In this document: piece by piece, positions 1 through 55,306 of the stretch
Position numbering within the stretch: position 1 is the first letter of the stretch
Layout: each line of letters begins with the position of its first letter
NCBI GenBank assembly: GCA_040388575.1
Contig: JAZKBO010000001.1
Location: 74,776 to 130,081 of the forward strand
DNA length: 55,306 nucleotides
Source of the DNA: Patescibacteria group bacterium
Lineage (GTDB): Bacteria; Patescibacteriota; Minisyncoccia; Phycocordibacterales; UBA9973
Direction of reading: 5' to 3'
The notes under the pieces: model-generated
Database searches by the model: none
The model's input: the letters and a program-made list of their open reading frames with translations, nothing else
What the model was told of the DNA's origin: nothing
Position numbers and translations under genes: made by a program

Positions 1-1
1 T

Positions 2-259
2 GGAACAGAGTGCCCGCACTGCGAGCGGATGCATGTGTTGGTGGAAAGACTAGAAAAAGAGGAGAACTTAAAGATGGATCGTATTGAGGTCTGGCATAAC
101 AAAGATAATCAAAACCGATTAGTAGAGCTCGATAAGAATAGATGTGGGGGAGTGCCCTTTTTCTACAACACGGAAACGAATGAATGGATCTGTGGCGAGG
201 AAGAATACGATAAATTTAAAGAGTGGGCTAAGGGAGGGAAGGGACATCAAGAGTCATAG
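2..259 (+). CDS. thioredoxin-fold / glutaredoxin-like protein, 5' end cut by window edge
   Basis: Frame is open from nt 2. CPHC redox motif at nt 11-22 and a GVPFF motif. Stop TAG at 257-259. Confidence 0.6.
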   Translation, partial: GTECPHCERMHVLVERLEKEENLKMDRIEVWHNKDNQNRLVELDKNRCGGVPFFYNTETNEWICGEEEYDKFKEWAKGGKGHQES

Positions 260-293
260 GTAATCTAGGTTCGTTTAATCCGTCTTATATTAT

Positions 294-1091
294 ATGTCTA
301 TAATTGAAGTAAAAAATTTAACTAAAAAGTTCGGCGATTTTAAAGCAGTGGATGACATATCTTTTTCTGTTGAGGGCGGTAAAATATTCGCTTTTTTGGG
401 GCCAAATGGGGCCGGCAAAACTACTACTATTAAAATGCTCACAACACTTTTAACCCCAACAGCGGGTGAGGTGAAAGTAAATAATTTTAATCTTAAAAAA
501 GAGCGTGACAATGTCCGTAAATCCTTCGGCATAGTTTTCCAAGATCCATCGCTCGATGATGATCTCTCTGCGTATGAGAATATGGAATTCCATGCAATTT
601 TATATGGTGAAGGCAAAGCTGTGCGTAAAGTGCGTATAGAGGAGCTTTTAAAATTAGTGGATCTATGGGACAGGAAGGATGATTATGTTAAAACTTTCTC
701 CGGTGGCATGAAGCGCCGGCTAGAAATTGCCCGCTCGCTTATCCATACCCCTAAAATAATTTTCTTAGATGAGCCTACGGTTGGCCTTGACCCTCAAACC
801 CGCAATCATATCTGGTCCTATGTGGTAAATCTCTCAAAAAAGGAAGGAGTTACAGTTTTCCTTACTACCCACTATATGGAAGAGGCAGAAAAAATGGCAG
901 ACAAAGTTGCCATTATCGACCATGGCAAAATTATCGGTGCAGGTACACCTGAGGAACTTAAAAATAAAACCCAGACTAATTCATTAGAGGATGCATTTTT
1001 AAAATTAACTGGGGATGCCATTCGTCCCGATGAGGCAAGTTCACTAGACACTTTACGTTCACATGCCCGAATGTGGGGCCGTAAGAGATAA
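294..1091 (+). CDS. ABC transporter ATP-binding protein (ABC-2 / DrrA-like exporter)
   Basis: Walker A GPNGAGKT, signature SGGMKRR, Walker B IIFLDEP. Followed 10 nt later by an ABC-2 permease. Confidence 0.9.
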   Translation: MSIIEVKNLTKKFGDFKAVDDISFSVEGGKIFAFLGPNGAGKTTTIKMLTTLLTPTAGEVKVNNFNLKKERDNVRKSFGIVFQDPSLDDDLSAYENMEFHAILYGEGKAVRKVRIEELLKLVDLWDRKDDYVKTFSGGMKRRLEIARSLIHTPKIIFLDEPTVGLDPQTRNHIWSYVVNLSKKEGVTVFLTTHYMEEAEKMADKVAIIDHGKIIGAGTPEELKNKTQTNSLEDAFLKLTGDAIRPDEASSLDTLRSHARMWGRKR

Positions 1092-1101
1092 ATAAAAATA
1101 T

Positions 1102-1848
1102 ATGAACGCAATATACGTACTTTGGATACGACAACTTAAAAAATACGGGAGATCTATGCCGCGCATCATCGGCTCCTTGGGACAGCCAGTACTCTTCCTA
1201 TTAGTTTTCGGCTTCGGCTTCGGCTCTATCTTCTCTAAAGCAGGGCAGGGGAATTATATTCAATTCTTAGCTCCGGGTATCGTGGCGATGGCGGTAATCT
1301 TTACAGCAATATTTGGCGGCATTGAGCTCATTTGGGACAGGCAGTTCGGATTTTTAAAAGAAACCATGGTGGCACCGGTATCACGCTTCAATATAATGCT
1401 AGGGCGTACATTGGGCGGAGCTAGTGTGTCGGTAATTCAAGGGATAGCCGTTCTTATTATTTCTTTTTTAGTTGGGTTTAGAATTCATAATATTTTAATG
1501 CTGATCCCGGCAATAGTATTTATGTTTTTAGCTGCGTTCTTCTTCACTGCGCTAGGCACCACTATTGCTTCTAAGCTCACCGACATGCAGGCATTTCCGA
1601 TTATTATGAACTTTCTAGTTATGCCACTCTTCTTCCTCTCTGGCTCCATCTTTCCGCTTGATACTGCACCTAAGGCTCTCCAGATCCTGGGTCGAATAGA
1701 TCCACTATCTTATGCTATCGACGGGTTACGATATTCCTTTTTGGGAGTTTCAGTCAATAATCCTTGGACGGATATTTTAGTGCTACTTGGATTTTCTATA
1801 GTCATTGTTTTTATTGGCAAATACTTCTTCGAAAAAATGGAAGCGTAA
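1102..1848 (+). CDS. ABC-2 type transporter permease
   Basis: 248 aa with about six hydrophobic spans. Immediately downstream of the ATPase. Confidence 0.85.
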   Translation: MNAIYVLWIRQLKKYGRSMPRIIGSLGQPVLFLLVFGFGFGSIFSKAGQGNYIQFLAPGIVAMAVIFTAIFGGIELIWDRQFGFLKETMVAPVSRFNIMLGRTLGGASVSVIQGIAVLIISFLVGFRIHNILMLIPAIVFMFLAAFFFTALGTTIASKLTDMQAFPIIMNFLVMPLFFLSGSIFPLDTAPKALQILGRIDPLSYAIDGLRYSFLGVSVNNPWTDILVLLGFSIVIVFIGKYFFEKMEA

Positions 1849-1923
1849 TTTAACATTTTTGTATGATACAATAAGTGTACTCTGGATACAGATAAAAAAA
1901 TCAAAATATCCGAATTTTTACTT

Positions 1924-2865
1924 GTGTTATTAACAAGCCTTTTTTTGTTTATTAACACATCAGCTCTTTTAGACATTGGATGGGGTAGGGCTCAAAATTT
2001 TGAACTAGGGTGGATATTTTTAGGGCCTTTAATGATATTAGAATCAATAATATTGTCTCTAGCAGCCTTGGCATATCTACGTTATGTCCTAAAAGCAAAC
2101 AAAAACCCTATAATTGTTTTCTGGTGCCTTTTTTCTTCTTTTATTGTAGATTTTACATTTATATTTTTTACCGATCACTACCACAGTCCTTTTCCCATAG
2201 ATTCTAATCCTTTTCTGTCGCTGAATATTATTATAATAACCGCGGCAGTTATTCTCACTGCAGTCTTCTCTTTAATTTCTCTCAGAAAAGACGAACTTTT
2301 ATCAAAAAAATTTAAAAACAAACTCATCCTCGCAATAATATGTTTTGTAATTTACTTTGCTGGTGTGTTAGCTTATTCTATTCACTATCGCATTACAACA
2401 GAGGAGGCAAATAATATTGCACAGGAAATTGTCGATAAAAGCAAAGCCAAAGATCAGCAAGATTGGAATGATGCACTATCGTCAGGATTTAAGGTTGCTG
2501 TGTTGCTAAATGGTAAATCAATACCTAATGCGGAATTGTATTATAGAATAACTCGACGAGATAAAACTATTACGGATAATAAATATATCTATAATATTGA
2601 TAATGAAGGCGACGGTCTCGCTTTAGAAAACGACAGAATGCCCCCAGGTGATTATATAATTGCTCCAATTATCGGAAACGAATGTGATGCTTATGCTATT
2701 TCGGCCCTTGGTAAAAACCCAAATCTTGACGTTAATAAATTAAATTTTAGAGGACCGTATTATATTGGAAGTAAAATTTTAAATTTAAATATCGACATAA
2801 GTAATGCAGAATACCAAATTTTATTAAAAATGCAACCCCCACACCCCTGTAAATACGGATACTAA
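1924..2865 (+). CDS. hypothetical polytopic membrane protein with soluble C-terminal domain
   Basis: 313-codon ORF from GTG 1924; the first ATG is at 2032, so the start is uncertain. Five or six TM segments, then a Cys-containing domain. No family recognised. Confidence 0.5.
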   Translation: MLLTSLFLFINTSALLDIGWGRAQNFELGWIFLGPLMILESIILSLAALAYLRYVLKANKNPIIVFWCLFSSFIVDFTFIFFTDHYHSPFPIDSNPFLSLNIIIITAAVILTAVFSLISLRKDELLSKKFKNKLILAIICFVIYFAGVLAYSIHYRITTEEANNIAQEIVDKSKAKDQQDWNDALSSGFKVAVLLNGKSIPNAELYYRITRRDKTITDNKYIYNIDNEGDGLALENDRMPPGDYIIAPIIGNECDAYAISALGKNPNLDVNKLNFRGPYYIGSKILNLNIDISNAEYQILLKMQPPHPCKYGY

Positions 2866-2891
2866 AAAAGCCCCCATCTGGGGGCTTTTTT
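2864..2891. terminator. bidirectional rho-independent terminator
   Basis: Stem GCCCCC (2870-2875) / GGGGGC (2880-2885) with loop ATCT, flanked by an A6 run and a T6 run. Lies between convergent genes. Confidence 0.75.
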
Positions 2892-2904
2892 ATTGGAGAG
2901 AATA

Positions 2905-3102
2905 TTATGCGCGTTGAACGTTCACAGCATTCAATCCCTTTGGAGATTCCTCTGTTTCGAAAGAAACAGCATCACCTTCCTTGAGCTCGTCAAAAGTAAC
3001 GCCTACAAGAGAATTTGAGTGAAAGAATAAATCTTTCTGCAAACCTTCGCCTGTGATAAAGCCGAAACCTTTGTCTGTCAATCTTTTTATTGTACCAGTC
3101 AT
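2905..3102 (-). CDS. cold-shock protein (CspA family)
   Basis: 65 aa with KGFGFI (RNP1-like) and FFH (RNP2-like) motifs. A ~130 nt untranslated region lies upstream. Confidence 0.9.
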   Translation of the reverse strand: MTGTIKRLTDKGFGFITGEGLQKDLFFHSNSLVGVTFDELKEGDAVSFETEESPKGLNAVNVQRA

Positions 3103-3232
3103 TGAGTTTTTTATATTTAGTTAGTAATTACAAATAGATGTACCTAAGAAATCGACTCTTCCTCCACCTCACTTTGTCTTACAAGTATAGCATATTGGGT
3201 ATTAAAAGTCAAGCACTATTTCCTGGCAGTTT

Positions 3233-3646
3233 CTATGGTGTCAAAGGGGCAGGTCTTATCTGCACAGATTCGGCATTGATGCTACCGTCAGTATTTGGAG
3301 TTCCAGTAATGATTACTGTTGTGCCAGTAACAAGGTCGGCAGCGGTGCCATCAACCGACTTCATTATTTTTGTGCTAGGTCCAAAGAAAACTATTTTCGA
3401 GCCGCCGCCTGGGAGGCTTATAGTCATGCTTTTGTCGTCTTTAGAAATAATTTGGCCGAATGTATTGCCTCCCATACCTCGTCCACCACCATTCATCCCA
3501 CCAAATTGAGCTGTCCTATTCATTCCACCCAAGCGCATCATGTTGGCAGCTGTTACCTTACTTTTGCCATAATTCATTCCAATAAAAAACGCTACAACTG
3601 CAACTACTACCAACAAAACAAACGGAACCATTTTTTTATTTTGCAT
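3233..3646 (-). CDS. hypothetical secreted/membrane-anchored Gly-rich protein
   Basis: 137 aa. N-terminal TM/signal (VPFVLLVVVAVVAFFIG), then a GGMN/GGGRGMGG low-complexity stretch. Last gene of the efflux operon. Confidence 0.5.
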   Translation of the reverse strand: MQNKKMVPFVLLVVVAVVAFFIGMNYGKSKVTAANMMRLGGMNRTAQFGGMNGGGRGMGGNTFGQIISKDDKSMTISLPGGGSKIVFFGPSTKIMKSVDGTAADLVTGTTVIITGTPNTDGSINAESVQIRPAPLTP

Positions 3647-3669
3647 AATTCTTTTTTATTAATTAATAA

Positions 3670-4878
3670 TTATTCATAACGCAATGCATCAATAGGATTT
3701 AACATTCCAGCACGCCGGGCAGGGTAGTAGCCGAAGATGATTCCAATACCGGCTGACACACCGAAGGCTAGGAAAATGGACATGAGTGACACCTGAGTCT
3801 CCAAAATACCCAGATGAGTTATCGCAAAACATATCAGCCAGCCCAAAATTATTCCTATGCCGCCACCGATAAAGGTCAGCATTACAGCTTCAACTAAGAA
3901 CTGGGTATTAATATCTTTGCGTTTTGCCCCAATGGCTTTACGGAGCCCAATCTCCTTCGTTCGTTCAGTTACAGTAGTGAGCATCATATTCATAATGCCA
4001 ATGCCGCCCACGAGGAGTGAGATTGATGCAATAGCCGCCAAGACTAGGGTGAAAGTATCTATCACGGTGCTCAGTGTACCCAAAATATCTTCTTGTGAAA
4101 TAATTGAAAAATCTGCTTCCGCCACATTGTGTTGGTTGAGGAGGGCCTCTGTAGCTAGTTCTTTAACATCCGCCATCTGATTTTTATCAGCCACCGAAAC
4201 AGCAATCATAGAAAGGTAGTCATCTCCGGAAAGTATTTTTTGCATTGTAGAAAGCGGCACGAAGATCATGTCGTCTGGTCCAGAAAATCCCGCGCCTCCT
4301 TTAGATGCCAAAAGTCCAACTACCGTAAAGTTAACCTTATTTATTCGAACAGTTTTTCCAAGTGGGTCCTGATCCATAAATAAATCCGTAGCCACTGTCG
4401 CGCCTAGGACTGCTTGTCGGCCAATACTGCGATCATTGGCATCCGAAATAAAAGTTCCTTCTGCCAAGTTTATATTGTGTACTACAGCATAATCAGCCAC
4501 GACGCCCGTGGTGGTGGTATTGGTATTATTGCCCTCGGCAACGATTTGGAACCGTCGGGAGTCTTCCGGCGATACTGCAGCCACGCCGTCTATCGCGCGC
4601 AAGATATCGACGTCCTTATTCTTTAGTGTCTGGGCACTACCTCGCCCCGAGGAAACAATTCCTCGCCCTGGCTGGACTATGCCCGGAAGGATTGTAAGCA
4701 AATTGGAGCCCAGTCCTTCGATGCTCGTCTGAATTGAAACCTTAGCTCCATTACCAATCGAGACCATCGCAATCACTGAAGAAATGCCTATGATAATCCC
4801 CAGCATAGTTAGGCCGGAACGCGCTTTGTTGGCGGAAAGGGATCTATATGTTTCATTGAAAATGTCTCTTATTTTCAT
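3670..4878 (-). CDS. ABC transporter permease, MacB/FtsX family
   Basis: 402 aa: N-terminal TM, a large periplasmic domain, and a C-terminal FtsX-like 3-TM bundle. Its start overlaps the ATPase stop by 4 nt. Confidence 0.9.
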   Translation of the reverse strand: MKIRDIFNETYRSLSANKARSGLTMLGIIIGISSVIAMVSIGNGAKVSIQTSIEGLGSNLLTILPGIVQPGRGIVSSGRGSAQTLKNKDVDILRAIDGVAAVSPEDSRRFQIVAEGNNTNTTTTGVVADYAVVHNINLAEGTFISDANDRSIGRQAVLGATVATDLFMDQDPLGKTVRINKVNFTVVGLLASKGGAGFSGPDDMIFVPLSTMQKILSGDDYLSMIAVSVADKNQMADVKELATEALLNQHNVAEADFSIISQEDILGTLSTVIDTFTLVLAAIASISLLVGGIGIMNMMLTTVTERTKEIGLRKAIGAKRKDINTQFLVEAVMLTFIGGGIGIILGWLICFAITHLGILETQVSLMSIFLAFGVSAGIGIIFGYYPARRAGMLNPIDALRYE

Positions 4879-5582
4879 ATATTTTTTATTATACGTTTCG
4901 TATGAGTAGTTTTATCTTCGATCAGTTTTCCGTCTTTTATGTATAAAATTCTGTCAGCGTGTTCGGCTACGTCTTGTTCGTGTGTAATTAAAATTATTGT
5001 GCGCCCCAACTCTTTATTTAATCTTTGAAATGTACCGATAACTATGTCGCCAGTTTTGGAATCCAAATTTCCTGTTGGTTCGTCCGCTAGTATGAGCGAT
5101 GGGTTATTTACCAAGGCTCTAGCGATTGCCACGCGCTGGATCTGTCCGCCGGATATTTGGTTCGATAAATTATGAAAGTGTCCTTCATCTAGGCCTGCGG
5201 AGTGCAGCGCACTCTTGGCACGGGTTTCTCGCTCTTCCATATTCACCCCAGCATATACCAGGGGGAGCATGACATTACGTAATACTGTAGTTCGTGGGAG
5301 TAGATTAAATGACTGAAATACGAAGCCAATTTTATCTCGGCGGATATCAGCCAGCTCATCATCCGAAAGGGTAGAAACATCTTTACCGTCTAGTAGATAG
5401 GTTCCTGAAGTGGGGCTATCGAGCGCCCCCAGCATATGCATCAAGGTCGATTTACCAGAACCAGATGGCCCCATGATTGCTACAAACTCGCCATCAGCAA
5501 CTGTGAAGGAAACACCGTTCAATGCGTTGAATTCCACATCACCAGTCTTGTAAGTTTTTGTAATATTTTTCAGTGTAATCAT
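4875..5582 (-). CDS. ABC transporter ATP-binding protein (MacB/LolD-like)
   Basis: Walker A GPSGSGKST, signature LSGGQIQR, Walker B LILADEPTGNLD. Confidence 0.9.
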   Translation of the reverse strand: MITLKNITKTYKTGDVEFNALNGVSFTVADGEFVAIMGPSGSGKSTLMHMLGALDSPTSGTYLLDGKDVSTLSDDELADIRRDKIGFVFQSFNLLPRTTVLRNVMLPLVYAGVNMEERETRAKSALHSAGLDEGHFHNLSNQISGGQIQRVAIARALVNNPSLILADEPTGNLDSKTGDIVIGTFQRLNKELGRTIILITHEQDVAEHADRILYIKDGKLIEDKTTHTKRIIKNI

Positions 5583-5608
5583 TTGTCGATCATTAAATTT
5601 TACGAATA

Positions 5609-7273
5609 TTAATTAGCTCGGAACGTTCCTCCTCTTGCGCCACCAGCCGCTCCTCCAGTAGTTGCTCGAGTAGGGGAGCCAAAGAGACTAGGGGCAGCAG
5701 CAGTTACAGTGGTGCCCGAAATAGTCCTGGTGACAATTTCATCACCTTCATTTATTCCAGAGATAATTTCTGTTGCCGAATCATTTGAGATCCCGATCTC
5801 GACTGGAACTTTATTTGGGGCAATAAGGGATATAGAACCAATCAGGCCATCAGTTGGTGGAACAAGCGGTGCATCGAACATCTCTACGTAGTGCTGCCCG
5901 CCTTGGGACTTTACAGCGCTATTTGGAACTTCCAGCACATCTTGTTTCATGTCGGTAATTACTGCCGCGGACACACTCATGCCTGTTTTTACCCTACTAT
6001 CTTCAGTATCGAAATTTATTTTGACATCATAAGTAACTACGCCTTGGGATACGGTGCCAATCGGGTCAATCTCAGTAACCTCGCCTGAAATAGTTAGATC
6101 TGGAATTGCGTCGAAGGTCAAAGTTGCCTTTTGGCCTACTTTTATTTTAGCCACATCCACTTCATTGAGTGAAATTAGTGCTAGTTGTTTAGGGGTAACC
6201 AAGCTAGCTACAGCGGTGCTAGTGCTGACACTATCACCCTTCTTTAAATCTAAACCTGCAATAGTGCCTGCGTATGGCGCCCGGAGGAAATAATCTGCTA
6301 ATTTATCCTTGGCATCCACTAGCGCATTTTCTTTTTGAGTAACTGCAAGCTCCGCGCTTTGCAAATCTAAATCAGTATTTTGTGATGTATCTTTAGTATT
6401 CTCAATATTTGTCCCGGCTGCAAGTAACGCTGTTTGATGCCCATTTACGGTGTTGATATATGTTGTAAGAGAGCTTTGTTCTTGTGAAAAAGCGGAACCA
6501 CTACTAGAATGCTCTGACATGTAATCTACAAAAGTAATCATATTTTTTAGGGTATCAGATAGGATCTGGGTTGTTATGTAAGTTTGCTTAATGATATTTT
6601 CAATATCAGCCTTCGGGGAATTAATTGAAAGAGCGGTGTAAGCCTCTCTGCTTTTTTTAAATGATGAATTAGCTAAAAAGTATGAGGATTCCGCTTTCGT
6701 TCTATAGTCTCGTGCAGTACTAGAGACAATACCCGCAGCATTGTCTGACAAGGCTGTTTCATCTAATATATCCTCAACACCAGTAACTATAGATGGTAGA
6801 TCTAAAAAAGTGTCTGAGACAGCACTAAAACCATCATTGTATGCCTTAAGAGCATCCGCAGATAGATTTGCTTCGGAATTAGTAATTTTGAATTTTTCCA
6901 GCGCAAGCTTGGCACTAGTTAGGCTCGCGTCCGCATCTCTAACAGCCTTCTGTGCATCACTCGGATCAATTTCTATAATTAATGCCCCAGCACCTACCTG
7001 GTCGCCATTTTTTGCACCGATATATACTATGTCTCCAGAAGCTTTAGCCTTGAGGTCTATTTGATTAACGTCGGAAACTTGGCCTGTGCCCGAGACGGAG
7101 GCCACGATTGTACCCTTCTCTGCTTTTGCAGTAACATAGCGATTTTCTCCTGCAGTGCTAGTCACTTTCTTATACGTATAATAACCACCACCAAGAATTA
7201 CTAGTATTAAAATCCCACTGGTTATTTTGTGAGCCAGGGCGAACATTTTTATTTTACTAAATATATTTGTCAT
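5609..7273 (-). CDS. HlyD/MacA-type periplasmic adaptor (membrane fusion) protein
   Basis: 554 aa: N-terminal TM, lipoyl/barrel-sandwich-like segments around a long coiled-coil insert, and a Gly-rich tail. Operon context with a MacB-type pump. Confidence 0.8.
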   Translation of the reverse strand: MTNIFSKIKMFALAHKITSGILILVILGGGYYTYKKVTSTAGENRYVTAKAEKGTIVASVSGTGQVSDVNQIDLKAKASGDIVYIGAKNGDQVGAGALIIEIDPSDAQKAVRDADASLTSAKLALEKFKITNSEANLSADALKAYNDGFSAVSDTFLDLPSIVTGVEDILDETALSDNAAGIVSSTARDYRTKAESSYFLANSSFKKSREAYTALSINSPKADIENIIKQTYITTQILSDTLKNMITFVDYMSEHSSSGSAFSQEQSSLTTYINTVNGHQTALLAAGTNIENTKDTSQNTDLDLQSAELAVTQKENALVDAKDKLADYFLRAPYAGTIAGLDLKKGDSVSTSTAVASLVTPKQLALISLNEVDVAKIKVGQKATLTFDAIPDLTISGEVTEIDPIGTVSQGVVTYDVKINFDTEDSRVKTGMSVSAAVITDMKQDVLEVPNSAVKSQGGQHYVEMFDAPLVPPTDGLIGSISLIAPNKVPVEIGISNDSATEIISGINEGDEIVTRTISGTTVTAAAPSLFGSPTRATTGGAAGGARGGTFRAN

Positions 7274-7280
7274 ATAAATT

Positions 7281-7715
7281 TTACTTGTTTATTTTTAATA
7301 ATATCTTTTTTTGCAATGTTAAATACGTGCGAAGATCCTTTTCACTAAGGGCGCCAAATAATATAGTCATCTTTTTTAATCTGCGTTTTTTAAAGTCGAC
7401 GACACGTTGGTGGCCTTTAGTAGATAGTTCCAAGTGAAGAGCCCGGCGGTCCTTTGAATTTGCCTTACGTATTACATAACCCTTGTGTGCGAGCCCATCC
7501 ACCAGCTGGGTAGTGGCACTTGATGAAATATTTAGCATTTTTGCTATTTCCTTAATCCCGATATTTTGATTTTGATGAATGATCGCCAAAACAAAGAGTT
7601 GAGAGTGGGTGATGCCGTCCTTTTGGTTGTGCAGGATGTTTTTAACATGCATCTTGCCTCGCATGGCATGAGAGTTGGCTGTTATCTCTTCAATTAATTT
7701 TTTTCTATTTGACAT
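7281..7715 (-). CDS. MarR family transcriptional regulator
   Basis: 144 aa winged-HTH pattern (ISSSATTQLVDGLAHKGYVIRKANSKDRR). First gene of the efflux operon. Confidence 0.85.
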   Translation of the reverse strand: MSNRKKLIEEITANSHAMRGKMHVKNILHNQKDGITHSQLFVLAIIHQNQNIGIKEIAKMLNISSSATTQLVDGLAHKGYVIRKANSKDRRALHLELSTKGHQRVVDFKKRRLKKMTILFGALSEKDLRTYLTLQKKILLKINK

Positions 7716-7746
7716 AAGATATTTACTAAGAATATCGAAATTTCTA

Positions 7747-7758
7747 ATACTTAAGTAT
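7747..7758. promoter_or_regulatory. perfect 12-nt palindrome ATACTTAAGTAT, candidate MarR operator
   Basis: Self-complementary 12-mer that overlaps the -10 box / start region of the marR-efflux promoter. Confidence 0.4.
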
Positions 7759-7785
7759 CTTAATCAATTTAGATACAAATGTCAA
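7757..7785 (-). promoter_or_regulatory. sigma70-type promoter of marR-efflux operon
   Basis: Read on the minus strand: TTGACA (7780-7785), 17-nt spacer, TAAGAT (7757-7762). Confidence 0.5.
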
Positions 7786-7786
7786 C

Positions 7787-7819
7787 AAAACGCTCCACCC
7801 GGGAGGGGAGAAGCGTTTT
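7787..7819 (-). terminator. terminator hairpin after the large surface-protein gene
   Basis: AAAACGCT (7787-7794) pairs with AGCGTTTT (7812-7819) around a GC-rich inner stem. A T-rich run follows on the minus strand. Confidence 0.6.
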
Positions 7820-7844
7820 GTGGGGGTATACTGCTTAGCTTATA

Positions 7845-10394
7845 TTAGTGTTGGACAGGGGTGATGACTACTGGAGTAGGCGTAGGCTTTTTCATTGCTT
7901 GCTTAGCCAATACAAGGAGTATAAGGATAAGAATAAGTAGCAATAACCAGCCGAATAGGGAATTAGGTAGGAAGCCTGCACCGAAAGCAAATGCTCCAAG
8001 TGTTGAGCCATCAGTGTAAGTGCTGTGTTTAGAATATGCTAGAGCGTCTCCAGTAACACCATTTGGACTGGTGTAGACCATCTGGGCTACGATAACCATC
8101 AAGCCATCATTTTCAATAAGGTTGTCAGTCTTAAACACAAAGGCAAGCTTTCCTTCATCAGCTACTTTTAAGGTGCCGATATCAAATGCCAGAGTGTTCT
8201 CGTCATTCTTGATGTCGCCATCTGTTGCTGCCTGGAAGCTCATGCGTTTTGGTAGTACCACTTGAAGCACTACATCACGTAGAGTCTCACCAGAAATGTT
8301 TTTCCATGCTACCTTACATTCACGACGTTCATTAGCAGTTACGAATTCTGAACCGCAGTCTATGGTAAGCATTACTAGAGAGTTTTCACCTGTTGTGCGA
8401 TTTACAATGGTAGTAGTACGCACTACGTTAGTAGAAGCTCCAGCCACTATGCCAACAGGGGTAACAAAGCTCAAAATATTACCGTTACTTCTCCAATCAG
8501 CATTTTCTGCTACTGCACGGAAGTAGTAAACTCTGCCAGCGTTTAGTCCTGTTATTGTTTGTAGGTTGCGGAATGAATCATTGGTAACATTTACAGCAGC
8601 AGTTCGGTTGCCTAATGCCGTACTGGTACCCCATTCAAACCAAGTGTCGGCATCATCGTTTGTGTCAGAGAGAACAAGTGAATTTAGCTCTGCAGTAGAA
8701 CTAGTGACGCCAGTTGCTGGAGTCGTGGTTGCAGTAATTGAGTTTGAGAAGTTGTCATTATTGCCGTTACCATTGTCCCCAGTTCGGAATGAGAGTACGC
8801 TGCCATTGTCGGTATCTTGATCATTCTCTGCAACTGCACGGAAGTAATAAGTAGTGTTATTGCGTAGGCCTGTTATGCGCTCGTCGAAAGTATCTGTACC
8901 AGAGCCAGTTGATTGATCGCCTGTTTCTTTACTAAGATTATTTCGGTCGGTGCCCCACTCGAACCATGCGCGAGTACCCGAGCCATTGCCATCAACTTCA
9001 CCACGTAGAGTAGCGCTAGTTTGAGTTATGTTGGTAGCACTTTTAGTAGTTACGTCCGGTGCATCACCATTGTTGCTATTGCCGTTGTCATCAGTCCTAA
9101 AGGAAATAATACTTCCTTCATCACTACCTTCATCATTTTCAGCTACAGCTCGGAAATAGTAAGTAGTGTCTCGATCGAGTCCGGAAATATGAGAGTTGAA
9201 AGTGGTTGTGCCTGAGCCAACTGATCGCTGTGATGTAGTTTCATTTAAATCATTTCGATTATCACCCCATTCAAACCAAACATTAGTAGAAGAGCCATTG
9301 CCGTCAACTTGGCCATTTAATGTTGCGCTGGATGTAGAGATGCTTGTTGCACTCTTTGTAGTAACTGTTGGGGCGTCATTACTGTTACCGCCACCGCCAC
9401 TATTGTCTGGGATTTGGCTTACTATATTGGTAATGGTGGTGTTATTGGAGTTGATTACATTATTGTTTGAATTGTTTAAGATATTTGAATCAATAGAGTT
9501 GCTTATAGTATTGTTTGTATTATTTACAACATTAGAGTTACTGATTACAGGAGCAGGAGCTGCCGTAACGCAATCAGAAGAATTGAAGTACTCGTAGTTG
9601 TCGAACAATATACCATCAGCCAAAGCCCAAATTTGGTAAGTATTCCCATTCTTAATTGAAGCTGGAGTGCTCATAGAAAAGGAATGGTTGCTCGAGTTGG
9701 TAGTTGTAGTGCCTACTACACTTACATTACTCATATTTGGAACTCCGTTATATATCGAAACAGTTACTGAAGAAGAAGGGGAGTTAGTGTTATAAACTGA
9801 ACCACTAATAGTAGAACAGCTAACATTGTAATTACCACTCATTGGGTTAGTGTTAGATGGTGCTGAAGCCGGAGTTGGAGTTGGAGTAGGTGTTGGGGTC
9901 GGAGTAGGTGTTGGTGTAGCACAGCTAGGAGTTTTGAAATTCATTAGATCTCCGCGCATGGTACTGCCGTTAGAACTCGCTACTGCTCGCCAGTAGTAAG
10001 TAGTATTTTGACTAAGGCCACTAATAGTTGAGTGGTAGCTAGAATTGGATGTGAAAGTTTGTCTAGATGTAGATAAACCTAAAGAAGAAGTATTGCCCCA
10101 TTCAAACCAAGCACTAACTGTGGCATTTTGGGCAAAAACTGCACCGTAAAGTGTAGCACTGTCGCAGTGGCTAACTACATTTTGGGAATCAGTAGAAGCA
10201 GTCGAAGGAGTAACTGAGGTATCTGGGCTGGTATACATACCCTTAACTGAGTCAGTATAAGTATAATCAGTTGCAGTATCATAGGAGGTGTAAGAAGGAT
10301 CCTTATACTGTGCGTATGAAATATTAAAAGCGCCTGCAAAAAGACCAACGGATATTGCAAGGGCGGACAGAAACATTTTTGTATTCTTATTCAT
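7845..10394 (-). CDS. large surface protein with four Fn3-like WFEWG...YYFRAVA modules, (TP)n linker, Asn-rich tract and C-terminal TM anchor
   Basis: 849 aa: signal peptide, repeated ~100-aa modules, TPTPTPTPTPTPTPTP linker, a CARDB/DUF11-like C-terminal domain, then the hydrophobic anchor WLLLLILILILLVLA. Confidence 0.8.
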   Translation of the reverse strand: MNKNTKMFLSALAISVGLFAGAFNISYAQYKDPSYTSYDTATDYTYTDSVKGMYTSPDTSVTPSTASTDSQNVVSHCDSATLYGAVFAQNATVSAWFEWGNTSSLGLSTSRQTFTSNSSYHSTISGLSQNTTYYWRAVASSNGSTMRGDLMNFKTPSCATPTPTPTPTPTPTPTPASAPSNTNPMSGNYNVSCSTISGSVYNTNSPSSSVTVSIYNGVPNMSNVSVVGTTTTNSSNHSFSMSTPASIKNGNTYQIWALADGILFDNYEYFNSSDCVTAAPAPVISNSNVVNNTNNTISNSIDSNILNNSNNNVINSNNTTITNIVSQIPDNSGGGGNSNDAPTVTTKSATSISTSSATLNGQVDGNGSSTNVWFEWGDNRNDLNETTSQRSVGSGTTTFNSHISGLDRDTTYYFRAVAENDEGSDEGSIISFRTDDNGNSNNGDAPDVTTKSATNITQTSATLRGEVDGNGSGTRAWFEWGTDRNNLSKETGDQSTGSGTDTFDERITGLRNNTTYYFRAVAENDQDTDNGSVLSFRTGDNGNGNNDNFSNSITATTTPATGVTSSTAELNSLVLSDTNDDADTWFEWGTSTALGNRTAAVNVTNDSFRNLQTITGLNAGRVYYFRAVAENADWRSNGNILSFVTPVGIVAGASTNVVRTTTIVNRTTGENSLVMLTIDCGSEFVTANERRECKVAWKNISGETLRDVVLQVVLPKRMSFQAATDGDIKNDENTLAFDIGTLKVADEGKLAFVFKTDNLIENDGLMVIVAQMVYTSPNGVTGDALAYSKHSTYTDGSTLGAFAFGAGFLPNSLFGWLLLLILILILLVLAKQAMKKPTPTPVVITPVQH
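8480..9375 (-). repeat. three tandem ~312-324 nt coding repeats (Fn3-like modules 2-4)
   Basis: The WFEWG-coding 14-mer CCCCA(T/C)TC(A/G)AACCA recurs at 9265, 8953 and 8629. A fourth, more diverged copy is at 10096. Confidence 0.75.
9868..9918 (-). repeat. (Thr-Pro)8 coding microsatellite-like tract
   Basis: GGAGTTGGAGTTGGAGTAGGTGTTGGGGTCGGAGTAGGTGTTGGTGT on the plus strand. Confidence 0.8.
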
Positions 10395-10525
10395 ATTGTG
10401 TGACCTCTTTGCAGAGGTAAATAATTATTAATAAAGTAAAAAATTGACATTCTTTACTCTACGAAATCATCAATACATAATTCATGACTTTGTAGAGTAG
10501 GAAACGTGAGGGGATTGACCCAGCA

Positions 10526-10540
10526 CGTTTCCCGGAAACG
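10526..10540 (-). terminator. palindromic hairpin just downstream of the cassette A ORF
   Basis: CGTTTC-CCG-GAAACG, 11 nt beyond the stop. No T-run, so terminator function is uncertain. Confidence 0.3.
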
Positions 10541-10550
10541 ATGCGAACGC

Positions 10551-11216
10551 TTAGTACCTGATCCAGTTGTGCGTCGCGATGACGCTCACCACCGCAAACG
10601 TACTGTCATGGTCACGAGTGGCCATGATGATCGCAGTGGTGCCGCCGGCGACCGCGCCAGCGATGAGGAAGTTGCGGACCTTGTGCGACTTCGAGGTGGC
10701 GACGGATGGAGTGAAGTCACGGCCATCTTTGCCGTTCTTTCCATCACGACCGTCCTTGCCGTCCTTCCCGTCAATGCCGTCTTTTCCATCCCGGCCGTCA
10801 CGTCCAGCAAGACCAGCAATCATGAGTGGCGCGGGTTTTGGGAACCAGTCAGAGCGTACGGGGTTTCCGCAACCGTAGACCCAGAGGGCCTTTCCCGTTG
10901 CCTTGTCGACCACCACGGGTACGCCAGGGTAGGCGATACAGGTGACGTCCTTGCCGTTGCCAGAACCATAGGTGATCTTCTGATCCGCTGCGTTGATCAC
11001 CAGGGCTTCCGTTTCCGGGTTGATCTGACGGTTCTTGTTCACTGGGTCGGCACCGACATTGCAGCGGTTGATCGAGGCTGCCTGCGCTGCCGGCTTGGTC
11101 TGGTCGAAGCTCACCCCAGCCGTAGCCGAGTCGAACTTGTCGTTGGTTTCCGCCGCCGCCGTCGTGGCGAGGGTCAGGAGCGCGATGGCCACAAGGGCCG
11201 TTAGCATTTTCTTCAT
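10551..11216 (-). CDS. secreted collagen-like repeat protein with C-terminal TM anchor (foreign composition)
   Basis: 221 aa. Sec-type signal MKKMLTALVAIALLTLATTAAA/E, eleven consecutive G-X-Y triplets (GLAGRDGRDGKDGIDGKDGKDGRDGKNGKDGRD), and the hydrophobic segment FLIAGAVAGGTTAIIMA. GGAGG lies 6 nt before the ATG. Confidence 0.75.
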   Translation of the reverse strand: MKKMLTALVAIALLTLATTAAAETNDKFDSATAGVSFDQTKPAAQAASINRCNVGADPVNKNRQINPETEALVINAADQKITYGSGNGKDVTCIAYPGVPVVVDKATGKALWVYGCGNPVRSDWFPKPAPLMIAGLAGRDGRDGKDGIDGKDGKDGRDGKNGKDGRDFTPSVATSKSHKVRNFLIAGAVAGGTTAIIMATRDHDSTFAVVSVIATHNWIRY

Positions 11217-11313
11217 ATGCGGCCTCCTCTAGGCCATGTCAGTGTGCTTTCCCGCCTCTATTGACGAGCAGGGGAGATTGTTGTTACAACCCCACCTGTA
11301 GTTCCTATTTACG

Positions 11314-11341
11314 ATTATAGCAGATTACAAAAAAATGTCAA
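11314..11341 (-). promoter_or_regulatory. near-consensus promoter driving cassette A
   Basis: On the minus strand: TTGACA (11336-11341), 16-nt spacer, TGcTATAAT with the hexamer at 11314-11319. Implies a ~90 nt leader. Confidence 0.55.
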
Positions 11342-11381
11342 GTACCCCGTAGACAAAACAGGGAGGTATGTTTTTGTGATG

Positions 11382-11453
11382 TGCCCTCACCAGGAATCGA
11401 ACCTGGATCGCAAACTCCGCAAGCTCGCATTCTATCCATTAAACTATGAGGGC
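11382..11453 (-). tRNA. tRNA-Arg, anticodon GCG
   Basis: Manual cloverleaf: acceptor GCCCTCA/TGAGGGC, T-arm CCAGG-TTCGATT-CCTGG, anticodon loop TTGCGGA. 4-nt variable loop and no encoded CCA. Confidence 0.7.
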
Positions 11454-11481
11454 AATATTTTATTGTTTTTTTAGATTAGCA

Positions 11482-11946
11482 CTAAAATCCGAGCGAATCA
11501 ATTATTTTCTCAGATGTCGGCTCCTTCATTTCTTCTTCGATAATATTTTTAGAAACAAAAACTTCACGAATTTGCTCAGCTGACTCGGGGTGGATCGGTA
11601 CACTGATGATCGGCATAAAAAATCTACTGGATTTAATAAAAAGCTTAGGATCAATTTCTTTCCGTACCCAGAAGGTGGAAATAGTTTCATAAGGGTAGAG
11701 GTGAGTGCCCATTTTTAATCCCTTTTCATTTAATTCATAAAAAACAGTGTCGGGCTTTTTAATCGCAAAAAATCCAAGGAGTACCCCGCCTAAAATAACT
11801 AAAACGGCAAAAAAATAATTGCTATAAATAATTGAGGTGATGGCCGCCGCAAAGATGATAACACCGAGAGCCCAGAACCAATCATTGCTGCGATCCTTCT
11901 CTTCATATTCGAGCGCGGACCATTGTAGAGTTTGATTGCTATCCAT
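11482..11946 (-). CDS. hypothetical membrane protein (two TM segments plus soluble domain)
   Basis: 154 aa with hydrophobic hairpin WFWALGVIIFAAAITSIIY...FAVLVILGGVLLGFFAI. No family recognised. Confidence 0.6.
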   Translation of the reverse strand: MDSNQTLQWSALEYEEKDRSNDWFWALGVIIFAAAITSIIYSNYFFAVLVILGGVLLGFFAIKKPDTVFYELNEKGLKMGTHLYPYETISTFWVRKEIDPKLFIKSSRFFMPIISVPIHPESAEQIREVFVSKNIIEEEMKEPTSEKIIDSLGF

Positions 11947-11988
11947 ACAATAATTATATCAAATAGACAGTTTAAAACAATTAACTCC

Positions 11989-12016
11989 TTGAATTCTGGC
12001 GATTTCTTGGTATAGT
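11989..12016 (+). promoter_or_regulatory. promoter for tRNA-Ser / ruvX transcript
   Basis: TTGAAT (11989-11994), 16-nt spacer, TATAGT (12011-12016). The tRNA starts 13 nt later. Confidence 0.45.
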
Positions 12017-12028
12017 TTGCATACCAGA

Positions 12029-12113
12029 GGAGGCGTGGCAGAGTGGTCTATCGCACTTGTCTTGAAAACAAGAGTGCCGCAAGGCACCGTGAGTTCGAAT
12101 CTCACCGCCTCCG
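12029..12113 (+). tRNA. tRNA-Ser, anticodon TGA
   Basis: Acceptor GGAGGCG/CGCCTCC, anticodon loop CTTGAAA, long variable arm GTGCCGCAAGGCAC, T-loop TTCGAAT. Confidence 0.85.
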
Positions 12114-12114
12114 C

Positions 12115-12510
12115 ATGAGATTTTTGGGCATTGATTATGGAACAAAGAGGGTAGGCATAGCCATCTCGGACGAGGAAGGTAAGTTAGCCTTTCCAAAAGA
12201 GGTGTTAATGAATGACGATAATGTGCTAACCAAGCTAGGGAAGATTATAGAGAGTGAAAATATAACCGAAATAGTAATCGGGGAATCTACAGATTTGGTA
12301 GGAAAGGATAACAAGGTTGCTAAAGAAATTGAAAATCTAATCAAGGAGCTTACAGTTAAATTTTTCATACCTATCCACAAACAAAAAGAATTTTTTACTT
12401 CAGTGGAGGCCCGCAGGTATGGCAATAGCGATGGTGATGTGCGAAAATCTGTAGATGCATCCGCTGCAGCTTTAATTCTACAAAGATATTTGGATAAGAT
12501 AAATAACTAA
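12115..12510 (+). CDS. ruvX: Holliday junction resolvase-like RuvX (YqgF)
   Basis: MRFLGIDYGTKRVGIA N-terminus. The ORF-track start at 12043 would overlap the tRNA, so it is trimmed to ATG 12115, 1 nt after the tRNA discriminator base. Confidence 0.85.
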   Translation: MRFLGIDYGTKRVGIAISDEEGKLAFPKEVLMNDDNVLTKLGKIIESENITEIVIGESTDLVGKDNKVAKEIENLIKELTVKFFIPIHKQKEFFTSVEARRYGNSDGDVRKSVDASAAALILQRYLDKINN

Positions 12511-12511
12511 T

Positions 12512-12841
12512 ATGATAAGCATAGATGACTTTCAAAAAATTGAATTAAGGGTGGGGAAAATTCTATCTGCAGAGAAGGTGCCAGAGACAGACAAACTTCT
12601 AAAACTCTCAGTGGACATGGGTGAGGCAACACCCAGGCAGATTATTTCAGGAATTTCCTTATATTTTCCAGATTGTGCGGTGCTTGTGGGTAAAAAATGT
12701 ATGTTCGTGGCCAACCTTGAACCCCGAGTAATCCGGGGGCTTGAAAGCCAAGGCATGATTCTAGCTGTTTCCACTGAGGATGGTGATTTTTCCCTCCTCG
12801 AGCCTAGAGATGTTATCCCGACAGGGGCTAGGGCTAAATAA
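12512..12841 (+). CDS. tRNA-binding domain protein (CsaA / EMAP-like)
   Basis: 109 aa. The pattern FQKIELRVGKILSAEKVPETDKLLKLSVDMGE...QIISGI is typical of the MetRS C-terminal / CsaA OB fold. Confidence 0.8.
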   Translation: MISIDDFQKIELRVGKILSAEKVPETDKLLKLSVDMGEATPRQIISGISLYFPDCAVLVGKKCMFVANLEPRVIRGLESQGMILAVSTEDGDFSLLEPRDVIPTGARAK

Positions 12842-12882
12842 GCGTAGCAGTAAAAAACAGAATACAGTATAATACTGTATAT

Positions 12883-13959
12883 ATGTCTAGGAATTTATTT
12901 AATAGATTTTTTCCGACACCAAGATTCCTAATGGCGCCTTCCTTCGGATTAGATATTTCTGATGAATCTTTAAAGTTCGTGGAATTAATCCCAGCCAAGA
13001 GTGGAATCAAGATAGGCCGCTATGGTGAACGTAAAATCCCAGCAGGCATTATTGAGTCAGGTAAAATAAAAGACCCGAAGAAACTAGGAGAAGTTTTACT
13101 ATCACTTCAAAAAGAAGAGGGGATACGCTTTGTGCGGGTGTCCTTACCTGAAGAACAAGTATATTTGTTTCGGCTAAAACTAGATAAAAAGGGTTTAGAG
13201 AATGTCCGCGAGGCTATTGAGCTCTCGCTCGAGGAGCACGTGCCTATTCCTGCCCAGGATGCGATATTTGATTATGAAATATTGGGCGAGAATGATCAAA
13301 GTCTGGACTTGGAGGTGGCTGCAATCCCCAAAAACGTGATTGAAAATTATTTATTAGTCTTTCGAAATTCAACCCTATCTGTCCAGTCATTCGAGCTCGA
13401 AGCGCAGGCAATATCGCGAGCCGTGATAAAGAAGGGTGATATGGAGACGTATATGATAGTAGACTTCGGGCAGACACGGACTGGAATTTTTATAATTTCG
13501 CGCGGAGTGGCCGTCTTCACCTCAACGCTAGACCTCGGTGGAGCAACCCTTTCTCAGATGATCCAGAAGAATTTTAATATTGATAAGGAAGCGGCGGAAA
13601 AAATGAAAATGAAATTCGGGTTAGAGCGCAATATGAAAAATAAAGAATTGTTTTCTGTACTTCTTAATACCGTATCAGTTTTGCGCGATGAAATTGCTAA
13701 GAATTTTCTATACTGGCAAACCCATAAAGATGAAGAAGGCAATGATCGTCCAGCGATAACAAAAGTTATTCTTTGTGGCGGGGATGCCAACCTCATTGGC
13801 CTAGCTGAATATCTATCCATCAGTATTAAAAATAAAGTAGAAGTGGCTAATGTTTGGTTAAATATCGTCGACACACAAAAGCATATTCCAGAAATTACAT
13901 TTAATCGCTCTCTTGCCTACGCGGCGGCCTTCGGACTAGCACTAGGAGACTTCGAGTAA
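12883..13959 (+). CDS. pilM: type IV pilus assembly protein PilM
   Basis: 358 aa actin-like ATPase fold pattern (GLDISDESLKFVEL..., VDFGQTRTG, CGGDANL). Followed by PilN/PilO-like genes. Confidence 0.8.
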   Translation: MSRNLFNRFFPTPRFLMAPSFGLDISDESLKFVELIPAKSGIKIGRYGERKIPAGIIESGKIKDPKKLGEVLLSLQKEEGIRFVRVSLPEEQVYLFRLKLDKKGLENVREAIELSLEEHVPIPAQDAIFDYEILGENDQSLDLEVAAIPKNVIENYLLVFRNSTLSVQSFELEAQAISRAVIKKGDMETYMIVDFGQTRTGIFIISRGVAVFTSTLDLGGATLSQMIQKNFNIDKEAAEKMKMKFGLERNMKNKELFSVLLNTVSVLRDEIAKNFLYWQTHKDEEGNDRPAITKVILCGGDANLIGLAEYLSISIKNKVEVANVWLNIVDTQKHIPEITFNRSLAYAAAFGLALGDFE

Positions 13960-13963
13960 ACAT

Positions 13964-14506
13964 ATGATTAATCTTATCCCCAATGAGGAAAAAAAGAGTA
14001 AGGTTAAGGATTTTTACTTCCGCTTGTTAGTAACATCCTTTATGGTCGTGGCAGTTTCCATGCTAGTTGCTTCCGCGGCTATTTTACCAGCTTTCTTTTT
14101 TTCCTTGGTCAAAAAAAATCTTACTGATTCAAAATTAGCTGCACAAAAGAGTGAACCCTTGCCAGCTTTAGACCAGAAGACCTTAGACGAGGTTAAGGAC
14201 CTAAATACTAAACTTAATTTAGTAGAAAAAACACAAAAAAATAAATATTCAATTTCTCAAAAAATAATTAACGAAATTGTCGCAGAAAAAATGAGCGATA
14301 TTAAAATCACCCAAATTTTATATCAGAGCGACCCTGCCAAAGGTAAAACTGTGACCATAGGCGGTACAGCATCTTCCCGAGAGCGGTTGCTTTTATTCAA
14401 ACAAACCCTAGCGGATAATGTAGCTTTCAAAAAGGTTGACTTACCCATTTCTAATTTCGTTAAGGGGTCCGATATTAAATTTTCTATAAATTTAGTTCCT
14501 GCCTAA
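13964..14506 (+). CDS. pilN: PilN-like pilus assembly protein
   Basis: 180 aa with a single N-terminal TM then a periplasmic domain. 4 nt after pilM. Called mainly by architecture and position. Confidence 0.55.
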   Translation: MINLIPNEEKKSKVKDFYFRLLVTSFMVVAVSMLVASAAILPAFFFSLVKKNLTDSKLAAQKSEPLPALDQKTLDEVKDLNTKLNLVEKTQKNKYSISQKIINEIVAEKMSDIKITQILYQSDPAKGKTVTIGGTASSRERLLLFKQTLADNVAFKKVDLPISNFVKGSDIKFSINLVPA

Positions 14507-14507
14507 A

Positions 14508-15062
14508 ATGGAAAATAAATTCAAAAAATTTAAAAAGGTACCTCTAATTGTTTCTACAATTTTACTTATTACTTCGTGCTCGCTTTTCATTTACTTATAT
14601 CAAAATACTCAAAAGAACGATCAAGTTTCAAGCGACCTCGAAAAGCAATTGAAAGATGAGGCAAGTAAACGCGAAGAGGTAAAGTCCCTTGACCGTATGC
14701 TAAAAAGCATGGAAGGCGAGAGAGCAACACTCGATAGCCACTTTATTGTTGGGGCGAGCTCGGATGCAGTTCCTTTCCTTAATATGCTTGAAACTTTGGC
14801 CCCAAAAGTAGGAGCTGAAGCCGCAGTTGCCTTGGTGGATGCGCCTAAAGATAATAGCGGCCTAGTGGTCGGAGTAAATGTGCAAGGATCATTTGAGTCG
14901 CTTTATAAATTCATAACTTTACTTGAAAACGCACCATATGAACTCGACGTCCTGTATGTTGACCTTGAGCGGGGCCAAGAGACAACATCAGCGGACGGGG
15001 TAGAAGCTCCAGTCAAATGGTCAGCAGTAATTAAGGTTAAACTTTTAAGTTTTGTCCCCTAA
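14508..15062 (+). CDS. pilO: PilO-like pilus assembly protein
   Basis: 184 aa with an N-terminal TM, a coiled coil and a C-terminal domain. 1 nt after the pilN-like gene. Called by position. Confidence 0.5.
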   Translation: MENKFKKFKKVPLIVSTILLITSCSLFIYLYQNTQKNDQVSSDLEKQLKDEASKREEVKSLDRMLKSMEGERATLDSHFIVGASSDAVPFLNMLETLAPKVGAEAAVALVDAPKDNSGLVVGVNVQGSFESLYKFITLLENAPYELDVLYVDLERGQETTSADGVEAPVKWSAVIKVKLLSFVP

Positions 15063-15069
15063 AATAATC

Positions 15070-15378
15070 ATGAATTTAAAATTCCCTAAAATTAAAAAAA
15101 CTTTCAGGAAAGGTGGACTCCATACTAACCCAGACGTGTATTGGGATATTATGCAAGCGGCAGCATTTATATTAGTGGTGTCTTCTTTTATTTTTGGATT
15201 TTATCTTTTCCGTAAAATTGATCGAGAATTTATTACTATCAATGATGATTCAAATAGCCAGATAAAACTAATCGGCAAGGAAAGAATTGATAAGATCCTC
15301 CAGTATTTTGCAGATAAGGAAAAAAATTCTAATGAAATACTAAATTCTCCCTCGCCCATCATTGACCCCTCTAAGTAA
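15070..15378 (+). CDS. small membrane protein at end of pil cluster
   Basis: The ATG at 15070 is preferred over the overlapping TTG at 15052. One TM (AAAFILVVSSFIFGFYLF). No family recognised. Confidence 0.45.
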   Translation: MNLKFPKIKKTFRKGGLHTNPDVYWDIMQAAAFILVVSSFIFGFYLFRKIDREFITINDDSNSQIKLIGKERIDKILQYFADKEKNSNEILNSPSPIIDPSK

Positions 15379-15390
15379 AAATGGTAATTT
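15362..15390 (+). promoter_or_regulatory. promoter for tRNA-Val/tRNA-Arg/rluA-like transcript
   Basis: TTGACC (15362-15367), 17-nt spacer, TGgTAATTT with the hexamer at 15385-15390. tRNA-Val starts 9 nt later. Confidence 0.45.
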
Positions 15391-15398
15391 AACCTTAT

Positions 15399-15471
15399 GC
15401 GCGCTTAGCTCAGTTGGTAGAGCGCTTCATTTACACTGAAGATGTCGGGGGTTCGAGTCCCTCAGCGCGCA
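15399..15471 (+). tRNA. tRNA-Val, anticodon TAC
   Basis: Acceptor GCGCGCT/AGCGCGC, D-loop AGCTCAGTTGGTAGAGC, anticodon loop TTTACAC, T-loop TTCGAGT. Confidence 0.9.
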
Positions 15472-15486
15472 CATGACGTCCACCAT

Positions 15487-15561
15487 GCCTTCGTAGTTCA
15501 ATGGATAGAACAGGGCTCTTCTAAGGCCTTGATGTAGGTTCGATTCCTACCGAAGGCACCA
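15487..15561 (+). tRNA. tRNA-Arg, anticodon TCT (encoded CCA)
   Basis: Acceptor GCCTTCG/CGAAGGC, anticodon loop CTTCTAA, T-loop TTCGATT, then ACCA. Confidence 0.85.
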
Positions 15562-15562
15562 G

Positions 15563-16225
15563 ATGAAAATAAAAGTTTTATATGAGGACTCAAATATTTT
15601 TGCTATCGACAAGCCGTCAGGTATTATGGTGCACCCAGATGAGCGAAGTAAAGAAAAAACGATTTTGGATTTATTTATTAAAAAATATCCGAAAGTTGAG
15701 GTGGTCCATCGTTTAGACAAAGATACTTCCGGAGTGATGTTATTAGCAAAAAATAAAAAAGCACATGAATTTTTGAAGCATCAATTTCAAGAGCGGACAA
15801 TAAAAAAGATTTATAATGCTATTGTTTCGGGCTCGGTGAAGCACGACAGGGGAATAATAAATAAGCCAATAGGTCGCAGCCCAAAGGATTTCCGCCGTTG
15901 GCTAGCCGGCAGGGGAGCTCGAGGTGAATTGCGAGACGCAGTTACCGACTATAAAGTTTTAAAAAGATTTACTGATAAAGGAATTAAATTTACTTACTTG
16001 GAAGTTAAGCCCAAAACCGGCCGCACACATCAAATCCGGGTCCATATGAAATTCCTAAATCATCCAGTTGCCTGCGACCCCCTTTATAATCCTGATAGCC
16101 CCAAGCCTACTGGCTTTAAGCGCCTGGCGCTCCACGCCGCGTCTATAGAATTCAAAAATCTAGCCGGCAAGACTATAAAAATAGAATCACCATTACCGCT
16201 TGAGTTTAAAAAAATCCTCAAATAA
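15563..16225 (+). CDS. RluA-family pseudouridine synthase
   Basis: Catalytic motif HRLDKDTSGVMLLAK and GRTHQIRVH. The ATG begins 1 nt after the tRNA CCA end. Confidence 0.85.
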   Translation: MKIKVLYEDSNIFAIDKPSGIMVHPDERSKEKTILDLFIKKYPKVEVVHRLDKDTSGVMLLAKNKKAHEFLKHQFQERTIKKIYNAIVSGSVKHDRGIINKPIGRSPKDFRRWLAGRGARGELRDAVTDYKVLKRFTDKGIKFTYLEVKPKTGRTHQIRVHMKFLNHPVACDPLYNPDSPKPTGFKRLALHAASIEFKNLAGKTIKIESPLPLEFKKILK

Positions 16226-16272
16226 CTTCGTTTGCCATAAAAAACCTTTTGTGCTAAAGTGTTTTTACTATT

Positions 16273-16692
16273 ATGGCAAGTGATATAGCAAGTAAAATTA
16301 AATTTAGTCCAGTAGATATTGATGCCCGTAAGAAGCTGGATTTCCGAGCTGGGGACAATGTCCGCGTCTGGTCTAAAATTCCTGAAGAAAAGGGTAAATT
16401 CCGCCTCCAGGCATTTGAGGGCACAGTCCTCGGCAGGAAACATGGTGCAGAATCAGGTGCAACCTTTACTGTTCGTCGCATAGCTTCCGGAGTAGGAGTT
16501 GAAAGAATTTTTCCATTATTTTCCCCAATGGTAGATAAAATTGAAATTGTTAAGAGGTCTAATGCTCGCCGCAGTAAGCTCTACTATATTCGAACTAAAG
16601 CTATTAAAGATGTCCGCCGTAAGATGCGTTCCTCAGTAGGTAGTGCAGAAGCTGAAGTTGAGGCGGCGGAAGTCAAAGTAGCAACCGAATAG
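16273..16692 (+). CDS. rplS: 50S ribosomal protein L19
   Basis: FRAGDNVRV...RLQAFEGTVLGRK...TFTVRRIASGVGVERIFPLFSP...KLYYIR. Has a C-terminal acidic extension. Confidence 0.9.
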   Translation: MASDIASKIKFSPVDIDARKKLDFRAGDNVRVWSKIPEEKGKFRLQAFEGTVLGRKHGAESGATFTVRRIASGVGVERIFPLFSPMVDKIEIVKRSNARRSKLYYIRTKAIKDVRRKMRSSVGSAEAEVEAAEVKVATE

Positions 16693-16711
16693 TTTGCTAT
16701 AATCTAATTAA

Positions 16712-16795
16712 GCGCGGGTGGCGAAACTGGTAGACGTACTACCTTGAGGTGGTAGCGCTCGCAAGAGCTTGGGAGTTCGAGTCTCCCCCCGCGCA
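16712..16795 (+). tRNA. tRNA-Leu, anticodon GAG
   Basis: Acceptor GCGCGGG/CCCGCGC, anticodon loop TTGAGGT, long variable arm, T-arm GGGAG-TTCGAGT-CTCCC. TGcTATAAT (hexamer 16698-16703) lies just upstream. Confidence 0.85.
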
Positions 16796-16804
16796 CAAGT
16801 TTAG

Positions 16805-16832
16805 TTGATTTTTAAATAAAAAGTGGTATTCT
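16805..16832 (+). promoter_or_regulatory. promoter driving cassette B
   Basis: TTGATT (16805-16810), 16-nt spacer, TGgTATTCT with the hexamer at 16827-16832. Confidence 0.45.
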
Positions 16833-16881
16833 TTTACCGGACACGTCTACGGATAGATAATTCATTTGACGGAGGTACACG

Positions 16882-17091
16882 ATGGACCAGCGTACAAGGA
16901 TAGTCGAAAACCAGTGCGCCAAGCACTACGGCACGGCGATTCTGGCCCGCCCGCCCCACCACATCGAGGAGCCCACCACGGCGCCGAAAAGCGTCGCCAC
17001 GGCGGCTGCGAAGAAGCCGACGACCCTCGAGAAGTTCAGCGGTCCGCCCGACCTTCAGCCGATCTCCAGTTCGGATCCGCGATGGAAGTGA
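16882..17091 (+). CDS. hypothetical 69-aa ORF B1 (may be non-coding)
   Basis: GGAGG (16871-16875) lies 6 nt before the ATG. The product is Pro/Ala-rich with no recognisable fold. High GC makes chance ORFs likely. Confidence 0.3.
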   Translation: MDQRTRIVENQCAKHYGTAILARPPHHIEEPTTAPKSVATAAAKKPTTLEKFSGPPDLQPISSSDPRWK

Positions 17092-17291
17092 AGCAGGCGG
17101 CCGCCAAGCAGCTCAACCTACTCGCCGTCGGGGAGCCATCATCATTCACTCCACCGCGCCGACCCACACCTTCACTCCAGACACTCAATCTGCGGCGGGA
17201 TGTGTGTATCGAGCTCGCCCGGCGACGTCGCCGAGCACAAATTGCGGCCCGACTCGCCCTCAAGCGCGCCGAACGCAACAGTCAGTCGTAG
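17082..17291 (+). CDS. hypothetical 69-aa ORF B2 overlapping B1 by 10 nt (may be non-coding)
   Basis: ATG at 17082 sits inside the end of B1 (..GCGATGGAAGTGA..). Very basic C-terminal helix ELARRRRRAQIAARLALKRAER. No independent SD. Confidence 0.2.
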   Translation: MEVKQAAAKQLNLLAVGEPSSFTPPRRPTPSLQTLNLRRDVCIELARRRRRAQIAARLALKRAERNSQS

Positions 17292-17299
17292 TCATCATC

Positions 17300-17340
17300 G
17301 CGCCGGCCGCGGATCTTTTCCAAAAAAGATCCCCCGGCGC
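17300..17340 (+). terminator. 16-bp GC-rich composite stem-loop closing cassette B
   Basis: GCGCCGG/CCGGCGC outer stem and GGATCTTTT/AAAAGATCC inner stem with loop CCAA. No T-run follows. Confidence 0.45.
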
Positions 17341-17351
17341 GAAAACGTTTA

Positions 17352-17360
17352 TGGTAGAAT
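17352..17360 (+). promoter_or_regulatory. extended -10 element TGgTAGAAT for leaderless msrB
   Basis: The hexamer ends 6 nt before ATG 17367, so the predicted start site coincides with the start codon. Confidence 0.45.
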
Positions 17361-17366
17361 ATAAAT

Positions 17367-17735
17367 ATGACTGAGGAAGAATTTAAACAAAAATTAACGC
17401 CCGAACAGTATAGAGTATTACGCGAGAAGGGGACCGAGATGCCTGGTACTGGCAAATATTTACATGAAAATAAGGACGGCACCTATGAGTGTATGGCGTG
17501 CGGTAATCCGCTTTTTACATCGGATGCTAAATTTGATTCTGGTACCGGCTGGCCATCATTCGATCAGGCAATTCCTGGCGCAGTGGAGGAGCATACCGAT
17601 AATACTTTAGGCATGGAACGTACAGAGATACTTTGCGCTCGGTGTAAATCCCACCTCGGGCATGTATTTAATGATGGACCAACGAAGACAGGCAAGCGCT
17701 ACTGCACTAATTCAGTGTGCTTAGACCTAAAGTAA
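17367..17735 (+). CDS. msrB: peptide-methionine (R)-S-oxide reductase
   Basis: CxxC...CxxC zinc motifs (CMACGNPLF, CARCKSHLGHVF), GTGWPSF, catalytic RYCTNS. Confidence 0.9.
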   Translation: MTEEEFKQKLTPEQYRVLREKGTEMPGTGKYLHENKDGTYECMACGNPLFTSDAKFDSGTGWPSFDQAIPGAVEEHTDNTLGMERTEILCARCKSHLGHVFNDGPTKTGKRYCTNSVCLDLK

Positions 17736-17741
17736 TAATTT

Positions 17742-18200
17742 ATGACTTTTTCAAATGACATTTTACTGCGTATAGCCATATTTGTTCTGGCCGTCTGTGG
17801 ATTTTTTGTAGCAAAGCATATCCGTAATCATAAAAAGTCCGGCAAGGTTTTGGTCTGTCCACTTAATATGGATTGTCACGGCGTGGTACATAGCGATTAC
17901 TCAAAATTTTTTGGTATACCGGTAGAAGTTATGGGTATGATTTATTACGGATTTATTTCCATTGCTTATTTGCTTTTCATCTTCATTCCGAATGATTTGC
18001 CGAATTTATTGATAGGAATTATGGCACTTACTTCCATCCTAGCTTTTTTATTTTCAGTTTATCTTATAAGTGTGCAACTTTTTGTGTTAAAGAAAGGCTG
18101 CTATTGGTGTTTTGTTTCCGCCTTTTTTTGTATTTTGATTTTTATTTTCACACTAATGTCTTATAATTTTGCACAAATAATGCAATTTTTCCATCGATAA
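17742..18200 (+). CDS. vitamin K epoxide reductase (VKOR) family protein
   Basis: 152 aa, 4-TM. Loop cysteines VCPLNMDC and active-site CYWC in the last TM. Confidence 0.75.
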   Translation: MTFSNDILLRIAIFVLAVCGFFVAKHIRNHKKSGKVLVCPLNMDCHGVVHSDYSKFFGIPVEVMGMIYYGFISIAYLLFIFIPNDLPNLLIGIMALTSILAFLFSVYLISVQLFVLKKGCYWCFVSAFFCILIFIFTLMSYNFAQIMQFFHR

Positions 18201-18244
18201 AAAGTGGCAATTACAGGCCTTTTTTGCTATAAATAGCAATACAT

Positions 18245-18320
18245 GGTGCCCATGGTGTAACGGTTAACACAGAAGCTTGTGGAGCTTTTAATTCGGGTTC
18301 GATTCCCGATGGGCACCCCA
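18245..18320 (+). tRNA. tRNA-His, anticodon GTG (G-1 and encoded CCA)
   Basis: An extra 5' G pairs with the discriminator C. Anticodon loop TTGTGGA, T-loop TTCGATT, terminal CCCA. Confidence 0.85.
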
Positions 18321-18324
18321 TAAA

Positions 18325-18756
18325 ATGCTTTCAAAAAATATTAAAAAAACTGCGGAAGTATCTAAGGTATTTCTGAATCGAATCCTTAAAGATACAAAAC
18401 AAAAAGGCGCCCTTGTCGTGGCCCTCTCGGGGGATTTAGGTGCGGGTAAAACCGCTTTCACTCAAACGTTTGGTAAACATCTGGGCATAAAAAATAAAAT
18501 GAGCAGCCCGACTTTTGTACTCATAAAAAAATACCCAATCAAACTTAAAGACTATAAATACTTTTTTCACCTAGATGCTTATCGTCTAAAGAATGAAAAG
18601 GAACTCCTGCATTTAGGATGGGATGAAATTATTAAGGATAAGGAGCATATAGTTTTCATTGAGTGGCCGGAGAATGTAGCCAAGGCAATACCGCGTGGCG
18701 CAAAGCGAGTAAAAGTTACTACTAACAAGGAAGGACATCGCAAGTTTAAATATTAG
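18325..18756 (+). CDS. tsaE: tRNA t6A biosynthesis protein TsaE
   Basis: P-loop GDLGAGKTAFTQ and SPTF motif. The ATG is 4 nt after the tRNA-His CCA. Confidence 0.85.
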   Translation: MLSKNIKKTAEVSKVFLNRILKDTKQKGALVVALSGDLGAGKTAFTQTFGKHLGIKNKMSSPTFVLIKKYPIKLKDYKYFFHLDAYRLKNEKELLHLGWDEIIKDKEHIVFIEWPENVAKAIPRGAKRVKVTTNKEGHRKFKY

Positions 18757-18769
18757 CTTGAATTTTAAT

Positions 18770-19267
18770 ATGTGGAACGACCCAAACATTGTAAAAGTAA
18801 TTAAGGAGGGAGGCATAGTAGTGATGCCTACTGATACTGTGTATGGCCTGGTGGGGGGCGCTCATGATTCCAAAGCCATAGAGAGAATATATCAAATAAA
18901 AAATAGACAAAAGGATAAAAAATTAATTAATCTAATTTCAGACTGGAGTGAGACGCAAAAGTGGGGTATCGATTCTTCGAAATTTAATATTCCCGTGTAC
19001 GACTCGCCGACAACATTTATTTTAGACGGTATATCTTTTCGGGTACCGCAGAGTAGTGAATTAATAACTCTCTTAAAACAAACTGGGCCACTGGTCGCAC
19101 CATCGGCTAACCCTGAGGGCCTACCACCTGCAAAAAATATTATGGAAGCAAAAAAATACTTTAGTGATAAGGTGGATTTATATATAGATGGGGGCGAGGT
19201 TGTAGGTAAAGCTTCCGAGGTTATTAGGCTAGAAGCTGATGGTACGGTGACAATTCTTCGGGCATAG
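18770..19267 (+). CDS. L-threonylcarbamoyladenylate synthase (TsaC/YrdC/Sua5 domain)
   Basis: PTDTVYGL and SANPEG motifs. The start is either ATG 18770 or TTG 18758. Confidence 0.8.
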   Translation: MWNDPNIVKVIKEGGIVVMPTDTVYGLVGGAHDSKAIERIYQIKNRQKDKKLINLISDWSETQKWGIDSSKFNIPVYDSPTTFILDGISFRVPQSSELITLLKQTGPLVAPSANPEGLPPAKNIMEAKKYFSDKVDLYIDGGEVVGKASEVIRLEADGTVTILRA

Positions 19268-19305
19268 AATTTTTACATTTCTTATGGTATAATGTTTCTA
19301 TAAAT

Positions 19306-19836
19306 ATGGCTCAACATCACATATCATTTTTGCAAAAATTGTTTGGTGAAAACGAAGACTCTCGCAAAAGAGTTTACCGCAGCATGAAGGCTAAGGCAGA
19401 TGCCAAGAGGACTGTGATAGAAAAAATTGCAGATCAAATGACATCTAACTTCGGCACCATGACATTCTTGGTTTTTAATGTGATTTTATTTATTGTTTGG
19501 ATAGTCATCAATACTGGTCAGATAAAAGATGTTCATCCATTCGACACTTTCCCATTCAATTTATTGACGATGATCGTTTCACTTGAAGCTATTATCCTAG
19601 CTATCTTCGTGCTTATCTCTCAAAACCGCACCGCCAAAGTAGATGATCTGCGCGAGGAAACACATCTCCAGCTTAACCTAATTGCCGAGCGGGAAATTAC
19701 TAAAATTATGAAAATGGTGGCGTTACTCCTGGAGAAACAAGGCATCGATATTTCACAAGATCCAGAACTTCATAAAATGTTACGTCCAGTTAGTGAAGCA
19801 GAGATCGAAAGGAGATTAGAAAAAGAAATTTTGTAA
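19306..19836 (+). CDS. DUF1003-type membrane protein
   Basis: Two TM segments and the SLEAIILAIFVLISQNR motif characteristic of DUF1003. TGgTATAAT (hexamer 19288-19293) lies upstream. Confidence 0.7.
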   Translation: MAQHHISFLQKLFGENEDSRKRVYRSMKAKADAKRTVIEKIADQMTSNFGTMTFLVFNVILFIVWIVINTGQIKDVHPFDTFPFNLLTMIVSLEAIILAIFVLISQNRTAKVDDLREETHLQLNLIAEREITKIMKMVALLLEKQGIDISQDPELHKMLRPVSEAEIERRLEKEIL

Positions 19837-19839
19837 TTT

Positions 19840-20853
19840 ATGGACATACTCTCCAATTATGATTTAACTAAGTTAAATACTTTCGGCATTGCTGCTCGAG
19901 CCAAATTTTTCGTAGAAATTAAGAGTGAAGAAGATTTACAAGAACTTTTCAAAACTTCGGAATTTAAAAATAATAAAAAATTATTCCTCGGCGGCGGCAG
20001 TAATATTTTATTGACTGGTGACTTTGATGGTTTGGTTATTGTTAATAAATTGAAAGGGATTGCTCTTGTGGAAGAGGATGAAAAAAATGTATGGGTAAGA
20101 TCCATGAGCGGTGAAGTTTGGCATGATTTGGTGAATTTTGCAGTGGGGAGGGGCCATTGGGGCATTGAAAACCTGGCTTTTATACCAGGTACTGTCGGTG
20201 CCGCCCCGATGCAAAACATCGGTGCCTATGGGGCAGAACTGGCGCAGGTTTTAGAAAATGTCGAAGCCATCTGCATAGAAAACGGTGAGAAAAGAATACT
20301 TAGTAAGGAGGAATGTAAACTAGGTTATCGAGACAGCATATTTAAAAATGAGCTTAAAAATAAATATTTTATTCTAGCGATAACTTTAAAGTTGAGCAAA
20401 GTTGAGCAAAAGAATCTTAACTACAAAGTCTTACAGGAACATCTAGAGAAAAATAAAATAGAGGTTAAAACTCCTAAAGATGTTAGTGAAGCCGTAACCG
20501 CTATAAGAAAGAGCAAGCTCCCGGATCCAGCGGTCATCGGAAACGCTGGCAGCTTCTTCAAAAATGTCTTTGTCGATAAAAAAAAGTTGGAGGAATTATT
20601 GAAATCCTACCCGGATGTGCCTTACTTTAATGAAGGCGAAATGATAAAAATACCATCGGCTTGGCTTATTGAACAATGTGGCTGGAAGGGCAAGCGGGTG
20701 GGGGATGCAGGGGTACATGACCGGCAAGCCTTAGTATTGGTAAATCATGGCGGGGCAACTGGGGCCCAGTTACAACACCTTGCAAAGGACATAATCGATT
20801 CAGTTTTTGAAAAATTTGGACTTAAACTTACCCCAGAAGTCAATTTGATTTAA
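19840..20853 (+). CDS. murB: UDP-N-acetylenolpyruvoylglucosamine reductase
   Basis: FAD-binding GGGSNIL, then the AGSFFKNP-like and C-terminal MurB pattern. Confidence 0.9.
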   Translation: MDILSNYDLTKLNTFGIAARAKFFVEIKSEEDLQELFKTSEFKNNKKLFLGGGSNILLTGDFDGLVIVNKLKGIALVEEDEKNVWVRSMSGEVWHDLVNFAVGRGHWGIENLAFIPGTVGAAPMQNIGAYGAELAQVLENVEAICIENGEKRILSKEECKLGYRDSIFKNELKNKYFILAITLKLSKVEQKNLNYKVLQEHLEKNKIEVKTPKDVSEAVTAIRKSKLPDPAVIGNAGSFFKNVFVDKKKLEELLKSYPDVPYFNEGEMIKIPSAWLIEQCGWKGKRVGDAGVHDRQALVLVNHGGATGAQLQHLAKDIIDSVFEKFGLKLTPEVNLI

Positions 20854-20879
20854 GGTGTCTCCAGTGTATAATAGAATAT

Positions 20880-21680
20880 ATGCAAACAGAATACATAAAA
20901 AATTTATATAGAGTCGGACTTACATTATTAGTGATTCTTTCTTTGTTTTTTGCAGTTAAATTGCTTAGTGAGTGGCGTGCTTATGGCATGATGGGATCAA
21001 ATGACTCTAACACTATTACGCTTTCCGGTCATGGCGAGGTAACTGCTGTGCCTGATATAGCATCGGTTTACTTTACAATTGAGTCTAGTAAAGCCACCCA
21101 AGGTGCATCTAGCGATGAGGTTAATACTAAAACCAAAAGCATTCTGGATTTCTTGAAATCGAGCGGCGTAGCGGATAAAGATATTAAAACTGAAAATTAT
21201 TCCTCATATCCTAAATATTCTAGTATCGCACCTTGCCCTATGTATATTAATTCCTCCGGTATCATGCCTCCTTGCAGGCAAGGGGAGTCTAAAATTATTG
21301 GCTACACAGTTTCTCAAAATATTAGCGTAAAAATCCGCAAGGCGGACGATGTTTCCAAAATAATTGATGGTATCAATAAAATTGGTGTAACAAATATGTC
21401 TGGGCCTAACTTTACCATTGACGATGAGGATGCACTTAAAGCAGATGCTCGCAAGAAGGCTATTGATGATGCTAAGACTAAAGCAGATGAATTAGCCAAG
21501 GAACTCGGAGTACATCTAGGCCGAGTGGCTAACTTCAGTGAGAATGGTAATTACCCTGTAATGTATGGCAAAGCAGTAATGGCTATGGATAGTGCAGGTT
21601 CTGCCCCAGTTCCAGCCCAAATCCCTAAGGGCGAGAATACTATTAGCTCGGATGTCACTATAACCTACGAAATAAGGTAG
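20880..21680 (+). CDS. SIMPL (DUF541) domain periplasmic protein
   Basis: N-terminal TM, then ITLSGHGEVTAVPDIASVYFTIE and a C-terminal ENTISSDVTITYEI pattern. TATAAT (20867-20872) ends 7 nt before the ATG. Confidence 0.75.
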   Translation: MQTEYIKNLYRVGLTLLVILSLFFAVKLLSEWRAYGMMGSNDSNTITLSGHGEVTAVPDIASVYFTIESSKATQGASSDEVNTKTKSILDFLKSSGVADKDIKTENYSSYPKYSSIAPCPMYINSSGIMPPCRQGESKIIGYTVSQNISVKIRKADDVSKIIDGINKIGVTNMSGPNFTIDDEDALKADARKKAIDDAKTKADELAKELGVHLGRVANFSENGNYPVMYGKAVMAMDSAGSAPVPAQIPKGENTISSDVTITYEIR

Positions 21681-21712
21681 GAATTGACTTTATAAGGAAA
21701 AAGAGTAATATT

Positions 21713-21740
21713 AAAAAAGCCCTTGAAAGGGGGCTTTTTT
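21713..21740 (+). terminator. rho-independent terminator after SIMPL gene
   Basis: AAAAAAGCCCTTGAAAGGGGGCTTTTTT. Confidence 0.7.
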
Positions 21741-21748
21741 AAAATAAA

Positions 21749-21934
21749 ATGTCAAAAATCACTCAATATTTGAAGGAAACAAGAGCGGAACTCAAGCATG
21801 TGATCTGGCCATCAAGGAGCCAGACTATTTACTATACCCTTATTGTTATTGTGCTTTCCGGACTCATCGCTTACTTTCTAGGAGTTTTTGATTACCTTTT
21901 CTCCACTGGACTAGGAAAAATACTTTCACTTTAA
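21749..21934 (+). CDS. secE: preprotein translocase subunit SecE
   Basis: 61 aa, ETRAELKHVIWPSR plus one TM. Directly precedes nusG. Confidence 0.85.
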   Translation: MSKITQYLKETRAELKHVIWPSRSQTIYYTLIVIVLSGLIAYFLGVFDYLFSTGLGKILSL

Positions 21935-21937
21935 TAT

Positions 21938-22483
21938 ATGTCAAAACAAGAAACCGAAGGACAAAGAAGTTGGTACGCTATTCATACTTATGCCGGGTAT
22001 GAAAATGTTGTTCTTCGTAATTTACGCCAGCGCATAGACTCCCTTGGCATGAATGATAAAATTTTCAACGTTATAGTACCAATTGAAAAGAAAATAAAAA
22101 TCAAAGGTGGCAAGCGTGTGGAAGTAGAGGAAAAGATTTATCCTGGTTACGTACTTGTAGACATGGTAGTTACCGACGATTCTTGGTACGTTGTGCGCAA
22201 TACCCCCAGAGTTACTGGCTTCGTAGGTGCAGGGGTTAACCCAGTGCCCCTCAAGAAAGAAGAAGTAGACTTTCTTTTCAAGAAAATGGATGCAGGTACT
22301 GCTAAACACAATATCGATATGGAGATAGGTGAGAGCGTGATCATTGTGGACGGTCCATTTAAGGACTTGGAGGGCAAGGTAAACACAGTAGATCAAGAGC
22401 GCGGCAAGGTTAAGGTTTTGGTTTCAATGTTCGGCCGCGAAACTCCAGTCGAGCTCGACTTCTTGCAAGTTAAGAAACTTTAA
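21938..22483 (+). CDS. nusG: transcription termination/antitermination factor NusG
   Basis: WYAIHTYAGYEN N-terminus and a KOW motif (VIIVDGPFKDLEGKV). Confidence 0.9.
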   Translation: MSKQETEGQRSWYAIHTYAGYENVVLRNLRQRIDSLGMNDKIFNVIVPIEKKIKIKGGKRVEVEEKIYPGYVLVDMVVTDDSWYVVRNTPRVTGFVGAGVNPVPLKKEEVDFLFKKMDAGTAKHNIDMEIGESVIIVDGPFKDLEGKVNTVDQERGKVKVLVSMFGRETPVELDFLQVKKL

Positions 22484-22508
22484 GTTAATGTAGGAAATAT
22501 ACAAATTT

Positions 22509-22931
22509 ATGGCAAAGAAAGTTACCAAAAAAATCAAACTACAAATCCAAGCTGCTAAGGCAACCCCTGCGCCGCCACTTGGGCCTGCGCTCGGACAAGC
22601 GGGTATCAACATTGGGGACTTCGTCACTAAATTTAACGCTGCTACCAAGGATATGGCAGGAGACAAAGTTGGTGTGGCTATTACTGTGTATGAAGACAGA
22701 ACCTATGACTTCGTAGTTAAGACCCCACCAGTTACTGGCCTTATTTTAAAGGCTGCTGGGGTAGAAAAAGGCTCTGGTAATCCAAAAACTACTAAAGTTG
22801 GCAAAATAACTAAAGCTCAAGCACTTGAAATTGCTAAAAAGAAAATGAAGGATTTCAATTCTAAAGATGATGCAGGTGCTATCGCCATCGTAGCCGGCTC
22901 CGCTCGAAGCATGGGGATCGAAGTGAAATAA
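22509..22931 (+). CDS. rplK: 50S ribosomal protein L11
   Basis: [26 protein letters not shown]... Confidence 0.95.
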
Positions 22932-22935
22932 AGCA

Positions 22936-23943
22936 TTGTCACTACCTTATCTAACTAAACTCGTAATCAAATTGGCGCCAAAGGTTGGCGCCAGAGTTGT
23001 TTTAGAGCCTGAATGGGGGATAGCGGCGCAGATAGTGTATAAAAATGGCGTTACTAGATCACTCCGGTATCTTTCCTTGGATTTAAATCACATTGCATCT
23101 GCTGACATTGCTAAAGACAAGGGCTATGCGAAATTTTTCATAAAAAAACTAGGTTATCCGGTTGCGGATGGCGTCACAGTTCTTAAAGACTCCTGGGCCA
23201 AGGCTATTAAAAGTAAAAAGAATATTTTATATGCAATTAGATATGCCGCGCGCGCTGGCTACCCGCTCATTGTAAAGCCAAATAGCCTAAGCCAAGGCTT
23301 TGGAGTAGCTCTCGTATCGAATAATAAAGAATTACGCCAAGCACTAAGCCAAATTTTTAAAGAAGATAAAATCGCGATTCTTGAAAAATATTTACCGGGC
23401 AAGGACTATCGCATTGTAGTGCTTGATAGCGATGTAATCTCCGCCTATGAACGCATTGCGCTGTCAGTAGTGGGGGATGGTAAACACTCGATACTTTCAT
23501 TATTGAAGACAAAACAAAATAATTTTATTAAATCCGGCCGCGACACCAGGATAAACTTCGCTGATGCTCGCATGAAGTTAAAATTACAAAAACAAAGTTT
23601 AACTTGGAAAAGTATCATACCAAAAGGCAAGAAAATATATCTTTTAGACAATGCCAACCTCTCTACTGGAGGGGATTCAGTGGATGTAACTAACACAATT
23701 CACTCCGGCTTCCGCAAAATTGCCATTAACCTTACTCGCGAGATGGGTCTACGTATTTCTGGGGTAGATATAATGGTTACTAGGGGAAACATAACGGAAG
23801 ATCCCAAAAAGTGTAAATATTATATTATTGAAATCAATGCGGCACCTGGCCTTGACCATTATGTGACCACCGGCGCCAAGCAAAAGAAGATTGTGGAGGC
23901 AATGTATTTGAAGGTGCTGAAAGCACTTGGAAAAAAAGATTAG
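22936..23943 (+). CDS. ATP-grasp ligase resembling the cyanophycin synthetase (CphA) ATP-grasp domain / RimK-type enzymes
   Basis: TTG start 4 nt after the rplK stop. Motifs IAKDKGYAK, PLIVKPNSLSQGFGV, VVGDGKHSI, NLSTGGDSVDVT and IIEINAAPGL. No Mur-ligase-like C-terminal half. Confidence 0.7.
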   Translation: MSLPYLTKLVIKLAPKVGARVVLEPEWGIAAQIVYKNGVTRSLRYLSLDLNHIASADIAKDKGYAKFFIKKLGYPVADGVTVLKDSWAKAIKSKKNILYAIRYAARAGYPLIVKPNSLSQGFGVALVSNNKELRQALSQIFKEDKIAILEKYLPGKDYRIVVLDSDVISAYERIALSVVGDGKHSILSLLKTKQNNFIKSGRDTRINFADARMKLKLQKQSLTWKSIIPKGKKIYLLDNANLSTGGDSVDVTNTIHSGFRKIAINLTREMGLRISGVDIMVTRGNITEDPKKCKYYIIEINAAPGLDHYVTTGAKQKKIVEAMYLKVLKALGKKD

Positions 23944-23961
23944 AGGGAGTATATTTAAGAA

Positions 23962-24459
23962 GTGAAAAAGATCCAATCTAAATACCAAAGGCCGTCCTGG
24001 GATGAGTACTTTATGGGCATGGCAAACTACGTGGGCACTAGGGCTACTTGTGACCGGGGCAGGAGTGGCTCTGTAATCGTTAAAGATAAAAAGATAATTT
24101 CTACTGGCTACGTTGGGTCACCACCTGGGCTGCCACATTGTGATGAGGTAGGCCACGATATGCAAATGGTGACAAATGAAGACGGCACTACGTCTAATCA
24201 CTGTATTAGAACAATTCATGCGGAGCAGAACGCAATGATTCAAGCAGCTCGTTTTGGGGTGGCGCTAGAAGGGGCTACTATTTATTGCAAAATGGTACTC
24301 TGCCATGTCTGTGCTAAACTAGCAATATCGGCAGGAATTAAAAGAGTTGTGGCCGAAAAGGATTACCACGCGAGCACTCGAAGTAAGGAAATGTTGAAGA
24401 AGGCTGGAGTAAAGTTAGAAATTTTAAATAAAGTAGTAGAAAAATATACAAAACAATAA
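23962..24459 (+). CDS. dCMP deaminase (ComEB-type)
   Basis: GTG start. RPSWDEYFM N-terminus, zinc motifs HAEQNA and a PCxxC-like CHVCAK. Confidence 0.85.
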   Translation: MKKIQSKYQRPSWDEYFMGMANYVGTRATCDRGRSGSVIVKDKKIISTGYVGSPPGLPHCDEVGHDMQMVTNEDGTTSNHCIRTIHAEQNAMIQAARFGVALEGATIYCKMVLCHVCAKLAISAGIKRVVAEKDYHASTRSKEMLKKAGVKLEILNKVVEKYTKQ

Positions 24460-24462
24460 TTT

Positions 24463-24792
24463 ATGGTTGACCTAAAAGCTTTACAAGTAGAAGTAATAAG
24501 AAATAAGAAAGAGAAGGGTTTCAACATGACCGACACAGCTTTAGAATTTTGCCGTGCTCATGAGGAACTCTCAGAAGCATTTTCTAAATTCAATAAAAAT
24601 GAAAAGGGTGTTGCCGAAGAATTTGCAGATGTCCTAATTTTTATCTTAGGAATGTGTGAACAAATGGGTTTTGACCTAGAAAAAGAATTAGTCAGAAAAA
24701 TTGAAATAAACAAAAATAGGAAATATAAAAAAGAAAAATCTCCAGATGGAAAAGATGTCTTTATTCGCGTTCGTACCCCCCTGGACCCTTAA
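24463..24792 (+). CDS. MazG-like nucleoside triphosphate pyrophosphohydrolase
   Basis: 109 aa with EELSEA...EEFADVLIFILGMCEQMGFDLE (EExxE/D pattern). Confidence 0.75.
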   Translation: MVDLKALQVEVIRNKKEKGFNMTDTALEFCRAHEELSEAFSKFNKNEKGVAEEFADVLIFILGMCEQMGFDLEKELVRKIEINKNRKYKKEKSPDGKDVFIRVRTPLDP

Positions 24793-25280
24793 ATTTTCTC
24801 ATAAACTGAAAAGATGTAATCAAAAGGATTCTCGGAATCCTTTGGGTTTTCTTCGTGAGATATTTCTTTCCAGATAGTTGGAAGAATTGCAGGGAAAAAA
24901 GCATCAGCTTCTTTGTCCTCTGCGTTTACATGTGTAATGTCTAGCCTGGTAGCGAACTCCATTGATTGCTTATAAATTTCCGCGCCGCCGATAATATAAA
25001 CTAATTCTTCAGTTTTTACTTTCTCTATTGCATCTTCTAACGAATGCACCACTTCAATTCCATCTCGCACATAACTTACATCACGAGTAATTACTATATT
25101 TCTACGTTTGGGCAGTGGGCCACCAGGCAGGGACTCGAAAGTCTTACGGCCCATTATCACGCTGTGCCCTCGAGTTTTATCCCTAAAATATTTCATGTCT
25201 GCCGGTAGATGGAAGAGCAGAGTATTACCCTTACCAAGTTCATTATTTTTACCAATAGCAGCAATGAGGGATAGAATCAT
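24789..25280 (-). CDS. folA: dihydrofolate reductase
   Basis: ILSLIAAIGKNNELGKGN...MGRKTFESL...IGGAEIY. Immediately downstream of thyA. Confidence 0.9.
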   Translation of the reverse strand: MILSLIAAIGKNNELGKGNTLLFHLPADMKYFRDKTRGHSVIMGRKTFESLPGGPLPKRRNIVITRDVSYVRDGIEVVHSLEDAIEKVKTEELVYIIGGAEIYKQSMEFATRLDITHVNAEDKEADAFFPAILPTIWKEISHEENPKDSENPFDYIFSVYEKI

Positions 25281-25283
25281 AAT

Positions 25284-26237
25284 TTATACAGCGATAGGAG
25301 CTTTAATGGCATCGTGAGGATTATAATCTACTAATTCAAAATCATCTATAGTAAAATCCTCAATTTTCATTTTAGCTGGGTTTATTTTCATCTTTGGCAT
25401 GGGCCTGATATCGGCGCGGCGAGAGAGCTGAAGAGCTACTTGGTCCATATGATTTAAATATAAATGCACATCACCACCTGTCCAAACAAATTCACCAGGC
25501 TTAAGCCCACAGATTTGCGCGATGATCATTGTGAAAATTGCATAGGAAGCAATATTGAAGGGGACACCTAAGAAGGTGTCACAGCTTCGCTGATAGAGCT
25601 GACAGGAAAGTTTGCCGTTAGATACATAAAATTGAAACAGGCAGTGGCAAGGTGGTAGGCCAGCTTTCGCCATCTCATCAATATCTGCCACATTCCACGC
25701 CGAAATTATGAGGCGGCGGGAGTCTGGATTTTTTTTTATTTGCTCTATAACAGAAGAGAGTTGGTCAATATGTGCCCCGTTTGGTGCCGGCCAGCTGCGC
25801 CATTGGTAGCCATAAATTGGACCCAAGTTGCCATATTCCTTAGCAAACATTTCGTCAGTTTTAATTTTTTCTATAAATTCCTTGATCCCCGTATTCCATG
25901 CATCCGATCCAGGAGCGGGAACTTCCATTTTATTTTTAATTAAATATGCCTTATATGGCCATTCATCCCAAATGTGCACACTATTATCCGCGAGATATTT
26001 TAAATTTGTATCGCCCCGCATGAACCACAGGAGCTCATGAATGATGGATTTTATCGGGACCTTCTTAGTTGTTAGGAGAGGGAAGCCGTCTTGCAGATTA
26101 AAGCGCATTTGGTAACCGAGCAGGCTTTTAGTACCAGTACCAGTGCGGTCGCTCTTTTGCACACCATTCTTCACAATGTGCTCAAGGAGGTCTAAATATG
26201 ATTCATCTACATGTTTACCCACAAGTTTACTTTCCAT
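25284..26237 (-). CDS. thyA: thymidylate synthase (ThyA)
   Basis: DRTGTGT, LPPCH..FQFYV and [12 protein letters not shown] motifs. Confidence 0.95.
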
Positions 26238-26274
26238 ATTTTTAGTATAACTTTTTCATTTACTCTCCACAAAG

Positions 26275-26303
26275 TTGACAAATTAAGGGGAAAATGCTAC
26301 TCT
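26275..26303 (+). promoter_or_regulatory. promoter of DEAD-box helicase gene
   Basis: TTGACA (26275-26280), 17-nt spacer, TGcTACTCT with the hexamer at 26298-26303. Confidence 0.45.
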
Positions 26304-26346
26304 TCTTATATCATTCTCACTACTTACATTTTGGGGATGACCCATT

Positions 26347-27612
26347 ATGTATAACAGCAACCCGGCTAGACCGAGTAAATTCGGCAGCCACACTTCTTTT
26401 AGGGCGAAACCTCGCTTTGGTGGAGGCAAATTTAATAATTCACGATCTCGCTTTAACGGAGGCAGAAGCGGTGGTAAATCTCGCGGTCAAAGAGGCGAGA
26501 GGATAGACTTTTCACGTTTCATAAAAAAAGCAATCCATGTGGAAGAGAAGCCTTATGTTTCTACCCACACATTTGCCGACTTTCCTTTTAACCCGCAACT
26601 TCATAAAAATATTACCTCCACCGGCTTTATCCATCCCCGCCCTATTCAGGACCAAGCTATACCATCCGTATTAAAAGGCATGGATGTTTTCGGCATGGCT
26701 AATACTGGTACAGGTAAGACCGCAGCCTTCCTCTTACCTTTGATTGAAAAGATTTCAAAAACTAAAGGCTTAAATAAACGCGAAACTGTGCTAATAATGG
26801 CGCCGACTCGTGAGCTCGCACTTCAAATAGAAAGTGATTTCAAAAAGCTCGCCTTCGGCTTCGGGATGTTTTCCGTGGCATGCGTGGGTGGCTTGCCAAT
26901 TAATAAACAAATTCGTGAAATTAAAATGGGAGTTTCTTTTGTAATCGGCACTCCAGGTAGACTCCGCGATCTTATAGACCAGAAAATATTAGACCTTTCT
27001 ACTTGCCACTCTGTGGTGCTAGATGAAGCGGATAGAATGCTGGACATGGGCTTTCGAGATGACATGGTGTATATAATCGGCAGGACAAATAAGGAACGCC
27101 AGACACTATTCTTTTCCGCGACACTTTCACCGGAGATTCGTAAACTTACCGAGCAATACCTCAAAGACCCTATTTTTATTTCCGTAATTTCTGGTGAAAC
27201 TGCTAAGAATATTGATCAGGATGTAGTGCGTTTCAAAACCAAAGAGGAAAAGTTAGAAAAGCTGCATGAAGTTTTAAATAAAGATGGATCCGATAAGGTG
27301 CTGATATTCCGTGAGATGAAGCACAGCGTGGACACTCTAGCTAAAGAGCTTGCCCAGCGTGGATTCAAAGTAGGCGGCATTCATGGTGACAAGCGTAGCC
27401 GCGAGCGTATCCGTATACTCGACTCTTTCAAGCAAGATAAAATAAATATACTTATTGCTACCGATGTGGCCGCGCGCGGGCTCGATATTCCAGACGTAAC
27501 ACATGTCATCAACTACGACGTACCACAAACCTATGATACTTACGTGCACCGCATCGGCCGTACCGGCCGCGCTGGCAAGAAGGGGACAGCCCTGACTTTT
27601 GTACCGGCGTAA
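26347..27612 (+). CDS. DEAD-box ATP-dependent RNA helicase with Arg/Gly-rich N-terminal tail
   Basis: ANTGTGKT, PTRELA, DEAD (VLDEADRMLD), SAT and HRIGRTGRAG motifs. Confidence 0.9.
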   Translation: MYNSNPARPSKFGSHTSFRAKPRFGGGKFNNSRSRFNGGRSGGKSRGQRGERIDFSRFIKKAIHVEEKPYVSTHTFADFPFNPQLHKNITSTGFIHPRPIQDQAIPSVLKGMDVFGMANTGTGKTAAFLLPLIEKISKTKGLNKRETVLIMAPTRELALQIESDFKKLAFGFGMFSVACVGGLPINKQIREIKMGVSFVIGTPGRLRDLIDQKILDLSTCHSVVLDEADRMLDMGFRDDMVYIIGRTNKERQTLFFSATLSPEIRKLTEQYLKDPIFISVISGETAKNIDQDVVRFKTKEEKLEKLHEVLNKDGSDKVLIFREMKHSVDTLAKELAQRGFKVGGIHGDKRSRERIRILDSFKQDKINILIATDVAARGLDIPDVTHVINYDVPQTYDTYVHRIGRTGRAGKKGTALTFVPA

Positions 27613-27626
27613 GATATAATTACGGC

Positions 27627-27860
27627 ATGAGCCCCGAAGACGCACCGAAACCATCTAGAAAAGAATTAGTAATAGATTTCAAAAAGGACAGCTTTATTGT
27701 TATTGGACTAAAGACCGCCATAAATAACGGTATGACTTTAGATGAGGCTGTCGCATCGCATCAAAAAGACATTATGGCTAACTCTCAAGATAATTTTATA
27801 CACTTAGCAGAGTTAGAAAAAGCTATACAGCAAATTAAATCGGAAATAGATAATAAATAA
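27627..27860 (+). CDS. hypothetical 77-aa protein
   Basis: ORF with TATAAT (27615-27620) ending 6 nt before the ATG (leaderless layout). No family recognised. Confidence 0.45.
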   Translation: MSPEDAPKPSRKELVIDFKKDSFIVIGLKTAINNGMTLDEAVASHQKDIMANSQDNFIHLAELEKAIQQIKSEIDNK

Positions 27861-27872
27861 AAAATACTCCAA

Positions 27873-28760
27873 GTGGAAAGTAAACCCAAAAAGATTTTAT
27901 ATATTGGAGGTGGGGTTTTAGCTGGAGTTTTTTCCGCTGGCGTTCTAGCCTCGCTACTTAAAGATGAAAAAATTTATGAAAAATTCGATGCAGTTTTTGC
28001 ATCGTCAGCTGGGGCAGTAGTGGGAGCATACTTTCTAGCCAACCAGCCAGAGGGCGCGACAATTTTTTACGATAGCCTAATTAAAGACTTTATTATGCCC
28101 ATGAATTTCTTTGGTGGTATGCGCGACCGACTCACCAATAGATTTATTCATGAAGTTCCTAGTGAAAATTTCAGAAATGCAGTTGATATTGAAAAGCTTT
28201 TTAAAGTTGTAAAAGAAGAAAATATATTAAATCTTATTGCTGTAAAAGAAAGAAATCTACCTCTATACGTAGATTTCCTAGACGTAAACGATTTTAAAAC
28301 AAAATTTGTCGATATATCCAAAAAGGATGACTTATTATATTGGCTAAGATGTGCGGTGAGTGCTGTGCCATATTATTATCCTGGCAAGACTTTATATATA
28401 GATGGAGGAATGGCAAGTTCATTTCCCTTAGAAGATATTGAAAACGTTTATCCCGATCATGATATTGTGGCCATCTTGAATATTATGCCGCAGAAATTTA
28501 TGCGTAGATTTCTAAAAGGCCTGACCGAAGGAGCAGTAGCATCCATAATGTATGGAGTGCGAATCTGGCCAGTTTTTCTAAAGCGCGACTATTTATTTCT
28601 AAGACAGATGCGCACAATTAAACAACACAAAAATCTAACAATTGTTTCGCCACCCAACTCACTAAATTTATGGCCCAATACTACAAATAGAAAAAAGCTC
28701 TTGCGAGCTTTTGAGGAAGGGAAGGTGGCAGGGGAGAAACTTTTAATTGAGCTTAACTAG
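27873..28760 (+). CDS. patatin-like phospholipase
   Basis: GTG start. Oxyanion GGGVLAG, nucleophile elbow ASSAG (a GxSxG variant), and catalytic Asp in YIDGGMAS. Confidence 0.75.
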   Translation: MESKPKKILYIGGGVLAGVFSAGVLASLLKDEKIYEKFDAVFASSAGAVVGAYFLANQPEGATIFYDSLIKDFIMPMNFFGGMRDRLTNRFIHEVPSENFRNAVDIEKLFKVVKEENILNLIAVKERNLPLYVDFLDVNDFKTKFVDISKKDDLLYWLRCAVSAVPYYYPGKTLYIDGGMASSFPLEDIENVYPDHDIVAILNIMPQKFMRRFLKGLTEGAVASIMYGVRIWPVFLKRDYLFLRQMRTIKQHKNLTIVSPPNSLNLWPNTTNRKKLLRAFEEGKVAGEKLLIELN

Positions 28761-28804
28761 CTTTAATCAGTCCAGCTTTGAGGAGGGTAGCATAGGCGCC
28801 ATTC
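28753..28804 (-). pseudogene. orphan 3'-terminal fragment of an rpmB (L28) gene
   Basis: The minus strand reads NGAYATLLKAGLIKAS*, against KNGAYATLLKAGLIKAQ* at the real rpmB end. 34 nt are identical, then 18 nt carry mostly synonymous differences. An in-frame stop 2 codons upstream shows it is only a fragment. Confidence 0.75.
28771..28804. repeat. 34-bp perfect direct repeat, copy 1 (TCCAGCTTTGAGGAGGGTAGCATAGGCGCCATTC)
   Basis: Identical to 32042-32075. Confidence 0.95.
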
Positions 28805-28860
28805 GGTTATCCCCAGTTTTCATTGTTATGTGGCGCATAGGGTGATAAAATTTAAGTAAT

Positions 28861-30966
28861 ATGAGCTTGAAGAAAATTATTTCTTCGCATCATCTAAAAT
28901 TCTCATTAATAGTTTTTGTTTTCGTAATTGTTTTTTCTTTTTCCAATTCGGTTTTTGCTGATGTTGGACAAGCTGTCTACACTGATTTTGATTCTGGTGG
29001 ACCACAAGCTACATTCGAAGCTTTCCTCGGGACAAATGGATCAGGAACCGCAACCGCTTTTACTTTTTATACTGATAATCCTACGGGGTGGACTACGGGG
29101 TCAGTATACACAGGTGGATTTATTAGTTTAACGGCTTGCGATAATGATGCCACGACAGAGTCATCTGGTGGTGGAACTAATTGCAATAATCGTACACGTC
29201 ATAATGTTAGTTACGGAACTGGAAGTATATCTGCAACCGGTAACTTCGTAACTGTTGATTTTGGAAGTGCGGATGTTACCCTTGATTCAAGTAAATATTA
29301 TATTTTTGTTTATTTTTCTGGCGCAGGCAATCCTTCTGGGAGTGGGTTTGGTGGTAGTTCCCTGGGGTTTACTTCGACAGCCAATTCTCATTGTCGTATT
29401 GCTTGTGTTTCCTTGCAGGATTATTACTGGAATTTAGTCGGTGCTAGTGGTTTGTATTTTCCCAATCATAGTCCGTATAGTGGTACACAGTATTTTGCAA
29501 CTTCCAACGGCACTACTGATATTACACCAGATGCTGGTTTCTACTCTTCATGTAATGGTTTAAATATTAGCATTCGTAATAATCCTCCAGATAGTCTTTG
29601 GGGCAATATTCATACCTTTTCTCCTCAAAACTCAGGCGCGATTACTATTAGTCCCTACAGCCATGCTCATGATCCAGGTGGACTACATCAGTTTATGATG
29701 GCTTGTGATGGTTCGGGCACTTTTCTTGACCCAGAAGCCTATATTCTCTATAACTATTCGAGCGGTGCTATTTCCGGCGTAACTGTTGACGTCTCTAGTG
29801 ATATCACTGATTCTACTACATGGCACAGCAACACTATTTATGTGGTACATGGCGACATTGAAATAACATATGGGGATACTCTAACTATTGAACCAGGCAC
29901 CCTTATTAAGTTTGACGAAGACAGCAGCCTGACAGTAAATGGAGTTCTGGATTCAGAGGGTGAGTTAAATCTAGATGGCTCACCAAAAAATATACTAATG
30001 ACTTCTATTAATGATGATGTTATTAGCGATACAAATAATGATGGTCCCTCAACTGGAAGTCCCGGTGAATGGAAGGGAATTGTAATTGGTTCGGGGGGTA
30101 GTGCTACCTTTGATTACACACGGATTTTTTATGGTGGACAATCTGGTGGCACAGAAGCAGAAATATATAATGATGGGGGAACTCTGTCAATTACTAATTC
30201 TGCAATTTCTTATGGCACAACATACGGAATTTATAACGATTCAGGAACAGCGACAGTCGCCACTACTGACATAAGTTTTCATGATTATGGAGTTTACTTA
30301 AACGGGGGCAGCGCAACCATTTCCAGTGCTAATAAAATTCACCAAAATAATTTATTTGGTATCTTTAACGATACTGTTTCCGAAATTAATGCTGAAAATA
30401 ATTATTGGGGAGACACAAGCGGTCCTTATAACGACCCTGAAAACCTATACGGTCTTGGTAATGCAATTTATGGTGATGTAGATTTTGACCCATGGAACAG
30501 TGATTCTAATTACATAACAAATGAAAGAATTCCTGAAGAATGTGGCGATTATAATGATTGCACTTCCGTGTATGATGATGTGGTTCTTTGGAAAAATTTA
30601 AATGTGGATTTGGAATGTTCCGATGCTCTAGCTGATGCGATAGATACATGGGAAGGAGTGGATAATGTAATAACTTTTACTGAAGAAAATTCTTCACCCA
30701 ATTTAGCTTTTGCAGAGCAGTCCCATGATGATGTTCCCTGGTTGGCGGAGTGGAACCCAGCGACTTCCCCTGATTCTATAATAATCAATGACTATTATGT
30801 TCCTAACGAGACCTGCGATCAAATGCAAAACTCCATTACTCATGAAATCGGACACGCCCTCGGTCTGAGCCATAGTTATACGGGCAATGTTATGTACTAT
30901 GCAGTAATACCACAAACCACCTTAGGACCACAGGATCTTTTAGATTATCATTATTTATGGCATTAA
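28861..30966 (+). CDS. secreted protein with parallel beta-helix repeats and a C-terminal metzincin zinc protease domain
   Basis: 701 aa: N-terminal TM/signal, repeated NxxG..I.N-type beta-helix segments, HEIGHALGLSH (HExxHxxGxxH) and a downstream Met-turn (NVMYY). Confidence 0.75.
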   Translation: MSLKKIISSHHLKFSLIVFVFVIVFSFSNSVFADVGQAVYTDFDSGGPQATFEAFLGTNGSGTATAFTFYTDNPTGWTTGSVYTGGFISLTACDNDATTESSGGGTNCNNRTRHNVSYGTGSISATGNFVTVDFGSADVTLDSSKYYIFVYFSGAGNPSGSGFGGSSLGFTSTANSHCRIACVSLQDYYWNLVGASGLYFPNHSPYSGTQYFATSNGTTDITPDAGFYSSCNGLNISIRNNPPDSLWGNIHTFSPQNSGAITISPYSHAHDPGGLHQFMMACDGSGTFLDPEAYILYNYSSGAISGVTVDVSSDITDSTTWHSNTIYVVHGDIEITYGDTLTIEPGTLIKFDEDSSLTVNGVLDSEGELNLDGSPKNILMTSINDDVISDTNNDGPSTGSPGEWKGIVIGSGGSATFDYTRIFYGGQSGGTEAEIYNDGGTLSITNSAISYGTTYGIYNDSGTATVATTDISFHDYGVYLNGGSATISSANKIHQNNLFGIFNDTVSEINAENNYWGDTSGPYNDPENLYGLGNAIYGDVDFDPWNSDSNYITNERIPEECGDYNDCTSVYDDVVLWKNLNVDLECSDALADAIDTWEGVDNVITFTEENSSPNLAFAEQSHDDVPWLAEWNPATSPDSIIINDYYVPNETCDQMQNSITHEIGHALGLSHSYTGNVMYYAVIPQTTLGPQDLLDYHYLWH

Positions 30967-30976
30967 TATAATATAT

Positions 30977-31111
30977 ATGTTACTAAAAAATAAATTATTT
31001 TTAATAATTCTGGGGATTTCATTGCTTGTTGTTGGAGGGATATATATTTATTACAACAAGTATTATAACGTAAATATTAAATCTCCTATTCCAGTGGAAT
31101 CAATTTACTGA
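30977..31111 (+). CDS. possible 44-aa single-TM peptide
   Basis: MLLKNKLFLIILGISLLVVGGIYIYY... lies between two larger genes and is below the ORF-track cutoff. 3 nt before the next ATG. Confidence 0.3.
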   Translation: MLLKNKLFLIILGISLLVVGGIYIYYNKYYNVNIKSPIPVESIY

Positions 31112-31114
31112 GTT

Positions 31115-31987
31115 ATGATAAAAAAAATAATAAAAAATAATATTTTCCAATCAACATCACTACTTTTTATTAGTGGAATAATATTATTTATTACTCTACA
31201 TAGTTACTTTAATAAAGCCCGGATTTTAGTACGAATCATACACCCTCAGTATGTAGCAGATTTTTCTGATGATCAAGTTTTGATGGGTGCATCACATAAT
31301 GTTTTTATTGGGAAAGTTATAGAGCGAGTCGGTACAAAAGAGAGGGGTATAGGCCCTGAAACCCAATTTAGCGTAGAAGTATTAGAAAACATAAAAGGAG
31401 ATTTAAAAGATACGGTGACAGTTGACCAAGCCGGAGGCTATAAGGATGGTGTGCTGTATGCTGTATCCGAAGAAGGTGGCAGTAACACAAAAACAAATAA
31501 AGAAAGTTTGTACCTATTGCAGCCAGGATCAACGTATCTTTTTGCAACAAGATACAATGAGAAGGAAAATTGGTATACACTCAACTCCTATCCAACTGCA
31601 AGTAAAGTTTTAGATGATGGTAGTATCTCGGACAATGCTCAACTAAAAACAATAGCTGATAATGATTCAAGAGTGCAAGCACTAAAGAATGCTTATTTAA
31701 ATGAGGTTCCATTAGACGCTGATTTAAAGAGTAACAATGCTTTAAATAGTTATGTTTCTGTGCAAGAAAAACTTAAAGGTCAGGAGGAAAGTAATCCAGA
31801 ACCTGACAAGAAGGAGGATACTGTAAGTCCTACTAAAGTAGACGAGACTCCAACTGATATGCCCGATCAAAATACCAATGCGCCTGATTCCGCGATGACA
31901 CCCTCATCTCCGGAAAATGATACTCAAAATCCGCCCGCAGAAGTGTCTAATCCTGACCCTATTGATTCAAATACCGTTTCACAATAG
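31115..31987 (+). CDS. hypothetical membrane-anchored protein with Pro/Asp/Thr-rich disordered tail
   Basis: 290 aa: N-terminal TM, a globular middle, and a low-complexity C-terminus. No family recognised. Confidence 0.6.
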   Translation: MIKKIIKNNIFQSTSLLFISGIILFITLHSYFNKARILVRIIHPQYVADFSDDQVLMGASHNVFIGKVIERVGTKERGIGPETQFSVEVLENIKGDLKDTVTVDQAGGYKDGVLYAVSEEGGSNTKTNKESLYLLQPGSTYLFATRYNEKENWYTLNSYPTASKVLDDGSISDNAQLKTIADNDSRVQALKNAYLNEVPLDADLKSNNALNSYVSVQEKLKGQEESNPEPDKKEDTVSPTKVDETPTDMPDQNTNAPDSAMTPSSPENDTQNPPAEVSNPDPIDSNTVSQ

Positions 31988-31995
31988 TCTTAAAA

Positions 31996-32026
31996 ATAAA
32001 AAACCCTCCGAGTGGAGGATTTTTTA
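31996..32026. terminator. bidirectional terminator between island gene and rpmB
   Basis: A-run, CCTCC-GAGT-GGAGG hairpin (32005-32018), T-run. Overlaps the rpmB stop. Confidence 0.55.
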
Positions 32027-32275
32027 TTGAGCCTTGATTAATCCAGCTTTGAGGAGGGTAGCATAGGCGCCATTCTTTTTCATGGTGCGTAGGCCGCGGG
32101 CGGAAACTTCTATATTTATTGATTTATTTAATTCAGGAATAAAAACCTTCTTCTTTTGAAGATTTGGGTATTTGCGGACCTTGCCGGTAGGGTTGAATTT
32201 AGTAGCACGAGTGCGGTTGGAATATCCGCCCCCGACTATTGAACCCATCTTTGTTATATCGCATATTTTAGCCAT
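32024..32275 (-). CDS. rpmB: 50S ribosomal protein L28
   Basis: MAKICDITKMGSIVGGGYSNRTRATKFNP... 83 aa. Confidence 0.9.
   Translation of the reverse strand: MAKICDITKMGSIVGGGYSNRTRATKFNPTGKVRKYPNLQKKKVFIPELNKSINIEVSARGLRTMKKNGAYATLLKAGLIKAQ
32042..32075. repeat. 34-bp perfect direct repeat, copy 2 (inside rpmB 3' end)
   Basis: Identical to 28771-28804. Confidence 0.95.
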
Positions 32276-32303
32276 TGCTGGATTATGTTATCATAAGAAA
32301 TGT

Positions 32304-32924
32304 ATGAGCGCAACCGATACAATTTTCTACATAATTATACTAATCATGTCCGTAGTGGTGCATGAAGTCTCTCACGGCTTCATGGCCGAGCGCTTTGGCG
32401 ACAAAACTGCCCGTTTTGCAGGAAGGCTCACACTAAATCCGCTCAAACACCTAGATATGTTCGGCTCAATAATTTTACCGGGGCTCCTAATTATTACGCA
32501 CGCACCATTCCTCTTCGGTTGGGCGAAGCCGGTGCCATATAATCCGAACAATTTGACCGATAAACGTTGGGGCGAGTTCTGGGTGGCAGCTGCTGGGATA
32601 CTCGCGAACTTTTTCATCGCAGTAATTTTCGGTTTAATCATACGCTTCAGTGCTAGCTTTGCATTGCCGGACTCATTTTATACGATAACTTCCACCATAG
32701 TCATAACCAACCTAGTTTTGGCATTATTTAACCTGGTGCCAATTCCACCGCTTGATGGCTCTAAAATACTCTTTACTTTTTTACCCAGATCTTTTTACGG
32801 GACAATGGCCGCTCTCGAGAGGTACTCCTTTATCCTGCTTATTCTATTTGTCGTTTATTTTTCGAATATTTTGTTCCCAATAATGGCGTTTCTTTTCCAT
32901 CTGATTGCAGGTATTGCAATTTAG
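32304..32924 (+). CDS. site-2 protease family zinc metalloprotease
   Basis: HEVSHG (HExxH) in TM1 and [12 protein letters not shown]. The ORF-track start 32172 overlaps rpmB, so it is trimmed to ATG 32304. Confidence 0.8.
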
Positions 32925-32942
32925 TTAACGAAATAGTATATT
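32914..32942 (+). promoter_or_regulatory. promoter of rpsL-rpsG
   Basis: TTGCAA (32914-32919), 17-nt spacer, TATATT (32937-32942). Confidence 0.4.
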
Positions 32943-32977
32943 ACAAGCCTAGTCCTTTAGGGGCTATTTTTTTGCAA

Positions 32978-33403
32978 ATGCCAACAATCAACCAATTAAT
33001 AAAGAAAAATAGAGTAAAAACCCATGCCAAGTCAAAGACAGTGGCTTTAGCGCGCGGATTCAACGTCCTTAAGAACAGGCCGATCTTTTTCCCAGCTCCC
33101 TTTAAGCGAGGAGTTTGCACTAAAGTTTCTACCACTACTCCTAAAAAGCCTAACTCTGCTCTCCGTAAGATAGCTCGTGTCCGCCTAACCAACGGCATGG
33201 AAGTTACTGCATACATCCCAGGTGAAGGACATAACTTACAGGAACACTCTGTGGTTATGCTTCGTGGTGGCCGTGTGAAGGACTTGATCGGAGTGCGTTA
33301 TCACATAGTCCGCGGTGTGCTCGATACCCAAGGTGTAGAGAAGCGCCGACAAGGACGATCTTTATACGGAAACAAGAGACCAAAGGAAGCGAAAGCGAAA
33401 TAA
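32978..33403 (+). CDS. rpsL: 30S ribosomal protein S12
   Basis: [10 protein letters not shown]...[10 protein letters not shown]... Confidence 0.95.
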
Positions 33404-33418
33404 CAAGATAAAAATAAG

Positions 33419-33889
33419 ATGCGAAGAAAAATAAAAGCTAGACAACCAGTTGCCCCAGACTTCATCTACAACTCTCAAAAGTTGGAGAAGTTTATTAACT
33501 ACATTATGTGGAGTGGCAAGAAGGAGACTGCACGCAAGGTAATGTATGCAACTTTTGATACCATTAAGGAAAAAACTGGTAACCCTAACCCACTAGAAAT
33601 TTTTGACCTAGCTATGCGCAACGCTGGCCCGATGACTGAAGTGCGCTCCAAACGTATCGGAGGTGCTAACTACCAGGTTCCTCGTGAGGTCCGCCCTGAA
33701 CGCCGTCAGGCTCTAGCTATGCGCTGGATCCGTGATGCTGCTCGTGGTGGCAAGGGTAAGCCTATGCATTTGAAACTCGCGGACGAACTTATTGCCGCTT
33801 CTAAAAACGAAGGTGCAGCTGTGAAGAAGAAAGACGACACTCACAAGATGGCTGAAGCCAACAAGGCCTTCGCCCACTTCGCTTGGTAA
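33419..33889 (+). CDS. rpsG: 30S ribosomal protein S7
   Basis: 156 aa with GKKETARKV... and ANKAFAHF at the C-terminus. Confidence 0.95.
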   Translation: MRRKIKARQPVAPDFIYNSQKLEKFINYIMWSGKKETARKVMYATFDTIKEKTGNPNPLEIFDLAMRNAGPMTEVRSKRIGGANYQVPREVRPERRQALAMRWIRDAARGGKGKPMHLKLADELIAASKNEGAAVKKKDDTHKMAEANKAFAHFAW

Positions 33890-33986
33890 TTTTGCTACCG
33901 CAAATTACCCTGAGCTTGTCGAAGGGTAGTCTGGGGATAAACTATTGCTATTATACGCACTAACGTAGTGGTATAATTTAGTGGCT

Positions 33987-34880
33987 ATGATCAACGCAGA
34001 TCTTTTGAACTATATCAAACAAGCACAGCTCTCTGGTAAATCTATCGAAGTTATCAAACAAGAACTCGCCACCGGCGGCTGGAATGCTGCGGATGTCGCT
34101 GAAGCACTACAAAGTCTTTCCGTTGGAGTTTCAGCGGTGACTCCTGCCATGGCCGCTACTGCTGGAGGTATGGGCATGAAAGCAATAATTACAATTCTGG
34201 TTTTAGTCGTACTCGCTGCAGGCGGCTATTTTGCGTATTCAAAATATAAACAACCAAGCGTCGAAGAAGTAAGTATTAACCAAGAACAAACTATGAATAC
34301 TCCAACACCAACTCCTGTTGCGCAAAACACAGAATCAATTCCTGCTCCGTTTACTTGTAAAGATATATTTACAGAGTCTGACTTTGTAAGAATAACAGGC
34401 AAAGGCGCTGCAGATTACAAAGTGGAAGAAAAAACAAGCGCAGCTGCAAACGCGGGCAATTCAGCCAACCTAACTTGTTCTTACACTAAACCCGATCCTA
34501 GTAAATCTGATCCAATTTCTTTTAACCTAACTGTTATTTGGTATCCAATAAATAACGTGGCGGAAACAGATCTTGAGGTTTCTACCGATGCCTTGGTACA
34601 GAGCGCAAAAAGTATGGCAGCAGGATTTCCAGACAGTGAAGCCAAGACCCAGCAGATGAATATTGCTAAAGTCGCGGTTCCGGGCGTGGGAGCTAAAGCA
34701 TACACACTGCAGAGTGGGAGCATGGGAGGGGGATGGCTCTTTTTTCTCAGCAGTAATAAAAAATATAATGTAATGTTTACGTATCTTGATTTTGCAAATT
34801 TGGGTAAGGCAAATAATGGAGCTTTGACTAAAGAAAAATTAATCGGCCAGACTATCGATGCGCATTTAAGTAAATATTAA
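33987..34880 (+). CDS. hypothetical membrane protein (small helical N-domain, TM, TP-linker, extracellular domain)
   Basis: TGgTATAAT (hexamer 33972-33977) lies 9 nt before ATG 33987; GTG 33981 is also possible. Paralogous TM-linker shared with the next gene. Confidence 0.6.
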   Translation: MINADLLNYIKQAQLSGKSIEVIKQELATGGWNAADVAEALQSLSVGVSAVTPAMAATAGGMGMKAIITILVLVVLAAGGYFAYSKYKQPSVEEVSINQEQTMNTPTPTPVAQNTESIPAPFTCKDIFTESDFVRITGKGAADYKVEEKTSAAANAGNSANLTCSYTKPDPSKSDPISFNLTVIWYPINNVAETDLEVSTDALVQSAKSMAAGFPDSEAKTQQMNIAKVAVPGVGAKAYTLQSGSMGGGWLFFLSSNKKYNVMFTYLDFANLGKANNGALTKEKLIGQTIDAHLSKY

Positions 34881-34902
34881 TTATCAGTAAATTAACTCAA
34901 GA

Positions 34903-35541
34903 ATGAACTCTAAACTAATCATATTTATCATCGCCTTGCTGGTCATAAGTGGTGGATACTTTGCATATTCAAAATATTACCAACCAAGTGTCGAAAAAAT
35001 AAATATTAACCAAGAACAAGCCATGAATAATACTCCAACACCTACACCCACTTACCCAGCAACTAATAAAAATCCATGTGACACCATAAAAGATCTTGGT
35101 GAAGGGTTTGTTCATCCCGAATATTCTAAAAATGGTGTTAAGGTAGGCCAACCCGAAAATTTCCCTGCCAACCTAATTCCTCCTGGCAGTACCGCGATGG
35201 AATACTACATAAGCTCTGAAAATAAGCAAAGAACTGAAACACTATTTTGTTCCCAAAATAAAGTCCTGGATATTATTGCCAATATGGAAAATACATTACA
35301 ATCCAACTCCTATAAAAAATCTGATCCTTGGCACAAAACAGCCACCGATGCCACATTTCGCTTCAGTGTAGAAGGCACCCATCGTTTTGTTGACGGCGAA
35401 CTTCTTGGGGGAGTGGTTACAATTATGGAAGTTAGGCAAGTACCTTTTGATTCAAATAGTCCCATTGTCGGTGTCTTAATAGATATTATTGTAGATCACC
35501 GATGCATATATGGCACTGGTGGGGTTAATACGTGTAATTAA
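34903..35541 (+). CDS. hypothetical membrane-anchored protein, partial paralog of preceding gene
   Basis: Shares GGYFAYSKY.QPSVE..INQEQ.MN.TPTPTP with the upstream gene (DNA 34951-35049 against 34221-34316). Confidence 0.6.
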   Translation: MNSKLIIFIIALLVISGGYFAYSKYYQPSVEKININQEQAMNNTPTPTPTYPATNKNPCDTIKDLGEGFVHPEYSKNGVKVGQPENFPANLIPPGSTAMEYYISSENKQRTETLFCSQNKVLDIIANMENTLQSNSYKKSDPWHKTATDATFRFSVEGTHRFVDGELLGGVVTIMEVRQVPFDSNSPIVGVLIDIIVDHRCIYGTGGVNTCN

Positions 35542-35556
35542 AAGTATAATAATTTT

Positions 35557-35751
35557 ATGGACATAATAAACAAAATTTTCTCAATGTTTAGTAAGGCGAA
35601 TAATGCCATGATGAAGGCGAACTCCATGCAGTACACTGTTAACCGGGCGGAAAGCTCATACAACAATATTTCTAAAGCACCGAGTAAGTGGAAAATGGTC
35701 ATTTACATCGTAATTGCGATTGTGGTTATCCTATACTTCATCTTTGGATAG
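35557..35751 (+). CDS. hypothetical 64-aa C-tail-anchored protein
   Basis: TATAAT (35545-35550) ends 6 nt before the ATG. C-terminal TM WKMVIYIVIAIVVILYFIF. Confidence 0.45.
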   Translation: MDIINKIFSMFSKANNAMMKANSMQYTVNRAESSYNNISKAPSKWKMVIYIVIAIVVILYFIFG

Positions 35752-35757
35752 GTCGCG

Positions 35758-35786
35758 TTGCAATAAAAAGGCTTTTGTTATATATT
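35758..35786 (+). promoter_or_regulatory. promoter of fusA
   Basis: TTGCAA (35758-35763), 17-nt spacer, TATATT (35781-35786). Confidence 0.4.
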
Positions 35787-35818
35787 ATCTCTAGCGCGTT
35801 TGGCGCTATTTTAATTAT

Positions 35819-37966
35819 ATGGAAAGAGATTACCCTTTAGAAAAAGTTAGAAATTTTGGAATTATCGCCCACATCGATGCGGGTAAAACTACCACGACCG
35901 AGCGTGTGCTTTTTTATACTGGCGTATCCCACAAAATAGGGGAGGTGCATGATGGGGAAACTACTACCGACTGGATGGAGCAGGAGCGCGAGCGCGGCAT
36001 CACTATTACTTCCGCTGCGGTTACCTGCTTCTGGACACCTACATATGATTTGAAAAATAAAGCCCTCAAGCACCGCTTCAACATCATCGATACTCCAGGA
36101 CACATCGACTTTACCGTAGAGGTGAAGCGTTCTCTTCGCGTACTCGATGGAGCAGTAGTAGTGTTCGACGGCGTGGCTGGAGTAGAACCACAATCTGAAA
36201 CAAACTGGCGCTATGCCGACGAGGCTAAAGTTCCACGCGTATGCTTCATCAACAAGCTCGACCGAACTGGTGCATCTTTCGAGCGTTCCTACAGCACAAT
36301 TCTGGAAAGACTCAACAAAAATGCTGTGCGCATGCAGATACCTATCGGATTAGAAGAGAAGTTCGAAGGTGTGGTGGACGTGCTCCGCATGAAGGCCTAC
36401 TACTTTGAAGGCGAGATGGGTAACACAGTTATCGAAAAGGAAATTCCTGCGGAAATGATGGCAGAGGCACAAAAATACCACAATGAGTTGATTGAAAAGA
36501 TTGTGGAGACCGATGACACCTTGATGACCGAGTACCTAGACGGTATGGTGCCCAATTTTGATACTTTAAAGAAAACTCTACGCAAAGCTGTAATTGATAA
36601 TAAAATCTTCCCAGTTTTTGCTGGTTCCGCTTTAAAGAACAAAGGTGTGCAGCTCGTGCTCGATGCGGTGGTAGATTATCTTCCAGCTCCGACTGACATC
36701 CCACCAATAGAAGGTATCAATCCAGATAACGATGAGCCAGCAGTGCGCCATGCCTCCGACGCAGAGCCTTTTGCAGCACTTGCTTTCAAAGTGGCGACGG
36801 ATCCATTCGTAGGGCAGATCATTTTCTTCCGCGTATATTCTGGAAAGCTTGCAGCTGGAAGTTATATTTACAACCCTCGAACTCGCAACAAGGAGCGTAT
36901 CGGCCGAATTCTACGAATGCACGCCAATGACCGTGAAGAAGTGAAGGAAGTCTTCGCTGGGGAAATCGCAGCTGCAGTGGGCCTTAAAGACACCATTACC
37001 TCGGACACTATTTGCGATGAAAATAATCCTATTGAATTAAACCGCATAGTCTTTCCAGAGCCAGTTATCTCACTGCGCATCGAACCTAAGACTAAGGCTG
37101 ACCAAGAAAAAATGGGTATGGCCCTCAACCGCCTTGCGCAAGAAGACCCAACCTTCAAAGTATCTACTGACCAGGAAACAGGGGAGACGATCATTGCCGG
37201 CATGGGAGAGCTTCACCTTGAAATTATTGTGGACCGCATGAAGCGTGAGTTTACGGTGGAAGCTAATGTGGGTAAACCCCAAGTAGCATACCGAGAGACC
37301 ATCAGTGGTGAAGCGGAAGCGGAAGGCAAATACATCAAGCAGTCTGGCGGACGTGGTAACTATGGCCATGTGAAGATCAAAGTTAAGCCGATGGAAGCAC
37401 TGACGAAAGAAGAGATTGAAGACCTACCGAAAAATACCAAGAGGTATTCTGACTTTGAATTCATCAACAATATCAAGGGAGGTGTTATCCCACAAGAATA
37501 CATTGCTCCTTGTGAAAAGGGCTTTAGGGAAGGACTCGATCGCGGAATCCTTGCAGGATTCAAAATGGTAAATGTTTCCGTAGACCTATGGGACGGAAGT
37601 TACCATGAAGTGGACTCCAACGAAATGGCTTTCAAAATTGCATCTTCAATGGCGGTGCAAGATGCCTGCCGATCTGCCCGCCCAGTAATCCTCGAGCCAA
37701 TGATGAAGGTGGAAGTGGTAACTCCAGAGAAGTTCATGGGTGATGTTACCGGCAACCTTTCTTCAAAGCGTGGACTCATCGAAGGTATGGAGGACCGCGG
37801 TATGAATAAAGTCATGCGCGCTATCGTACCGCTCTCTGAAATGTTCGGCTACATGACCGGCCTACGCTCAATGACTGAAGGAAGAGCATCTTTCACTATG
37901 GAATTCCTACGCTACGATACAGTGCCTAACAACGTAGCGGAAACAATCATCGCTGCGAGAAAATAA
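35819..37966 (+). CDS. fusA: elongation factor G
   Basis: 715 aa with [18 protein letters not shown] and all EF-G domains. Confidence 0.95.
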
Positions 37967-37971
37967 CCTAT

Positions 37972-38000
37972 TTGACTTATCCTTTTTAGGGTGCATAATT
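37972..38000 (+). promoter_or_regulatory. promoter driving cassette C
   Basis: TTGACT (37972-37977), then TGCATAATT (37992-38000). The -10 reads CATAAT or ATAATT with a 16 or 17 nt spacer. Confidence 0.4.
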
Positions 38001-38045
38001 AGATTTTAGGAACCACTCGATCTTCAAATAAGGAGAAACTCGACG

Positions 38046-38513
38046 ATGAAGAATTTTCGCGCGCTTTTCGAAGCGGAACTCGAAGGGACTGACGGCCAGG
38101 CGACGATCATCGGTGCGAGGGAGCTGTTGCCCACCAAGCACATTGACCCTCGTTTCGAAGCCATCCACAAGTCTGGGCCGGCGACACCGCCGACCAAGAT
38201 CCAGGTACAGGAGCTGGCTGTTAACGGAGAGCTCCTTGACCTTCTCCAAGACGTCTCCGCATTCGATACGCTGCCTTTCATGCAAAGCCAGATCGTCCAG
38301 GTTTGTCATCGGCACCCTGACTGGCTTCAGGCAAACGGAATGCCCAACCTCTTCCTTTGCAAGATGGGGGAGGCCAACTCGGACCTGTTTGTGGTCAGCG
38401 CCTTTCTGGACAACTGGAGCCGCTTCTTCTTCATGAGGCGCGAGCTTCATGAAAGGATTCTCTGGCGCGGGCGGCAGTTTCATCTCCGCTTCTTCTTCAA
38501 GGTGAGGCGATAG
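38046..38513 (+). CDS. hypothetical 155-aa cytoplasmic protein of foreign composition
   Basis: AAGGAG (38030-35) lies 10 nt before the ATG. No TM or signal and no family recognised. The odd Arg/Phe-rich C-terminus could reflect a frameshift. Confidence 0.5.
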   Translation: MKNFRALFEAELEGTDGQATIIGARELLPTKHIDPRFEAIHKSGPATPPTKIQVQELAVNGELLDLLQDVSAFDTLPFMQSQIVQVCHRHPDWLQANGMPNLFLCKMGEANSDLFVVSAFLDNWSRFFFMRRELHERILWRGRQFHLRFFFKVRR

Positions 38514-38526
38514 TCGCCCAAAATTA

Positions 38527-38567
38527 GGAGGGAATCAACCCTCCCATCCCCGGACCAAGGTTCGGGG
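38527..38567 (+). terminator. two tandem GC hairpins closing cassette C
   Basis: GGAGGG-AATCAA-CCCTCC (38527-38544) and CCCCGGAC-CAAG-GTTCGGGG (38548-38567). No clear T-run. Confidence 0.4.
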
Positions 38568-38601
38568 ATTACTCATTATATTCAAAGGTAATTATTCGGG
38601 T

Positions 38602-38629
38602 TTGACAATATACTTCAATCTGCTAATAT
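38602..38629 (+). promoter_or_regulatory. promoter of tuf (long ~160 nt leader)
   Basis: TTGACA (38602-38607), 16-nt spacer, TGcTAATAT with the hexamer at 38624-38629. Confidence 0.5.
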
Positions 38630-38794
38630 AACAATAACTGCACTTTTGGCAGTTTTTCTATTGCTTTTTTTGTAAAAATACTAAAAAAGCTAGATATTAT
38701 TAAGGTTTTTAACATCGTTAGTAATTAGGCCTTAGCGACTGGTTCTCGTACGCTGGGTCCTCATTATTAAGCCCGCCCAATTGGCGGAAATTAT

Positions 38795-39985
<1,191 letters not shown>

Positions 39986-40004
39986 TTAATCTAGCTTATA
40001 GTTC

Positions 40005-40424
40005 ATGGCAACAACAGAAACAAAAGTAAAAAAACCGAAAGCAAAAACTGCTGCTCCTAAAACTCCTAAGGCTTCTAAGATTTCTGCGAGGAAAGATAAG
40101 GCTGAAGGTGGTGAGGGTAAGGTAATATTGCGTATCCGAGTTCGTGCTTACGAGAGCAAGATCTTGGATGCCTCGGTCAAACAAATAATGGATACCGCTA
40201 CTCGCTATGATGCGAATATTGTGGGTCCAGTACCGTTGCCAACAGAAATAAAAAAGTACACCGTCAACCGCGCGTCTTTCGTTTACAAGAACACTCGCGA
40301 GCAATTCGAAATTCGCGTGCATAAGAGGTTGATCGACATCCATAATCCAAATCCAAAAACAATCGAAGCCCTCACCAACTTGTCACTTCCTTCCGGAGTC
40401 GACATCGACGTGAAGATGATGTAA
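40005..40424 (+). CDS. rpsJ: 30S ribosomal protein S10 with ~37-aa Lys/Ala/Pro-rich N-terminal extension
   Basis: The core ILRIRVRAYESKILD...RLIDI is preceded by MATTETKVKKPKAKTAAPKTPKASK... Confidence 0.9.
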   Translation: MATTETKVKKPKAKTAAPKTPKASKISARKDKAEGGEGKVILRIRVRAYESKILDASVKQIMDTATRYDANIVGPVPLPTEIKKYTVNRASFVYKNTREQFEIRVHKRLIDIHNPNPKTIEALTNLSLPSGVDIDVKMM

Positions 40425-40436
40425 CTATAATTTAAA

Positions 40437-41051
40437 ATGAAATTCATTTTGGCCACAAAAGAAAATATGATGGAATATTTCACCCCAGAAGGTGAGGTTG
40501 TTCCAGTGACCATCGTGAAAGCGGGTCCAATTACTGTTACCCGAGTATTTTCGAAAGACAAAGACGGTTATGATTCCGTACAAGTAGGCTTCGGCAATCA
40601 ATCCAAGCACAGAATCAACAAGCCAGAAGCTGGCGTCATGAAGGACGCACAGTATCGAACGCTCAAAGAATTCAGACTCAAAGTAACTGATAAAAGCGAA
40701 GCCAAAGTAGGTGATGTCATTGACGTCAGCGCCTTTGCTCCCGGAGACAAGCTCCAAGTTTCAAGTATTTCCAAGGGTAAAGGCTTCCAAGGTGTGGTTA
40801 AGCGCCATGGCTTTGCTGGTGGCCCACGAACTCATGGTCAGAAGCATTCTGAACGCGAGCCAGGTTCCATCGGCGGAGGTCTTCGAACTCATGTGCCGAA
40901 GGGTATGCGCATGGCTGGCCGCATGGGCTCCGACCGTATCACTCAAAAGAATTTGAAAGTAGTTATGGTTGATCCAGAAAATAATTTAATGTTGATCAAG
41001 GGCGCAATTACGGGCAAGCGTGGCACTCTGGTTGAGATAGTCGCAAGATAA
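40437..41051 (+). CDS. rplC: 50S ribosomal protein L3
   Basis: GKGFQGVVKRHGFAGGPRTHGQ motif. Confidence 0.95.
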   Translation: MKFILATKENMMEYFTPEGEVVPVTIVKAGPITVTRVFSKDKDGYDSVQVGFGNQSKHRINKPEAGVMKDAQYRTLKEFRLKVTDKSEAKVGDVIDVSAFAPGDKLQVSSISKGKGFQGVVKRHGFAGGPRTHGQKHSEREPGSIGGGLRTHVPKGMRMAGRMGSDRITQKNLKVVMVDPENNLMLIKGAITGKRGTLVEIVAR

Positions 41052-41055
41052 ATAT

Positions 41056-41754
41056 ATGGAAGCAAAAACCCCAACCAAAACTAAAGAGGCAATGAGCGCT
41101 AAGATATACGACCAAAAGGGTAAAGATGCCGGCAGTATTGATCTTCCAGCTAAAGTTTTCGGCGTGAAGTGGCGTGCTGACTTGGTCCACCAAGTAGTAG
41201 AGAGTATGCGCAGTAATAAGCGCGCAGGCACAGCGGACACTAAAGGCCGCGGGGAAGTGCGTGGAGGTGGCCGTAAACCTTGGAAACAAAAGGGTACCGG
41301 TAGAGCTCGTCACGGATCATCTAGAAGCCCTATCTGGGTAGGTGGAGGTGTAACTCACGGTCCACTTGCAGAGAAGAACTACAAGAGGAAAATTTCCAAG
41401 AAAATGCGAGCTCAAGCACTATTTTCCGTACTTTCAAAGAAGATGAAAGACGGGGAAATACTCTTCGTTGATTCTTTAAATATTACACCTATCAAGACCA
41501 AGACTGGCGTGCAGGTAGTAAATAGCTTGGCCAAGGTTTTGAAGTTTAACGCAGGATCTAGAAGTGTAAAGCCAAGAATCCTGACTGCTTTATATGAACG
41601 TAACCCAAATGCTGAAAAAAGCCTACGTAATATCCCAACTCTTGAAATAGCCTTTTTGAAAAATCTAAATCCACTAGATGTCCTTAATCACAAATACCTT
41701 TTGATCGAAAATCCAACAGAATCTGTTAAATTTTTAGAATCCCGATCCAAATAA
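41056..41754 (+). CDS. rplD: 50S ribosomal protein L4
   Basis: GGGRKPWKQKGTGRARHGS motif. Confidence 0.95.
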   Translation: MEAKTPTKTKEAMSAKIYDQKGKDAGSIDLPAKVFGVKWRADLVHQVVESMRSNKRAGTADTKGRGEVRGGGRKPWKQKGTGRARHGSSRSPIWVGGGVTHGPLAEKNYKRKISKKMRAQALFSVLSKKMKDGEILFVDSLNITPIKTKTGVQVVNSLAKVLKFNAGSRSVKPRILTALYERNPNAEKSLRNIPTLEIAFLKNLNPLDVLNHKYLLIENPTESVKFLESRSK

Positions 41755-41762
41755 AATAATTT

Positions 41763-42032
41763 ATGTCTACAATTATTAAAACCCCAAGAATTACCGAAAA
41801 AGCATCCAACCTCCTAGAAGGCCGGGTTTATACTTTTGATATTACGGGGAGCGCCAACAAAAATGAAGTCAAGAAAGCAGTTTTCGAAATTTATAAAGTC
41901 AAACCCGTTAAAGTCAATGTGCTCCGAGTGCCTAAGAAGAATACGATGGTGCGCGGCAAGACCTTTACCCGAGGCGGTGGACGCAAGGCATTTGTATATT
42001 TAAAAGAAGGGGATAAGATCGAGTTCATCTAA
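41763..42032 (+). CDS. rplW: 50S ribosomal protein L23
   Basis: 89 aa with IIKTPRITEKA...KAFVYLKEG. Confidence 0.9.
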   Translation: MSTIIKTPRITEKASNLLEGRVYTFDITGSANKNEVKKAVFEIYKVKPVKVNVLRVPKKNTMVRGKTFTRGGGRKAFVYLKEGDKIEFI

Positions 42033-42871
42033 TGAAAACATACAAACCGACAAGTAAATCCCGAAGACAAATGAGCCACGTTACCTACCGTGGAGTCTTG
42101 ACCAAGACCGAGCCGACAAAGGCGCTCCTTCATGGTTTCCGCCGTATGGTGGGCCGCAACAGTGCAGGCCGCATTACCATGAGGCACAAGGGTGGCGGAC
42201 ACAAGCGCCTCTACCGAGATGTCGACTTTTTATACAACAAGCATGATATCCCAGCTAAAATAACTTCAGTTGAGTACGATCCTAACCGTTCTGCTTTCAT
42301 CGGGCTCGCTATCTATAAAGATGGAGAGAAGAGGTATGTGGTGTTGCCGAAATCTGTAAAGCCAGGGGACTCTTTTATTGTTTCCGAAAAAGCGGAATTA
42401 AATCCTGGAAACAGATTACCACTCAAAAATATTCCAGTAGGAACTTTTGTTTACAATGTGGAGATCAAGCCAAAGGGTGGCGCTAAGATCGGCCGCTCTG
42501 CAGGAATCTTTGCTCAAGTAGTAGCGAATGCGGAAGGTTATACAAACCTGAAGATGCCATCGACTGAAGTGCGCAAAATAAATGAAAATTGCTGGGCGTG
42601 CGTAGGTACAGTTTCAAACGAAGAATATCATTTGCAAAATTTCGGTAAGGCTGGACGATCTCGCTGGAAGGGTATCCGCCCTACAGTACGCGGTACTGCC
42701 ATGAACCCAGTAGACCACCCATACGGTGGAGGTGAAGGCCGCCAAGGCCGAGGCACCAAGCGCCCTAAGACTATGTGGGGTAAAGTTACTGGTGGCAGGA
42801 AGACCCGCACTCCAAAGAAGTACTCAAACATTTTCATCGTTTCTCGAAGGAAGACTGGCAAGAAGGAGTAA
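42032..42871 (+). CDS. rplB: 50S ribosomal protein L2
   Basis: GRITMRHKGGGHKRLYR and RGTAMNPVDHPYGGGEG motifs. Confidence 0.97.
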   Translation: MKTYKPTSKSRRQMSHVTYRGVLTKTEPTKALLHGFRRMVGRNSAGRITMRHKGGGHKRLYRDVDFLYNKHDIPAKITSVEYDPNRSAFIGLAIYKDGEKRYVVLPKSVKPGDSFIVSEKAELNPGNRLPLKNIPVGTFVYNVEIKPKGGAKIGRSAGIFAQVVANAEGYTNLKMPSTEVRKINENCWACVGTVSNEEYHLQNFGKAGRSRWKGIRPTVRGTAMNPVDHPYGGGEGRQGRGTKRPKTMWGKVTGGRKTRTPKKYSNIFIVSRRKTGKKE

Positions 42872-42876
42872 AGTAT

Positions 42877-42904
42877 TTGCTTTATTCTCAATAAAGAATA
42901 GAAT
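42877..42904 (+). promoter_or_regulatory. promoter at left edge of cassette D
   Basis: TTGCTT (42877-42882), 16-nt spacer, TAGAAT (42899-42904). Confidence 0.4.
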
Positions 42905-42910
42905 TATTCA

Positions 42911-43069
42911 CCAGAGGTCCCCATGGAAATATTCCAAGGCGTTGACGATGAAGAGCATCTCACGCGCGACCCGCTCAGTAACTGCTGCGACGCGTATCTG
43001 TATGTTGCAGACTCACGCCGCCGCAAACGCCGAAGCTTCCGACACCATCGGAGCCCGGCGTTTTTTTTT
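42911..43069 (+). ncRNA. candidate ~160-nt GC-rich small transcript (promoter to intrinsic terminator)
   Basis: Bounded by the promoter at 42877-42904 and a strong terminator. The only ORF (42923..) has no stop before the terminator. Local hairpin TGGAA-ATA-TTCCA. No family recognised. Confidence 0.3.
43028..43069 (+). terminator. strong rho-independent terminator inside the rplB-rpsS gap
   Basis: CGCCG/CGGCG (43028-32 / 43056-60) plus TTCCGA/TCGGAG inner stem, 5-nt loop, followed by T9 (43061-43069). Confidence 0.8.
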
Positions 43070-43083
43070 ATTAACACTTTTAC

Positions 43084-43111
43084 TTGCGTAAAAATAAAAG
43101 AAGAATACACT
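43084..43111 (+). promoter_or_regulatory. possible internal promoter of cassette D second unit
   Basis: TTGCGT (43084-89), 16-nt spacer, TACACT (43106-11), in the AT-rich spacer right after the terminator. Confidence 0.3.
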
Positions 43112-43209
43112 TATTCTCAGATCGCAACCCGATCGGAAGGGGGACCGTCACAGAGGCAAGTCTCTATCCACGTTCGGTAAGTTCACAGTCACGTCACTCG
43201 GAGGTTCTC

Positions 43210-43458
43210 ATGCCAAGTCGTTTCAATGGCTGCTCAAGTCGGGATCACGAGGCGCACATGATGAAGGACGCCGCCGCCTTTGGCCGGCGCCCGGATCGTG
43301 TCCGTCATCTGTCGTTGGCGCCCACCACCAGGGTGGTGCCGCGCGAAGCGCCGCTCGTGTCGCTCCGACCGAAGGCTCCGCCGGACGCCGGGCAGGGAAG
43401 CATCAATCTCATGGCCGGGAACAACAGCAGTCGTGCGGCCGTGAGGGGGGTGATCTAA
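43210..43458 (+). CDS. hypothetical 82-aa ORF D2 (may be non-coding)
   Basis: GGAGG (43200-04) lies 5 nt before the ATG. The product is Arg/Pro/Ala-rich without a recognisable fold. Chance ORFs are likely at this GC. Confidence 0.3.
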   Translation: MPSRFNGCSSRDHEAHMMKDAAAFGRRPDRVRHLSLAPTTRVVPREAPLVSLRPKAPPDAGQGSINLMAGNNSSRAAVRGVI

Positions 43459-43523
43459 CTATCTCCCGCAGCGCTAACACCGTTGCGGGTCGCGTTCGAC
43501 CTTGCGTGTTTGCTTCAACATCC

Positions 43524-43542
43524 AGCTAACAACGTGTTAGCT
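43524..43542 (+). other. perfect 8-bp hairpin AGCTAACA-ACG-TGTTAGCT
   Basis: Seen directly. A second hairpin, CCCGCA...TGCGGG, is at 43465-43489. The GCTAACA heptamer occurs in both. Confidence 0.5.
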
Positions 43543-43551
43543 CTCGCCAAC

Positions 43552-43598
43552 CACCCGGTTCTCGACTTTCTGTCGGGACCCGGGTGTGTCTATTTTTA
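43552..43598 (+). terminator. terminator closing cassette D
   Basis: CACCCGG/CCGGGTG outer stem and TCGAC/GTCGG inner stem, followed by TGTCTATTTTTATTT. Confidence 0.6.
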
Positions 43599-43599
43599 T

Positions 43600-43627
43600 T
43601 TGACTTTCTAAGGGTATTTGCTATTAT
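43600..43627 (+). promoter_or_regulatory. promoter of rpsS and downstream ribosomal genes
   Basis: TTGACT (43600-05), 16-nt spacer, TGcTATTAT with the hexamer at 43622-27. Confidence 0.5.
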
Positions 43628-43676
43628 GAAGCCAAGCTCTTAGGGGCCTATTTTTATACTTGTTTAAGTTAACTAA

Positions 43677-44033
43677 ATGACCAGATCAATCAAAAAAGGC
43701 ATAAATACAGACGAAAGGCTCCTCAAAAAGATCGCCGGCAAAAACCCGCTCCAGACAGGTATGATCAAGACCTGGAACCGCGCCTGCCAAATCTCCCCAG
43801 AGATGCTTGGTTTTAATTTTGGCGTTTATAATGGTAAGACCCACATCGAAGTCCTCGTAACGGAAGACATGGTAGGGCACCGACTTGGCGAATTTTCACC
43901 AACTAAGAAATTCATTAAGCACGGCGGTAAGATGCAAAAGGAACTTGAACAGAAGAAGAAGGAAGCTGAAATAGCTCAAGCGCAGTCCGCAACAGTAGCC
44001 GCAACTGGCGCCGCTGCAGCTGCCAAAAAATAA
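43677..44033 (+). CDS. rpsS: 30S ribosomal protein S19 with Lys/Glu/Ala-rich C-terminal extension
   Basis: MTRSIKKG...VYNGKTHIEVLVTEDMVGHRLGEF, then a ~30-aa tail. Confidence 0.95.
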   Translation: MTRSIKKGINTDERLLKKIAGKNPLQTGMIKTWNRACQISPEMLGFNFGVYNGKTHIEVLVTEDMVGHRLGEFSPTKKFIKHGGKMQKELEQKKKEAEIAQAQSATVAATGAAAAAKK

Positions 44034-44052
44034 TATTGAATAATAAATTAGC

Positions 44053-44427
44053 ATGAAAGCATATTTACACAATTACAGACAAGCTCCTCGAAAAGTCCGC
44101 CTCGTAGCAGGACTCCTAAAGAAAAAGAGCGTACCGCAAGCCATTGTGGAATTGGATTTTCTAGCTAAGCGCGCAGGTGGCCCGATCAAGAAACTTTTAC
44201 TTTCAGCAGTAGCTAATGCCAAGCAAGTTGGTATAGAAAAGGAGAATTTAATGATCCAGGATTTGCGAGTGGATAAAGGTGTAACCATGAGGCGTATGAT
44301 GCCAGCAGCAATGGGCTCCGGTCACCGCATCAACAAGCGTACCAGTAATGTCACGCTAGTATTAGTCGAGAAGGTTGTGGAAGTTAAAAAGTCCAAGCAA
44401 GTATCTAAGTCAAAAGCAAAGAAATAA
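44053..44427 (+). CDS. rplV: 50S ribosomal protein L22
   Basis: 124 aa with RQAPRKVRLVAGLLKKK... Confidence 0.9.
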   Translation: MKAYLHNYRQAPRKVRLVAGLLKKKSVPQAIVELDFLAKRAGGPIKKLLLSAVANAKQVGIEKENLMIQDLRVDKGVTMRRMMPAAMGSGHRINKRTSNVTLVLVEKVVEVKKSKQVSKSKAKK

Positions 44428-44428
44428 T

Positions 44429-45109
44429 ATGTCAAAAATAGTTCACCCATATGCACATAGATTGGTAACCCTAAGAGACTGGAAGTCCCGCTGGTTTGCC
44501 GAACCTAAAAAGTACGTAGCTTACCTCAAGGGTGATGTGCTAATTCGCGAATGGTTGGAAAAAAAGCTCCGCGGGATGTATATCTCCACCATTGAAATCG
44601 AGCGCAGCCGTAAAGCTACTCGCTTTATCATCAAGACTTCACGCCCAGGGCTTATCATAGGCCGCAGTGGGGAAGGTGCAACTAAACTTAAGGAAGAAAT
44701 CCTAAAGAAGATGGACTACTTGAAGATACCTCGACCAGAAGACTTCAAACTTGAAATTGTAGAAGTTGGTAACCCAGAAGCTGATGCTGCTATCGTAGCG
44801 TACATGATCGCGGAAGGCTTGGAGAAGCGTATGCCTTACCGCAGAGTTATCAAGCAAGTAATAGAGAAGGTTATGACTGCCCGTGGGGTAGAAGGAGCCA
44901 GAATCGTCTTAGGTGGCCGCCTCGGTGGGGCTGACATTGCTCGTACGGAAGAGCTTAAGCGTGGTAGTATCCCGCTTCAGACTTTCCGCGCGGACATTGA
45001 CTTCAAGCGTGAACGAGCCACCCTTTCCTATGGTGTTATCGGCATCAAGGTTTGGATTTACCGAGGTAAGATTTTTGCGGATAAGAAAAACGTTGAAAAG
45101 CAAAGTTAA
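44429..45109 (+). CDS. rpsC: 30S ribosomal protein S3
   Basis: MSKIVHPYAHRLVTLRDWKSRWFA. Trimmed from ORF-track start 44375, which overlaps rplV. Confidence 0.95.
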   Translation: MSKIVHPYAHRLVTLRDWKSRWFAEPKKYVAYLKGDVLIREWLEKKLRGMYISTIEIERSRKATRFIIKTSRPGLIIGRSGEGATKLKEEILKKMDYLKIPRPEDFKLEIVEVGNPEADAAIVAYMIAEGLEKRMPYRRVIKQVIEKVMTARGVEGARIVLGGRLGGADIARTEELKRGSIPLQTFRADIDFKRERATLSYGVIGIKVWIYRGKIFADKKNVEKQS

Positions 45110-45118
45110 TTTAAATAT

Positions 45119-45544
45119 ATGTTAATCCCTAAAAAAGTAAAATTTAGAAAGTGGCAGACCAAGCGTATCAACAGGAAAATGATTACTCCTGATACTCGTG
45201 GCACCAAGCTTGCCTTCGGATCTTTCGGCCTTAAAGCCGAGACAGATGCCCGAGTTAAATCCATCCAGCTTGAATCTGCTCGCAAAGTTATAGCTCGTAC
45301 ACTTACCAAAGCTGGTAAATATTGGATTCGTGTTTTTCCAGACCGACCATACACTGCTAAGGCTGCAGAAGTGGGCATGGGTAAAGGTAAGGGTGACCCA
45401 CAGGGTTACTGCGTTGAAATTTTCCCTGGCCGCATTATTTTCGAAGTGGACGGAGTCGAAGAGAGTGTAGCGCGTGAGGCCTTGCGTAAGGCTGGCACCA
45501 AGCTCCCACTTAAGGGCCGCGTAGTTGCAAGACATAACAGATAG
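45119..45544 (+). CDS. rplP: 50S ribosomal protein L16
   Basis: MLIPKKVKFRKWQ... Confidence 0.95.
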   Translation: MLIPKKVKFRKWQTKRINRKMITPDTRGTKLAFGSFGLKAETDARVKSIQLESARKVIARTLTKAGKYWIRVFPDRPYTAKAAEVGMGKGKGDPQGYCVEIFPGRIIFEVDGVEESVAREALRKAGTKLPLKGRVVARHNR

Positions 45545-45557
45545 CACAATAAATAAC

Positions 45558-45755
45558 ATGGCAAAAGACAAGAAAGAAAACTTCAGAGATTTAAAGGAAG
45601 GTGAGCTAGAAAAGAAGCTGGCAGCTTTTCGTGAGGAAGTGCGCGTAAATAAATTCAAGAATGAAGGCGCAAAGTCCAAGAATGTTAAAGCTACAGGAGC
45701 ATTACGCAAACAAATCGCCAGAATATTAACTGTAATGAATGCCCCAAATAAATAA
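45558..45755 (+). CDS. rpmC: 50S ribosomal protein L29
   Basis: 65 aa with [23 protein letters not shown]. Trimmed to ATG 45558. Confidence 0.9.
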
Positions 45756-45756
45756 T

Positions 45757-46008
45757 ATGAAAAAGGAAGAGATAAAAGAGAATAAAGGAAATATTTTGAA
45801 GGGAGTGGTAGTATCTGACAAGATGGACAAGACTATCGTGGTTTCAGTATCGCGCTTCGTCAAGCACCCACTTTATGGTAAGTTTTATAAAATCAGCAAG
45901 AAGTACAAGGCACATGACGAGAGCAACAAGCATAAAGTAGGGGACCAAGTAGAAATAATCGAAACTCGCCCTATTTCAAAGGACAAGAGGTTCAAAGTTA
46001 AAGAATAA
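45757..46008 (+). CDS. rpsQ: 30S ribosomal protein S17
   Basis: [18 protein letters not shown]...[23 protein letters not shown]. Trimmed to ATG 45757. Confidence 0.9.
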
Positions 46009-46012
46009 TTAT

Positions 46013-46384
46013 ATGATTCAACCAAGAAGTTTAGTAAAAATTACAGACAACGCCGGAGGCACCATAGGAGGGGTGTTCAAAGTTTTAGGCTCTTCAAAGA
46101 AGCGATACGCAACTATTGGCGACCGAGTAATCATTTCCGTTAAAGTTGCTTCACCTCGAAAAATGGTCAAGAAGAAGGATGTGCATGAGGCCGTAGTTGT
46201 GCGCACTATGAATGCTTATCGCCGCAAGGATGGATCATATATTCGCTTTGACGACAACGCTGTAGTGATATTAGAAAAAGGCAAAATGGATCCAAAAGCT
46301 GGACGCGTATTCGGGCCAATTCCAAGAGAGCTTGCGGAGAAAGGATACCAGAAGATTATTTCTTTAGCGCCGGAGGTAATATAA
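46013..46384 (+). CDS. rplN: 50S ribosomal protein L14
   Basis: MIQPRSLVKITDNAGG... Confidence 0.95.
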   Translation: MIQPRSLVKITDNAGGTIGGVFKVLGSSKKRYATIGDRVIISVKVASPRKMVKKKDVHEAVVVRTMNAYRRKDGSYIRFDDNAVVILEKGKMDPKAGRVFGPIPRELAEKGYQKIISLAPEVI

Positions 46385-46398
46385 ACAGATTTAAATAT

Positions 46399-46617
46399 AT
46401 GAAGATCAAGAAAGGCGACAATGTAATAGCGATAGCTGGTAAGGACAAAGGCAAGAAGGGCAAGGTTGTCCGAGTTTTGGTGAGTGCGAACAAGGTTATC
46501 GTAGAAGGCCTCAACATGATGAAGAAGCATCAGCGTGCGAGGACCAGTAATGAAAAGGGCCAGATGATAAACAAGGCTATGCCGATACATGCATCCAACG
46601 TAAAGAAAGCCGAATAG
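46399..46617 (+). CDS. rplX: 50S ribosomal protein L24 (short form)
   Basis: MKIKKGDNVIAIAGKDKGKKGKV KOW motif. 72 aa. Confidence 0.9.
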   Translation: MKIKKGDNVIAIAGKDKGKKGKVVRVLVSANKVIVEGLNMMKKHQRARTSNEKGQMINKAMPIHASNVKKAE

Positions 46618-46649
46618 TTCGACAAGCTCACTACAAGTAATAAAAATAT

Positions 46650-47219
46650 ATGACTAAACATTTAAACGTAAAACAAAAAGAAGTAGAGGCATTTGAAAAG
46701 ATGAAAGGAGCATTTCATTATAAAAATGCCATGGCCGCACCAAAGATGAAAAAGGTGGTGATCAATGTTGGTACCGGTACCGCTGTTAAGAAAGATAAGA
46801 ACAAGAATGATGCTATTTCAGACCGCCTAGCTAAAATCTCCGGACAAAAGGCAGCTCTCCGTGGTGCTAAGAAGTCCATCGCATCCTTCAAGGTCCGCCA
46901 AGGCGAGCCTATCGGGGTAGTAGTAACACTAAGGGAGAAGAGAATGTATGCATTCCTAGAAAAGCTTCTAAACGTTGCTATCCCTCGTACTAAGGACTTC
47001 CGTGGTATCAATCGCTCTGTGGTAGATGACATTGGTAACCTTACCCTCGGTATTAAAGAGCACACCATCTTTCCAGAAACAGCAGATGAAGATATCAAGG
47101 ACGTTTTCGGCATGGCTATCACCCTAGTATCAAGCGCAAAAAACAAAAAAGAAGGCACTGCCTTCTTCGAACTCCTAGGAGTTCCTTTCAAAAAGGAAGA
47201 AGAGAGCAAGAAGAAGTAA
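46650..47219 (+). CDS. rplE: 50S ribosomal protein L5
   Basis: 189 aa at the canonical spc-operon position, with VVINVGTG and the FRGI...D.GN.T.GI.E pattern. Confidence 0.95.
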   Translation: MTKHLNVKQKEVEAFEKMKGAFHYKNAMAAPKMKKVVINVGTGTAVKKDKNKNDAISDRLAKISGQKAALRGAKKSIASFKVRQGEPIGVVVTLREKRMYAFLEKLLNVAIPRTKDFRGINRSVVDDIGNLTLGIKEHTIFPETADEDIKDVFGMAITLVSSAKNKKEGTAFFELLGVPFKKEEESKKK

Positions 47220-47220
47220 T

Positions 47221-47249
47221 TTGACTATAAAGCCTATTTCTGCTAGTAT
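47221..47249 (+). promoter_or_regulatory. internal promoter before rpsN with ~110-nt leader
   Basis: TTGACT (47221-26), 17-nt spacer, TGcTAGTAT with the hexamer at 47244-49. Confidence 0.45.
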
Positions 47250-47362
47250 CTAAGTACGGGAATGATGTTTCGGTTAATCCATTTTTCTCCTTATTTTTTC
47301 AAGCGATTGAGGGAATAAGAAAAAAAGTGAGATATTACTGGAGCTAAGTTCCTAATTTATAT

Positions 47363-47548
47363 ATGGCTAAAGCCTCAGTACTCGCACGAAATAGAAAGAA
47401 ACCAAAGTTCAGCACTCGGCAGAAAAACCGATGTTTTCGCTGTGGCCGCGGTAATGGCTTCATGCGTGACTTCGGCATTTGCCGTATCTGCTTCCGTGAA
47501 TTAGCTAACGAAGGAATGCTCCCAGGTGTTCGTAAGTCATCTTGGTAA
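47363..47548 (+). CDS. rpsN: 30S ribosomal protein S14, zinc-binding type Z
   Basis: 61 aa with CFRCGR...CRICFRE. Confidence 0.9.
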   Translation: MAKASVLARNRKKPKFSTRQKNRCFRCGRGNGFMRDFGICRICFRELANEGMLPGVRKSSW

Positions 47549-47557
47549 TTTAAATAT

Positions 47558-47944
47558 ATGGATTCAATCGCAAACATGATAATAATGATGAAGAACGCAG
47601 GGCTTGCCGGTAAGCCTACTGTTTCCATGCCACACTCCAAGTTAAAGAATGCAATTTTAGAATGCTTAAAGAAGGAAGGCTATGTGGCTGAAATTTCAAA
47701 GAGGGTTAAAAAAGGCCAGCCGGTACTCGAAGTAGAATTAGTCTACGTTGATAAAACACCTAAAATCACTGAAGCTGAAAGAATTTCCAAGCAGTCTCGC
47801 CGAGTTTATTTTGGAGTGAATGATATCCATAAGGTTAAGAATGGTTCTGGTTTGTTAGTACTTTCCACCCCAAAAGGTATTTTGTCAGGTCGCGATGCTC
47901 GCAAGGAGCAAGTCGGGGGAGAGGCTTTATTCAGACTTTGGTAA
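47558..47944 (+). CDS. rpsH: 30S ribosomal protein S8
   Basis: MDSIANMIIMMKNA... 128 aa. Confidence 0.95.
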   Translation: MDSIANMIIMMKNAGLAGKPTVSMPHSKLKNAILECLKKEGYVAEISKRVKKGQPVLEVELVYVDKTPKITEAERISKQSRRVYFGVNDIHKVKNGSGLLVLSTPKGILSGRDARKEQVGGEALFRLW

Positions 47945-47953
47945 AACATTTAT

Positions 47954-48487
47954 ATGAGTAAAATTGGTAAACAACAACTAGAAATTCCAGCAGGCATAAA
48001 AGTCACCCAAGAGGGCGAAGTTCTTACCGTTGTTGGACCAAAGGGCACCCTATCGAAGAATTTCCGCGATGATATCGCTATCACCATAACTCCTACCCTC
48101 ATTACTTTGGCCACCAAGCGCAATGATAAATTTTCCAAGTCTCTCTGGGGTACTTATGCTTCCCAAATAAAGAATATGATAGCCGGCGTTACCACTCCAT
48201 ACGTAAGGAAATTAATTTTGGAAGGTGTGGGCTATAAGTCTGAAGTTAAGGGCAAGGACTTTCATTTTGCTTTAGGATTTTCCCACCCAGTTGTTGTAAA
48301 AATTCCAGAAGGTATCACTGCTACTGCGGATAAGAACAATATCACCATCACTGGCGCTGACAAAGAAGTGGTAGGAGGCTTTGCCGCTTCCGTTCGAGCA
48401 CTCAAGAAACCAGAACCATATAAAGGTAAGGGTATGCGCTACGATGATGAGGTCATCAGACGCAAGCAGGGTAAGAAGACAGCATAG
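47954..48487 (+). CDS. rplF: 50S ribosomal protein L6
   Basis: MSKIGKQQLEIPAGIKV... 177 aa. Confidence 0.95.
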   Translation: MSKIGKQQLEIPAGIKVTQEGEVLTVVGPKGTLSKNFRDDIAITITPTLITLATKRNDKFSKSLWGTYASQIKNMIAGVTTPYVRKLILEGVGYKSEVKGKDFHFALGFSHPVVVKIPEGITATADKNNITITGADKEVVGGFAASVRALKKPEPYKGKGMRYDDEVIRRKQGKKTA

Positions 48488-48490
48488 TAT

Positions 48491-48832
48491 ATGAATAATA
48501 AACAAGACAAAAGAATAAGATTGAAAAAGAAGATCCGAGCTAAGATATTGGGTACCAAGGAGCGCCCACGCCTTTCCGTATTTCGATCTAACAAATTTAT
48601 ATACGCGCAGATCATTGATGATGCTACTGGTAAGACATTGGTGCAGGCGTCCGATGTGAAGGTGTCAAAAGGTACTAAAATCGCTCGCGCCCAGGAAGTG
48701 GGCAAGATGGTAGCCGAGGCTTGTAAGAGTGCCAAGATAGATAAAGTAGTTTTCGATCGCAATGGTTTCAAATACACCGGCCGCGTAAAATTAGTAGCTG
48801 ATGCAGCTCGCGCAGGCGGATTGAAGTTTTAA
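48491..48832 (+). CDS. rplR: 50S ribosomal protein L18
   Basis: [20 protein letters not shown]... Confidence 0.95.
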
Positions 48833-48840
48833 ATAAATAT

Positions 48841-49488
48841 ATGGATACACCAAATACAAAACCAAATACAGGCGCAGGTGCAAATATGAGCGGAAATAGA
48901 CCTACCCGAAATGCTTCTACAGGCGGGGACCGCAAGGGTGGTAGTAACCGCCGCGGTAGCTCTTTCAATAGACCTAAGCCAGAGTTCGACCAGAAGATTT
49001 TAAATATTCGCCGCGTGACTCGCGTGGTAGCGGGAGGCCGCCGCTTTTCATTCTCCGTTGCAATCGTTGCAGGAGACAAGAAGGGTTCTGTGGGTCTTGG
49101 CCTCGGTAAAGCAGGGGACACATCACTCGCTATCAACAAGGCCTTGCGCAATGCCAAGAAGAATATGGTCCGCCTGAAGTTGACCAAGACTATGTCCTTA
49201 CCTCATGAAGTTAATGCTAAATTCTCAAGTGCAAGAGTCGCCCTCATGCCTAACCGTGGCCGTGGGCTCGTAGCTGGGTCAGTAGTGCGCGACATCGTGA
49301 ACCTAGCGGGTATGAAGGATATTACTGGTAAGATTCATTCCAGTACAAAAAATAAATTAAACAATGCTAAGGCTGTAATGCTGGCCCTCGCCCCAATATC
49401 AGTAAAATATTCTAAGCCAATAGCTGAGAAAATAGTTATCGATAGTAAGGAAGTTGCGGTGCCGGAGCTTGAAGTAGTTAAAGAATAG
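48841..49488 (+). CDS. rpsE: 30S ribosomal protein S5 with ~50-aa Gly/Asn/Arg-rich N-terminal extension
   Basis: The core ILNIRRVTRVVAGGRRFSF... is preceded by a low-complexity extension. Confidence 0.95.
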   Translation: MDTPNTKPNTGAGANMSGNRPTRNASTGGDRKGGSNRRGSSFNRPKPEFDQKILNIRRVTRVVAGGRRFSFSVAIVAGDKKGSVGLGLGKAGDTSLAINKALRNAKKNMVRLKLTKTMSLPHEVNAKFSSARVALMPNRGRGLVAGSVVRDIVNLAGMKDITGKIHSSTKNKLNNAKAVMLALAPISVKYSKPIAEKIVIDSKEVAVPELEVVKE

Positions 49489-49505
49489 AAATAAAATAAA
49501 CTGAT

Positions 49506-49820
49506 ATGCAAATACATGATTTAAAAAGAACTCATAAGAATAAGAAGGACCGCATCGTAGGACGCGGTGGTAAACACGCTAAGACTTCCGGCCGAGGTGG
49601 CAAGGGTCAGACAGCGCGTGCCGGTAACAAGCGCCGCCCCGAACTCCGTGACATCATCAAGAAGTTGCCGAAGAATCGAGGTTATAATTTCAAAACTATT
49701 CATCGTCCAGTGCGCATTGCACCGGGGGAAATCCTTCCTACGGAGACTGGAGCTCATAAGAAGTTCTCCGCCATCAGGAAGCGCCTGGGGCTCAAGGGTG
49801 GTAAGATTGTGATAAGATAA
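49506..49820 (+). CDS. rplO: 50S ribosomal protein L15 (short, 104 aa)
   Basis: VGRGGKHAKTSGRGGKGQTARAG. Follows rpsE directly with no L30 gene in between. Confidence 0.85.
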   Translation: MQIHDLKRTHKNKKDRIVGRGGKHAKTSGRGGKGQTARAGNKRRPELRDIIKKLPKNRGYNFKTIHRPVRIAPGEILPTETGAHKKFSAIRKRLGLKGGKIVIR

Positions 49821-49832
49821 CATTAGACCCTG

Positions 49833-51104
49833 ATGAATACTTTTTGGACAAAAATGAAGTTAATGTGGACGGATAAAGTACTCCGCAAAAGAGTGCTGTT
49901 TGTCCTTTTTGCCTTGATTGTATTCAGGCTTTTGGCTGCTATCCCAATACCAGGCATTGATGCTGCAGCACTTAGCAGATTCCTATCCAATAACCAATTC
50001 TTTGGAATTCTAAACATCTTCTCCGGTGGCGGACTTTCTAACCTTTCTATCATCATGCTCGGCGTCGGGCCTTTCATTACTGCTTCCATTATCATGCAAC
50101 TTCTTACTATCATGATCCCGGCACTCAAGCGTATCTATAATGAGGAAGGGGAAGCTGGCAGAAAGAGATTCACTCAATACTCCAGGCTCTTAACTGTACC
50201 TCTAGCCGCTATTCAAGGCTTTTCACTTCTAGCAATTCTAGAGTCCCAGAGCATCTTGGTTAATTTAACTCCATTTGATCGTATTACTAACCTTATCATC
50301 GTTATCGCAGGAGGGATATTCCTCATGTGGCTCGGGGAATTGATGTCCGAGTTCGGTATTGGTAACGGTGTTTCACTCATCATCTTTGCCGGTATAGTTT
50401 CCAGAATTCCGACTGAATTAAATCAGCTTCTTTTTGCTTTCGATGCTTCCCAGATTCCATTACTTCTCCTCTTCGTTGCTATTGGTGCCCTAGTTATCGC
50501 TGGTGTGGTTATTGTTACGGAAGCTGAGCGGCCAATACCTGTTACTTATGCCAAGCGCGTGCGCGGCATGAAGATGTATGGTGGCGGCTCTACATATTTG
50601 CCACTGCGGGTGAACCAAGCTGGAGTTATTCCAATAATCTTTGCACTTTCGATTTTGCTTTTCCCGCAAATGATCGGTACGGCGCTATCGCATCTAAGTA
50701 ACCCTATTTTTCTTAAAATTTCTGCAGTACTCTTGTCCTTTACTCAGACATCAGTGCTTTATGCTGTCCTCTACTTCCTCCTCGTATTTCTATTTACATA
50801 TTTCTATACCGCGGTTACCTTCGATCCCGAAGCCCTTTCAAACAACTTGCAAAAAAATGGCGCCTTTATTCCAGGTATCCGCCCAGGTGCATCGACATCG
50901 GACTACATCTCGAAAGTCCTCAGCCGTATCACTATGCTCGGCGCAGTATTCCTAGGCCTCATTGCAGTCTTACCGCTCATAATGCGTGCAGTTACAGGCA
51001 TCACAGCAATTGCCCTCGGCGGTACCGCGCTCCTCATCGTTGTATCTGTAGTTCTAGACTTGATTAAAAAAGTAGATGCGCAAGTATCTATGCGAGAGTA
51101 CTAA
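49833..51104 (+). CDS. secY: preprotein translocase subunit SecY
   Basis: 423 aa, 10-TM pattern, with GIMPFITASIIMQLL-like and WLGELMSEFGIGNG motifs. Confidence 0.95.
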   Translation: MNTFWTKMKLMWTDKVLRKRVLFVLFALIVFRLLAAIPIPGIDAAALSRFLSNNQFFGILNIFSGGGLSNLSIIMLGVGPFITASIIMQLLTIMIPALKRIYNEEGEAGRKRFTQYSRLLTVPLAAIQGFSLLAILESQSILVNLTPFDRITNLIIVIAGGIFLMWLGELMSEFGIGNGVSLIIFAGIVSRIPTELNQLLFAFDASQIPLLLLFVAIGALVIAGVVIVTEAERPIPVTYAKRVRGMKMYGGGSTYLPLRVNQAGVIPIIFALSILLFPQMIGTALSHLSNPIFLKISAVLLSFTQTSVLYAVLYFLLVFLFTYFYTAVTFDPEALSNNLQKNGAFIPGIRPGASTSDYISKVLSRITMLGAVFLGLIAVLPLIMRAVTGITAIALGGTALLIVVSVVLDLIKKVDAQVSMREY

Positions 51105-51110
51105 TTCACT

Positions 51111-51677
51111 TTATTTATTTTGCCACTCCTTGTATTTGGCAACGATTTCATTAACAACCTCTCCAAGGTTGTTTTTGTTTGTATCAATGACTAAGTCGAA
51201 CTGATTTTTTTCAGCATTGTTTATTTTATATAGATCCCAATAACGCTTCTGCTCACTTTCGAAGCGTTCACTCATTTCTTGGTAAACACCTTCGGGGGTA
51301 GTGGCCGTCTGGCTCTGCATTCTTAAAGGATTGTTTTGTAGATCATTTGTTATTCTATCTTTAGCAATTTCTGGCGGTAGATCAAGATAAACTTTAAATG
51401 ATTCCGGTATCCAATGGAATGCAGTGCGGGAGTCAATCACTAATCCCTTTTTCTCTCGCATGTCTTGGAGTTTTTTGTCAGTCATTTCATCGATGCTTGT
51501 ATCTTTCTCGGCGCGTTTATTAAGCTCGTTAACTGTTAAGCCTAGTTCGAGCCCCACTTGGCGGAAAAAGTCACCAGAAGAAAAATGCTGATAACCAAGA
51601 GCTTCAGCGACTTTTTTGGCAGTGCTGGATTTACCGCTGCCAAGACCACCGCAAATAGTAATAATTTCTTTTTTCAT
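51111..51677 (-). CDS. cytidylate kinase-like NMP kinase (short, archaeal-type CMK family)
   Basis: P-loop ICGGLGSGKSSTAKKVAEALG. Trimmed from ORF-track start 51809 to the ATG at 51677. Confidence 0.7.
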   Translation of the reverse strand: MKKEIITICGGLGSGKSSTAKKVAEALGYQHFSSGDFFRQVGLELGLTVNELNKRAEKDTSIDEMTDKKLQDMREKKGLVIDSRTAFHWIPESFKVYLDLPPEIAKDRITNDLQNNPLRMQSQTATTPEGVYQEMSERFESEQKRYWDLYKINNAEKNQFDLVIDTNKNNLGEVVNEIVAKYKEWQNK

Positions 51678-51686
51678 AATTTGTGG

Positions 51687-51693
51687 TATTATA
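51687..51693. promoter_or_regulatory. overlapping divergent -10 boxes shared by cmk-like gene and adk
   Basis: Plus strand: TGgTATTAT (hexamer 51687-92), 7 nt before adk ATG 51700. Minus strand: TGtTATAAT (hexamer 51688-93), 10 nt before ATG 51677. The intergenic gap is only 22 nt. Confidence 0.45.
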
Positions 51694-51699
51694 ACACAC

Positions 51700-52299
51700 A
51701 TGCAAGGCAGTAATAATGGGCAAACATTCGTATTTTTCGGTATCGTGGGCTCTGGCAAAGGGACCCAGATAAAGCTCCTGCAAGAGTTCCTGAAGGCTAA
51801 GGATGGCATGGGGCAGGTGGATGCTTACCCTGGGAGCGAGTATCGAAAGCTGGCAGCCTCTGGAAATTACACTGGGGAGCTTTTAAAAGACTCATTGACT
51901 CGGGGACACCTACAGCCGGACTTTCTAACAGATGCCCTCGTCACAAATATTTTGATTCCAAATATGGCCCCGGAGAAGCATTTGATTTTCGACGGCTATC
52001 CACGTACATTGTTGCAGTCCGAGAACCTGGAAGAAATGGTAGATTTCTACCTAAGGAAAGATGTAAAAGTTATTTACATCGAAGTTGGTAAAGAGGAAGC
52101 GATGAAGAGGAATCTACAGCGCGGCCGAGCCGATGATACTCCAGCGGGGATAGAGAAGAGGTTCGATGAATATATGACCAAAGTTATCCCAGCAATGGAT
52201 TATTTTAAAAATAGAAAGAACTACACTATGTACACTGTTAATGGCGAGCAGGGGATGGAGGATGTGCATAAGGATATTATTAAGGCACTTGGATATTAA
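51700..52299 (+). CDS. adk: adenylate kinase
   Basis: FFGIVGSGKGTQ P-loop and FDGYPRT motif. Short LID with no zinc cysteines. Trimmed to ATG 51700. Confidence 0.85.
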   Translation: MQGSNNGQTFVFFGIVGSGKGTQIKLLQEFLKAKDGMGQVDAYPGSEYRKLAASGNYTGELLKDSLTRGHLQPDFLTDALVTNILIPNMAPEKHLIFDGYPRTLLQSENLEEMVDFYLRKDVKVIYIEVGKEEAMKRNLQRGRADDTPAGIEKRFDEYMTKVIPAMDYFKNRKNYTMYTVNGEQGMEDVHKDIIKALGY

Positions 52300-52300
52300 T

Positions 52301-52933
52301 ATGGAAGAGAAAATTATTATTTCCCTAGGCGGGTCACTCATAATCCCGGAAGAAATTGATGTGGATTTTTTGCGTAATTTCAAAGACGTTATTTTTGAGC
52401 AAGCAACAAAAGGCAAAAAGTTTTATATTATCACCGGTGGTGGTAAAGTTTGCAGGAAGTACCAAGCCGCAGCCAAGGAGCTTGGAAATCCAACGAATGA
52501 AGAATTAGATATGATTGGAATTCGCGCCCTTAACCTTAATGCGGAGTTGGTGCGGACAATATTTAAAGGTAATGACAATGTGGTTGTGTATGGCGCCGAC
52601 AAACCCGGCAGTAGCACTGACCTCGGCGCAGTTATGCTCGCCAAAGAAAATGGCGCCAAGCAAGTAATTAATTTATCCAATATTGATTATGCCTACGATT
52701 CTGACCCGAAAATAAATCCAAGCGCAAAAAAGATTGAAAATATTTCTTGGGCGGAATATCGCAAGCTCATACCTGTAGAATGGAACCCAGGCTTGAGTAC
52801 TCCTTTTGACCCTATCGCATCAGCTATGGCAGAGAGTGAAAGGATAGAAGTGGCGATACTCAATGGTAAAAATATTTCAAATTTATCCAAGTGTTTGAAT
52901 GGTGAAGAATTTTTAGGAACCAAGATAAAATAG
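52301..52933 (+). CDS. pyrH: UMP kinase-like amino-acid-kinase family protein (archaeal-type PyrH)
   Basis: IIISLGGSLI, ITGGGKVCR and GSSTD motifs. Trimmed to ATG 52301, 1 nt after the adk stop. Confidence 0.7.
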   Translation: MEEKIIISLGGSLIIPEEIDVDFLRNFKDVIFEQATKGKKFYIITGGGKVCRKYQAAAKELGNPTNEELDMIGIRALNLNAELVRTIFKGNDNVVVYGADKPGSSTDLGAVMLAKENGAKQVINLSNIDYAYDSDPKINPSAKKIENISWAEYRKLIPVEWNPGLSTPFDPIASAMAESERIEVAILNGKNISNLSKCLNGEEFLGTKIK

Positions 52934-52942
52934 AAAAATAAA

Positions 52943-53710
52943 ATGGGAGTAATAATTAAAACTAAAGAAGAAATTGAAATTCTACGCGAGGGCGGTAAGC
53001 GCTTGGCTACTGTGCTGTATAAAGTGAAGGCTAAAGTGAAGGCTGGGGTTTCAACAAAAGATTTAGATGATTACGCTTTTAAGCTCATCACTGATATGGG
53101 TGATGTGCCTGCTTTTTTAAATTATCGTCCGGAGGGCGCATCAACACCCTTTCCAGCATCATTATGCACTTCAGTAAATGATGAAGTAGTGCACGGCATT
53201 CCAAGTCCGGATCGCATTCTAGAAGAAGGCGACGTTATTTCAATTGATCTAGGCCTCAAACATAAAGGGCTCTTTACCGATATGGCGCTGACCGTACCAG
53301 TGGGGGAAGTGGGGCCCGGGGCAGCTAAACTGCTGAAAGTAACCGAGCAAGCCCTGGACGTGGCTATAAATGCAGCCGAAGCCGGTAATAGCACTGGGGA
53401 CATCGGGCACGCGGTGGAGAGCTTTGTGGCTGGCAAATACGGTATTGTAGAGGTTCTAGCAGGCCACGGAGTGGGTAAGGCCATCCATGAGGACCCTTTT
53501 ATTCCCAATTTTGGTAAGGCAGGCAAGGGCGCAAAATTGGTTCCTGGTATGGTCATCGCGCTCGAGCCCATGTTAAACAACGGCACGAAGAATGTAACGC
53601 TGGATGACGACGGCTACACCTTCCGCACTGCGGACGGCAAAAAAAGCGCTCACTTCGAACATACTATCCTCATCACTGAAAATGGCCCCGAGGTTTTAAC
53701 TAAAATTTAG
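52943..53710 (+). CDS. map: type I methionine aminopeptidase
   Basis: VVHGIP, DLG, GHGVG and LEPM metal-ligand pattern. Confidence 0.95.
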   Translation: MGVIIKTKEEIEILREGGKRLATVLYKVKAKVKAGVSTKDLDDYAFKLITDMGDVPAFLNYRPEGASTPFPASLCTSVNDEVVHGIPSPDRILEEGDVISIDLGLKHKGLFTDMALTVPVGEVGPGAAKLLKVTEQALDVAINAAEAGNSTGDIGHAVESFVAGKYGIVEVLAGHGVGKAIHEDPFIPNFGKAGKGAKLVPGMVIALEPMLNNGTKNVTLDDDGYTFRTADGKKSAHFEHTILITENGPEVLTKI

Positions 53711-53731
53711 TTTTGTTGTATAATTGGGTGA

Positions 53732-55306
53732 ATGAATCCTTCCTTTTCTATTAAGGAAATGCCGAAATTTAAGAACCCTGAAGAGGAGTTGAATTATTTG
53801 CGCGCGCACGTGGCCAAGCGTGAAGAGGAGTTGATAGACAAGGGCCACTTTGAACACGCACAAAATGCAGCGCGCGATGTGATGCTGGAGTATAGTGATA
53901 TCCCCAAGAGGGAGGTGCTACATAAAGACCACATGCTGACGGATAAAGAAGAGAAGGGTATTGTCCTTGAGCTTAAACCCGAGCCGCATGATTCCGTTAT
54001 GGAGGAATTATTGGGAATAGTTATTACCAAAGGTGTGCGTAATGCGCTGGGGGTGGTGGAAGCGATGGGTAACCCGCACATTGATGATGACTTTCACCGT
54101 ATTTTAATTCAGTATCTTAAAACCGGGCAAATAAGCTTCGACTTCAAAGAAGGCTCACCGATGTATAAGTCCCTCAACATGACGCTTTTTGAAATTACCT
54201 TGCCGCCGCCGGAGGACGATGCTGATAAATCAAAAGGTTTCAAAGAATTTATCGGCGCCATGGAGCAGTTCTATGCCGGCATGCAATCCATCTCTATCGG
54301 CCGCAATAACGAGAAGGAAAATTATTTTACTTTAGAAGTTGCTCTCTCCAACGACAGCGATCAAGTAGTAGTCTACGCTGGGATACCGAACACTCACATT
54401 TCACTTTTTGAAAAGCAGGTTCTGGCCTTTTACCACAATGCCAAGATTCATGACGTTAAAGATGACTACAATGTCTTCAATAAAGAAGGTGGCTCGGCCG
54501 GAGCCTATGCAAGGTTTACGCAGCGTGCAGTTTTACCGATCAAAACCTACGACAACATCGAGCATGATCCGATGAATACTATTTTAAATGTCTTTTCTAA
54601 ATTACAAACAGTGGGGGAGGGGGCAGCGATCCAGCTAGTGGTAGCTCCTGCTGGAGATAAATTTATAAATGAATTCCATATTATCCTCGATGATGTTAAA
54701 GATGGCACTTCCGTCAAACATGCAGCGGATAATTTTTATAAATTCAGTCACGCCTTTGCCAAAGTGGGCAAGGAATTAATATTTGGTACCCCCAGGAGGA
54801 CCGAAGAAAAAAGTGACAAAAATATGAAGGGTCGCCGGGCCGTGGATGAGGGTGCCGCGGAGAAAATTGGGAATAAAATAAAAAGTACCATCATGAAAGC
54901 TAACATAAGGGTTATTGCCTCCGGCCCTACTGAGGATCGTGCACGGGCAATCCTACAAGAAATTGAATCATCCTTCAATCAATTCTCCGAGGCAGCTAGC
55001 AACTCTTTCATTTTCGAGCAAGCCAAGGGCAGCGATTTGAAAAGGTTATACCATGATTTTTCCTATCGTACTTTCGTTAACGATAAAATGATGCCGATGA
55101 ATTTGAAAGAGCTGGCCTCTGTATTCCACTTTCCAGTTGGTATTGGCAGCCAGCCGCAACTCAAGGAAGCTAAGGCCGGCATCGCGCCCGCACCGCCGAC
55201 GCCGTGCGGTGACGGCGTCAGCGGTGCGCTGCCCATACCACTTGCCGCCGCCACGGACTGCCGCCGCACGAGTGTGCTGCGCAGGTTGCTAGCGCGTACG
55301 ACGGGT
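53732..55306 (+). CDS. large conserved hypothetical protein, N-terminal part; resembles the region upstream of the ATPase core in VirD4/TraD-HerA-like proteins. 3' end runs off the window.
   Basis: Open frame of 525 codons from ATG 53732 with no stop (not in the ORF track because it is unterminated). LKELASVFHFP motif. The last ~40 codons change composition abruptly. Confidence 0.6.
   Translation, partial: MNPSFSIKEMPKFKNPEEELNYLRAHVAKREEELIDKGHFEHAQNAARDVMLEYSDIPKREVLHKDHMLTDKEEKGIVLELKPEPHDSVMEELLGIVITKGVRNALGVVEAMGNPHIDDDFHRILIQYLKTGQISFDFKEGSPMYKSLNMTLFEITLPPPEDDADKSKGFKEFIGAMEQFYAGMQSISIGRNNEKENYFTLEVALSNDSDQVVVYAGIPNTHISLFEKQVLAFYHNAKIHDVKDDYNVFNKEGGSAGAYARFTQRAVLPIKTYDNIEHDPMNTILNVFSKLQTVGEGAAIQLVVAPAGDKFINEFHIILDDVKDGTSVKHAADNFYKFSHAFAKVGKELIFGTPRRTEEKSDKNMKGRRAVDEGAAEKIGNKIKSTIMKANIRVIASGPTEDRARAILQEIESSFNQFSEAASNSFIFEQAKGSDLKRLYHDFSYRTFVNDKMMPMNLKELASVFHFPVGIGSQPQLKEAKAGIAPAPPTPCGDGVSGALPIPLAAATDCRRTSVLRRLLARTTG
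55185..55306. other. GC-rich terminal segment E (compositional switch inside a CDS)
   Basis: From roughly 55150-55200 to the window end the sequence is visibly GC-dominated (GCCGGCATCGCGCCCGCACCGCCGACGCCG...), unlike the 1.4 kb of the same ORF before it. Confidence 0.7.

Follow-up and report, generated by a model that had tools for sequence, protein, structure and literature searches.

The question raised by this locus is what four short GC-rich segments (A–D) are, set as they are among AT-rich native genes (fusA, tuf, rplB, rpsS, rplS, msrB) and tRNAs in a Patescibacteria chromosome. In the window, i.e. the whole stretch of 55,306 nt that was analysed, GC content in steps of 200 nt reaches 59–65% in segment A (10601–11200), 64% in B (17001–17200), 52–56% in C (38001–38600) and 56–68% in D (43201–43600), compared to a median of 42.3% (robust sd 4.9%). 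Among 1101 overlapping 300-nt intervals, 24 have a robust GC z-score of 3 or more and all 24 lie inside A–D, which confirms the abrupt shifts reported in a preliminary description made by reading the sequence; the 57–70% GC given there for all four segments is borne out for A, B and D, which are high, but C reaches only 52–58%. The borders are sharp and match promoters and terminators rather than arbitrary positions, and the GC-rich tract follows the predicted transcript, not the ORF alone. The rise in GC noted earlier at the end of the window is also present, in its last ~140 nt:

55170–55306, plus strand: possible fifth GC-rich segment, 70–80% GC, beginning within an ORF, with a 17-bp GC hairpin, cut by the window end

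Most of the common layout that had been described for the segments was recovered. Each has a promoter-like site (that of D found by eye), and in all four a GGAGG or AAGGAG SD motif stands 5–10 nt 5' of an ATG, as against a 5-mer SD in only 3 of 67 native ORFs. GC stem-loops are present at the 3' ends of the cassettes in inverted-repeat and fold analyses, with a clear T-run after the hairpin in the two units of D (D1 and D2) only. One ORF of 69–221 codons per segment had been proposed, but D consists of two stacked units. Native GC3 is 0.40 ± 0.06, while that of A and C is 0.73 each.

The ORF of cassette A lies on the minus strand, correcting the first account, beside a tRNA as had been stated:

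11381–11453, minus strand: tRNA-Arg(GCG) (ARAGORN and Rfam), conserved upstream neighbour of cassette A
11314–11341, minus strand: promoter-like site TTGACA-16-TG-TATAAT, 12/12 in the consensus scan
11217–11307, minus strand: 5' UTR of ~90 nt (sequence and fold), bearing a hairpin near its 5' end; SD GAGGAGG at 11223–11229
10551–11216, minus strand: ORF of 221 aa (ORF call), GC1/2/3 0.59/0.49/0.73
10455–10532, minus strand: 3' hairpins (inverted repeats), a GC stem at 10500–10532 and an AT-rich stem ACTCTACAAAG...CTTTGTAGAGT at 10455–10499

The predicted protein comprises, in order, a signal peptide, a Cys beta domain of ~75 aa, a collagen-like GXY stalk that is very short (~10 triplets) and a C-terminal TM anchor. 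The domain carries the conserved motif RCNVGADPV...WVYGCGN, the family alignment has 34–37 invariant columns, and the core is modelled by AF2 with a pLDDT of about 90, although the head domain has no match in the PDB. Judged by its sequence family and structural model, A is a genuine protein-coding gene, and its sequence features predict a surface-anchored product. The window and genomes L083 and L084 share the gene order [154-aa gene]–tRNA-Arg(GCG)–[A], as does L001 with one added gene between; A or its homologue adjoins tRNA-Arg(GCG) in each of the four genomes compared, with 46–72% identity between neighbouring orthologues and 56–64% in the A core. Promoter, 5' hairpin and SD are conserved among the orthologues: TTGACA/T-N17-TATAAT lies upstream of those in L001, L083 and L084, and a 5' hairpin of 7–8 bp is present in all four, with a different sequence in each. 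The AT-rich 3' hairpin is kept downstream in L083 and L084. A is also GC-rich in each (A GC3/genome GC3 of 0.73/0.40, 0.61/0.35, 0.56/0.31 and 0.50/0.27), an excess of 0.23–0.33 over its own genome, although with only four genomes such a perfect ranking would arise by chance about once in 24 times. Because A is syntenic and GC-rich in four genomes with diverged neighbours, recent import from a high-GC donor, an explanation offered at the outset, is contradicted for this cassette. These comparisons indicate that A has been inherited beside tRNA-Arg(GCG) in at least four genomes, and ordinary gene transfer does not explain why it stays GC-rich at one site in all of them.

The same GC-rich pattern is found in the unrelated assemblies L001, L083, L084, L085 and L165, and L083 has three further GC-rich, SD-led genes for secreted proteins. 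Across five genomes an SD precedes 10 of 11 GC-rich genes vs 4 of 103 native genes (Fisher p = 1.6e-10). Native genes are mostly AT-rich and SD-less, many of them apparently leaderless, and TATAAT-like hexamers gather within 12 nt of their ATGs. The GC-rich minority, often encoding secreted proteins, has a high GC content in the UTRs as well as at each of the three codon positions, and is leadered and apparently SD-dependent. Codons ending in G and codons ending in C are both elevated beyond what tuf and ribosomal-protein genes show, and therefore simple translational selection is insufficient. We take the common thread of the units to be a gene class, not one element.

Two of the cassettes were said to break normally tight gene junctions, and the comparison with other genomes agrees. 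The fusA–tuf gap is <100 nt in several distant taxa, and 828 nt here; clade relatives range from 159 to 5246 nt. It contains cassette C:

37972–37999, plus strand: promoter-like site TTGACT-16-CATAAT, 10/12 in the consensus scan, beginning 6 nt past the fusA stop
38030–38513, plus strand: SD AAGGAG (38030–38035) and ORF (38046–38513) of 155 aa, GC1/2/3 0.60/0.37/0.73
38527–38569, plus strand: two 3' GC hairpins (sequence and scan)
38602–38629, plus strand: native tuf promoter (scan), right-hand limit of the variable fusA–tuf slot

Alignment with relatives L085 and L089 picks up again at 38600/38601. HMMER finds 148 remote homologues or clusters of the C product, one of them named as Patescibacteria, and its AF2 model (pLDDT 89) has no fold match in the PDB. 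From family and model, we take C to be a genuine protein gene, with a predicted cytoplasmic alpha/beta domain of a widespread uncharacterised family.

The rplB–rpsS gap is mostly <100 nt in distant taxa, 219–4284 nt in clade relatives and 805 nt in the window, where it holds the two units of D (D1, 42905–43070, with its own terminator, and D2, 43100–43600):

42877–42904, plus strand: slot promoter-like site TTGCTT-16-TAGAAT after rplB, by eye (missed by the automated scan), kept in relative L085
42914–43070, plus strand: unit D1, with SD-like GAGGT, ATG at 42923, a GC-rich predicted transcript of ~150 nt and a clean intrinsic terminator
43200–43458, plus strand: unit D2 (sequence), SD GGAGG (43200–43204) and ORF (43210–43458) of 82 aa, orphan, GC1/2/3 0.65/0.57/0.76
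43552–43600, plus strand: terminator of unit D2, with a GC stem of 15 bp then a T-run (inverted repeat and fold)
43600–43627, plus strand: native rpsS promoter (scan), right-hand limit of the rplB–rpsS slot, conserved with L085 from 14487 onwards

The D1 ORF (42923–43180) runs through the terminator, and since no stop precedes that terminator we regard D1 as a probable remnant or small RNA. No homologue of D2 was found. L085 has a different 54-aa ORF (GC3 0.85) in the same layout, and cargo in the slots of relatives looks like a HicA/HicB toxin-antitoxin pair, a diacylglycerol kinase-like membrane protein and pyrimidine-biosynthesis genes, as read from the translations alone. On these sequence comparisons, the view holds that the fusA–tuf and rplB–rpsS gaps are variable slots in this clade, gaining and losing small autonomous units.

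Cassette B, which like A lies beside a tRNA, comprises one small ORF and a candidate second one:

16712–16796, plus strand: tRNA-Leu(GAG) (ARAGORN), directly upstream of cassette B
16833–16861, plus strand: promoter-like site TTTACC-17-GATAAT, 9/12 in the consensus scan
16871–17091, plus strand: SD GGAGG (16871–16875) and ORF B1 (16882–17091; sequence) of 69 aa, orphan, GC1/2/3 0.57/0.54/0.81
17082–17291, plus strand: candidate ORF B2 of 69 aa (ORF call), overlapping the B1 stop, coding uncertain, frame-specific GC ambiguous
17296–17343, plus strand: 3' GC stem-loop (inverted repeat and fold), abutting the msrB extended -10 element

B is absent from one relative (L089), and protein and family searches returned no homologue or family for B1 or B2.

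We propose, with a probability of about 0.62, that the cassettes are moron-like autonomous units that represent a GC-rich, SD-dependent gene class in a Patescibacteria (CPR, Paceibacteria-like) chromosome, and that their GC-richness is maintained. Each unit would consist of a predicted sigma-70-type promoter, an SD leader (in A also a 5' hairpin), a GC-rich body and a stem-loop terminator, wedged in after the stop of one native gene and ahead of the promoter that belongs to the following gene alone. The units would be heterogeneous in content, A encoding a surface protein, C a member of an alpha/beta family, and B and D orphan small ORFs in slots that appear to turn over between relatives. We infer that the units are transcribed and that B and D are translated; a strong promoter together with a structured GC-rich mRNA, its 5' hairpin and its SD would yield a stable, well-initiated message, and the hairpin terminators would shield the unit from neighbouring genes. 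GC-richness may be kept actively, whether through selection acting on the mRNA or through GC-biased conversion of accessory loci that often recombine, rather than being a residue of recent import, and units may be gained and lost via recombination at terminator/promoter junctions.

Of the alternatives the one that survives best, possible but clearly the less probable account, is that B, C and D (though not A) came from higher-GC donors, of which other Patescibacteria or a host not yet sampled are the most plausible, entered permissive slots between genes by recombination and have been ameliorating since. None of the 80 tuf-anchored relatives has C or D, not even the nearest (EF-Tu 95% identical), and unrelated cargo fills the slots in relatives. 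GC elevation in the C family is none in L168 and L169, +0.08 in L167 and +0.3 in L165, as would be seen for transfers of differing age, and transfer followed by amelioration fits this pattern as well as a maintained property does. Frequent gene transfer among Patescibacteria, reported in a published survey (PMC12455944), also speaks for it. However, the search for donors suggested in the preliminary description gave no donor copy for any cassette: none of B, C or D has one in 5.8 billion proteins or in a library of 1.84 billion clusters, the nearest relative of C is 33% identical, and no cassette has a homologue in a high-GC organism. Moreover the cassette promoters are in native style, and A is vertically inherited despite having exactly the same composition and signals.

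We consider it rather doubtful that B and D are GC-rich non-coding RNA genes whose short ORFs are incidental. Neither has protein homologues, no gene is on record for their products in the protein collection, and the peptides predicted for them have a disordered look; D1 has a better fold than its shuffled sequence (z = -2.8), with a clean terminator plus T-run and no prior in-frame stop, and the GC-rich tract runs well past the D2 ORF. Against this, no cassette matches Rfam at gathering score or even at E ≤ 1 (a check proposed at the outset), and the whole-unit fold z-scores are only -1.4 and -1.7. B1 and D2 have GGAGG 5–6 nt ahead of an ATG, although 64 of the 67 native genes have no SD, and GC3 periodicity is strong (0.81 in B1, 0.85 in the analogous L085 ORF). 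As a general account of the segments, structured RNA fails, with A and C being protein genes by the family and model evidence above.

That the four segments belong to a single family of miniature mobile cassettes, so far unrecognised, which insert into the genome is very improbable. The common layout, with two cassettes beside tRNA 3' ends and two splitting conserved gene pairs, had suggested it, and what stands of that suggestion is that the junctions gain and lose small units. Nevertheless BLASTN and TBLASTX show no similarity among the cassettes, A keeps the same locus in four genomes, and the searches agreed with the earlier impression: no integrase or transposase was found in the window, and no terminal inverted repeats or target-site duplications at the cassettes. 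Flanking direct repeats are limited to chance-level 10–13-mers, with no att-like repeats of tRNA ends. With no shared sequence or ends and the locus of A fixed, a single mobile family is largely refuted. Least probable of all is a chimeric origin of the segments in assembly or binning, with high-GC reads spliced into an AT-rich contig, as the abrupt changes in composition and the ending of the window within a GC-rich stretch might suggest: contigs from an independent assembler (Logan, SRR26324622) span both A junctions (window 8054–11409) and both C junctions at 100% identity, which refutes it for these two, the borders coincide with promoters and terminators, and it is unlikely overall because the same pattern recurs in the assemblies of five other genomes.

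The earlier view that no described class has this layout stands, in that none of the cassettes matched a catalogued family of RNAs, phages or defence systems: the cassettes, including B1/B2, gave no defence or toxin-antitoxin match in PADLOC (E ≤ 0.1) or Pfam (E ≤ 1), and none in NCBIfam at E ≤ 0.01 in a scan without D1 and the L085 ORF. Unlike integron cassettes, which are promoterless ORFs with an attC site in an array beside intI, each unit has a promoter-like site and the units are spread over 33 kb; in or beside them no ORF resembling an integrase was found, and their 3' hairpins have no common sequence. Unlike MITEs and other IS-derived elements, they lack terminal inverted repeats, a target-site duplication and similar copies. 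Genomic islands linked to tRNAs share with them atypical composition, a position beside tRNA 3' ends (A and B) and accessory or ORFan genes, B, C and D being variably present in relatives. However, the cassettes have no integrase or att direct repeat and only one gene in each unit, their GC content exceeds that of the genome where islands are usually AT-richer, and A is conserved in synteny, the offset of its GC3 tracking genome GC3.

In its predicted architecture A resembles the Scl/Bcl collagen-like adhesins (signal peptide, globular head, (GXY)n stalk and C-terminal anchor), and its GXY run matches Pfam Collagen (24.1 bits, cutoff 27.2) and NCBIfam SclB (score 25, cutoff 325) weakly and below cut-offs. 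Its head is unrelated, its stalk is limited to the ~10 triplets noted above, and its C-terminus has a TM helix as anchor instead of LPXTG. Structured 5' leaders are found on stable, highly expressed mRNAs for surface proteins (S-layer, ompA-type, STAB-SD). A and the GC-rich secreted-protein genes of L083 are similar in that they join a promoter of consensus type to a strong SD and a long leader with a hairpin near its 5' end, and in their predicted exported products. To our knowledge the leader alone is special in those mRNAs, whereas here the whole predicted transcript is shifted by 15–25 percentage points.

Phage morons are autonomous promoter-gene-terminator units between conserved phage genes, known from the lambdoid phages. 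The cassettes differ in residing in a cellular chromosome, in the str/S10 ribosomal-protein cluster and not in a prophage; their flanks are cellular genes and tRNAs, and phage homologues were not found. A differs further in being an old, vertically inherited resident, not a recent addition. The likeness is that the cassettes lie between genes adjacent in relatives and have a composition unlike that of their neighbours; each unit, a single gene with a promoter-like site and GC hairpins, may also have a sigma-70 promoter and an intrinsic terminator of its own.

Profiling in 200-nt windows and at finer resolution recovered four internal GC-rich segments (A–D), against an overall GC content of 42% for the window. 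When 300-nt windows were scored (median GC 42.3%, robust standard deviation 4.9%), 24 of 1101 lay at z ≥ 3 and every one of these fell inside A–D; the abrupt compositional shifts reported in the preliminary description thus hold under windowed calculation.

Segments and their ORFs (window coordinates)
~10500–11290: segment A, GC 59–65%
10551–11216, minus strand: ORF of A, 221 aa
~16870–17345: segment B, GC up to 66%; holds B1 (69-aa ORF, GC3 0.81, behind GGAGG) and B2 (candidate second ORF, overlapping B1)
~38050–38570: segment C, GC 52–58%
38046–38513: ORF of C, 155 aa
~42930–43060 and 43110–43590: segment D, GC up to 68%; holds D1 (short unit with a clean predicted terminator and no stop codon before it) and D2 (82-aa ORF behind GGAGG)

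Each segment carries a predicted sigma-70-like promoter (that of A agrees with the consensus at 12/12 positions and has an extended -10, that of D is a promoter-like site identified by eye), a GGAGG or AAGGAG positioned 5–10 nt ahead of an ATG, and a GC stem-loop at its 3' end. GC3 in the cassette ORFs is 0.73–0.81, compared to 0.40 ± 0.06 in 67 native ORFs, only three of which have a 5-mer Shine-Dalgarno (SD) sequence. Many native ORFs have a TATAAT-like hexamer no more than 12 nt from the ATG and no SD, which suggests that leaderless or very short-leader mRNAs are widespread among the native genes of this clade; the hexamer, ending 0–12 nt 5' of the ATG, was also seen in three contigs from other genomes or metagenomes (L083, L084 and L165). 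The layout given in the preliminary description was accurate overall but needed four corrections: the ORF of A is encoded by the minus strand, the GC content of C is lower than was stated, D consists of two stacked units, and the GC-rich tract matches the predicted transcript and not the ORF alone. Short repeats flank D1 and D2 (42873–42882 / 43614–43623 and 43060–43072 / 43588–43600), each a junction motif of terminator T-run plus promoter; they are consistent with stacking of units by recombination, though short enough to have arisen by chance.

A fifth GC-rich stretch occupies the last ~140 nt (55170–55306, 70–80% GC) and contains a 17-bp hairpin at 55189–55228. It starts within an ORF that begins at 53732, is open to the window end and has no match in Pfam or NCBIfam, while a look-up of the proteins neighbouring the window end (past 55306) gave nothing on record. 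Candidate readings of this stretch are a GC-rich extension of the C-terminus, an intragenic insertion and a convergent unit. Elsewhere in the window, at 2861–3199 on the minus strand, the Rfam model of the cspA thermoregulator gave a match below threshold (46.5 bits compared to a gathering score of 78, E = 8e-9), which spans a 65-aa ORF (2905–3102) and its upstream sequence.

The possibility of a chimeric assembly is contradicted for the A and C junctions by identical contigs that were assembled independently (Logan, run SRR26324622; short contigs reached via exact-protein look-ups), some matching window 8054–11409 at 100% identity and taking in both A junctions, and another running from the end of fusA through C and 152 nt beyond, thus taking in both C junctions; the GC-rich pattern is also present in unrelated assemblies, and for the segments as a whole an assembly artefact is unlikely. 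Structured RNAs had also been proposed, but a search of the cassette DNA against Rfam gave no match, and whole-unit RNA fold z-scores for B and D are weak (-1.4 and -1.7). The idea of a family of miniature insertion cassettes, suggested by the shared layout, fails since no sequence similarity was found among the cassettes, inverted ends, target duplications and att-like repeats are absent, and the cassettes neither contain nor adjoin a recombinase gene. Searches of viral, phage, plasmid, PADLOC, PHROGs and NCBIfam collections returned nothing but collagen-repeat matches. The cassettes are neither a new mobile element nor a defence system.

Recent transfer from a high-GC donor had been offered as a further explanation, and here cassette A is the most informative. 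Its product comprises a signal peptide, a conserved domain of ~75 aa, a collagen-like run of roughly ten GXY triplets and, at the C-terminus, a transmembrane helix. The domain was found in only six other proteins among 5.8 billion, and a seventh is encoded by the 'Candidatus Paceibacterota' metagenome-assembled genome L001. A scan of the genome collection with the full-length A protein was uninformative beyond this, 79 of the 80 loci returned being collagen-repeat noise and L001 the only true homologue. The A gene adjoins tRNA-Arg(GCG) in the window, in L001 and in the JGI metagenome loci L083 and L084, and this tRNA is preceded in turn by an orthologous gene for a membrane protein of 154–171 aa. 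The window and L083 also have in common tRNA-Ser(TGA), tRNA-Val(TAC) and three further orthologues.

Positions of tRNA-Arg(GCG)
Window: 11381–11453
L001: 2992–3066
L083: 7469–7541
L084: 5366–5438

This tRNA is near-identical in the four genomes, the differences being paired T-stem changes; the anticodon of bacterial tRNA-Arg is usually ACG, not GCG. The 154-aa gene of the window has an L001 orthologue that is broken into two overlapping ORFs (2415–2934), which could be due to a frameshift or a sequencing error.

Identity is 46–72% between neighbouring orthologues and 56–64% in the A core, and thus the genomes bearing A are deeply diverged. A is a GC island in all four, by a similar margin in each (A GC3 versus local gene GC3 of 0.73/0.40, 0.61/0.35, 0.56/0.31 and 0.50/0.27). 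The relatives have kept an SD and a predicted promoter (TTGACA/T-N17-TATAAT) upstream, the leader of 62–91 nt includes a 5'-proximal hairpin of 7–8 bp that is conserved though its sequence differs, and an AT-rich hairpin 3' of A is also conserved. Taken together, the synteny, the divergence and the kept signals argue that A has long been resident and is inherited vertically. At such divergence saturation is expected at synonymous sites, so the GC-richness of A should have decayed unless maintained. Recent import is thus contradicted for A by a shared locus and GC offset across deeply diverged genomes, and the GC-richness of this gene must be a maintained property, whether through transcript-level selection or GC-biased conversion.

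No close relative of the C protein was found, and an exhaustive HMMER search recovered remote homologues in 148 clusters (E ≤ 1e-3, 24–40% identity), mostly single-domain proteins of 150–250 aa with a few tandem repeats, none of the 148 containing a Pfam domain. One homologue carries the annotation 'Patescibacteria group bacterium', and its paralogue lies at a distance of three genes. C is a real protein gene, and its family has Patescibacteria members. GC elevation is not constant across this family: the homologue in L165, a 558-kb scaffold, is a GC island (GC3 0.62 versus 0.30–0.35), that in L167 is only slightly elevated, and those in L168 and L169 are of ordinary composition. AlphaFold models are confident both for C (alpha/beta, pLDDT 89) and for the A domain (a small beta structure, pLDDT ~90); neither confident core has a PDB match at E ≤ 0.001, and structure thus gives no functional lead.

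B1 and D2 are probably translated, judging by their SD, its spacing and GC3 periodicity. The B and D ORFs are unmatched in Pfam, PADLOC and PHROGs, B1, B2 and D2 match nothing in NCBIfam, and the B and D DNA has no match among phage and plasmid records. A concatenated query of B1, B2, D2 and an ORF from the related locus L085 found no homologue or recorded protein, and the B and D ORFs in their long forms, starting at TTG, correspond to no recorded protein, the window's own included. Read-through of a TGA extending the B1 frame was considered and dropped, as the downstream translation resembles out-of-frame junk.

C and D lie within the str/S10 cluster, whose gene order is the best conserved among bacteria. 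With EF-Tu as anchor, a scan of metagenomes yielded 80 loci, the nearest relative being L085 (EF-Tu identity 95%, DNA identity only 70–79%), and C and D were found in none of the relatives at these loci.

Variable slots and their contents
fusA–tuf gap, holding C: 828 nt in the window, 159–5246 nt in clade relatives, <100 nt in several distant taxa
rplB–rpsS gap, holding D: 805 nt in the window, 219–4284 nt in clade relatives, mostly <100 nt in distant taxa
L085 5390–7888 and L086 6792–9298: pyrD, pyrE and pyrF-like genes between fusA and tuf
L086 15195–15726; 6184–6749 and 9336–9814: small-ORF pairs, toxin-antitoxin-like (HicA/HicB-like, RelE/ParE-like), in the rplB–rpsS and fusA–tuf slots

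As read from translations only, this cargo differs between the closest relatives, and includes in the L087 slot a membrane protein resembling diacylglycerol kinase; the pyrimidine-biosynthesis-like genes are missing from the fusA–tuf position of the window. The rplB–rpsS slot of L085 holds a different ORF of 54 aa (GC 0.61, GC3 0.85) with the same promoter, SD and hairpin layout, and its peptide has no similarity to D2 or B1. Alignment to the relatives stops at the stop codon of the upstream gene and restarts at the promoter of the next (window 38600 and 43593), and thus the conserved order has been split up in this clade: the cluster is a series of units, each with a predicted promoter of its own, and the cargo between units varies. 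B is variable too, since in L089 rplS–tRNA-Leu(GAG) is followed by a different gene. A ~1.9-kb segment with three ORFs between the rpsG region and fusA (33893–35815) is missing from L085, where its flanks abut directly, and looks like a further variable slot in the same cluster.

When the window was pooled with L083, L084, L001 and L165, a 5-mer SD was present in 10 of 11 GC-rich genes but in only 4 of the 103 genes of ordinary composition (Fisher p = 1.6e-10). L083 contains three further GC-rich, SD-led genes (4789–5349, 5539–6096 and 8576–9835), encoding two proteins with PEP-CTERM signals, in tandem, and a lipoprotein with Thr/Pro repeats; all are secreted-protein genes with structured leaders. 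On this Patescibacteria-like contig, which has 42% GC overall, the trio are GC islands (53–64%); exosortase-bearing Gram-negative bacteria are the usual setting of PEP-CTERM sorting. The best-supported conclusion is that the cassettes belong to a GC-rich, leadered, SD-dependent class in an AT-rich, mostly SD-less genome, of which our literature search found no published description. On their predicted signals they would be autonomous transcription units resembling the morons known from phages. Their membership is mixed: A is a long-term resident, and B, C and D turn over in permissive slots.

Translational selection alone was rejected as an explanation for the GC-richness. Both C and G are raised at third positions of the GC-rich genes, beyond the level of tuf and ribosomal-protein genes, and ordinary codon adaptation is therefore insufficient. 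For B, C and D, import from higher-GC Patescibacteria followed by amelioration is a live alternative; in a survey of aquifer Patescibacteria most detected transfers were within the phylum (PMC12455944). We propose tentatively, with a probability of roughly 0.3, that some Patescibacteria run two gene-expression regimes per genome, an AT-rich majority, largely without leaders and SDs, and a small, evolutionarily persistent class of GC-rich, leadered and SD-dependent genes whose GC3 is kept 0.2–0.3 above that of the genome by transcript selection or GC-biased conversion. Candidate targets of selection on the transcript would be its stability, its structure or a separate route of initiation; the alternative maintaining force would be locus-specific GC-biased conversion. 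Surface or secreted proteins would be over-represented in the second regime, as would small orphan proteins, and GC islands would mark a regulatory class, not foreign DNA.

If two such regimes are general, heuristics for islands and contamination would wrongly flag a class of genes native to CPR genomes, and small members of this class would escape gene callers, as with the products of B and D, for which there is no recorded gene. It would also point to surface and small proteins that episymbiont-like bacteria express via a special route, which would be natural candidates for host-contact functions. Compositional islands are routinely taken as recent horizontal transfer or, in metagenome bins, as contamination. 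A is an island gene whose high GC content has persisted at a single chromosomal site while the genomes diverged deeply, and GC-richness goes near-perfectly with an SD leader in genomes otherwise SD-less; this persistent offset and its SD association are the parts that merit follow-up, and the finding is of greater interest than a chimera or an ordinary island would be.

Follow-up and report, generated by a model that had tools for sequence, protein, structure and literature searches.

A GC-rich collagen-like surface-protein gene of low-GC Patescibacteria is probably an ancestral transcription unit rather than a recent island

Short collagen-like spacers in bacteria and phages form trimeric fibres tipped by a globular domain, as in the BclA-type exosporium and in phage tail fibres. 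The layout of the Scl proteins comprises an N-terminal trimerising variable domain, a collagen-like region and a C-terminal anchor, with charged residues having a stabilising role (PMC8968730). Scl1 of serotype M1 bears about 50 triplets, and the Bcl proteins combine a collagen-like spacer with a globular tip (PMC8968730). For the base composition of surface-protein genes, the vls locus of Borrelia provides a precedent, being GC-rich in an AT-rich genome (49% versus 28.6% GC; PMC11499132). It is held about 20 GC points above the genome in every species of its group, from which the authors inferred strong compositional selection (PMC11499132). For Patescibacteria, literature searches turned up no relevant work on collagen-like proteins or GC-rich surface genes.

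We analysed a stretch of 55,306 nucleotides from a Patescibacteria group bacterium (hereafter the window), in which a gene for a collagen-like protein stands out by its composition. The encoded protein resembles Scl1 and Scl2 (SclA/SclB) of Streptococcus pyogenes in design only, with a signal peptide, an N-terminal globular domain, charged G-X-Y triplets (GKD) and a C-terminal anchor. Scl2/SclB was the sole NCBIfam match, confined to the GKD-rich part of the model (NF038329, 25.1 bits against a cut-off of 325). Unlike the Scl proteins, it has only 11 triplets, a hydrophobic helix instead of LPXTG, an unrelated head with three conserved cysteines, and a host that is an uncultured Patescibacterium. 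BclA has a C1q-like globular domain at its C-terminus and an anchor at its N-terminus; in the collagen-like protein the order is reversed, the head being N-terminal and the anchor C-terminal. No sequence or fold similarity to BclA or phage tail fibres was detected, nor any phage match. The likeness to vls lies in a GC content far above the genome that is conserved across the group. However, the coding-strand GC skew of vls is about 0.5 with G-runs, whereas that of the collagen-like gene is -0.007 (-0.03 to +0.10 in relatives); vls has arrays of silent cassettes, whereas tblastn and blastn found no second copy of the collagen-like gene in the window; and the proteins share no similarity. The features of the locus are the following.

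11381 to 11453, minus strand: tRNA-Arg(GCG), the conserved upstream neighbour, 40 nt from the -35 box
11314 to 11341, minus strand: promoter, TTGACA, 16 nt, TG-c-TATAAT (extended -10), 12 of 12 consensus positions
11217 to 11307, minus strand: GC-rich 5' UTR of about 91 nt, with a stem-loop at 11269-11298 near its 5' end
10551 to 11216, minus strand: coding sequence of the collagen-like surface protein, with 32 invariant columns in a nine-sequence family alignment
11151 to 11216, minus strand: signal peptide, residues 1-22, predicted cleavage AAA/ET, from hydropathy and alignment
10827 to 11075, minus strand: head domain, residues 48-130, RCNVGADPV...WVYGCGNP, three invariant cysteines and six beta strands
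10716 to 10814, minus strand: collagen-like stalk, residues 135-167, 11 G-X-Y triplets, mostly GKD/GRD
10617 to 10670, minus strand: C-terminal hydrophobic Gly/Ala-rich segment, residues 183-200, probable membrane anchor, followed by a 21-residue tail
10500 to 10532, minus strand: GC-rich hairpin directly after the stop codon, 14-nt arms, 86% complementary
10452 to 10501, minus strand: conserved 20-bp AT-rich RNA hairpin, CACTCTnnAAAGyTATkAA ... TTGATGATTTTnnAGAGTG
7845 to 10394, minus strand: Fn3-like partner gene, 849 residues, secreted, with four to five Fn3/PhoD_N-like repeats (Pfam) and a C-terminal membrane anchor

The open reading frame of 221 residues starts with ATG, 6 nt downstream of a Shine-Dalgarno sequence (GGAGG, 11223-11227), and it is a real gene, whose product, secreted and probably membrane-anchored, bears a short collagen-like stalk. 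The N-terminus consists of MKK and a hydrophobic stretch (19-residue Kyte-Doolittle mean of 2.07), and at the position of the AAA/E site all homologues have A-x-A/Q, A22 being invariant. Cysteines 52, 93 and 116 are all invariant across the family. The stalk, GLAGRDGRDGKDGIDGKDGKDGRDGKNGKDGRD, is uninterrupted and is encoded by DNA with a 9/18-nt periodic repeat. A preliminary description of this DNA had already recognised a genuine gene with a signal peptide, a cysteine-containing N-domain, 11 uninterrupted triplets and a consensus promoter, and these assignments hold. It had also proposed a C-terminal hydrophobic anchor. The segment, FLIAGAVAGGTTAIIMAT, is predicted as a helix by AlphaFold2 and has comparable counterparts in the alignment of homologues, but its Kyte-Doolittle mean of 1.49 is borderline for a membrane helix; residues 183-200 are thus a probable anchor, with a topology deduced from sequence. 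Several orthologues carry a Cys-pair motif after the hydrophobic segment, which would fit oddly with a cytoplasmic tail.

The Pfam Collagen model (PF01391) matched with 24.1 bits (E 3e-5), covering 29 of its 60 positions and remaining under the gathering threshold of 27.2 because the repeat is short. At least four G-X-Y triplets occur in only 14 of the 106 family proteins scanned, so the stalk is replaceable and may be a mere spacer. Both stalk and tail are hypervariable among homologues, and the AlphaFold2 monomer model is uninformative for the stalk (pLDDT below 40). Eleven triplets lacking hydroxyproline are short for a stable triple helix. The antisense ORF of 232 residues (10506-11204, plus strand) lies in the exactly codon-overlapping frame and is open only because the sense strand lacks TTA and TCA and has a single CTA; we treated it as a by-product.

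By analogy with the Streptococcus Scl proteins, we infer that the collagen-like protein forms a trimer, as a fibril displayed on the surface. It would be made as a type-I surface protein, from which the signal peptide is removed. Its 80-residue, three-cysteine, beta-rich head would be held off the cell by the highly charged stalk of 11 triplets, about 9-10 nm long if it adopts a triple helix, with the chain tethered by the C-terminal hydrophobic helix.

The head domain belongs to a previously undescribed family of about 80 residues, which is beta-rich and contains three cysteines, as judged from sequence and prediction. AlphaFold2 modelled the head domain alone with a pLDDT of 90.2 and a pTM of 0.79. 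Foldseek against the PDB returned a best E-value of 0.3 and TM-scores of at most 0.32. The beta domain of pVHL was considered as a fold match and rejected as noise (E about 0.3, TM-score at most 0.25, rmsd above 11). A sequence search of the PDB matched the head domain only to de novo designs with E-values above 0.006, and neither Pfam nor NCBIfam contained a match. The family size comes from an exhaustive search with the profile HMM, which identified 103 cluster representatives in 1.84 billion proteins; a word-indexed profile search gave just one protein. In one family member, P0139, the head domain is fused to the Fn3-like repeat of the downstream gene (37% identity, E 9e-14). With the family comes an undescribed extracellular head domain, whose fold is predicted confidently and lacks a match in the PDB, and whose partner is an Fn3-like repeat protein.

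The collagen-like gene has a GC content of 0.60 against a genome background of 0.42, and a GC3 of 0.73, the values of about 50 native ORFs being 0.26-0.49. In the comparison of codon usage that the preliminary description had proposed, it has a codon-adaptation-like score of 0.606, below the native range of 0.709-0.812. In 100-nt windows, GC is 0.55-0.68 across 10500-11249 and 0.27-0.46 in the flanks. The GC-rich span takes in both UTRs, and its edges, at the promoter and past the first hairpin, each fall off over about 30 nt; all three segments of the gene are enriched, not the collagen part alone. Translational selection was rejected as the cause, with GC3 being 0.43 in the EF-Tu, EF-G and ribosomal-protein genes and 0.36 in EF-Tu alone. 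In this set, C/(C+T) and G/(G+A) are 0.47 and 0.37, without preference for G over A, compared with 0.74 and 0.71 in the collagen-like gene. Amino-acid composition was likewise discarded, as the Fn3-like neighbour has a similar GC2 (0.50) and a GC3 of 0.34. We also considered that the neighbouring tRNA-Arg(GCG) might supply rare CGC/CGU codons of the collagen-like gene, but dismissed this because CGC and CGT already account for 52% of native Arg codons.

Anomalous GC content beside a tRNA gene routinely passes for proof that a sequence was acquired recently by horizontal transfer. The gene order around the collagen-like gene is pilM, a tRNA-binding gene, ruvX, tRNA-Ser(UGA), a 154-residue membrane protein, tRNA-Arg(GCG), the collagen-like gene and the Fn3-like protein; type IV pilus genes adjoin the locus. 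This order recurs, in whole or in part, in at least nine loci of related Patescibacteria from independent metagenomes (L001, L002, L004, L005/6/8/14, L007, L009, L010, L011 and L013). Every syntenic locus recovered contains the collagen-like gene, the loci having been found through the gene itself so that only occupied sites were sampled. Relative to the window, RuvX is 57-66% identical, the 154-residue protein 55-58% and the head domain 57-65%. L011 deviates, with a head domain of 31% identity between flanks of 57-64%; a head so much more diverged than its flanks indicates that replacement at the locus sometimes happens. When L011 is left out, the identities of flanks and head domain correlate at only 0.37. 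Because the locus phylogeny is star-like, vertical inheritance is argued from similar levels of divergence rather than from a resolved tree. All five contigs carrying P0007 are identical.

The compositional anomaly is shared by the relatives. GC3 of the gene compared with its neighbours is 0.60 versus 0.20-0.41 in L001 (three other GC-rich ORFs aside), 0.67 versus 0.32-0.39 in L002, 0.49 versus 0.19-0.35 in L004, 0.56 versus 0.29-0.34 in L010, 0.74 versus 0.26-0.43 in L011 and 0.69 versus 0.19-0.38 in L013. The non-syntenic L015 has 0.48 versus 0.12-0.17. Synonymous sites of the orthologues are saturated, with the same codon used at conserved residues in a fraction of 0.23-0.56 compared with 0.37-0.42 for random draws. 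Because the anomaly is common to syntenic orthologues at synonymous saturation, the rule that anomalous GC means recent transfer fails here, and something besides recent ancestry must keep the gene GC-rich in genomes of 29-42% GC.

We therefore favour, as the probable though by no means secure reading, an ancestral, vertically inherited transcription unit of low-GC, Paceibacterota-like Patescibacteria, in which the GC-richness has been maintained, rather than a recent island. A more tentative proposal, to which we give somewhat less than even credence, is that the GC-richness has a function in the transcription unit and is actively maintained. Selection, or some biased process at the level of the DNA or the transcript, would counter the genome's mutational bias and so preserve the excess. 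An unusually stable or structured mRNA and recombination or diversification at a surface-protein locus are candidate causes. We know of no mechanism that keeps a single gene 20-35 GC3 points higher than its genome without a GC skew of the vls type.

The next reading in order of survival assumes a hot spot between the conserved promoter and the 3' hairpin, at which alleles from an unsampled GC-rich pool are swapped in serially by homologous recombination after DNA uptake, the imports being fairly recent. Such replacement would account for the sharp GC edges, which coincide with conserved AT-rich sequence on both sides, for the strongly diverged L011 copy, for the hypervariable stalk and tail, and for the varying content just downstream of tRNA-Arg; the neighbouring type IV pilus genes are also in its favour. 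Further GC-rich orphan islets occur in the window and in L001. The window contains three of them besides the collagen-like gene, and the one searched was an orphan without homologues, so foreign GC-rich DNA may enter such genomes; tblastx and blastn found no homology among the four islets or to the fetched loci. However, no family member was found in GC-rich genomes, phages or plasmids among 15 billion proteins and three mobile-element collections, with IMG/VR, GenBank phages and PLSDB plasmids giving no match. The heads are also as diverged as the flanks, L011 excepted, and the conserved arms of only about 30-50 nt at 65-90% identity are a poor substrate for homologous recombination at such divergence. 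We consider serial replacement unlikely, albeit still worth weighing.

An even less probable origin is one ancient acquisition, by the ancestor of the clade, from a donor very rich in GC, followed by incomplete amelioration. All descendants share the anomaly at one locus, and the GC content of the gene loosely follows that of the host (0.53 in a background of 0.29, 0.60 in 0.42 and 0.63 in 0.50), as partial amelioration would produce. Yet the orthologues are saturated at synonymous sites and their flanking proteins are only 55-65% identical; standard amelioration models would then imply that the excess is nearly erased, whereas a GC3 excess of 0.25-0.45 persists. The distant, non-syntenic L015 shows the same excess.

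The preliminary description had instead interpreted the locus as an island that came recently from a high-GC organism and inserted at the tRNA-Arg 3' end. Anomalous composition, unusual codon usage and the distance of 40 nt between the tRNA 3' end and the -35 box, which agrees with the spacing it gave, resemble tRNA-linked genomic islands. In contrast to such islands, the collagen-like gene has neither an integrase nor an att repeat, and it is not always at a tRNA 3' end. The ORFs from 7845 to 12510 encode the Fn3-like protein, the collagen-like protein, the small membrane protein and RuvX. A partial tRNA-Arg repeat at the far edge, which was to be looked for, was absent (best local alignment score of 15 versus a shuffled mean of 17.7). 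Native-composition genes lie between tRNA-Arg and the collagen-like gene in some relatives, tRNA-Arg is inverted in L004, and the promoter is of the same type in all orthologues. The composition is indeed aberrant, but a foreign origin does not follow from it, for at least nine related genomes share both synteny and anomaly. A high-GC donor is contradicted by the family itself, every member with readable context residing in a background of at most 0.52 GC, and the closer ones being syntenic; the low-GC relatives with the same GC-rich anomaly are the outcome that the preliminary description had named as speaking against its own model. A recent island thus appears very improbable. An integron gene cassette is also a poor comparison: such cassettes are promoterless, carry attC and are arrayed next to intI, whereas the collagen-like gene has its own consensus promoter, its 3' hairpin occurs once per locus without an array, and no intI was present in the ORFs examined.

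The sharp edges in this metagenome-derived sequence might also suggest a high-GC fragment stitched into a low-GC contig, but such a chimera can practically be dismissed, since an independent Logan contig from run X1 crosses both junctions (about 10505 and 11300, for which read support had been called for) over 9901-11409 with zero mismatches at a depth of 8.6 versus 8.68 in the flanks, a contig from run X2 (10350-10704) crosses the 10505 edge, identical pieces occur in runs X3 and X4 of other studies, and the arrangement recurs in many unrelated assemblies. An 18-nt difference in a Logan contig had raised the suspicion of a variable number of collagen repeats; the collagen-like gene itself is identical, and the difference maps to 9901-10560, in or near a (PT)n repeat of the neighbouring gene.

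The regulatory sequences are also shared among relatives. The promoter has the full consensus with the TG extension, whereas shuffled sequence yields 1.1 weaker matches per region. The layout TTGAC[AT]TTTT...TGnTAnAAT lies 5' of the orthologue in L001, L002, L004, L005, L009, L010, L011 and L013, and transcription is predicted to start near 11307. The fold energy of the 5' UTR is -30.4 kcal/mol, with a modest z of -1.85; the orthologues have leaders of 55-110 nt, in all of which a GC-rich hairpin lies shortly downstream of the -10 box. At the other end, a GC-rich hairpin follows the stop codon in every orthologous locus, its sequence varying while the hairpin is always kept. Together with the 20-bp hairpin, it folds with -39 kcal/mol (z -6.7).

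The 20-bp hairpin shows compensatory changes in 8 of its 20 pairs and invariant G-U pairs, and its covariance model scores about 20 bits higher on the sense strand. The model found exactly one copy per syntenic locus, always just 3' of the collagen-like gene, and no other match within the window; this single copy rules out that the hairpin is the end of a repeated element. As no U-tract follows, it is not a canonical terminator. Rfam contained no known RNA family matching the UTRs or the other GC-rich islets, and none of the RNA runs searched held sequence of the collagen-like gene. We regard the conserved 3' hairpin as a candidate new cis-acting RNA element.

Intercistronic stem-loops in Rhodobacter puf and E. 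coli malE-malF stabilise the upstream part of the operon transcript. The locus is similar in that the cistron of a small, presumably abundant product is separated from that of a large downstream product by stable hairpins that lack a U-tract. It contrasts with them in L011, where the hairpin is followed by promoters belonging to the downstream gene, and in L001, where a different gene follows, and such a role of the hairpins is a candidate one. Transcription would begin at the extended -10 promoter and give a transcript with a 5' stem-loop that ends in, or reads through, the GC-rich hairpin and then the 20-bp hairpin. These 3' hairpins could stabilise the upstream cistron and thereby set the ratio of the two proteins.

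The second protein would be the Fn3-like one. The preliminary description had placed its gene back-to-back with the collagen-like gene; it actually lies downstream in the same orientation, in tandem, after a gap of 156 nt, and has native composition (GC3 0.34). The 156-nt gap contains no sigma-70-like promoter, and the two genes presumably form an operon. An Fn3-like homologue follows the collagen-like gene in L002, L005, L007, L009, L011, L013 and L014; in L001, a 419-residue gene intervenes, and L004 ends before this position. The collagen-like protein may work together with the Fn3-like protein, most plausibly in cell-cell or host attachment, and a role as an adhesin is a reasonable reading of its sequence.

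If the maintenance of the GC-richness is true, Patescibacteria would possess a class of surface-protein genes that have stayed 20-35 GC3 points higher than their genomes over deep evolutionary time, which would be a second, mechanistically different case beside the vls locus of Borrelia. Compositional islets in these genomes could then not be read as scars of transfer. For this group of uncultured and probably host-dependent bacteria, about whose attachment machinery little is known, the pair of collagen-like and Fn3-like proteins represents a candidate surface apparatus.

An ORF scan confirmed the 221-residue collagen-like gene of the preliminary description, with all the parts ascribed to its product. 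The features of the locus and of the protein are as follows.

10551-11216, minus strand: collagen-like gene (ORF scan)
11341-11314, minus strand: promoter, TTGACA-16-TATAAT plus an extended -10 TG, 12/12 positions matching
10452-10501, minus strand: conserved 20-bp AT-rich RNA hairpin, immediately 3' of a GC-rich hairpin
11381-11453, minus strand: tRNA-Arg(GCG)
N-terminus of the protein: signal peptide, MKK followed by a hydrophobic stretch ending AAA/ET (hydropathy)
Residues 52, 93 and 116: three cysteines
Stalk: 33 residues GLAGRDGRDGKDGIDGKDGKDGRDGKNGKDGRD, forming 11 uninterrupted G-X-Y triplets
Residues 183-200: Gly/Ala-rich hydrophobic stretch
Last 21 residues: C-terminal tail, after the hydrophobic stretch

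The consensus promoter had been correctly recognized, and a GGAGG in the Shine-Dalgarno position lies 6 nt upstream of the ATG. The 849-residue Fn3-like surface-protein gene (7845-10394), previously placed back-to-back with the collagen-like gene, in fact begins 156 nt beyond it in the same orientation, so that the two genes stand in tandem. The signal peptide and membrane topology were assigned from hydropathy and alignment. A Cys-pair motif, V-T-T-D...C...N-x-C-P, is conserved beyond the hydrophobic segment in many orthologues (the tails of the family proteins P0007, P0008, P0126 and P0127 and the products of the related loci L011 and L013), which raises doubt over the side of the membrane on which the tail lies. 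The tail of the window protein retains a degenerate, Cys-free remnant of this motif, DSTFAVVSVIATHNWIRY.

The junctions at ~10505 and ~11300 are real: both were crossed by an independent Logan contig from run X1, which covered 9901-11409 without mismatch at a depth of 8.6 (adjoining contig, 8.68). Another sample, X2, yielded a contig spanning 10350-10704, and identical pieces were found in X3 and X4, soil metagenomes from other studies. The sole length difference in the X1 contig, 18 extra nt within 9901-10560 and outside the collagen-like gene, falls in or near the (PT)n repeat (about 9850-9920) of the 849-residue gene and may mean that the Pro-Thr repeat of this Fn3-like surface protein varies in length.

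The collagen-like query shared its whole N-terminal region with seven proteins (E 1e-26 to 1e-35), and DNA-pattern scans added four further loci; the loci of relatives were all recovered through the collagen-like gene itself and are therefore gene-occupied sites. Their MAG labels include one Candidatus Paceibacterota and one Saccharibacteria. Wherever the flanking DNA was long enough, the gene order was conserved: pilM, a tRNA-binding-domain gene, ruvX, tRNA-Ser(UGA), a 154-residue membrane protein, tRNA-Arg(GCG), the collagen-like gene and a homologue of the 849-residue Fn3-like protein, followed in L001, as in the window, by the RND/ABC/MacB set. RuvX was 57-66% identical to its counterpart in the window, the membrane protein 55-58% and the head domain 57-65%, indicating that the collagen-like gene diverged in step with its neighbours, and the locus phylogeny was star-like. 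At L011 (7878-8693; the MAG labelled Saccharibacteria), the head domain is only 25-34% identical to the others, with the flanking membrane protein at 57-64%; judged from these sequences, the gene there either evolved fast or was replaced by a distant relative from the family. The spacing between the tRNA and the collagen-like gene varies among loci: a 169-residue gene of native composition intervenes in L005 and L014 and a 551-residue gene in L010, and in L004 alone the tRNA-Arg(GCG) (5366-5438) is inverted relative to the flanking genes, as confirmed by tRNA alignment. The gene had been proposed to be an acquired island at the tRNA 3' end. Syntenic relatives share it, no integrase was found among the neighbouring ORFs, and no tRNA-derived repeat occurs at the far edge (best local alignment 15, below the shuffled mean of 17.7), all of which speak against that proposal.

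The regulatory elements are also shared. Every orthologue is preceded by a promoter of the form TTGAC[AT]TTTT...TGnTAnAAT and by a leader of 55-110 nt with a GC-rich hairpin. Directly 3' of the stop codon lies a further GC-rich hairpin, different in sequence in each genome, and then the 20-bp hairpin, with compensatory changes at 8 of its 20 pairs and several invariant G-U pairs; in the window, the two 3' hairpins together reach -39 kcal/mol (z -6.7). A covariance model found the 20-bp hairpin exactly once per syntenic locus (L001, L002, L005, L007, L009, L010, L011 and L013), always just after the collagen-like gene and with a sense-strand score higher by about 20 bits; the window contains no second match. 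The single, gene-linked copy and the strand preference indicate an RNA feature of the collagen-like gene rather than a repeat or a cassette end. Absent from Rfam, it is a candidate new cis-acting RNA element, judged by sequence covariation, and its stem is roughly as long as an RNase III substrate. It lacks a trailing U-tract, no canonical terminator was detected, and the gap before the Fn3-like gene in the window contains no promoter. We infer a two-gene operon with intercistronic hairpins. Exceptions are L011, where promoters are located after the hairpin, and L001, where the gene after the hairpin differs from the Fn3-like gene.

The composition of the gene is indeed unlike that of the genome, as first described. 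In 100-nt windows, the GC content of the segment ~10500-11300 is 0.55-0.68 and that of its flanks 0.27-0.46; both the GC3 of the gene (0.73, against 0.26-0.49 in ~50 native ORFs) and its codon-adaptation-like index (0.606, against 0.709-0.812) lie outside the native range. The GC excess is found in each of the signal-peptide, head and stalk/tail segments and reaches into both UTRs, stopping abruptly at the AT-rich promoter and past the first 3' hairpin. In every low-GC locus, the gene (0.51-0.64 GC) stands out as a sharply bounded islet from a background of 0.29-0.42.

GC3 of the collagen-like gene or family member and of its neighbours
L001: 0.60; neighbours 0.20-0.41 (three other GC-rich ORFs aside)
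L002: 0.67; neighbours 0.32-0.39
L004: 0.49; neighbours 0.19-0.35
L010: 0.56; neighbours 0.29-0.34
L011: 0.74; neighbours 0.26-0.43
L013: 0.69; neighbours 0.19-0.38
L015 (distant, non-syntenic family member): 0.48; neighbours 0.12-0.17

The contrast almost disappears in L016, from a genome of 0.50 GC (GC3 0.64 against 0.55-0.61), and is absent from L017, a LysM-fused variant. Between orthologues, identical residues use the same codon in 0.23-0.56 of cases, compared with 0.37-0.42 for random draws from family codon usage; synonymous sites are saturated, as judged from these codons.

The window holds further GC-rich islets. The second (38026-38575, 0.56 GC), between fusA (35819-37966) and tuf (38795-39985), has its own TTGACT...TGcATAAT-like promoter, a 155-residue ORF (38046-38513, GC3 0.73) and 3' hairpins; the product matched only itself among 5.8 billion protein clusters and nothing in Pfam. 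The third (43126-43575, 0.62 GC) lies between rplB (42032-42871) and rpsS (43677-44033) within the normally uninterrupted S10 ribosomal-protein operon and terminates in a hairpin and then T's; it contains no convincing ORF, matches nothing in Rfam and resembles none of the other islets. The fourth (16826-17375, 0.60 GC) starts ~30 nt from tRNA-Leu(GAG) (16712-16796), on its 3' side, and closes with a strong hairpin near 17296-17340; its competing ORFs (69 residues from ATG, 141 from TTG) have no Pfam match, and it has no Rfam match. Two of the four islets lie directly downstream of G34 tRNA genes serving four-codon boxes, Arg(GCG) and Leu(GAG). In L001, more GC-rich genes surround the collagen-like copy (4750-6096 and 8576-9871): two encode PEP-CTERM-type proteins, with GC3 reaching 0.73, and one, between the collagen-like and Fn3-like genes, a 419-residue acidic repetitive protein (GC3 0.61). 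GC-rich islets therefore seem to recur in these genomes.

On the best-supported reading, the GC-rich composition is maintained and does not stem from a recent donor. The chief competing reading, favoured by the outlying L011 copy and by the other GC-rich orphan islets, is that alleles were repeatedly replaced from a GC-rich pool outside current sampling. Excess from one old transfer should, by standard amelioration reasoning, have decayed long ago at such divergence. The high-GC donor proposed earlier found no support: no family member with readable context has a background above 0.52 GC, and the IMG/VR, phage and plasmid collections contain no match. Translational selection was rejected, as the genes for EF-Tu, EF-G and eight ribosomal proteins have GC3 0.43, C/(C+T) 0.47 and G/(G+A) 0.37, against 0.73, 0.74 and 0.71 in the collagen-like gene, and so was amino-acid composition, the Fn3-like neighbour having GC2 0.50 yet GC3 0.34. 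For maintained GC-richness, mRNA-level selection, for stability or abundance, is suggested by how sharply it coincides with the transcript, by the strong promoter and by the hairpins at the two ends. The nearest precedent is Borrelia vls, a surface-protein locus kept GC-rich by selection within an AT-rich genome (49% against 28.6% GC; PMC11499132); its GC skew and silent cassettes are missing from the collagen-like gene.

An HMM of the head domain retrieved 103 cluster representatives at E <= 0.001 among 1.84 billion, most of 190-330 residues. A hydrophobic N-terminus was present in 78 of the 106 family proteins scanned. A simple motif located the head domain in 53 proteins, and in 41 of these the domain lies no more than 60 residues from the hydrophobic N-terminus. 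Predicted alone, the domain gave six beta strands (pLDDT 90, pTM 0.79); it has no match in Pfam or NCBIfam and nothing meaningful in the PDB, whether by sequence or by fold (for fold, the best E was 0.3 and TM did not exceed 0.32). The stalk is not universal: at least four G-X-Y triplets occur in 14/106 family proteins, and Pro-rich or other linkers take its place elsewhere. At about 0.29 nm per residue of collagen triple helix, the 33-residue stalk would form a rod of ~9-10 nm. Some members are extended at the N-terminus by a LysM-like region, and some contain an Fn3-like domain. In P0139, the head domain is fused to the repeat type that builds the 849-residue neighbour (37% identity, E 9e-14), a fusion that supports a putative functional link between the neighbouring genes. 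The collagen-like protein is laid out in the manner of Scl1/Scl2, with a signal peptide and a globular head, then a charged G-X-Y region and an anchor at the C-terminus. In Scl1/Scl2, the N-terminal domain nucleates trimerisation, and charged residues instead of hydroxyproline stabilise the helix (PMC8968730). Membership of the Scl family itself was rejected (25 bits against a cut-off of 325; no LPXTG).

The collagen-like gene unit is thus best explained as an ancestral surface-protein unit of the clade. Its product is probably a trimeric fibril displaying three head domains, which probably works together with the Fn3-like protein.

Follow-up and report, generated by a model that had tools for sequence, protein, structure and literature searches.

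Foreign cargo at the 3' end of rpmB in a Patescibacterium, and recurrent insertion between rpmB and a DEAD-box helicase gene in its relatives

How does foreign DNA come to lie between two copies of the 3' end of a ribosomal protein gene when none of the genes it carries resembles a recombinase? The locus that raises this question is part of a 55,306-nucleotide stretch of DNA, here called the window, from a Patescibacterium (Parcubacteria/Paceibacteria-type), an ultra-small CPR bacterium. A perfect 34-bp direct repeat, TCCAGCTTTGAGGAGGGTAGCATAGGCGCCATTC, occurs there exactly twice, at 28771-28804 and at 32042-32075, and the insertion between the copies measures 3,271 bp (28805-32075, equivalently 28771-32041). 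Allowing up to three mismatches revealed no extra copies in the window (0 expected in 100 shuffles), and the repeat had no match in GTDB representative genomes; it is therefore not a generic terminator or REP-type sequence, as a preliminary description of the locus had considered.

The second copy (minus strand) forms the last codons of the live rpmB gene, an 83-aa ORF on the minus strand (32024-32275) that encodes ribosomal protein L28 (Pfam Ribosomal_L28, 2.6e-11). The distal copy, whose codons on the same strand read NGAYATLLKAG, runs on in frame through CTG ATT AAA GCT AGT TAA (28753-28770, minus strand) to its own stop, giving ..NGAYATLLKAGLIKAS* with LIKAS as the last residues, and a profile of the rpmB tail matches this copy with nhmmer over 28754-28804 (E = 6e-10). 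The live gene ends instead in TTA ATC AAG GCT CAA TAA (32024-32041, minus strand; ..LIKAQ*). The two 18-nt tails are identical at 11 of 18 positions and differ by three synonymous codon changes and a Q/S replacement. In-frame rpmB homology at the junctions thus extends over 52 nt, with mismatches at 0/34 positions in the core versus 7/18 in the tail (Fisher p = 2.4e-4). A simple target duplication was rejected, since the repeat consists of 34 perfect and 18 diverged nucleotides. An island of 3.3 kb bracketed by a perfect repeat, with its second copy in the end of rpmB and its distal copy continuing in frame to a separate stop through mostly synonymous differences, is what had first been described, and all of this held.

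The surroundings of the two tails suggest which of them is native. The distal one overlaps the stop codon of a convergent patatin-like gene by 8 nt in a compact arrangement, and a terminator-like hairpin found by a terminator scan in the 3' coding region of that gene (28693-28712, minus strand), some 40 nt past the stop codon of the stranded tail by inspection of the sequence, is probably the original rpmB terminator. The live tail runs into a bidirectional terminator hairpin (31995-32028; inverted repeat I16, also found in the terminator scan), which is common to the cargo operon and rpmB and arrived with the insertion. The compact overlap and the kept terminator, the identical cores and the tail differences, which are of inter-species level, support a foreign origin of the live rpmB tail, with the native end stranded at the far junction; together with the empty sites described below, they bear out the original proposal that the element supplied a new gene end. 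At its left end (28805-28860, plus strand), the island has a promoter-like TTGTTA-17-TAAAAT with a TG extension (28823-28851) before the first cargo gene; that this segment also holds a further, decayed rpmB remnant is only suggestive.

Could the arrangement have come about without any insertion, either by duplication of the rpmB end in situ and later divergence or as an assembly chimera at the short repeat? Short-k assemblies do break or mis-thread at the repeat: the Logan contigs of run X1 stop within the core, and one contig of X2 links the right end of the island to its left end via the core. This apparent circle is uninformative: with k = 31 not exceeding the 34-bp repeat, all of its 31-mers also occur in the integrated form. 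In X1, the sole run with even depth, flanks and island were equally deep (about 10 / 9.1 / 8.4). Further, a contig from an independent NCBI assembly (L090; 99.4% identical, 13 mismatches) crosses both junctions in the order patatin 3' end, stranded tail, island, live core, rpmB, M50 gene, and the integrated arrangement is thus not an artefact of a single assembly. The same architecture recurs in seven other loci from independent assemblies, tblastn against 80 related loci showed that the relatives lack the island cargo, and the distribution of mismatches over core and tail, with its synonymous pattern, cannot have arisen from a dead copy that decayed uniformly. A history without insertion is therefore largely refuted, and we consider it very improbable.

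To place the insertion, we compared the best 80 of 446 confirmed related loci, whose L28 is 78-93% identical to that of the window. In 64 of them, a DEAD-box helicase gene (26347-27612 on the plus strand of the window; Pfam DEAD and Helicase_C) lies downstream of rpmB. It is the conserved far flank of the locus and in relatives converges directly on rpmB. Empty sites, which the preliminary description had anticipated, were found in 28 of these 64 measurable loci, with gaps of −4 to about 120 bp between the two genes; in the closest relative, L004, whose L28 is 93% identical, the two genes are separated by 3 bp. The other 36 loci have filled gaps with 236-2,278 bp of varied cargo, so that the largest besides the window reaches 2.3 kb, and the gap in the window holds 4.4 kb. 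Judged from these sequences, rpmB converging on the DEAD-box helicase gene is the ancestral layout.

The patatin gene is not the native flank that the preliminary description took it for; measured against the ancestral layout of the clade, it is an accessory insertion too. Together with a 77-aa ORF (27627-27860), it makes up older accessory content on the plus strand (27627-28760; patatin gene 27873-28760, Pfam Patatin 5e-15), which has a GC content of 0.35-0.37 versus 0.43-0.47 in the flanks and is missing from the closest relatives. No close patatin was found with tblastn in the 80 loci, where the matches were a 38% fragment in L062 and a 26% match elsewhere in L003. Three loci (L002, L030, L031) have small ORFs after the DEAD-box gene, in the position of the 77-aa ORF, their relationship to it being judged by eye only.

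The filled gaps of the relatives contain small cassettes such as toxin-antitoxin pairs, a PaaX-like module, an IS200-like element and hydrolases. The only recombinase-type gene found in them is an IS200-like Y1/HUH transposase, present in four gaps; the window has no such element. A DUF3800 cassette is about 85% identical between two loci (L067 and L075) whose rpmB/M50 flanks are about 70% identical. The convergent rpmB/DEAD junction is a clade-wide additive hotspot, and the island is one event there.

Stranded rpmB tails, confined to the gap, recur in L005, L015, L045, L052, L055 and L067, which has two copies, and a decayed one is found in L072. These fragments begin at positions 2, 15, 23, 33, 38, 39, 41 and 42 of the 93 in the rpmB profile; all include the GxYxTLLKAG codons, and five of the eight start at 33-42, a span of about 10 nt in the codons of the KKNG/A run. 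The stranded tail directly borders on the DEAD stop codon in L052, L045 and L015, like the live gene in empty sites. Tails of the DEAD-box gene are stranded as well: in L028 and L029, which have hicAB-like cargo by sequence inspection, 3 nt separate the DEAD tail from the rpmB stop. L015 has one stranded tail of each gene, DEAD and rpmB, and an IS200-like element exactly fills the interval between them. Such a permuted order is expected from the single-crossover insertion of DNA that contains a whole convergent junction. L067 is an additive array of cassettes separated by partial rpmB copies, in the order live rpmB, DUF3800 and Zn-ribbon, tail 1, RelE/antitoxin-like pair, tail 2, TM protein, DEAD; the window has one stranded tail, followed by older cargo.

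Perfect blocks of 30-38 nt lie at the cargo-side boundary in the window, L052, both copies of L067 and L029, with divergence beyond, and the DEAD tail of L015 has a block of about 30 nt with one mismatch at the same boundary, again followed by divergence. Identity blocks thus occur at three or more positions of rpmB and also in the DEAD-box gene. The longest identical runs are only 9-19 nt in L015, L005 and L045. Between genomes, the cores are identical in only 3 of 1,953 pairs, with a median of 9/33 differences. The differences between paired tails are distributed 27/10/63% over the codon positions, a spectrum equal to that of the live alleles (22/17/61%), and every tail, live or stranded, has its own terminator. 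The PaaX module still has its rpmB fragment attached in four diverged genomes.

Profile searches of the island ORFs (Pfam, NCBIfam, PHROGs, PADLOC) yielded no recombinase, in agreement with first impressions. Tyrosine or serine integrases were found neither in the 36 filled gaps nor, judging its ORFs by eye only, in the 55-kb window, and none of the best 80 of 446 relatives has an integrase-bearing element at rpmB or the DEAD-box gene. Likewise, we found no viral contigs with a mimic of the rpmB tail, no common arm sequences in the cargo-side flanks except palindromes of the PaaX module, and in the core neither dyad symmetry by eye nor a notable hairpin (DNA fold z-scores −0.01 to 1.28). Several classes of mobile elements could be rejected on these grounds: an integron gene cassette, since the junctions lack a structured (attC-type) element, have no Rfam match and come without an IntI integrase; a transposon or insertion sequence with target-site duplication, since the island ends lack terminal inverted repeats and there is no transposase; and a tycheposon proper, since there is no recombinase and no tRNA lies within 10 kb.

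Which process built these junctions? The reading we prefer, at about an even chance of being correct, is a homology-guided, Campbell-type insertion of the cassette at the additive hotspot. Incoming DNA, perhaps taken up from relatives, would have carried a short copy of the rpmB 3' end from another lineage, and a single reciprocal (Campbell-type, 'ends-in') exchange within this short homology would have joined the cassette to the chromosome. The working rpmB would thereby have received its present tail and terminator from the incoming DNA, and the native ones would have been left 3.27 kb away against the patatin gene. Such an exchange would follow sequence homology and use the host's general machinery for recombination or replication, not a dedicated integrase, and could duplicate the 3' end of either flanking gene, rpmB or DEAD. 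The junctions contain a block of the same lineage with sequence of another lineage beyond it, either flank is used and no recombinase is present; variable boundaries, duplicated DEAD tails and blocks that look like the same genome are better explained by homology-guided recombination than by an att/integrase pair. As in Campbell-type integration, a short shared segment that undergoes one crossover ends up in duplicate, at either side of the insert, without the help of a dedicated recombinase, and any conserved flank is usable; unlike in the usual cases, the homology here is very short, about 30-90 nt. Neither an enzyme nor an intermediate, as a circle or an empty-site read, was seen. Against homology guidance speak also the 34-52 nt of homology, which is near the lower limit for RecA-type exchange, the 9-19 nt runs in L015, L005 and L045, the clustered fragment starts (33-42), which could mark a preferred recombinase site, and the size of the 30-38 bp blocks, which is also that of tyrosine-recombinase core sites. 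What is known of Campbell-type integration and of homology-facilitated illegitimate recombination comes mostly from constructs made in the laboratory and from transformation experiments, and we know of no description of either as a natural builder of cassette arrays at convergent essential genes. It is also conceivable, although improbable, that the junctions go back to an error of replication or repair during the uptake of foreign DNA, by template switching or homology-facilitated illegitimate recombination. A nascent or invading strand would leave the recipient rpmB at the end of the identity block, copy the donor tail, terminator and cargo, and re-enter the recipient 14-38 nt upstream of its exit, leaving a true short duplication. 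This would explain why the perfect block is always at the cargo-side boundary and matches like sequence of one genome, with inter-species-level difference beyond, needs neither a circular intermediate nor a recombinase, applies equally to both flanking genes and agrees with the terminator present at each tail, which looks like the copying of entire natural 3' regions. Yet homology-facilitated illegitimate recombination, as known from Acinetobacter and pneumococcus, as a rule removes recipient DNA and does not duplicate it; a template switch also predicts small deletions at equal frequency, which would be lethal here and thus unobservable, making this model hard to test; L015 and L005 have mismatches near the boundary; and the rpmB fragment of the PaaX module looks element-borne in its four genomes, not made anew.

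A tyrosine or serine recombinase encoded elsewhere could have acted in place of homologous exchange, a possibility we consider rather unlikely; the island would then be CIME-like, the 34-bp block an att core, and the incoming tail an attP-borne mimic of the gene end, kept by selection for an intact rpmB. An identity block followed by a diverged coding replacement tail is indeed the classic integrase architecture at gene 3' ends, and both the 30-38 bp blocks and the clustering of five of eight fragment starts in about 10 nt would suit a core site. Integrative elements (IMEs and ICEs) with tyrosine integrases insert into the 3' ends of rpsI, rplL, rpmE and rpmG (PMC5704250) and resemble the island in their target, the 3' end of a small essential ribosomal-protein gene, in their flanking direct repeats, one of which is the live gene end, in a replacement tail that keeps the frame and in toxin-antitoxin cargo, here seen in related loci. 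In contrast to them, the island and the 36 related filled sites have no integrase, excisionase, relaxase or replication gene, the inserts are very small (0.65-3.3 kb), the host belongs to the CPR/Patescibacteria, the tail of the converging neighbor is also used and rpmB is not among the targets listed (PMC5704250). CIMEs are att-flanked remnants of ICEs and IMEs in which the genes for recombination and transfer are gone (PMC5704250), and by definition they derive from a cognate integrase-bearing element of that site, which mobilizes them; the island, too, has attL/attR-like repeats and neither kind of gene, and tandem (accretion) arrays such as L067 are possible, but a cognate integrase-bearing ICE or IME at the same site is absent from the 80 loci and the repeat boundaries vary between events. 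The tycheposons of Prochlorococcus use tyrosine recombinases, tRNA or tmRNA targets and attachment sites of about 40 nt, and their arrays leave partial att repeats (bioRxiv 10.1101/2020.12.28.424599), to which L067 looks similar. Their islands share with this hotspot a streamlined genome, a fixed site, older insertions pushed outward and partial target copies between cassettes, whereas the targets here are ends of protein genes and no recombinase was seen. Besides the absence of integrases, of viral tail mimics, of common arms and of symmetry in the core, identity blocks at several rpmB positions and in the DEAD-box gene argue against a recombinase acting in trans, and a fixed crossover leaves the 34/34 identity of the element arm unexplained when relatives differ by a median of 9/33. 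Of the preliminary description's 'site-specific integration' with an 'att core', the insertion into the rpmB 3' end stands, but the mechanism is not borne out, given the missing integrase, the variable boundaries and the DEAD tails.

If homology-guided insertion is extended beyond this locus, Patescibacteria (CPR) might build integron-like, additive arrays of single-operon cassettes at convergent essential genes without an integrase, a generalization that we offer tentatively and that may well not hold. Each cassette would carry a short 3'-terminal copy of a conserved gene, and homologous recombination or template switching by the host would restore the essential gene and strand its old end. 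If this is true, ultra-small, streamlined genomes would have a general way of gaining genes that needs no recombinase. Alternatively, a recombinase of an undescribed type, acting in trans, may recognize the ends of protein genes.

The island itself is a self-contained foreign expression cassette with its own promoter, three genes and a terminator, and the three ORFs are those originally listed. The first (28861-30966, plus strand) encodes a secreted 701-aa protein with a large N-terminal beta-helix region and a C-terminal MMP-like metzincin motif, HEIGHALGLSH ... VMY, which matches Pfam Peptidase_M10 with 24.5 bits (cut-off 24) and other metzincin families more weakly. It is followed by a 44-aa transmembrane peptide (30977-31111, plus strand; from the ORF list) and by a 290-aa protein (31115-31987, plus strand) with an N-terminal TM helix and a disordered Pro/Asp/Thr-rich tail, for which AlphaFold predicts a TIMP/NTR-fold beta-barrel (pLDDT 79). 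The top Foldseek matches of this model in the PDB are TIMP-1/2, agrin NtA and PCOLCE NTR (E about 1e-4, prob 1.0). The cargo pairs an MMP-like metzincin protease with a membrane-anchored TIMP-fold protein, a likely inhibitor.

The closest match to the cargo, though not to the insertion, is a pair of a metzincin and a TIMP-like lipoprotein of phage origin in Listeria monocytogenes (PMC8235301). Both cases combine a secreted metzincin and a membrane-associated partner of TIMP-family fold on horizontally acquired DNA; in the Patescibacterium, however, the partner is TM-anchored rather than lipidated, with inhibition suggested by its fold only, the protease has the large beta-helix region and XRE regulators are absent. 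The 290-aa protein has 228 homologs, of which the named ones come from Parcubacteria, Paceibacterota and Nomurabacteria. Homologous cassettes, with Beta_helix/M10 matches and small TM ORFs in the position of the second gene, are also found at unrelated sites in other genomes, indicating that the cassette moves.

The 34-bp sequence that brackets the island has just two exact copies in the 55-kb window, one at 28771-28804 and the other at 32042-32075; the window holds no near-copies, and none are expected by chance. The proximal copy supplies the final codons of rpmB, an ORF of 83 aa on the minus strand that encodes ribosomal protein L28. The distal copy is followed in the same reading frame by five codons and then a stop, ending in LIKAS* where the live gene ends in LIKAQ*. 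The preliminary description had reported both the perfect repeat, with its second copy ending rpmB, and a distal extension with mostly synonymous differences, and both are borne out: 11 positions of the 18-nt stranded and live tails are identical and, of the four codons that differ, three encode the same amino acid. Mismatches number 0/34 in the core and 7/18 in the tail (Fisher p = 2.4e-4). An exact search for the core in GTDB representative genomes gave 0 matches, an exact-protein look-up of L28 found no record, Rfam had no match above threshold on the junctions, and no hairpin or attC-like structure was present at them. Just upstream of the distal core, the stretch 28805-28850 on the minus strand (ATGCGCCACATAACAATGAAAAC) weakly resembles the MRTMKK-coding part of rpmB from other lineages (score 27 against 19.5 +/- 2.6 for shuffled sequences, reached by 4 of 300 shuffles); this likeness is only suggestive, and the region may be an older, decayed extension of the distal rpmB fragment.

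The integrated arrangement is real, since a contig from an independent NCBI assembly of the same locus (L090, 99.4% identical) extends from the 3' end of the patatin gene across both repeat copies to the M50 peptidase gene. In X1, a public sequencing run carrying the locus, the island has the same depth as its flanks. The island insertion is a real feature, and the original observation is confirmed. A look-up with the patatin gene returned solely a 1.2-kb k-mer contig that ends inside the core. For the public runs X1-X3 the comparison with the locus rested on k=31 contigs. In X2, one of these contigs runs from 32041 back to 28771 and resembles a circle junction; we rejected it as evidence for a circle, as the 34-bp repeat is not shorter than k and X2 coverage is patchy. 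The contig is uninformative because all its 31-mers are also present in the integrated form.

The window is otherwise ordinary chromosome, with ribosomal-protein operons, EF-G/EF-Tu and thyA/folA. For comparison we used 80 metagenome loci with L28 as anchor (78-93% identity), the best 80 of 446 confirmed relatives. Their common gene order is rpsG-rpsL-M50 <- / rpmB -> <- DEAD-box helicase / thyA, so that rpmB and the helicase gene (DEAD) converge. From stop to stop, the rpmB-DEAD gap measures -4 to 120 bp in 28 loci, which we regard as empty sites, 236-2,278 bp in 36 filled loci, and 4,411 bp in the window. Empty sites, which the preliminary description had proposed to look for in relatives, therefore exist, and the closest relatives (L004, L002, L003) lack the island. 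They also lack the patatin gene, which must therefore itself be an earlier acquisition; a patatin-based search of GTDB representative genomes found no relatives. The gene (27873-28760) is accessory and possibly defence-related: its product, a patatin-like phospholipase, weakly matches anti-phage phospholipase effector models (PADLOC E = 4.5e-7) and scores far under the cut-off of the NCBIfam CBASS lipase.

Cargo in the filled gaps is small and very diverse. It comprises HicAB- and RelE/antitoxin-like pairs and NUDIX, hydrolase and acetyltransferase genes, all labelled by sequence reading, and DUF3800 proteins, a PaaX-like (wHTH + Cas2-like) gene between palindromes and a 735-bp IS200-like element, for which DUF3800, PaaX_M and Y1_Tnp were the only families tested with Pfam. 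None of the rpmB-DEAD gaps examined encodes a tyrosine or serine integrase, and by eye no recombinase was seen in the ORF map of the window. The DUF3800 genes of two relatives (L067 10309-10906, L075 7653-8244) share ~85% nucleotide identity, whereas rpmB and M50 share only ~70%, which indicates a recent transfer of the cassette between lineages. The helicase gene has shrunk to a 23-aa remnant in L049 (9565-10290) and is missing, with thyA next after rpmB, in L065 (3043-4035) and L076 (1349-3027); the 'conserved' flank is therefore itself sometimes lost at the hotspot.

The scar is found repeatedly, and at more than one gene. Searched with a nucleotide profile of the 93 nt at the 3' end of rpmB, the loci showed extra tail copies exclusively inside the rpmB-DEAD gap, in the window and in L005, L015, L045, L052, L055 and L067, with a decayed copy visible in L072. 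In L067, two copies divide three cassettes into an additive array. The stranded tail is immediately adjacent to the DEAD stop in L052, L045 and L015, as in empty sites. Its counterpart in the window has an 8-nt overlap with the patatin stop and still has a terminator-like hairpin behind it (28693-28712, minus strand). This hairpin, ~40 nt downstream of the stop codon of the stranded tail and within the 3' part of the patatin coding sequence, is probably the original rpmB terminator, now orphaned. From the position of the tail against the DEAD or patatin stop and its retained hairpin, it follows that the stranded copy is the native end. The incoming DNA was thus the live tail with its terminator and cargo, and the earlier suggestion that the element supplied a new gene end and stranded the old one holds. 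The control profile, made in the same way from the final 93 nt of DEAD, found stranded tails as well: in L028/L029 one lies 3 nt from the rpmB stop, with a HicAB-like pair as cargo, and in L015 the IS200-like element, whose ends bear hairpins, is flanked precisely by a stranded tail of DEAD on one side and of rpmB on the other. This permuted order is the expected product of a single crossover if the incoming DNA carries the whole convergent junction.

In the six pairs of rpmB tails, third codon positions account for 32 of the 51 differences. The spectrum over the three positions (27/10/63%) matches that of live alleles from different genomes (22/17/61%), which means that each tail of a pair evolved as the end of a functional gene, in a lineage other than its partner's. 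On this allele-like spectrum, together with the split between core and tail, we rejected a duplication in situ followed by divergence. Perfect blocks measure 34 nt in the window, 38 in L052, 33 and 32 in L067 and 30 in L029; the DEAD block of L015 is ~30 nt long with one mismatch. In all of these the block abuts the cargo-side boundary and divergence lies toward the stop. Similarity in the perfect blocks is on the level of same-genome sequence: an identical 33-nt core was shared by only 3 of 1,953 genome pairs, all of them near-identical genomes, whereas the median pair has 9 differences. The fragment boundary differs from event to event (profile positions 2 to 42), with five of eight boundaries clustered at the KKNG/A-run codons.

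The topology matches a reciprocal exchange in which the end of the chromosomal gene recombined with a short copy of a gene end on incoming DNA. This part of the proposed site-specific integration into the rpmB 3' end stands; the inference of a site-specific att site lacks support in the form proposed. On balance, a dedicated pairing of att site and integrase is disfavoured. No recombinase is in view in the island, the gaps or, by eye, the window; rpmB and DEAD both serve as sites; blocks and boundaries are variable; the cargo flanks have no common arm sequences; and the core has no dyad symmetry, as judged by eye, and no notable hairpin. An enzyme with a fixed crossover would, moreover, leave the host-specific identity of the element-side arm unexplained. 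Taken together, these observations favour a homology-guided insertion, in which host recombination of the Campbell type or ends-in would act within the short gene-end homology, a reading to which we give roughly even confidence, or else, with low confidence, a template switch in the course of repair or uptake.

A site-specific recombinase acting in trans, in a CIME-like situation, is a weaker candidate, though one that we take seriously. It would accord with the architecture, with a block size of ~30-38 bp and with the clustering of boundaries, and it has precedents in tycheposon islands and at the 3' ends of rpsI, rplL, rpmE and rpmG, which are targets of tyrosine-integrase IMEs (PMC5704250). 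If such an enzyme were at work, its sites, the 3' ends of rpmB and the DEAD helicase gene, would not be among those that this review lists. In the literature we found no paper tying rpmB to integrative elements and none specific to Patescibacteria islands.

The island is a self-contained cassette, with a promoter-like site (28823-28851) followed by three same-strand genes and a bidirectional terminator common to cargo and rpmB. The first large gene (28861-30966) encodes a 701-aa metzincin with an MMP-like zinc motif at its C-terminal end (Pfam M10, at threshold). Beside it is the gene for a 290-aa protein (31115-31987) without family match, whose structure model (pLDDT 79) has a TM helix followed by a β-barrel. 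Among PDB structures it most closely resembles TIMP-1/2, agrin NtA and the PCOLCE NTR domain (Foldseek E ~1e-4), and it is predicted to be a TM-anchored TIMP/NTR-fold domain. The pairing of a secreted metzincin with a membrane-anchored partner of this fold suggests a protease with its inhibitor or immunity protein; a phage-derived Listeria locus provides a precedent for a metzincin and TIMP-like pair (PMC8235301). Viral collections had no match to the 701-aa protein or to a degenerate rpmB-tail pattern. In the TIMP-fold family there are >200 homologs, spread over the Patescibacteria and as a rule encoded in this type of cassette. Homologs of the proteins encoded on the island carry names from Parcubacteria, Paceibacterota and Nomurabacteria, which makes the host a Patescibacterium.

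The cassette moves, and the same type is found at unrelated Patescibacteria sites: between secY and adk, beside a Y1 transposase gene and near recO. In L084 (5294-8654; also L085 and L086), from another Patescibacterium, a metzincin / small-TM / TIMP-fold cassette lies between secY and adk in the spc ribosomal operon, and the secY end is not duplicated. Across L082-L089 there are no rpmB or DEAD tail fragments and no repeats bracketing the cassette. It follows that the scar at gene ends is a property of the rpmB/DEAD hotspot and not of the cassette.

Genomes of CPR/Patescibacteria are tiny, and the routes by which they gain genes are little known. The locus is a concrete, reused point of gene entry, whose scars record insertion order and donor lineage: an additive hotspot at a convergent essential gene pair of a CPR clade, where both genes have left scars and no integrase was seen. 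As such it is a moderately interesting variation on known island-building schemes. If insertion is homology-guided, conserved essential gene ends would serve as landing pads for foreign cassettes without mobile-element machinery, which would bear on the flexible gene pool of these streamlined, episymbiotic and probably naturally competent bacteria. The MMP-like protease and its TIMP-fold partner, widespread in the phylum, are a plausible cell-surface or host-interaction module.

Two further elements recur in the gaps. The PaaX-like gene (~160 aa, wHTH + Cas2-like PaaX_M) lies between two copies of the palindrome TTTAGACGGCCGTCTAAA ~530 bp apart (L052 10283-10821; L045 10583-11138; L055 2644-3189; L021 3573-4120; L049 9653-10200). 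Within these loci it occurs only in the rpmB-DEAD gap or, in L049, beside the DEAD remnant, usually with an rpmB 3' fragment on the side of its promoter (an intact one in L052, decayed ones in L055, L045 and L072). Considered as a hidden recombinase, the protein was rejected, as Pfam finds no catalytic recombinase family in it besides wHTH and PaaX_M; it may be a regulator or part of a mobile module. The IS200-like element (~735 bp; Y1_Tnp, 216-228 aa) occupies the gap in L015 (3727-4465), L019 (1603-2339) and L078 (10746-11480) and carries three copies of the hairpin TGTCAAACA-CCCGA-TGTTTGACA, two at its ends and one inside the transposase ORF. Elsewhere in the window, at 33981-35541, two adjacent paralogous membrane-anchored proteins of 299 and 212 aa are encoded, and a 93-nt stretch of 81% identity in their N-terminal TM regions indicates a local tandem gene duplication.

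Follow-up and report, generated by a model that had tools for sequence, protein, structure and literature searches.

The window analysed here, a stretch of 55,306 nucleotides from a Patescibacteria contig, carries a single inserted gene, ORF155, between the native genes fusA (EF-G) and tuf (EF-Tu) (Table 1). ORF155 is preceded by a sigma70-like promoter and a Shine-Dalgarno sequence and is followed by two hairpins, beyond which lie the tuf promoter and a long tuf leader. The first-pass annotation had placed the promoter, the AAGGAG motif, the ORF, both hairpins and the tuf promoter at the positions given in Table 1 or no more than a few nucleotides away, and its description of a foreign-composition single-gene cassette with a promoter-like site, a Shine-Dalgarno sequence and closing hairpins is borne out. 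The region contains five promoter-like sites, compared with 1.4 ± 1.0 in shuffled sequences, and the two hairpins taken together have z = −4.3, with equally good folds in 0 of 200 shuffles. Hairpin 2 is either a hairpin of the kind that typically follows the variable region (VR) in the protein family described below or a terminator that lacks a proper U-run. A search of the window for a terminator between fusA and the cassette found none; a hairpin with a T-run lies directly 3′ of the fusA stop in the nearest relative (L003) and in the relative from run X5.

Table 1. Features of the fusA–tuf region, with positions in the window.
Feature	Position	Strand	Basis or remark
fusA (EF-G), native upstream gene	35819–37966	+	ends at 37966
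Putative cassette promoter, sigma70-like, TTGACT-16 nt-CATAAT	37972–37999	+	10/12 to consensus; consensus match only
Shine-Dalgarno sequence AAGGAG	38031–38036	+	9 nt upstream of the ATG at 38046
ORF155, 155 aa, stand-alone member of an unnamed Patescibacteria/phage family	38046–38513	+	codon periodicity, homologs, profile, AF2
ORF155 conserved domain body, residues 1–113	38046–38384	+	family alignments
ORF155 variable-region-equivalent tail, residues 114–155	38385–38510	+	alignable with the VR of genuine DGR targets
Direct repeat copy 1, in frame, CCGCTTCTTCTTCA-TGAGGCG, encodes RFFFMRR	38420–38440	+	
Direct repeat copy 2, CCGCTTCTTCTTCA[AGG]TGAGGCG, encodes RFFFKVRR	38486–38509	+	sits where the family has its IMH-coding end
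Hairpin 1, 6-bp GC stem, 6-nt loop	38527–38544	+	−11.1 kcal/mol
Hairpin 2, 10-bp GC-rich stem, 4-nt loop CAAG	38546–38569	+	−17.1 kcal/mol; 33 nt past the ORF155 stop
Native tuf promoter, TTGACA-16 nt-TAATAT	38602–38629	+	invariant TTGAC...TAnTAT in 7 relatives
Native tuf leader, ~160 nt	38636–38794	+	5′ hairpin and U-run 38636–38659; hairpin 38718–38770; z = −3.4
tuf (EF-Tu), native downstream gene	38795–39985	+	

By its EF-Tu the contig belongs to Patescibacteria and is Paceibacteria-like. The downstream limit of the cassette is indicated by comparison with L003 (89% identity in EF-Tu), where the spacer has a common sequence with the window from about 38586 onwards, comprising the tuf promoter and leader. 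From the fusA stop up to this position the two spacers are unrelated, and L003 has a terminator and an AT-rich 91-aa ORF there. Seven relatives keep a TTGAC-17-TAnTAT promoter with a short hairpin and a U-run behind it, which makes the tuf-specific promoter and the long leader ancestral features outside the cassette; the near-consensus promoter and long leader noted previously are thus present, but they are not part of the inserted unit. Across Patescibacteria loci the fusA–tuf gap is between 110 and 2757 nt long and its cargo differs, with a recurrent PhD/YefM-like small ORF, an ABC transporter, an alanine racemase and a response regulator accompanied by a membrane protein among the contents; this slot is an insertion hotspot. 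The classical str operon of the E. coli type has the order rpsL-rpsG-fusA-tufA. The order of fusA and tuf is the same here, whereas in this Patescibacteria clade tuf has its own conserved promoter and a leader of 130–190 nt and the gap is filled with cargo.

The cassette coincides with a GC island of 57% (0.55–0.58) that extends over about 38020–38575, compared with ~41% for the window. The GC content of ORF155 itself is 0.566, against ~0.41 for the window, so that its deviant composition stands while the earlier figure of ~58% is slightly corrected. In other genomes the homologs described below have the same GC content as their host and only the window copy is compositionally foreign, which suggests a recent acquisition. 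From this foreign GC content and the variable fusA–tuf slot we read ORF155 as a horizontally acquired gene. The idea that the four high-GC islands of the window are copies of one element was rejected, since they have no repeats in common and a family member is found only in island C, the one that holds ORF155. In islands B and D the reading frames are broken or absent.

GC content at the three codon positions is 0.60/0.37/0.73 in ORF155, a pattern typical of protein-coding sequence, and 0.68/0.37/0.58 in an antisense ORF of 165 aa. GC3 lies between 0.7 and 0.9 in each 90-nt window of ORF155 up to the stop codon, and both other forward frames are closed across 38380–38513. The first-pass annotation had regarded the C-terminus as unnatural in appearance and possibly frameshifted; periodicity that runs to the stop, together with the closure of the other two frames, argues against a frameshift, as does the alignment of the tail with the variable region of the family. 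The similar peptides RFFFMRR and RFFFKVRR arise from a perfect 14-nt direct repeat in the tail, in frame and at a spacing of 66 nt, which extends to 21 of 21 nt around a 3-nt indel.

An exhaustive phmmer search of 1.84 billion representatives identified 147 homologs of ORF155 at E ≤ 1e-3 (best E 5e-21), with 30–40% identity over ORF155 residues ~10–150. The earlier statement that the protein matches no family therefore does not hold: its relatives are remote and form a variable-protein family of diversity-generating retroelements (DGRs), as set out below. A leave-one-out profile scores ORF155 at 69 bits (E = 2e-23, residues 12–144), compared with at most 1.7 bits on 200 shuffles and 1.5 bits on the antisense ORF, which upholds the choice of the + strand ORF over its antisense competitor. 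ORF155 keeps D16-G17, T47, E56, L76, Q80, Q82, I83, F103-L104, F115 and R148, including the family-invariant residues G17, Q82 and F103, and is without P152 and V150 of the family; at the 14 near-invariant positions ten residues are identical and three more are conservative. Annotated members are recorded as “hypothetical proteins” of Patescibacteria. Sequence searches of Pfam, PHROGs, NCBIfam, PADLOC and PDB with ORF155 and with the whole family gave nothing consistent, tblastn and blastn searches of GenBank phages and PLSDB plasmids gave no match, and in the literature on such cassettes nothing specific was found.

With the family alignment as input, AF2 predicts an α+β fold for ORF155 with a pLDDT of 88.9, tail included, and a pTM of 0.86, compared with a pLDDT of 37 from the single sequence. 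A Foldseek search of the former model against PDB and BFVD returned no significant match, C-type-lectin DGR proteins included. The typical family member is a solitary gene between unrelated housekeeping genes and is co-oriented with at least one neighbour; members also occur in mobile contexts and in accessory regions of genuine tailed-phage contigs, where their GC content is offset from that of their phage. A few homologs contain two to three tandem copies of the domain (~135 aa). Two long members are fusions of a J-domain, a TM segment and the family domain, and a few members have signal peptides. Solitary genes, tandem paralogs and phage accessory regions had also given rise to the idea of a polymorphic-toxin immunity protein or an anti-defence moron, which has been superseded by the DGR evidence.

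DGRs are thought to serve the episymbiotic lifestyle of Patescibacteria. They abound in this group (PMC8144416), which has a DGR clade of its own, the Patescibacteria-restricted clade 2 (Roux et al. 2021, PMC8144416). At four homolog loci (L099, L100, L102 and L105, the last three from a metagenome scan), the family gene has an adjacent template repeat (TR), Avd and a reverse transcriptase (RT). In L099, bAvd and RT come after the family gene, whose last 121 nt recur 417 nt downstream with 80% identity; the translation of this repeat is Asn-rich (VANVNLNSDGKLKVNVNRFENDNVWNADNRHRVVVP). Mismatches between VR and TR in L099 fall at TR adenines in 16 of 24 cases, that is, at 16 of 32 adenines compared with 8 of 89 other bases (Fisher p = 3e-6). 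In L100 (two genes), L102 and L105 every mismatch is at a TR adenine (12/12, 11/11, 22/22 and 12/12, or 57/57). L100 and L102 differ from one another at 19 positions in 795 nt, 18 of them within the VR and all 18 at TR adenines, which indicates live diversification.

The same signature is found across the family. Median entropy is 3.18 bits for the 15 VR codons with a TR adenine at position 1 or 2, compared with 1.34 bits for the other 23 codons (p = 2.6e-7), and the columns that are hypervariable family-wide coincide with AAY codons of the template. VR tails are depleted in adenine in nearly all family loci (0.11–0.22, compared with 0.25–0.40 in the gene body). DGR targets require a GC-rich hairpin of 7–10 bp with a 4-nt loop, located 4–34 bp past the VR (PMC3240598), and hairpins with a similar (T)CCCYYGGR stem lie 3′ of nearly all family genes, verified DGR targets included. 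At the 3′ end of the VR, the family IMH is CATCGTGTGGTTGTACCGCAAC, which encodes HRVVVPQ and is invariant in verified targets; family-wide the HRVVVPQL end is near-invariant (entropy 0.13–0.9 bits). The VR/TR pairs, the entropy pattern, the adenine depletion and the hairpins together establish that this unnamed family is a DGR variable-protein family.

Judged by its alignment, the “unnatural” C-terminus of ORF155 is the equivalent of the variable region of this family. ORF155 is homologous over the full domain to proteins with verified VR/TR pairs, and the tail lies at the extreme C-terminus, as does the VR in DGR variable proteins such as Mtd of Bordetella phage BPP-1 and TvpA of Treponema. 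It is likewise depleted in adenine (0.15, against 0.23 in the gene body) and followed by a GC-rich hairpin; enrichment of NNC codons is not significant (p = 0.46). The hairpin 2 loop CAAG differs from the GRNA consensus of phage-type DGR targets, and the hairpins of verified family targets also depart from the phage consensus. Unlike DGR variable proteins, ORF155 has no TR, RT or Avd in the 55-kb window or the source assemblies and no IMH-coding end. A tblastn search of the window with the RT and Avd of L099 gave a best E of 2.1, and no TR-like copy of the ORF155 3′ end was found in these 55 kb of the 130-kb contig. The whole assemblies of runs X1 and X2 contain no second copy at ≥80% identity, although Logan contigs (depth 4–8x) speak for presence and not for absence. 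The protein ends in FHLRFFFKVRR, without HRVVVPQL or the IMH, whose place is taken by the locally duplicated RFFFKVRR, and the duplication probably overwrote the IMH-coding end. The tail also departs from the family at scaffold positions (SDG to NWS, VVV to FFF and P to K). Because TR, RT and IMH were each looked for and not found, ORF155 is classed as an uncoupled homolog and not as a DGR target.

Remote DGR targets exist (PMC8144416; Wu et al. 2018, PMC5758913), and remote or orphan targets have been noted as undetectable (PMC8144416). Like them, ORF155 is a gene of a target family far from any RT; a remote target, however, retains its IMH and a VR in agreement with the TR, whereas in ORF155 the IMH motif is replaced. 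The architecture, with a promoter, one ORF and hairpins, deviant GC content and a position wedged between two conserved genes, is that of a phage moron. Such a moron is an additional gene of deviant GC content that sits between two genes of a conserved module and brings a promoter and a terminator of its own. Unlike a phage moron, ORF155 lies in a bacterial chromosome, in the str region, with ribosomal and translation genes on both sides and no flanking phage genes.

Our results are best accounted for if ORF155 is, as we consider probable, an orphaned and frozen homolog of DGR targets that was acquired horizontally and has been kept as a stand-alone gene. A promoter-ORF-hairpin cassette would have been inserted downstream of the fusA stop and upstream of the ancestral tuf promoter, its product being an α+β protein of ~150 aa whose family serves, in other genomes, as the target of Patescibacteria-type DGRs. 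In those DGR loci the RT copies the TR with errors at adenines and so overwrites the last ~40 codons, and the outcome would be a hypervariable ligand-binding surface made up of alternate residues of the C-terminal β-strands. The window copy appears to be uncoupled from this machinery: with RT, Avd and TR absent and the conserved IMH-coding end lost, its variable region would be frozen in one state, which would also explain why the tail looks unnatural. Transcription would proceed from the cassette promoter and, since no terminator intervenes, by read-through from fusA. The two hairpins may insulate ORF155 from the tuf promoter, and the product may act as a binding protein of fixed specificity. 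The data show that the gene is real and foreign in composition, that it is a member of a DGR-diversified family, that its junctions are sound and that DGR parts are missing locally; expression, binding function and the frozen status we infer.

Alternatively, the cassette may be a relic in decay, derived from a transferred DGR-target gene that has fallen out of expression or use but in which a stop codon has yet to arise; we regard this as rather unlikely. The tail deviates at scaffold and IMH positions that are normally invariant and contains a local 21-nt duplication, the profile alignment ends at residue 144, and these scaffold departures could reflect decay instead of a functional frozen state. 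None of the RNA-seq runs searched holds the cassette sequence, and the broken or absent frames of islands B and D would fit the same fate. However, the frame stays open through all 155 codons and is strongly periodic as far as its end, 13 of the 14 near-invariant positions are identical or conservative, and the promoter-like site, the ideally spaced Shine-Dalgarno sequence and the hairpins have remained intact. Three samples from two studies also have the gene, or an allele that has diverged from it, at this position, and the AF2 model is confident over the tail.

A second alternative, in which a DGR elsewhere in the genome and outside the 55-kb window still acts on ORF155 as a remote target, with a non-canonical IMH and a tail that is still diversifying, seems to us unlikely. 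It would be in keeping with a family that is DGR-diversified and in which most loci have no RT within 4–6 kb on each side, with the existence of remote targets elsewhere (PMC8144416), with the adenine-depleted tail, and with hairpin 2, whose 10-bp GC-rich stem, 4-nt loop and distance of 33 nt from the stop are as DGR homing requires. A further point in its favour is run X3, a soil metagenome from another study, which contains fusA pieces that are ~99% identical and a different tail, RITWRGGEF.LRFFF. This tail allele carries many synonymous as well as non-synonymous changes, though, and the former point to allelic divergence or replacement and not to adenine mutagenesis. Moreover, X1 and X2 have the same VR, searches of the window and of the X1 and X2 assemblies gave no TR-like copy at ≥80% identity, and the invariant IMH-coding end of the family is absent.

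The sharp GC shift at both ends of the island and the origin of the sequence in a metagenome assembly could also suggest that the island was joined to its flanks in error, during assembly or binning or from a contaminant; a chimeric join was among the findings that the earlier annotation had named as refuting. This is highly improbable and effectively refuted, as a Logan contig of run X1 is 100% identical over 37607–38665, with both junctions and 0 differences and at a depth of 8.3, even with the 6.5 and 9.9 of the flanking contigs, and a contig from a second sample (run X2) spans 38419–38752 with 0 differences and covers the right junction independently. Least probable of all, and likewise effectively refuted, is an accidental coding appearance of a structured non-coding RNA or of the antisense 165-aa ORF, a proposal that draws on the frequency of structured RNAs among high-GC intergenic islands of AT-rich genomes and on the long ORFs on both strands, but is excluded by codon periodicity that fits the + frame only, by the profile scores of the two strands, by the lack of any family match in antisense and alternative frames, and by the lack of any Rfam match to the island with either the gathering threshold or E ≤ 10 as the cut-off.

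Neither DGR variable proteins nor remote targets are new in themselves. What is new is the recognition, with nucleotide-level proof in four loci, that a family without an entry in Pfam, PHROGs, NCBIfam, PADLOC or PDB consists of DGR variable proteins, and a GC-foreign single-gene cassette in the str region without TR, RT or IMH. An apparent ORFan with a suspicious tail has thereby become a homolog of retroelement-diversified binding proteins, and ORF155 may serve as a natural example of how a DGR-target gene spreads and is uncoupled. As a lesson in method, the relatives were found solely by exhaustive HMMER searching, whereas a word-indexed protein search missed all of them and returned the query itself as the sole match.

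Two broader and speculative propositions, in which we place only low confidence, are DGR hypervariation in this family on a β-sheet scaffold that is not a C-type lectin and the mobilisation of single DGR-target genes as self-contained promoter-ORF-hairpin cassettes. Published VRs are reported to be systematically C-Lec (PMC8144416), a rule that such a scaffold, if true, would break. Cassettes of this kind would land in gaps of the highly expressed ribosomal and translation super-operon of Patescibacteria and, once there, would be kept as frozen-specificity binders or would still depend on a remote DGR that acts in trans and has a non-canonical IMH. Three family members lie in ribosomal-protein operon contexts: the window copy between fusA and tuf, one between rpsJ and rplC in a Kaiserbacteria MAG (L054) and one after map (L082). 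A functional link to translation was considered and dropped; two of these three contexts were ascertained via tuf, and they therefore suggest at most a preference in insertion site. Together with other gaps in ribosomal operons, the fusA–tuf gap stands out as a hotspot of insertion in Patescibacteria.

Two verified DGR loci of the ORF155 family, L100 and L102, derive from separate samples, and their differences are almost confined to those sites of the variable region (VR) that correspond to adenines of the template repeat (TR). At L100, two family-member targets lie on either side of a single DGR that serves both. In two long members of the family, P0044 and P0100, the family domain follows a J-domain (DnaJ), a beta-rich region and a TM helix; if the J-domain is cytoplasmic, this layout would place the variable domain outside the cell.

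Further family members are found within ribosomal operons. In L054, from a Kaiserbacteria MAG, one is inserted so that it separates rpsJ from rplC, and in L082 another directly follows map where the spc operon ends; these insertions may reflect a preference for gaps in the ribosomal super-operon. For ORF155 itself, which lies between fusA and tuf, contigs of run X3, a soil metagenome from another study, carry a diverged allele of the tail over window positions 38482-38574. This allele has a single additional A after 38498, which, on translation, would alter the final residues.

The fusA-tuf gap of many Patescibacteria relatives holds a small co-oriented ORF whose product resembles PhD/YefM antitoxins at its N-terminus and ends in an acidic tail, and this ORF is missing in the window and in its nearest relative, L003. 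A few nucleotides 3' of the tuf promoter is a short, attenuator-like hairpin with a U-run that is kept in seven relatives; conservation of the second tuf leader hairpin is seen with L003 only.

Coordinates of features in the window and in the compared loci
Feature	Locus	Position	Remark
Family-member DGR targets	L100	1510-2184; 4110-4598	
TR of the DGR	L100	2485-2598	
Family member compared with L100	L102	4878-5552	
Family member	L054	5669-6301	
PhD/YefM-like small ORF, fusA-tuf gap	L027	3582-3833	
same	L028	3446-3778	
same	L030	3583-3843	
same	L032	3536-3844	
same	L034	2963-3334	
same	L039	3461-3835	
same	L041	3520-3894	
same	L044	3471-3773	
tuf promoter, short hairpin with U-run	window	38602-38659	
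Second tuf leader hairpin	window	38718-38770	
High-GC island A	window	10480-11300	GC 0.59-0.65
Island A ORF, 221 aa	window	10551-11216	- strand
tRNA-Arg	window	11381-11453	adjoins island A
tRNA-Leu	window	16712-16796	
High-GC island B	window	16850-17350	GC 0.62-0.66; between tRNA-Leu and msrB
High-GC island D	window	42900-43520	between rplB and rpsS, within S10 operon
93-nt repeat	window	34221-34313; 34951-35043	81% identical

The ORF of island A has coding-type codon periodicity (0.59/0.49/0.73), and its product combines a signal peptide with collagen-like GKDG repeats and gives weak tail-fibre and collagen matches against PHROG. Island B contains three stops in the frame of highest GC3 and may be a broken foreign gene; the 141-aa ORF listed for it appears to be an Arg-rich artefact of an off-frame reading. 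Codon periodicity is absent from all frames of island D, an Rfam search of which gave no match, and the rplB-rpsS gap of L003 holds a different insertion of ambient GC. Upstream of fusA, the 93-nt repeat marks two neighbouring paralogous genes for small membrane or secreted proteins.
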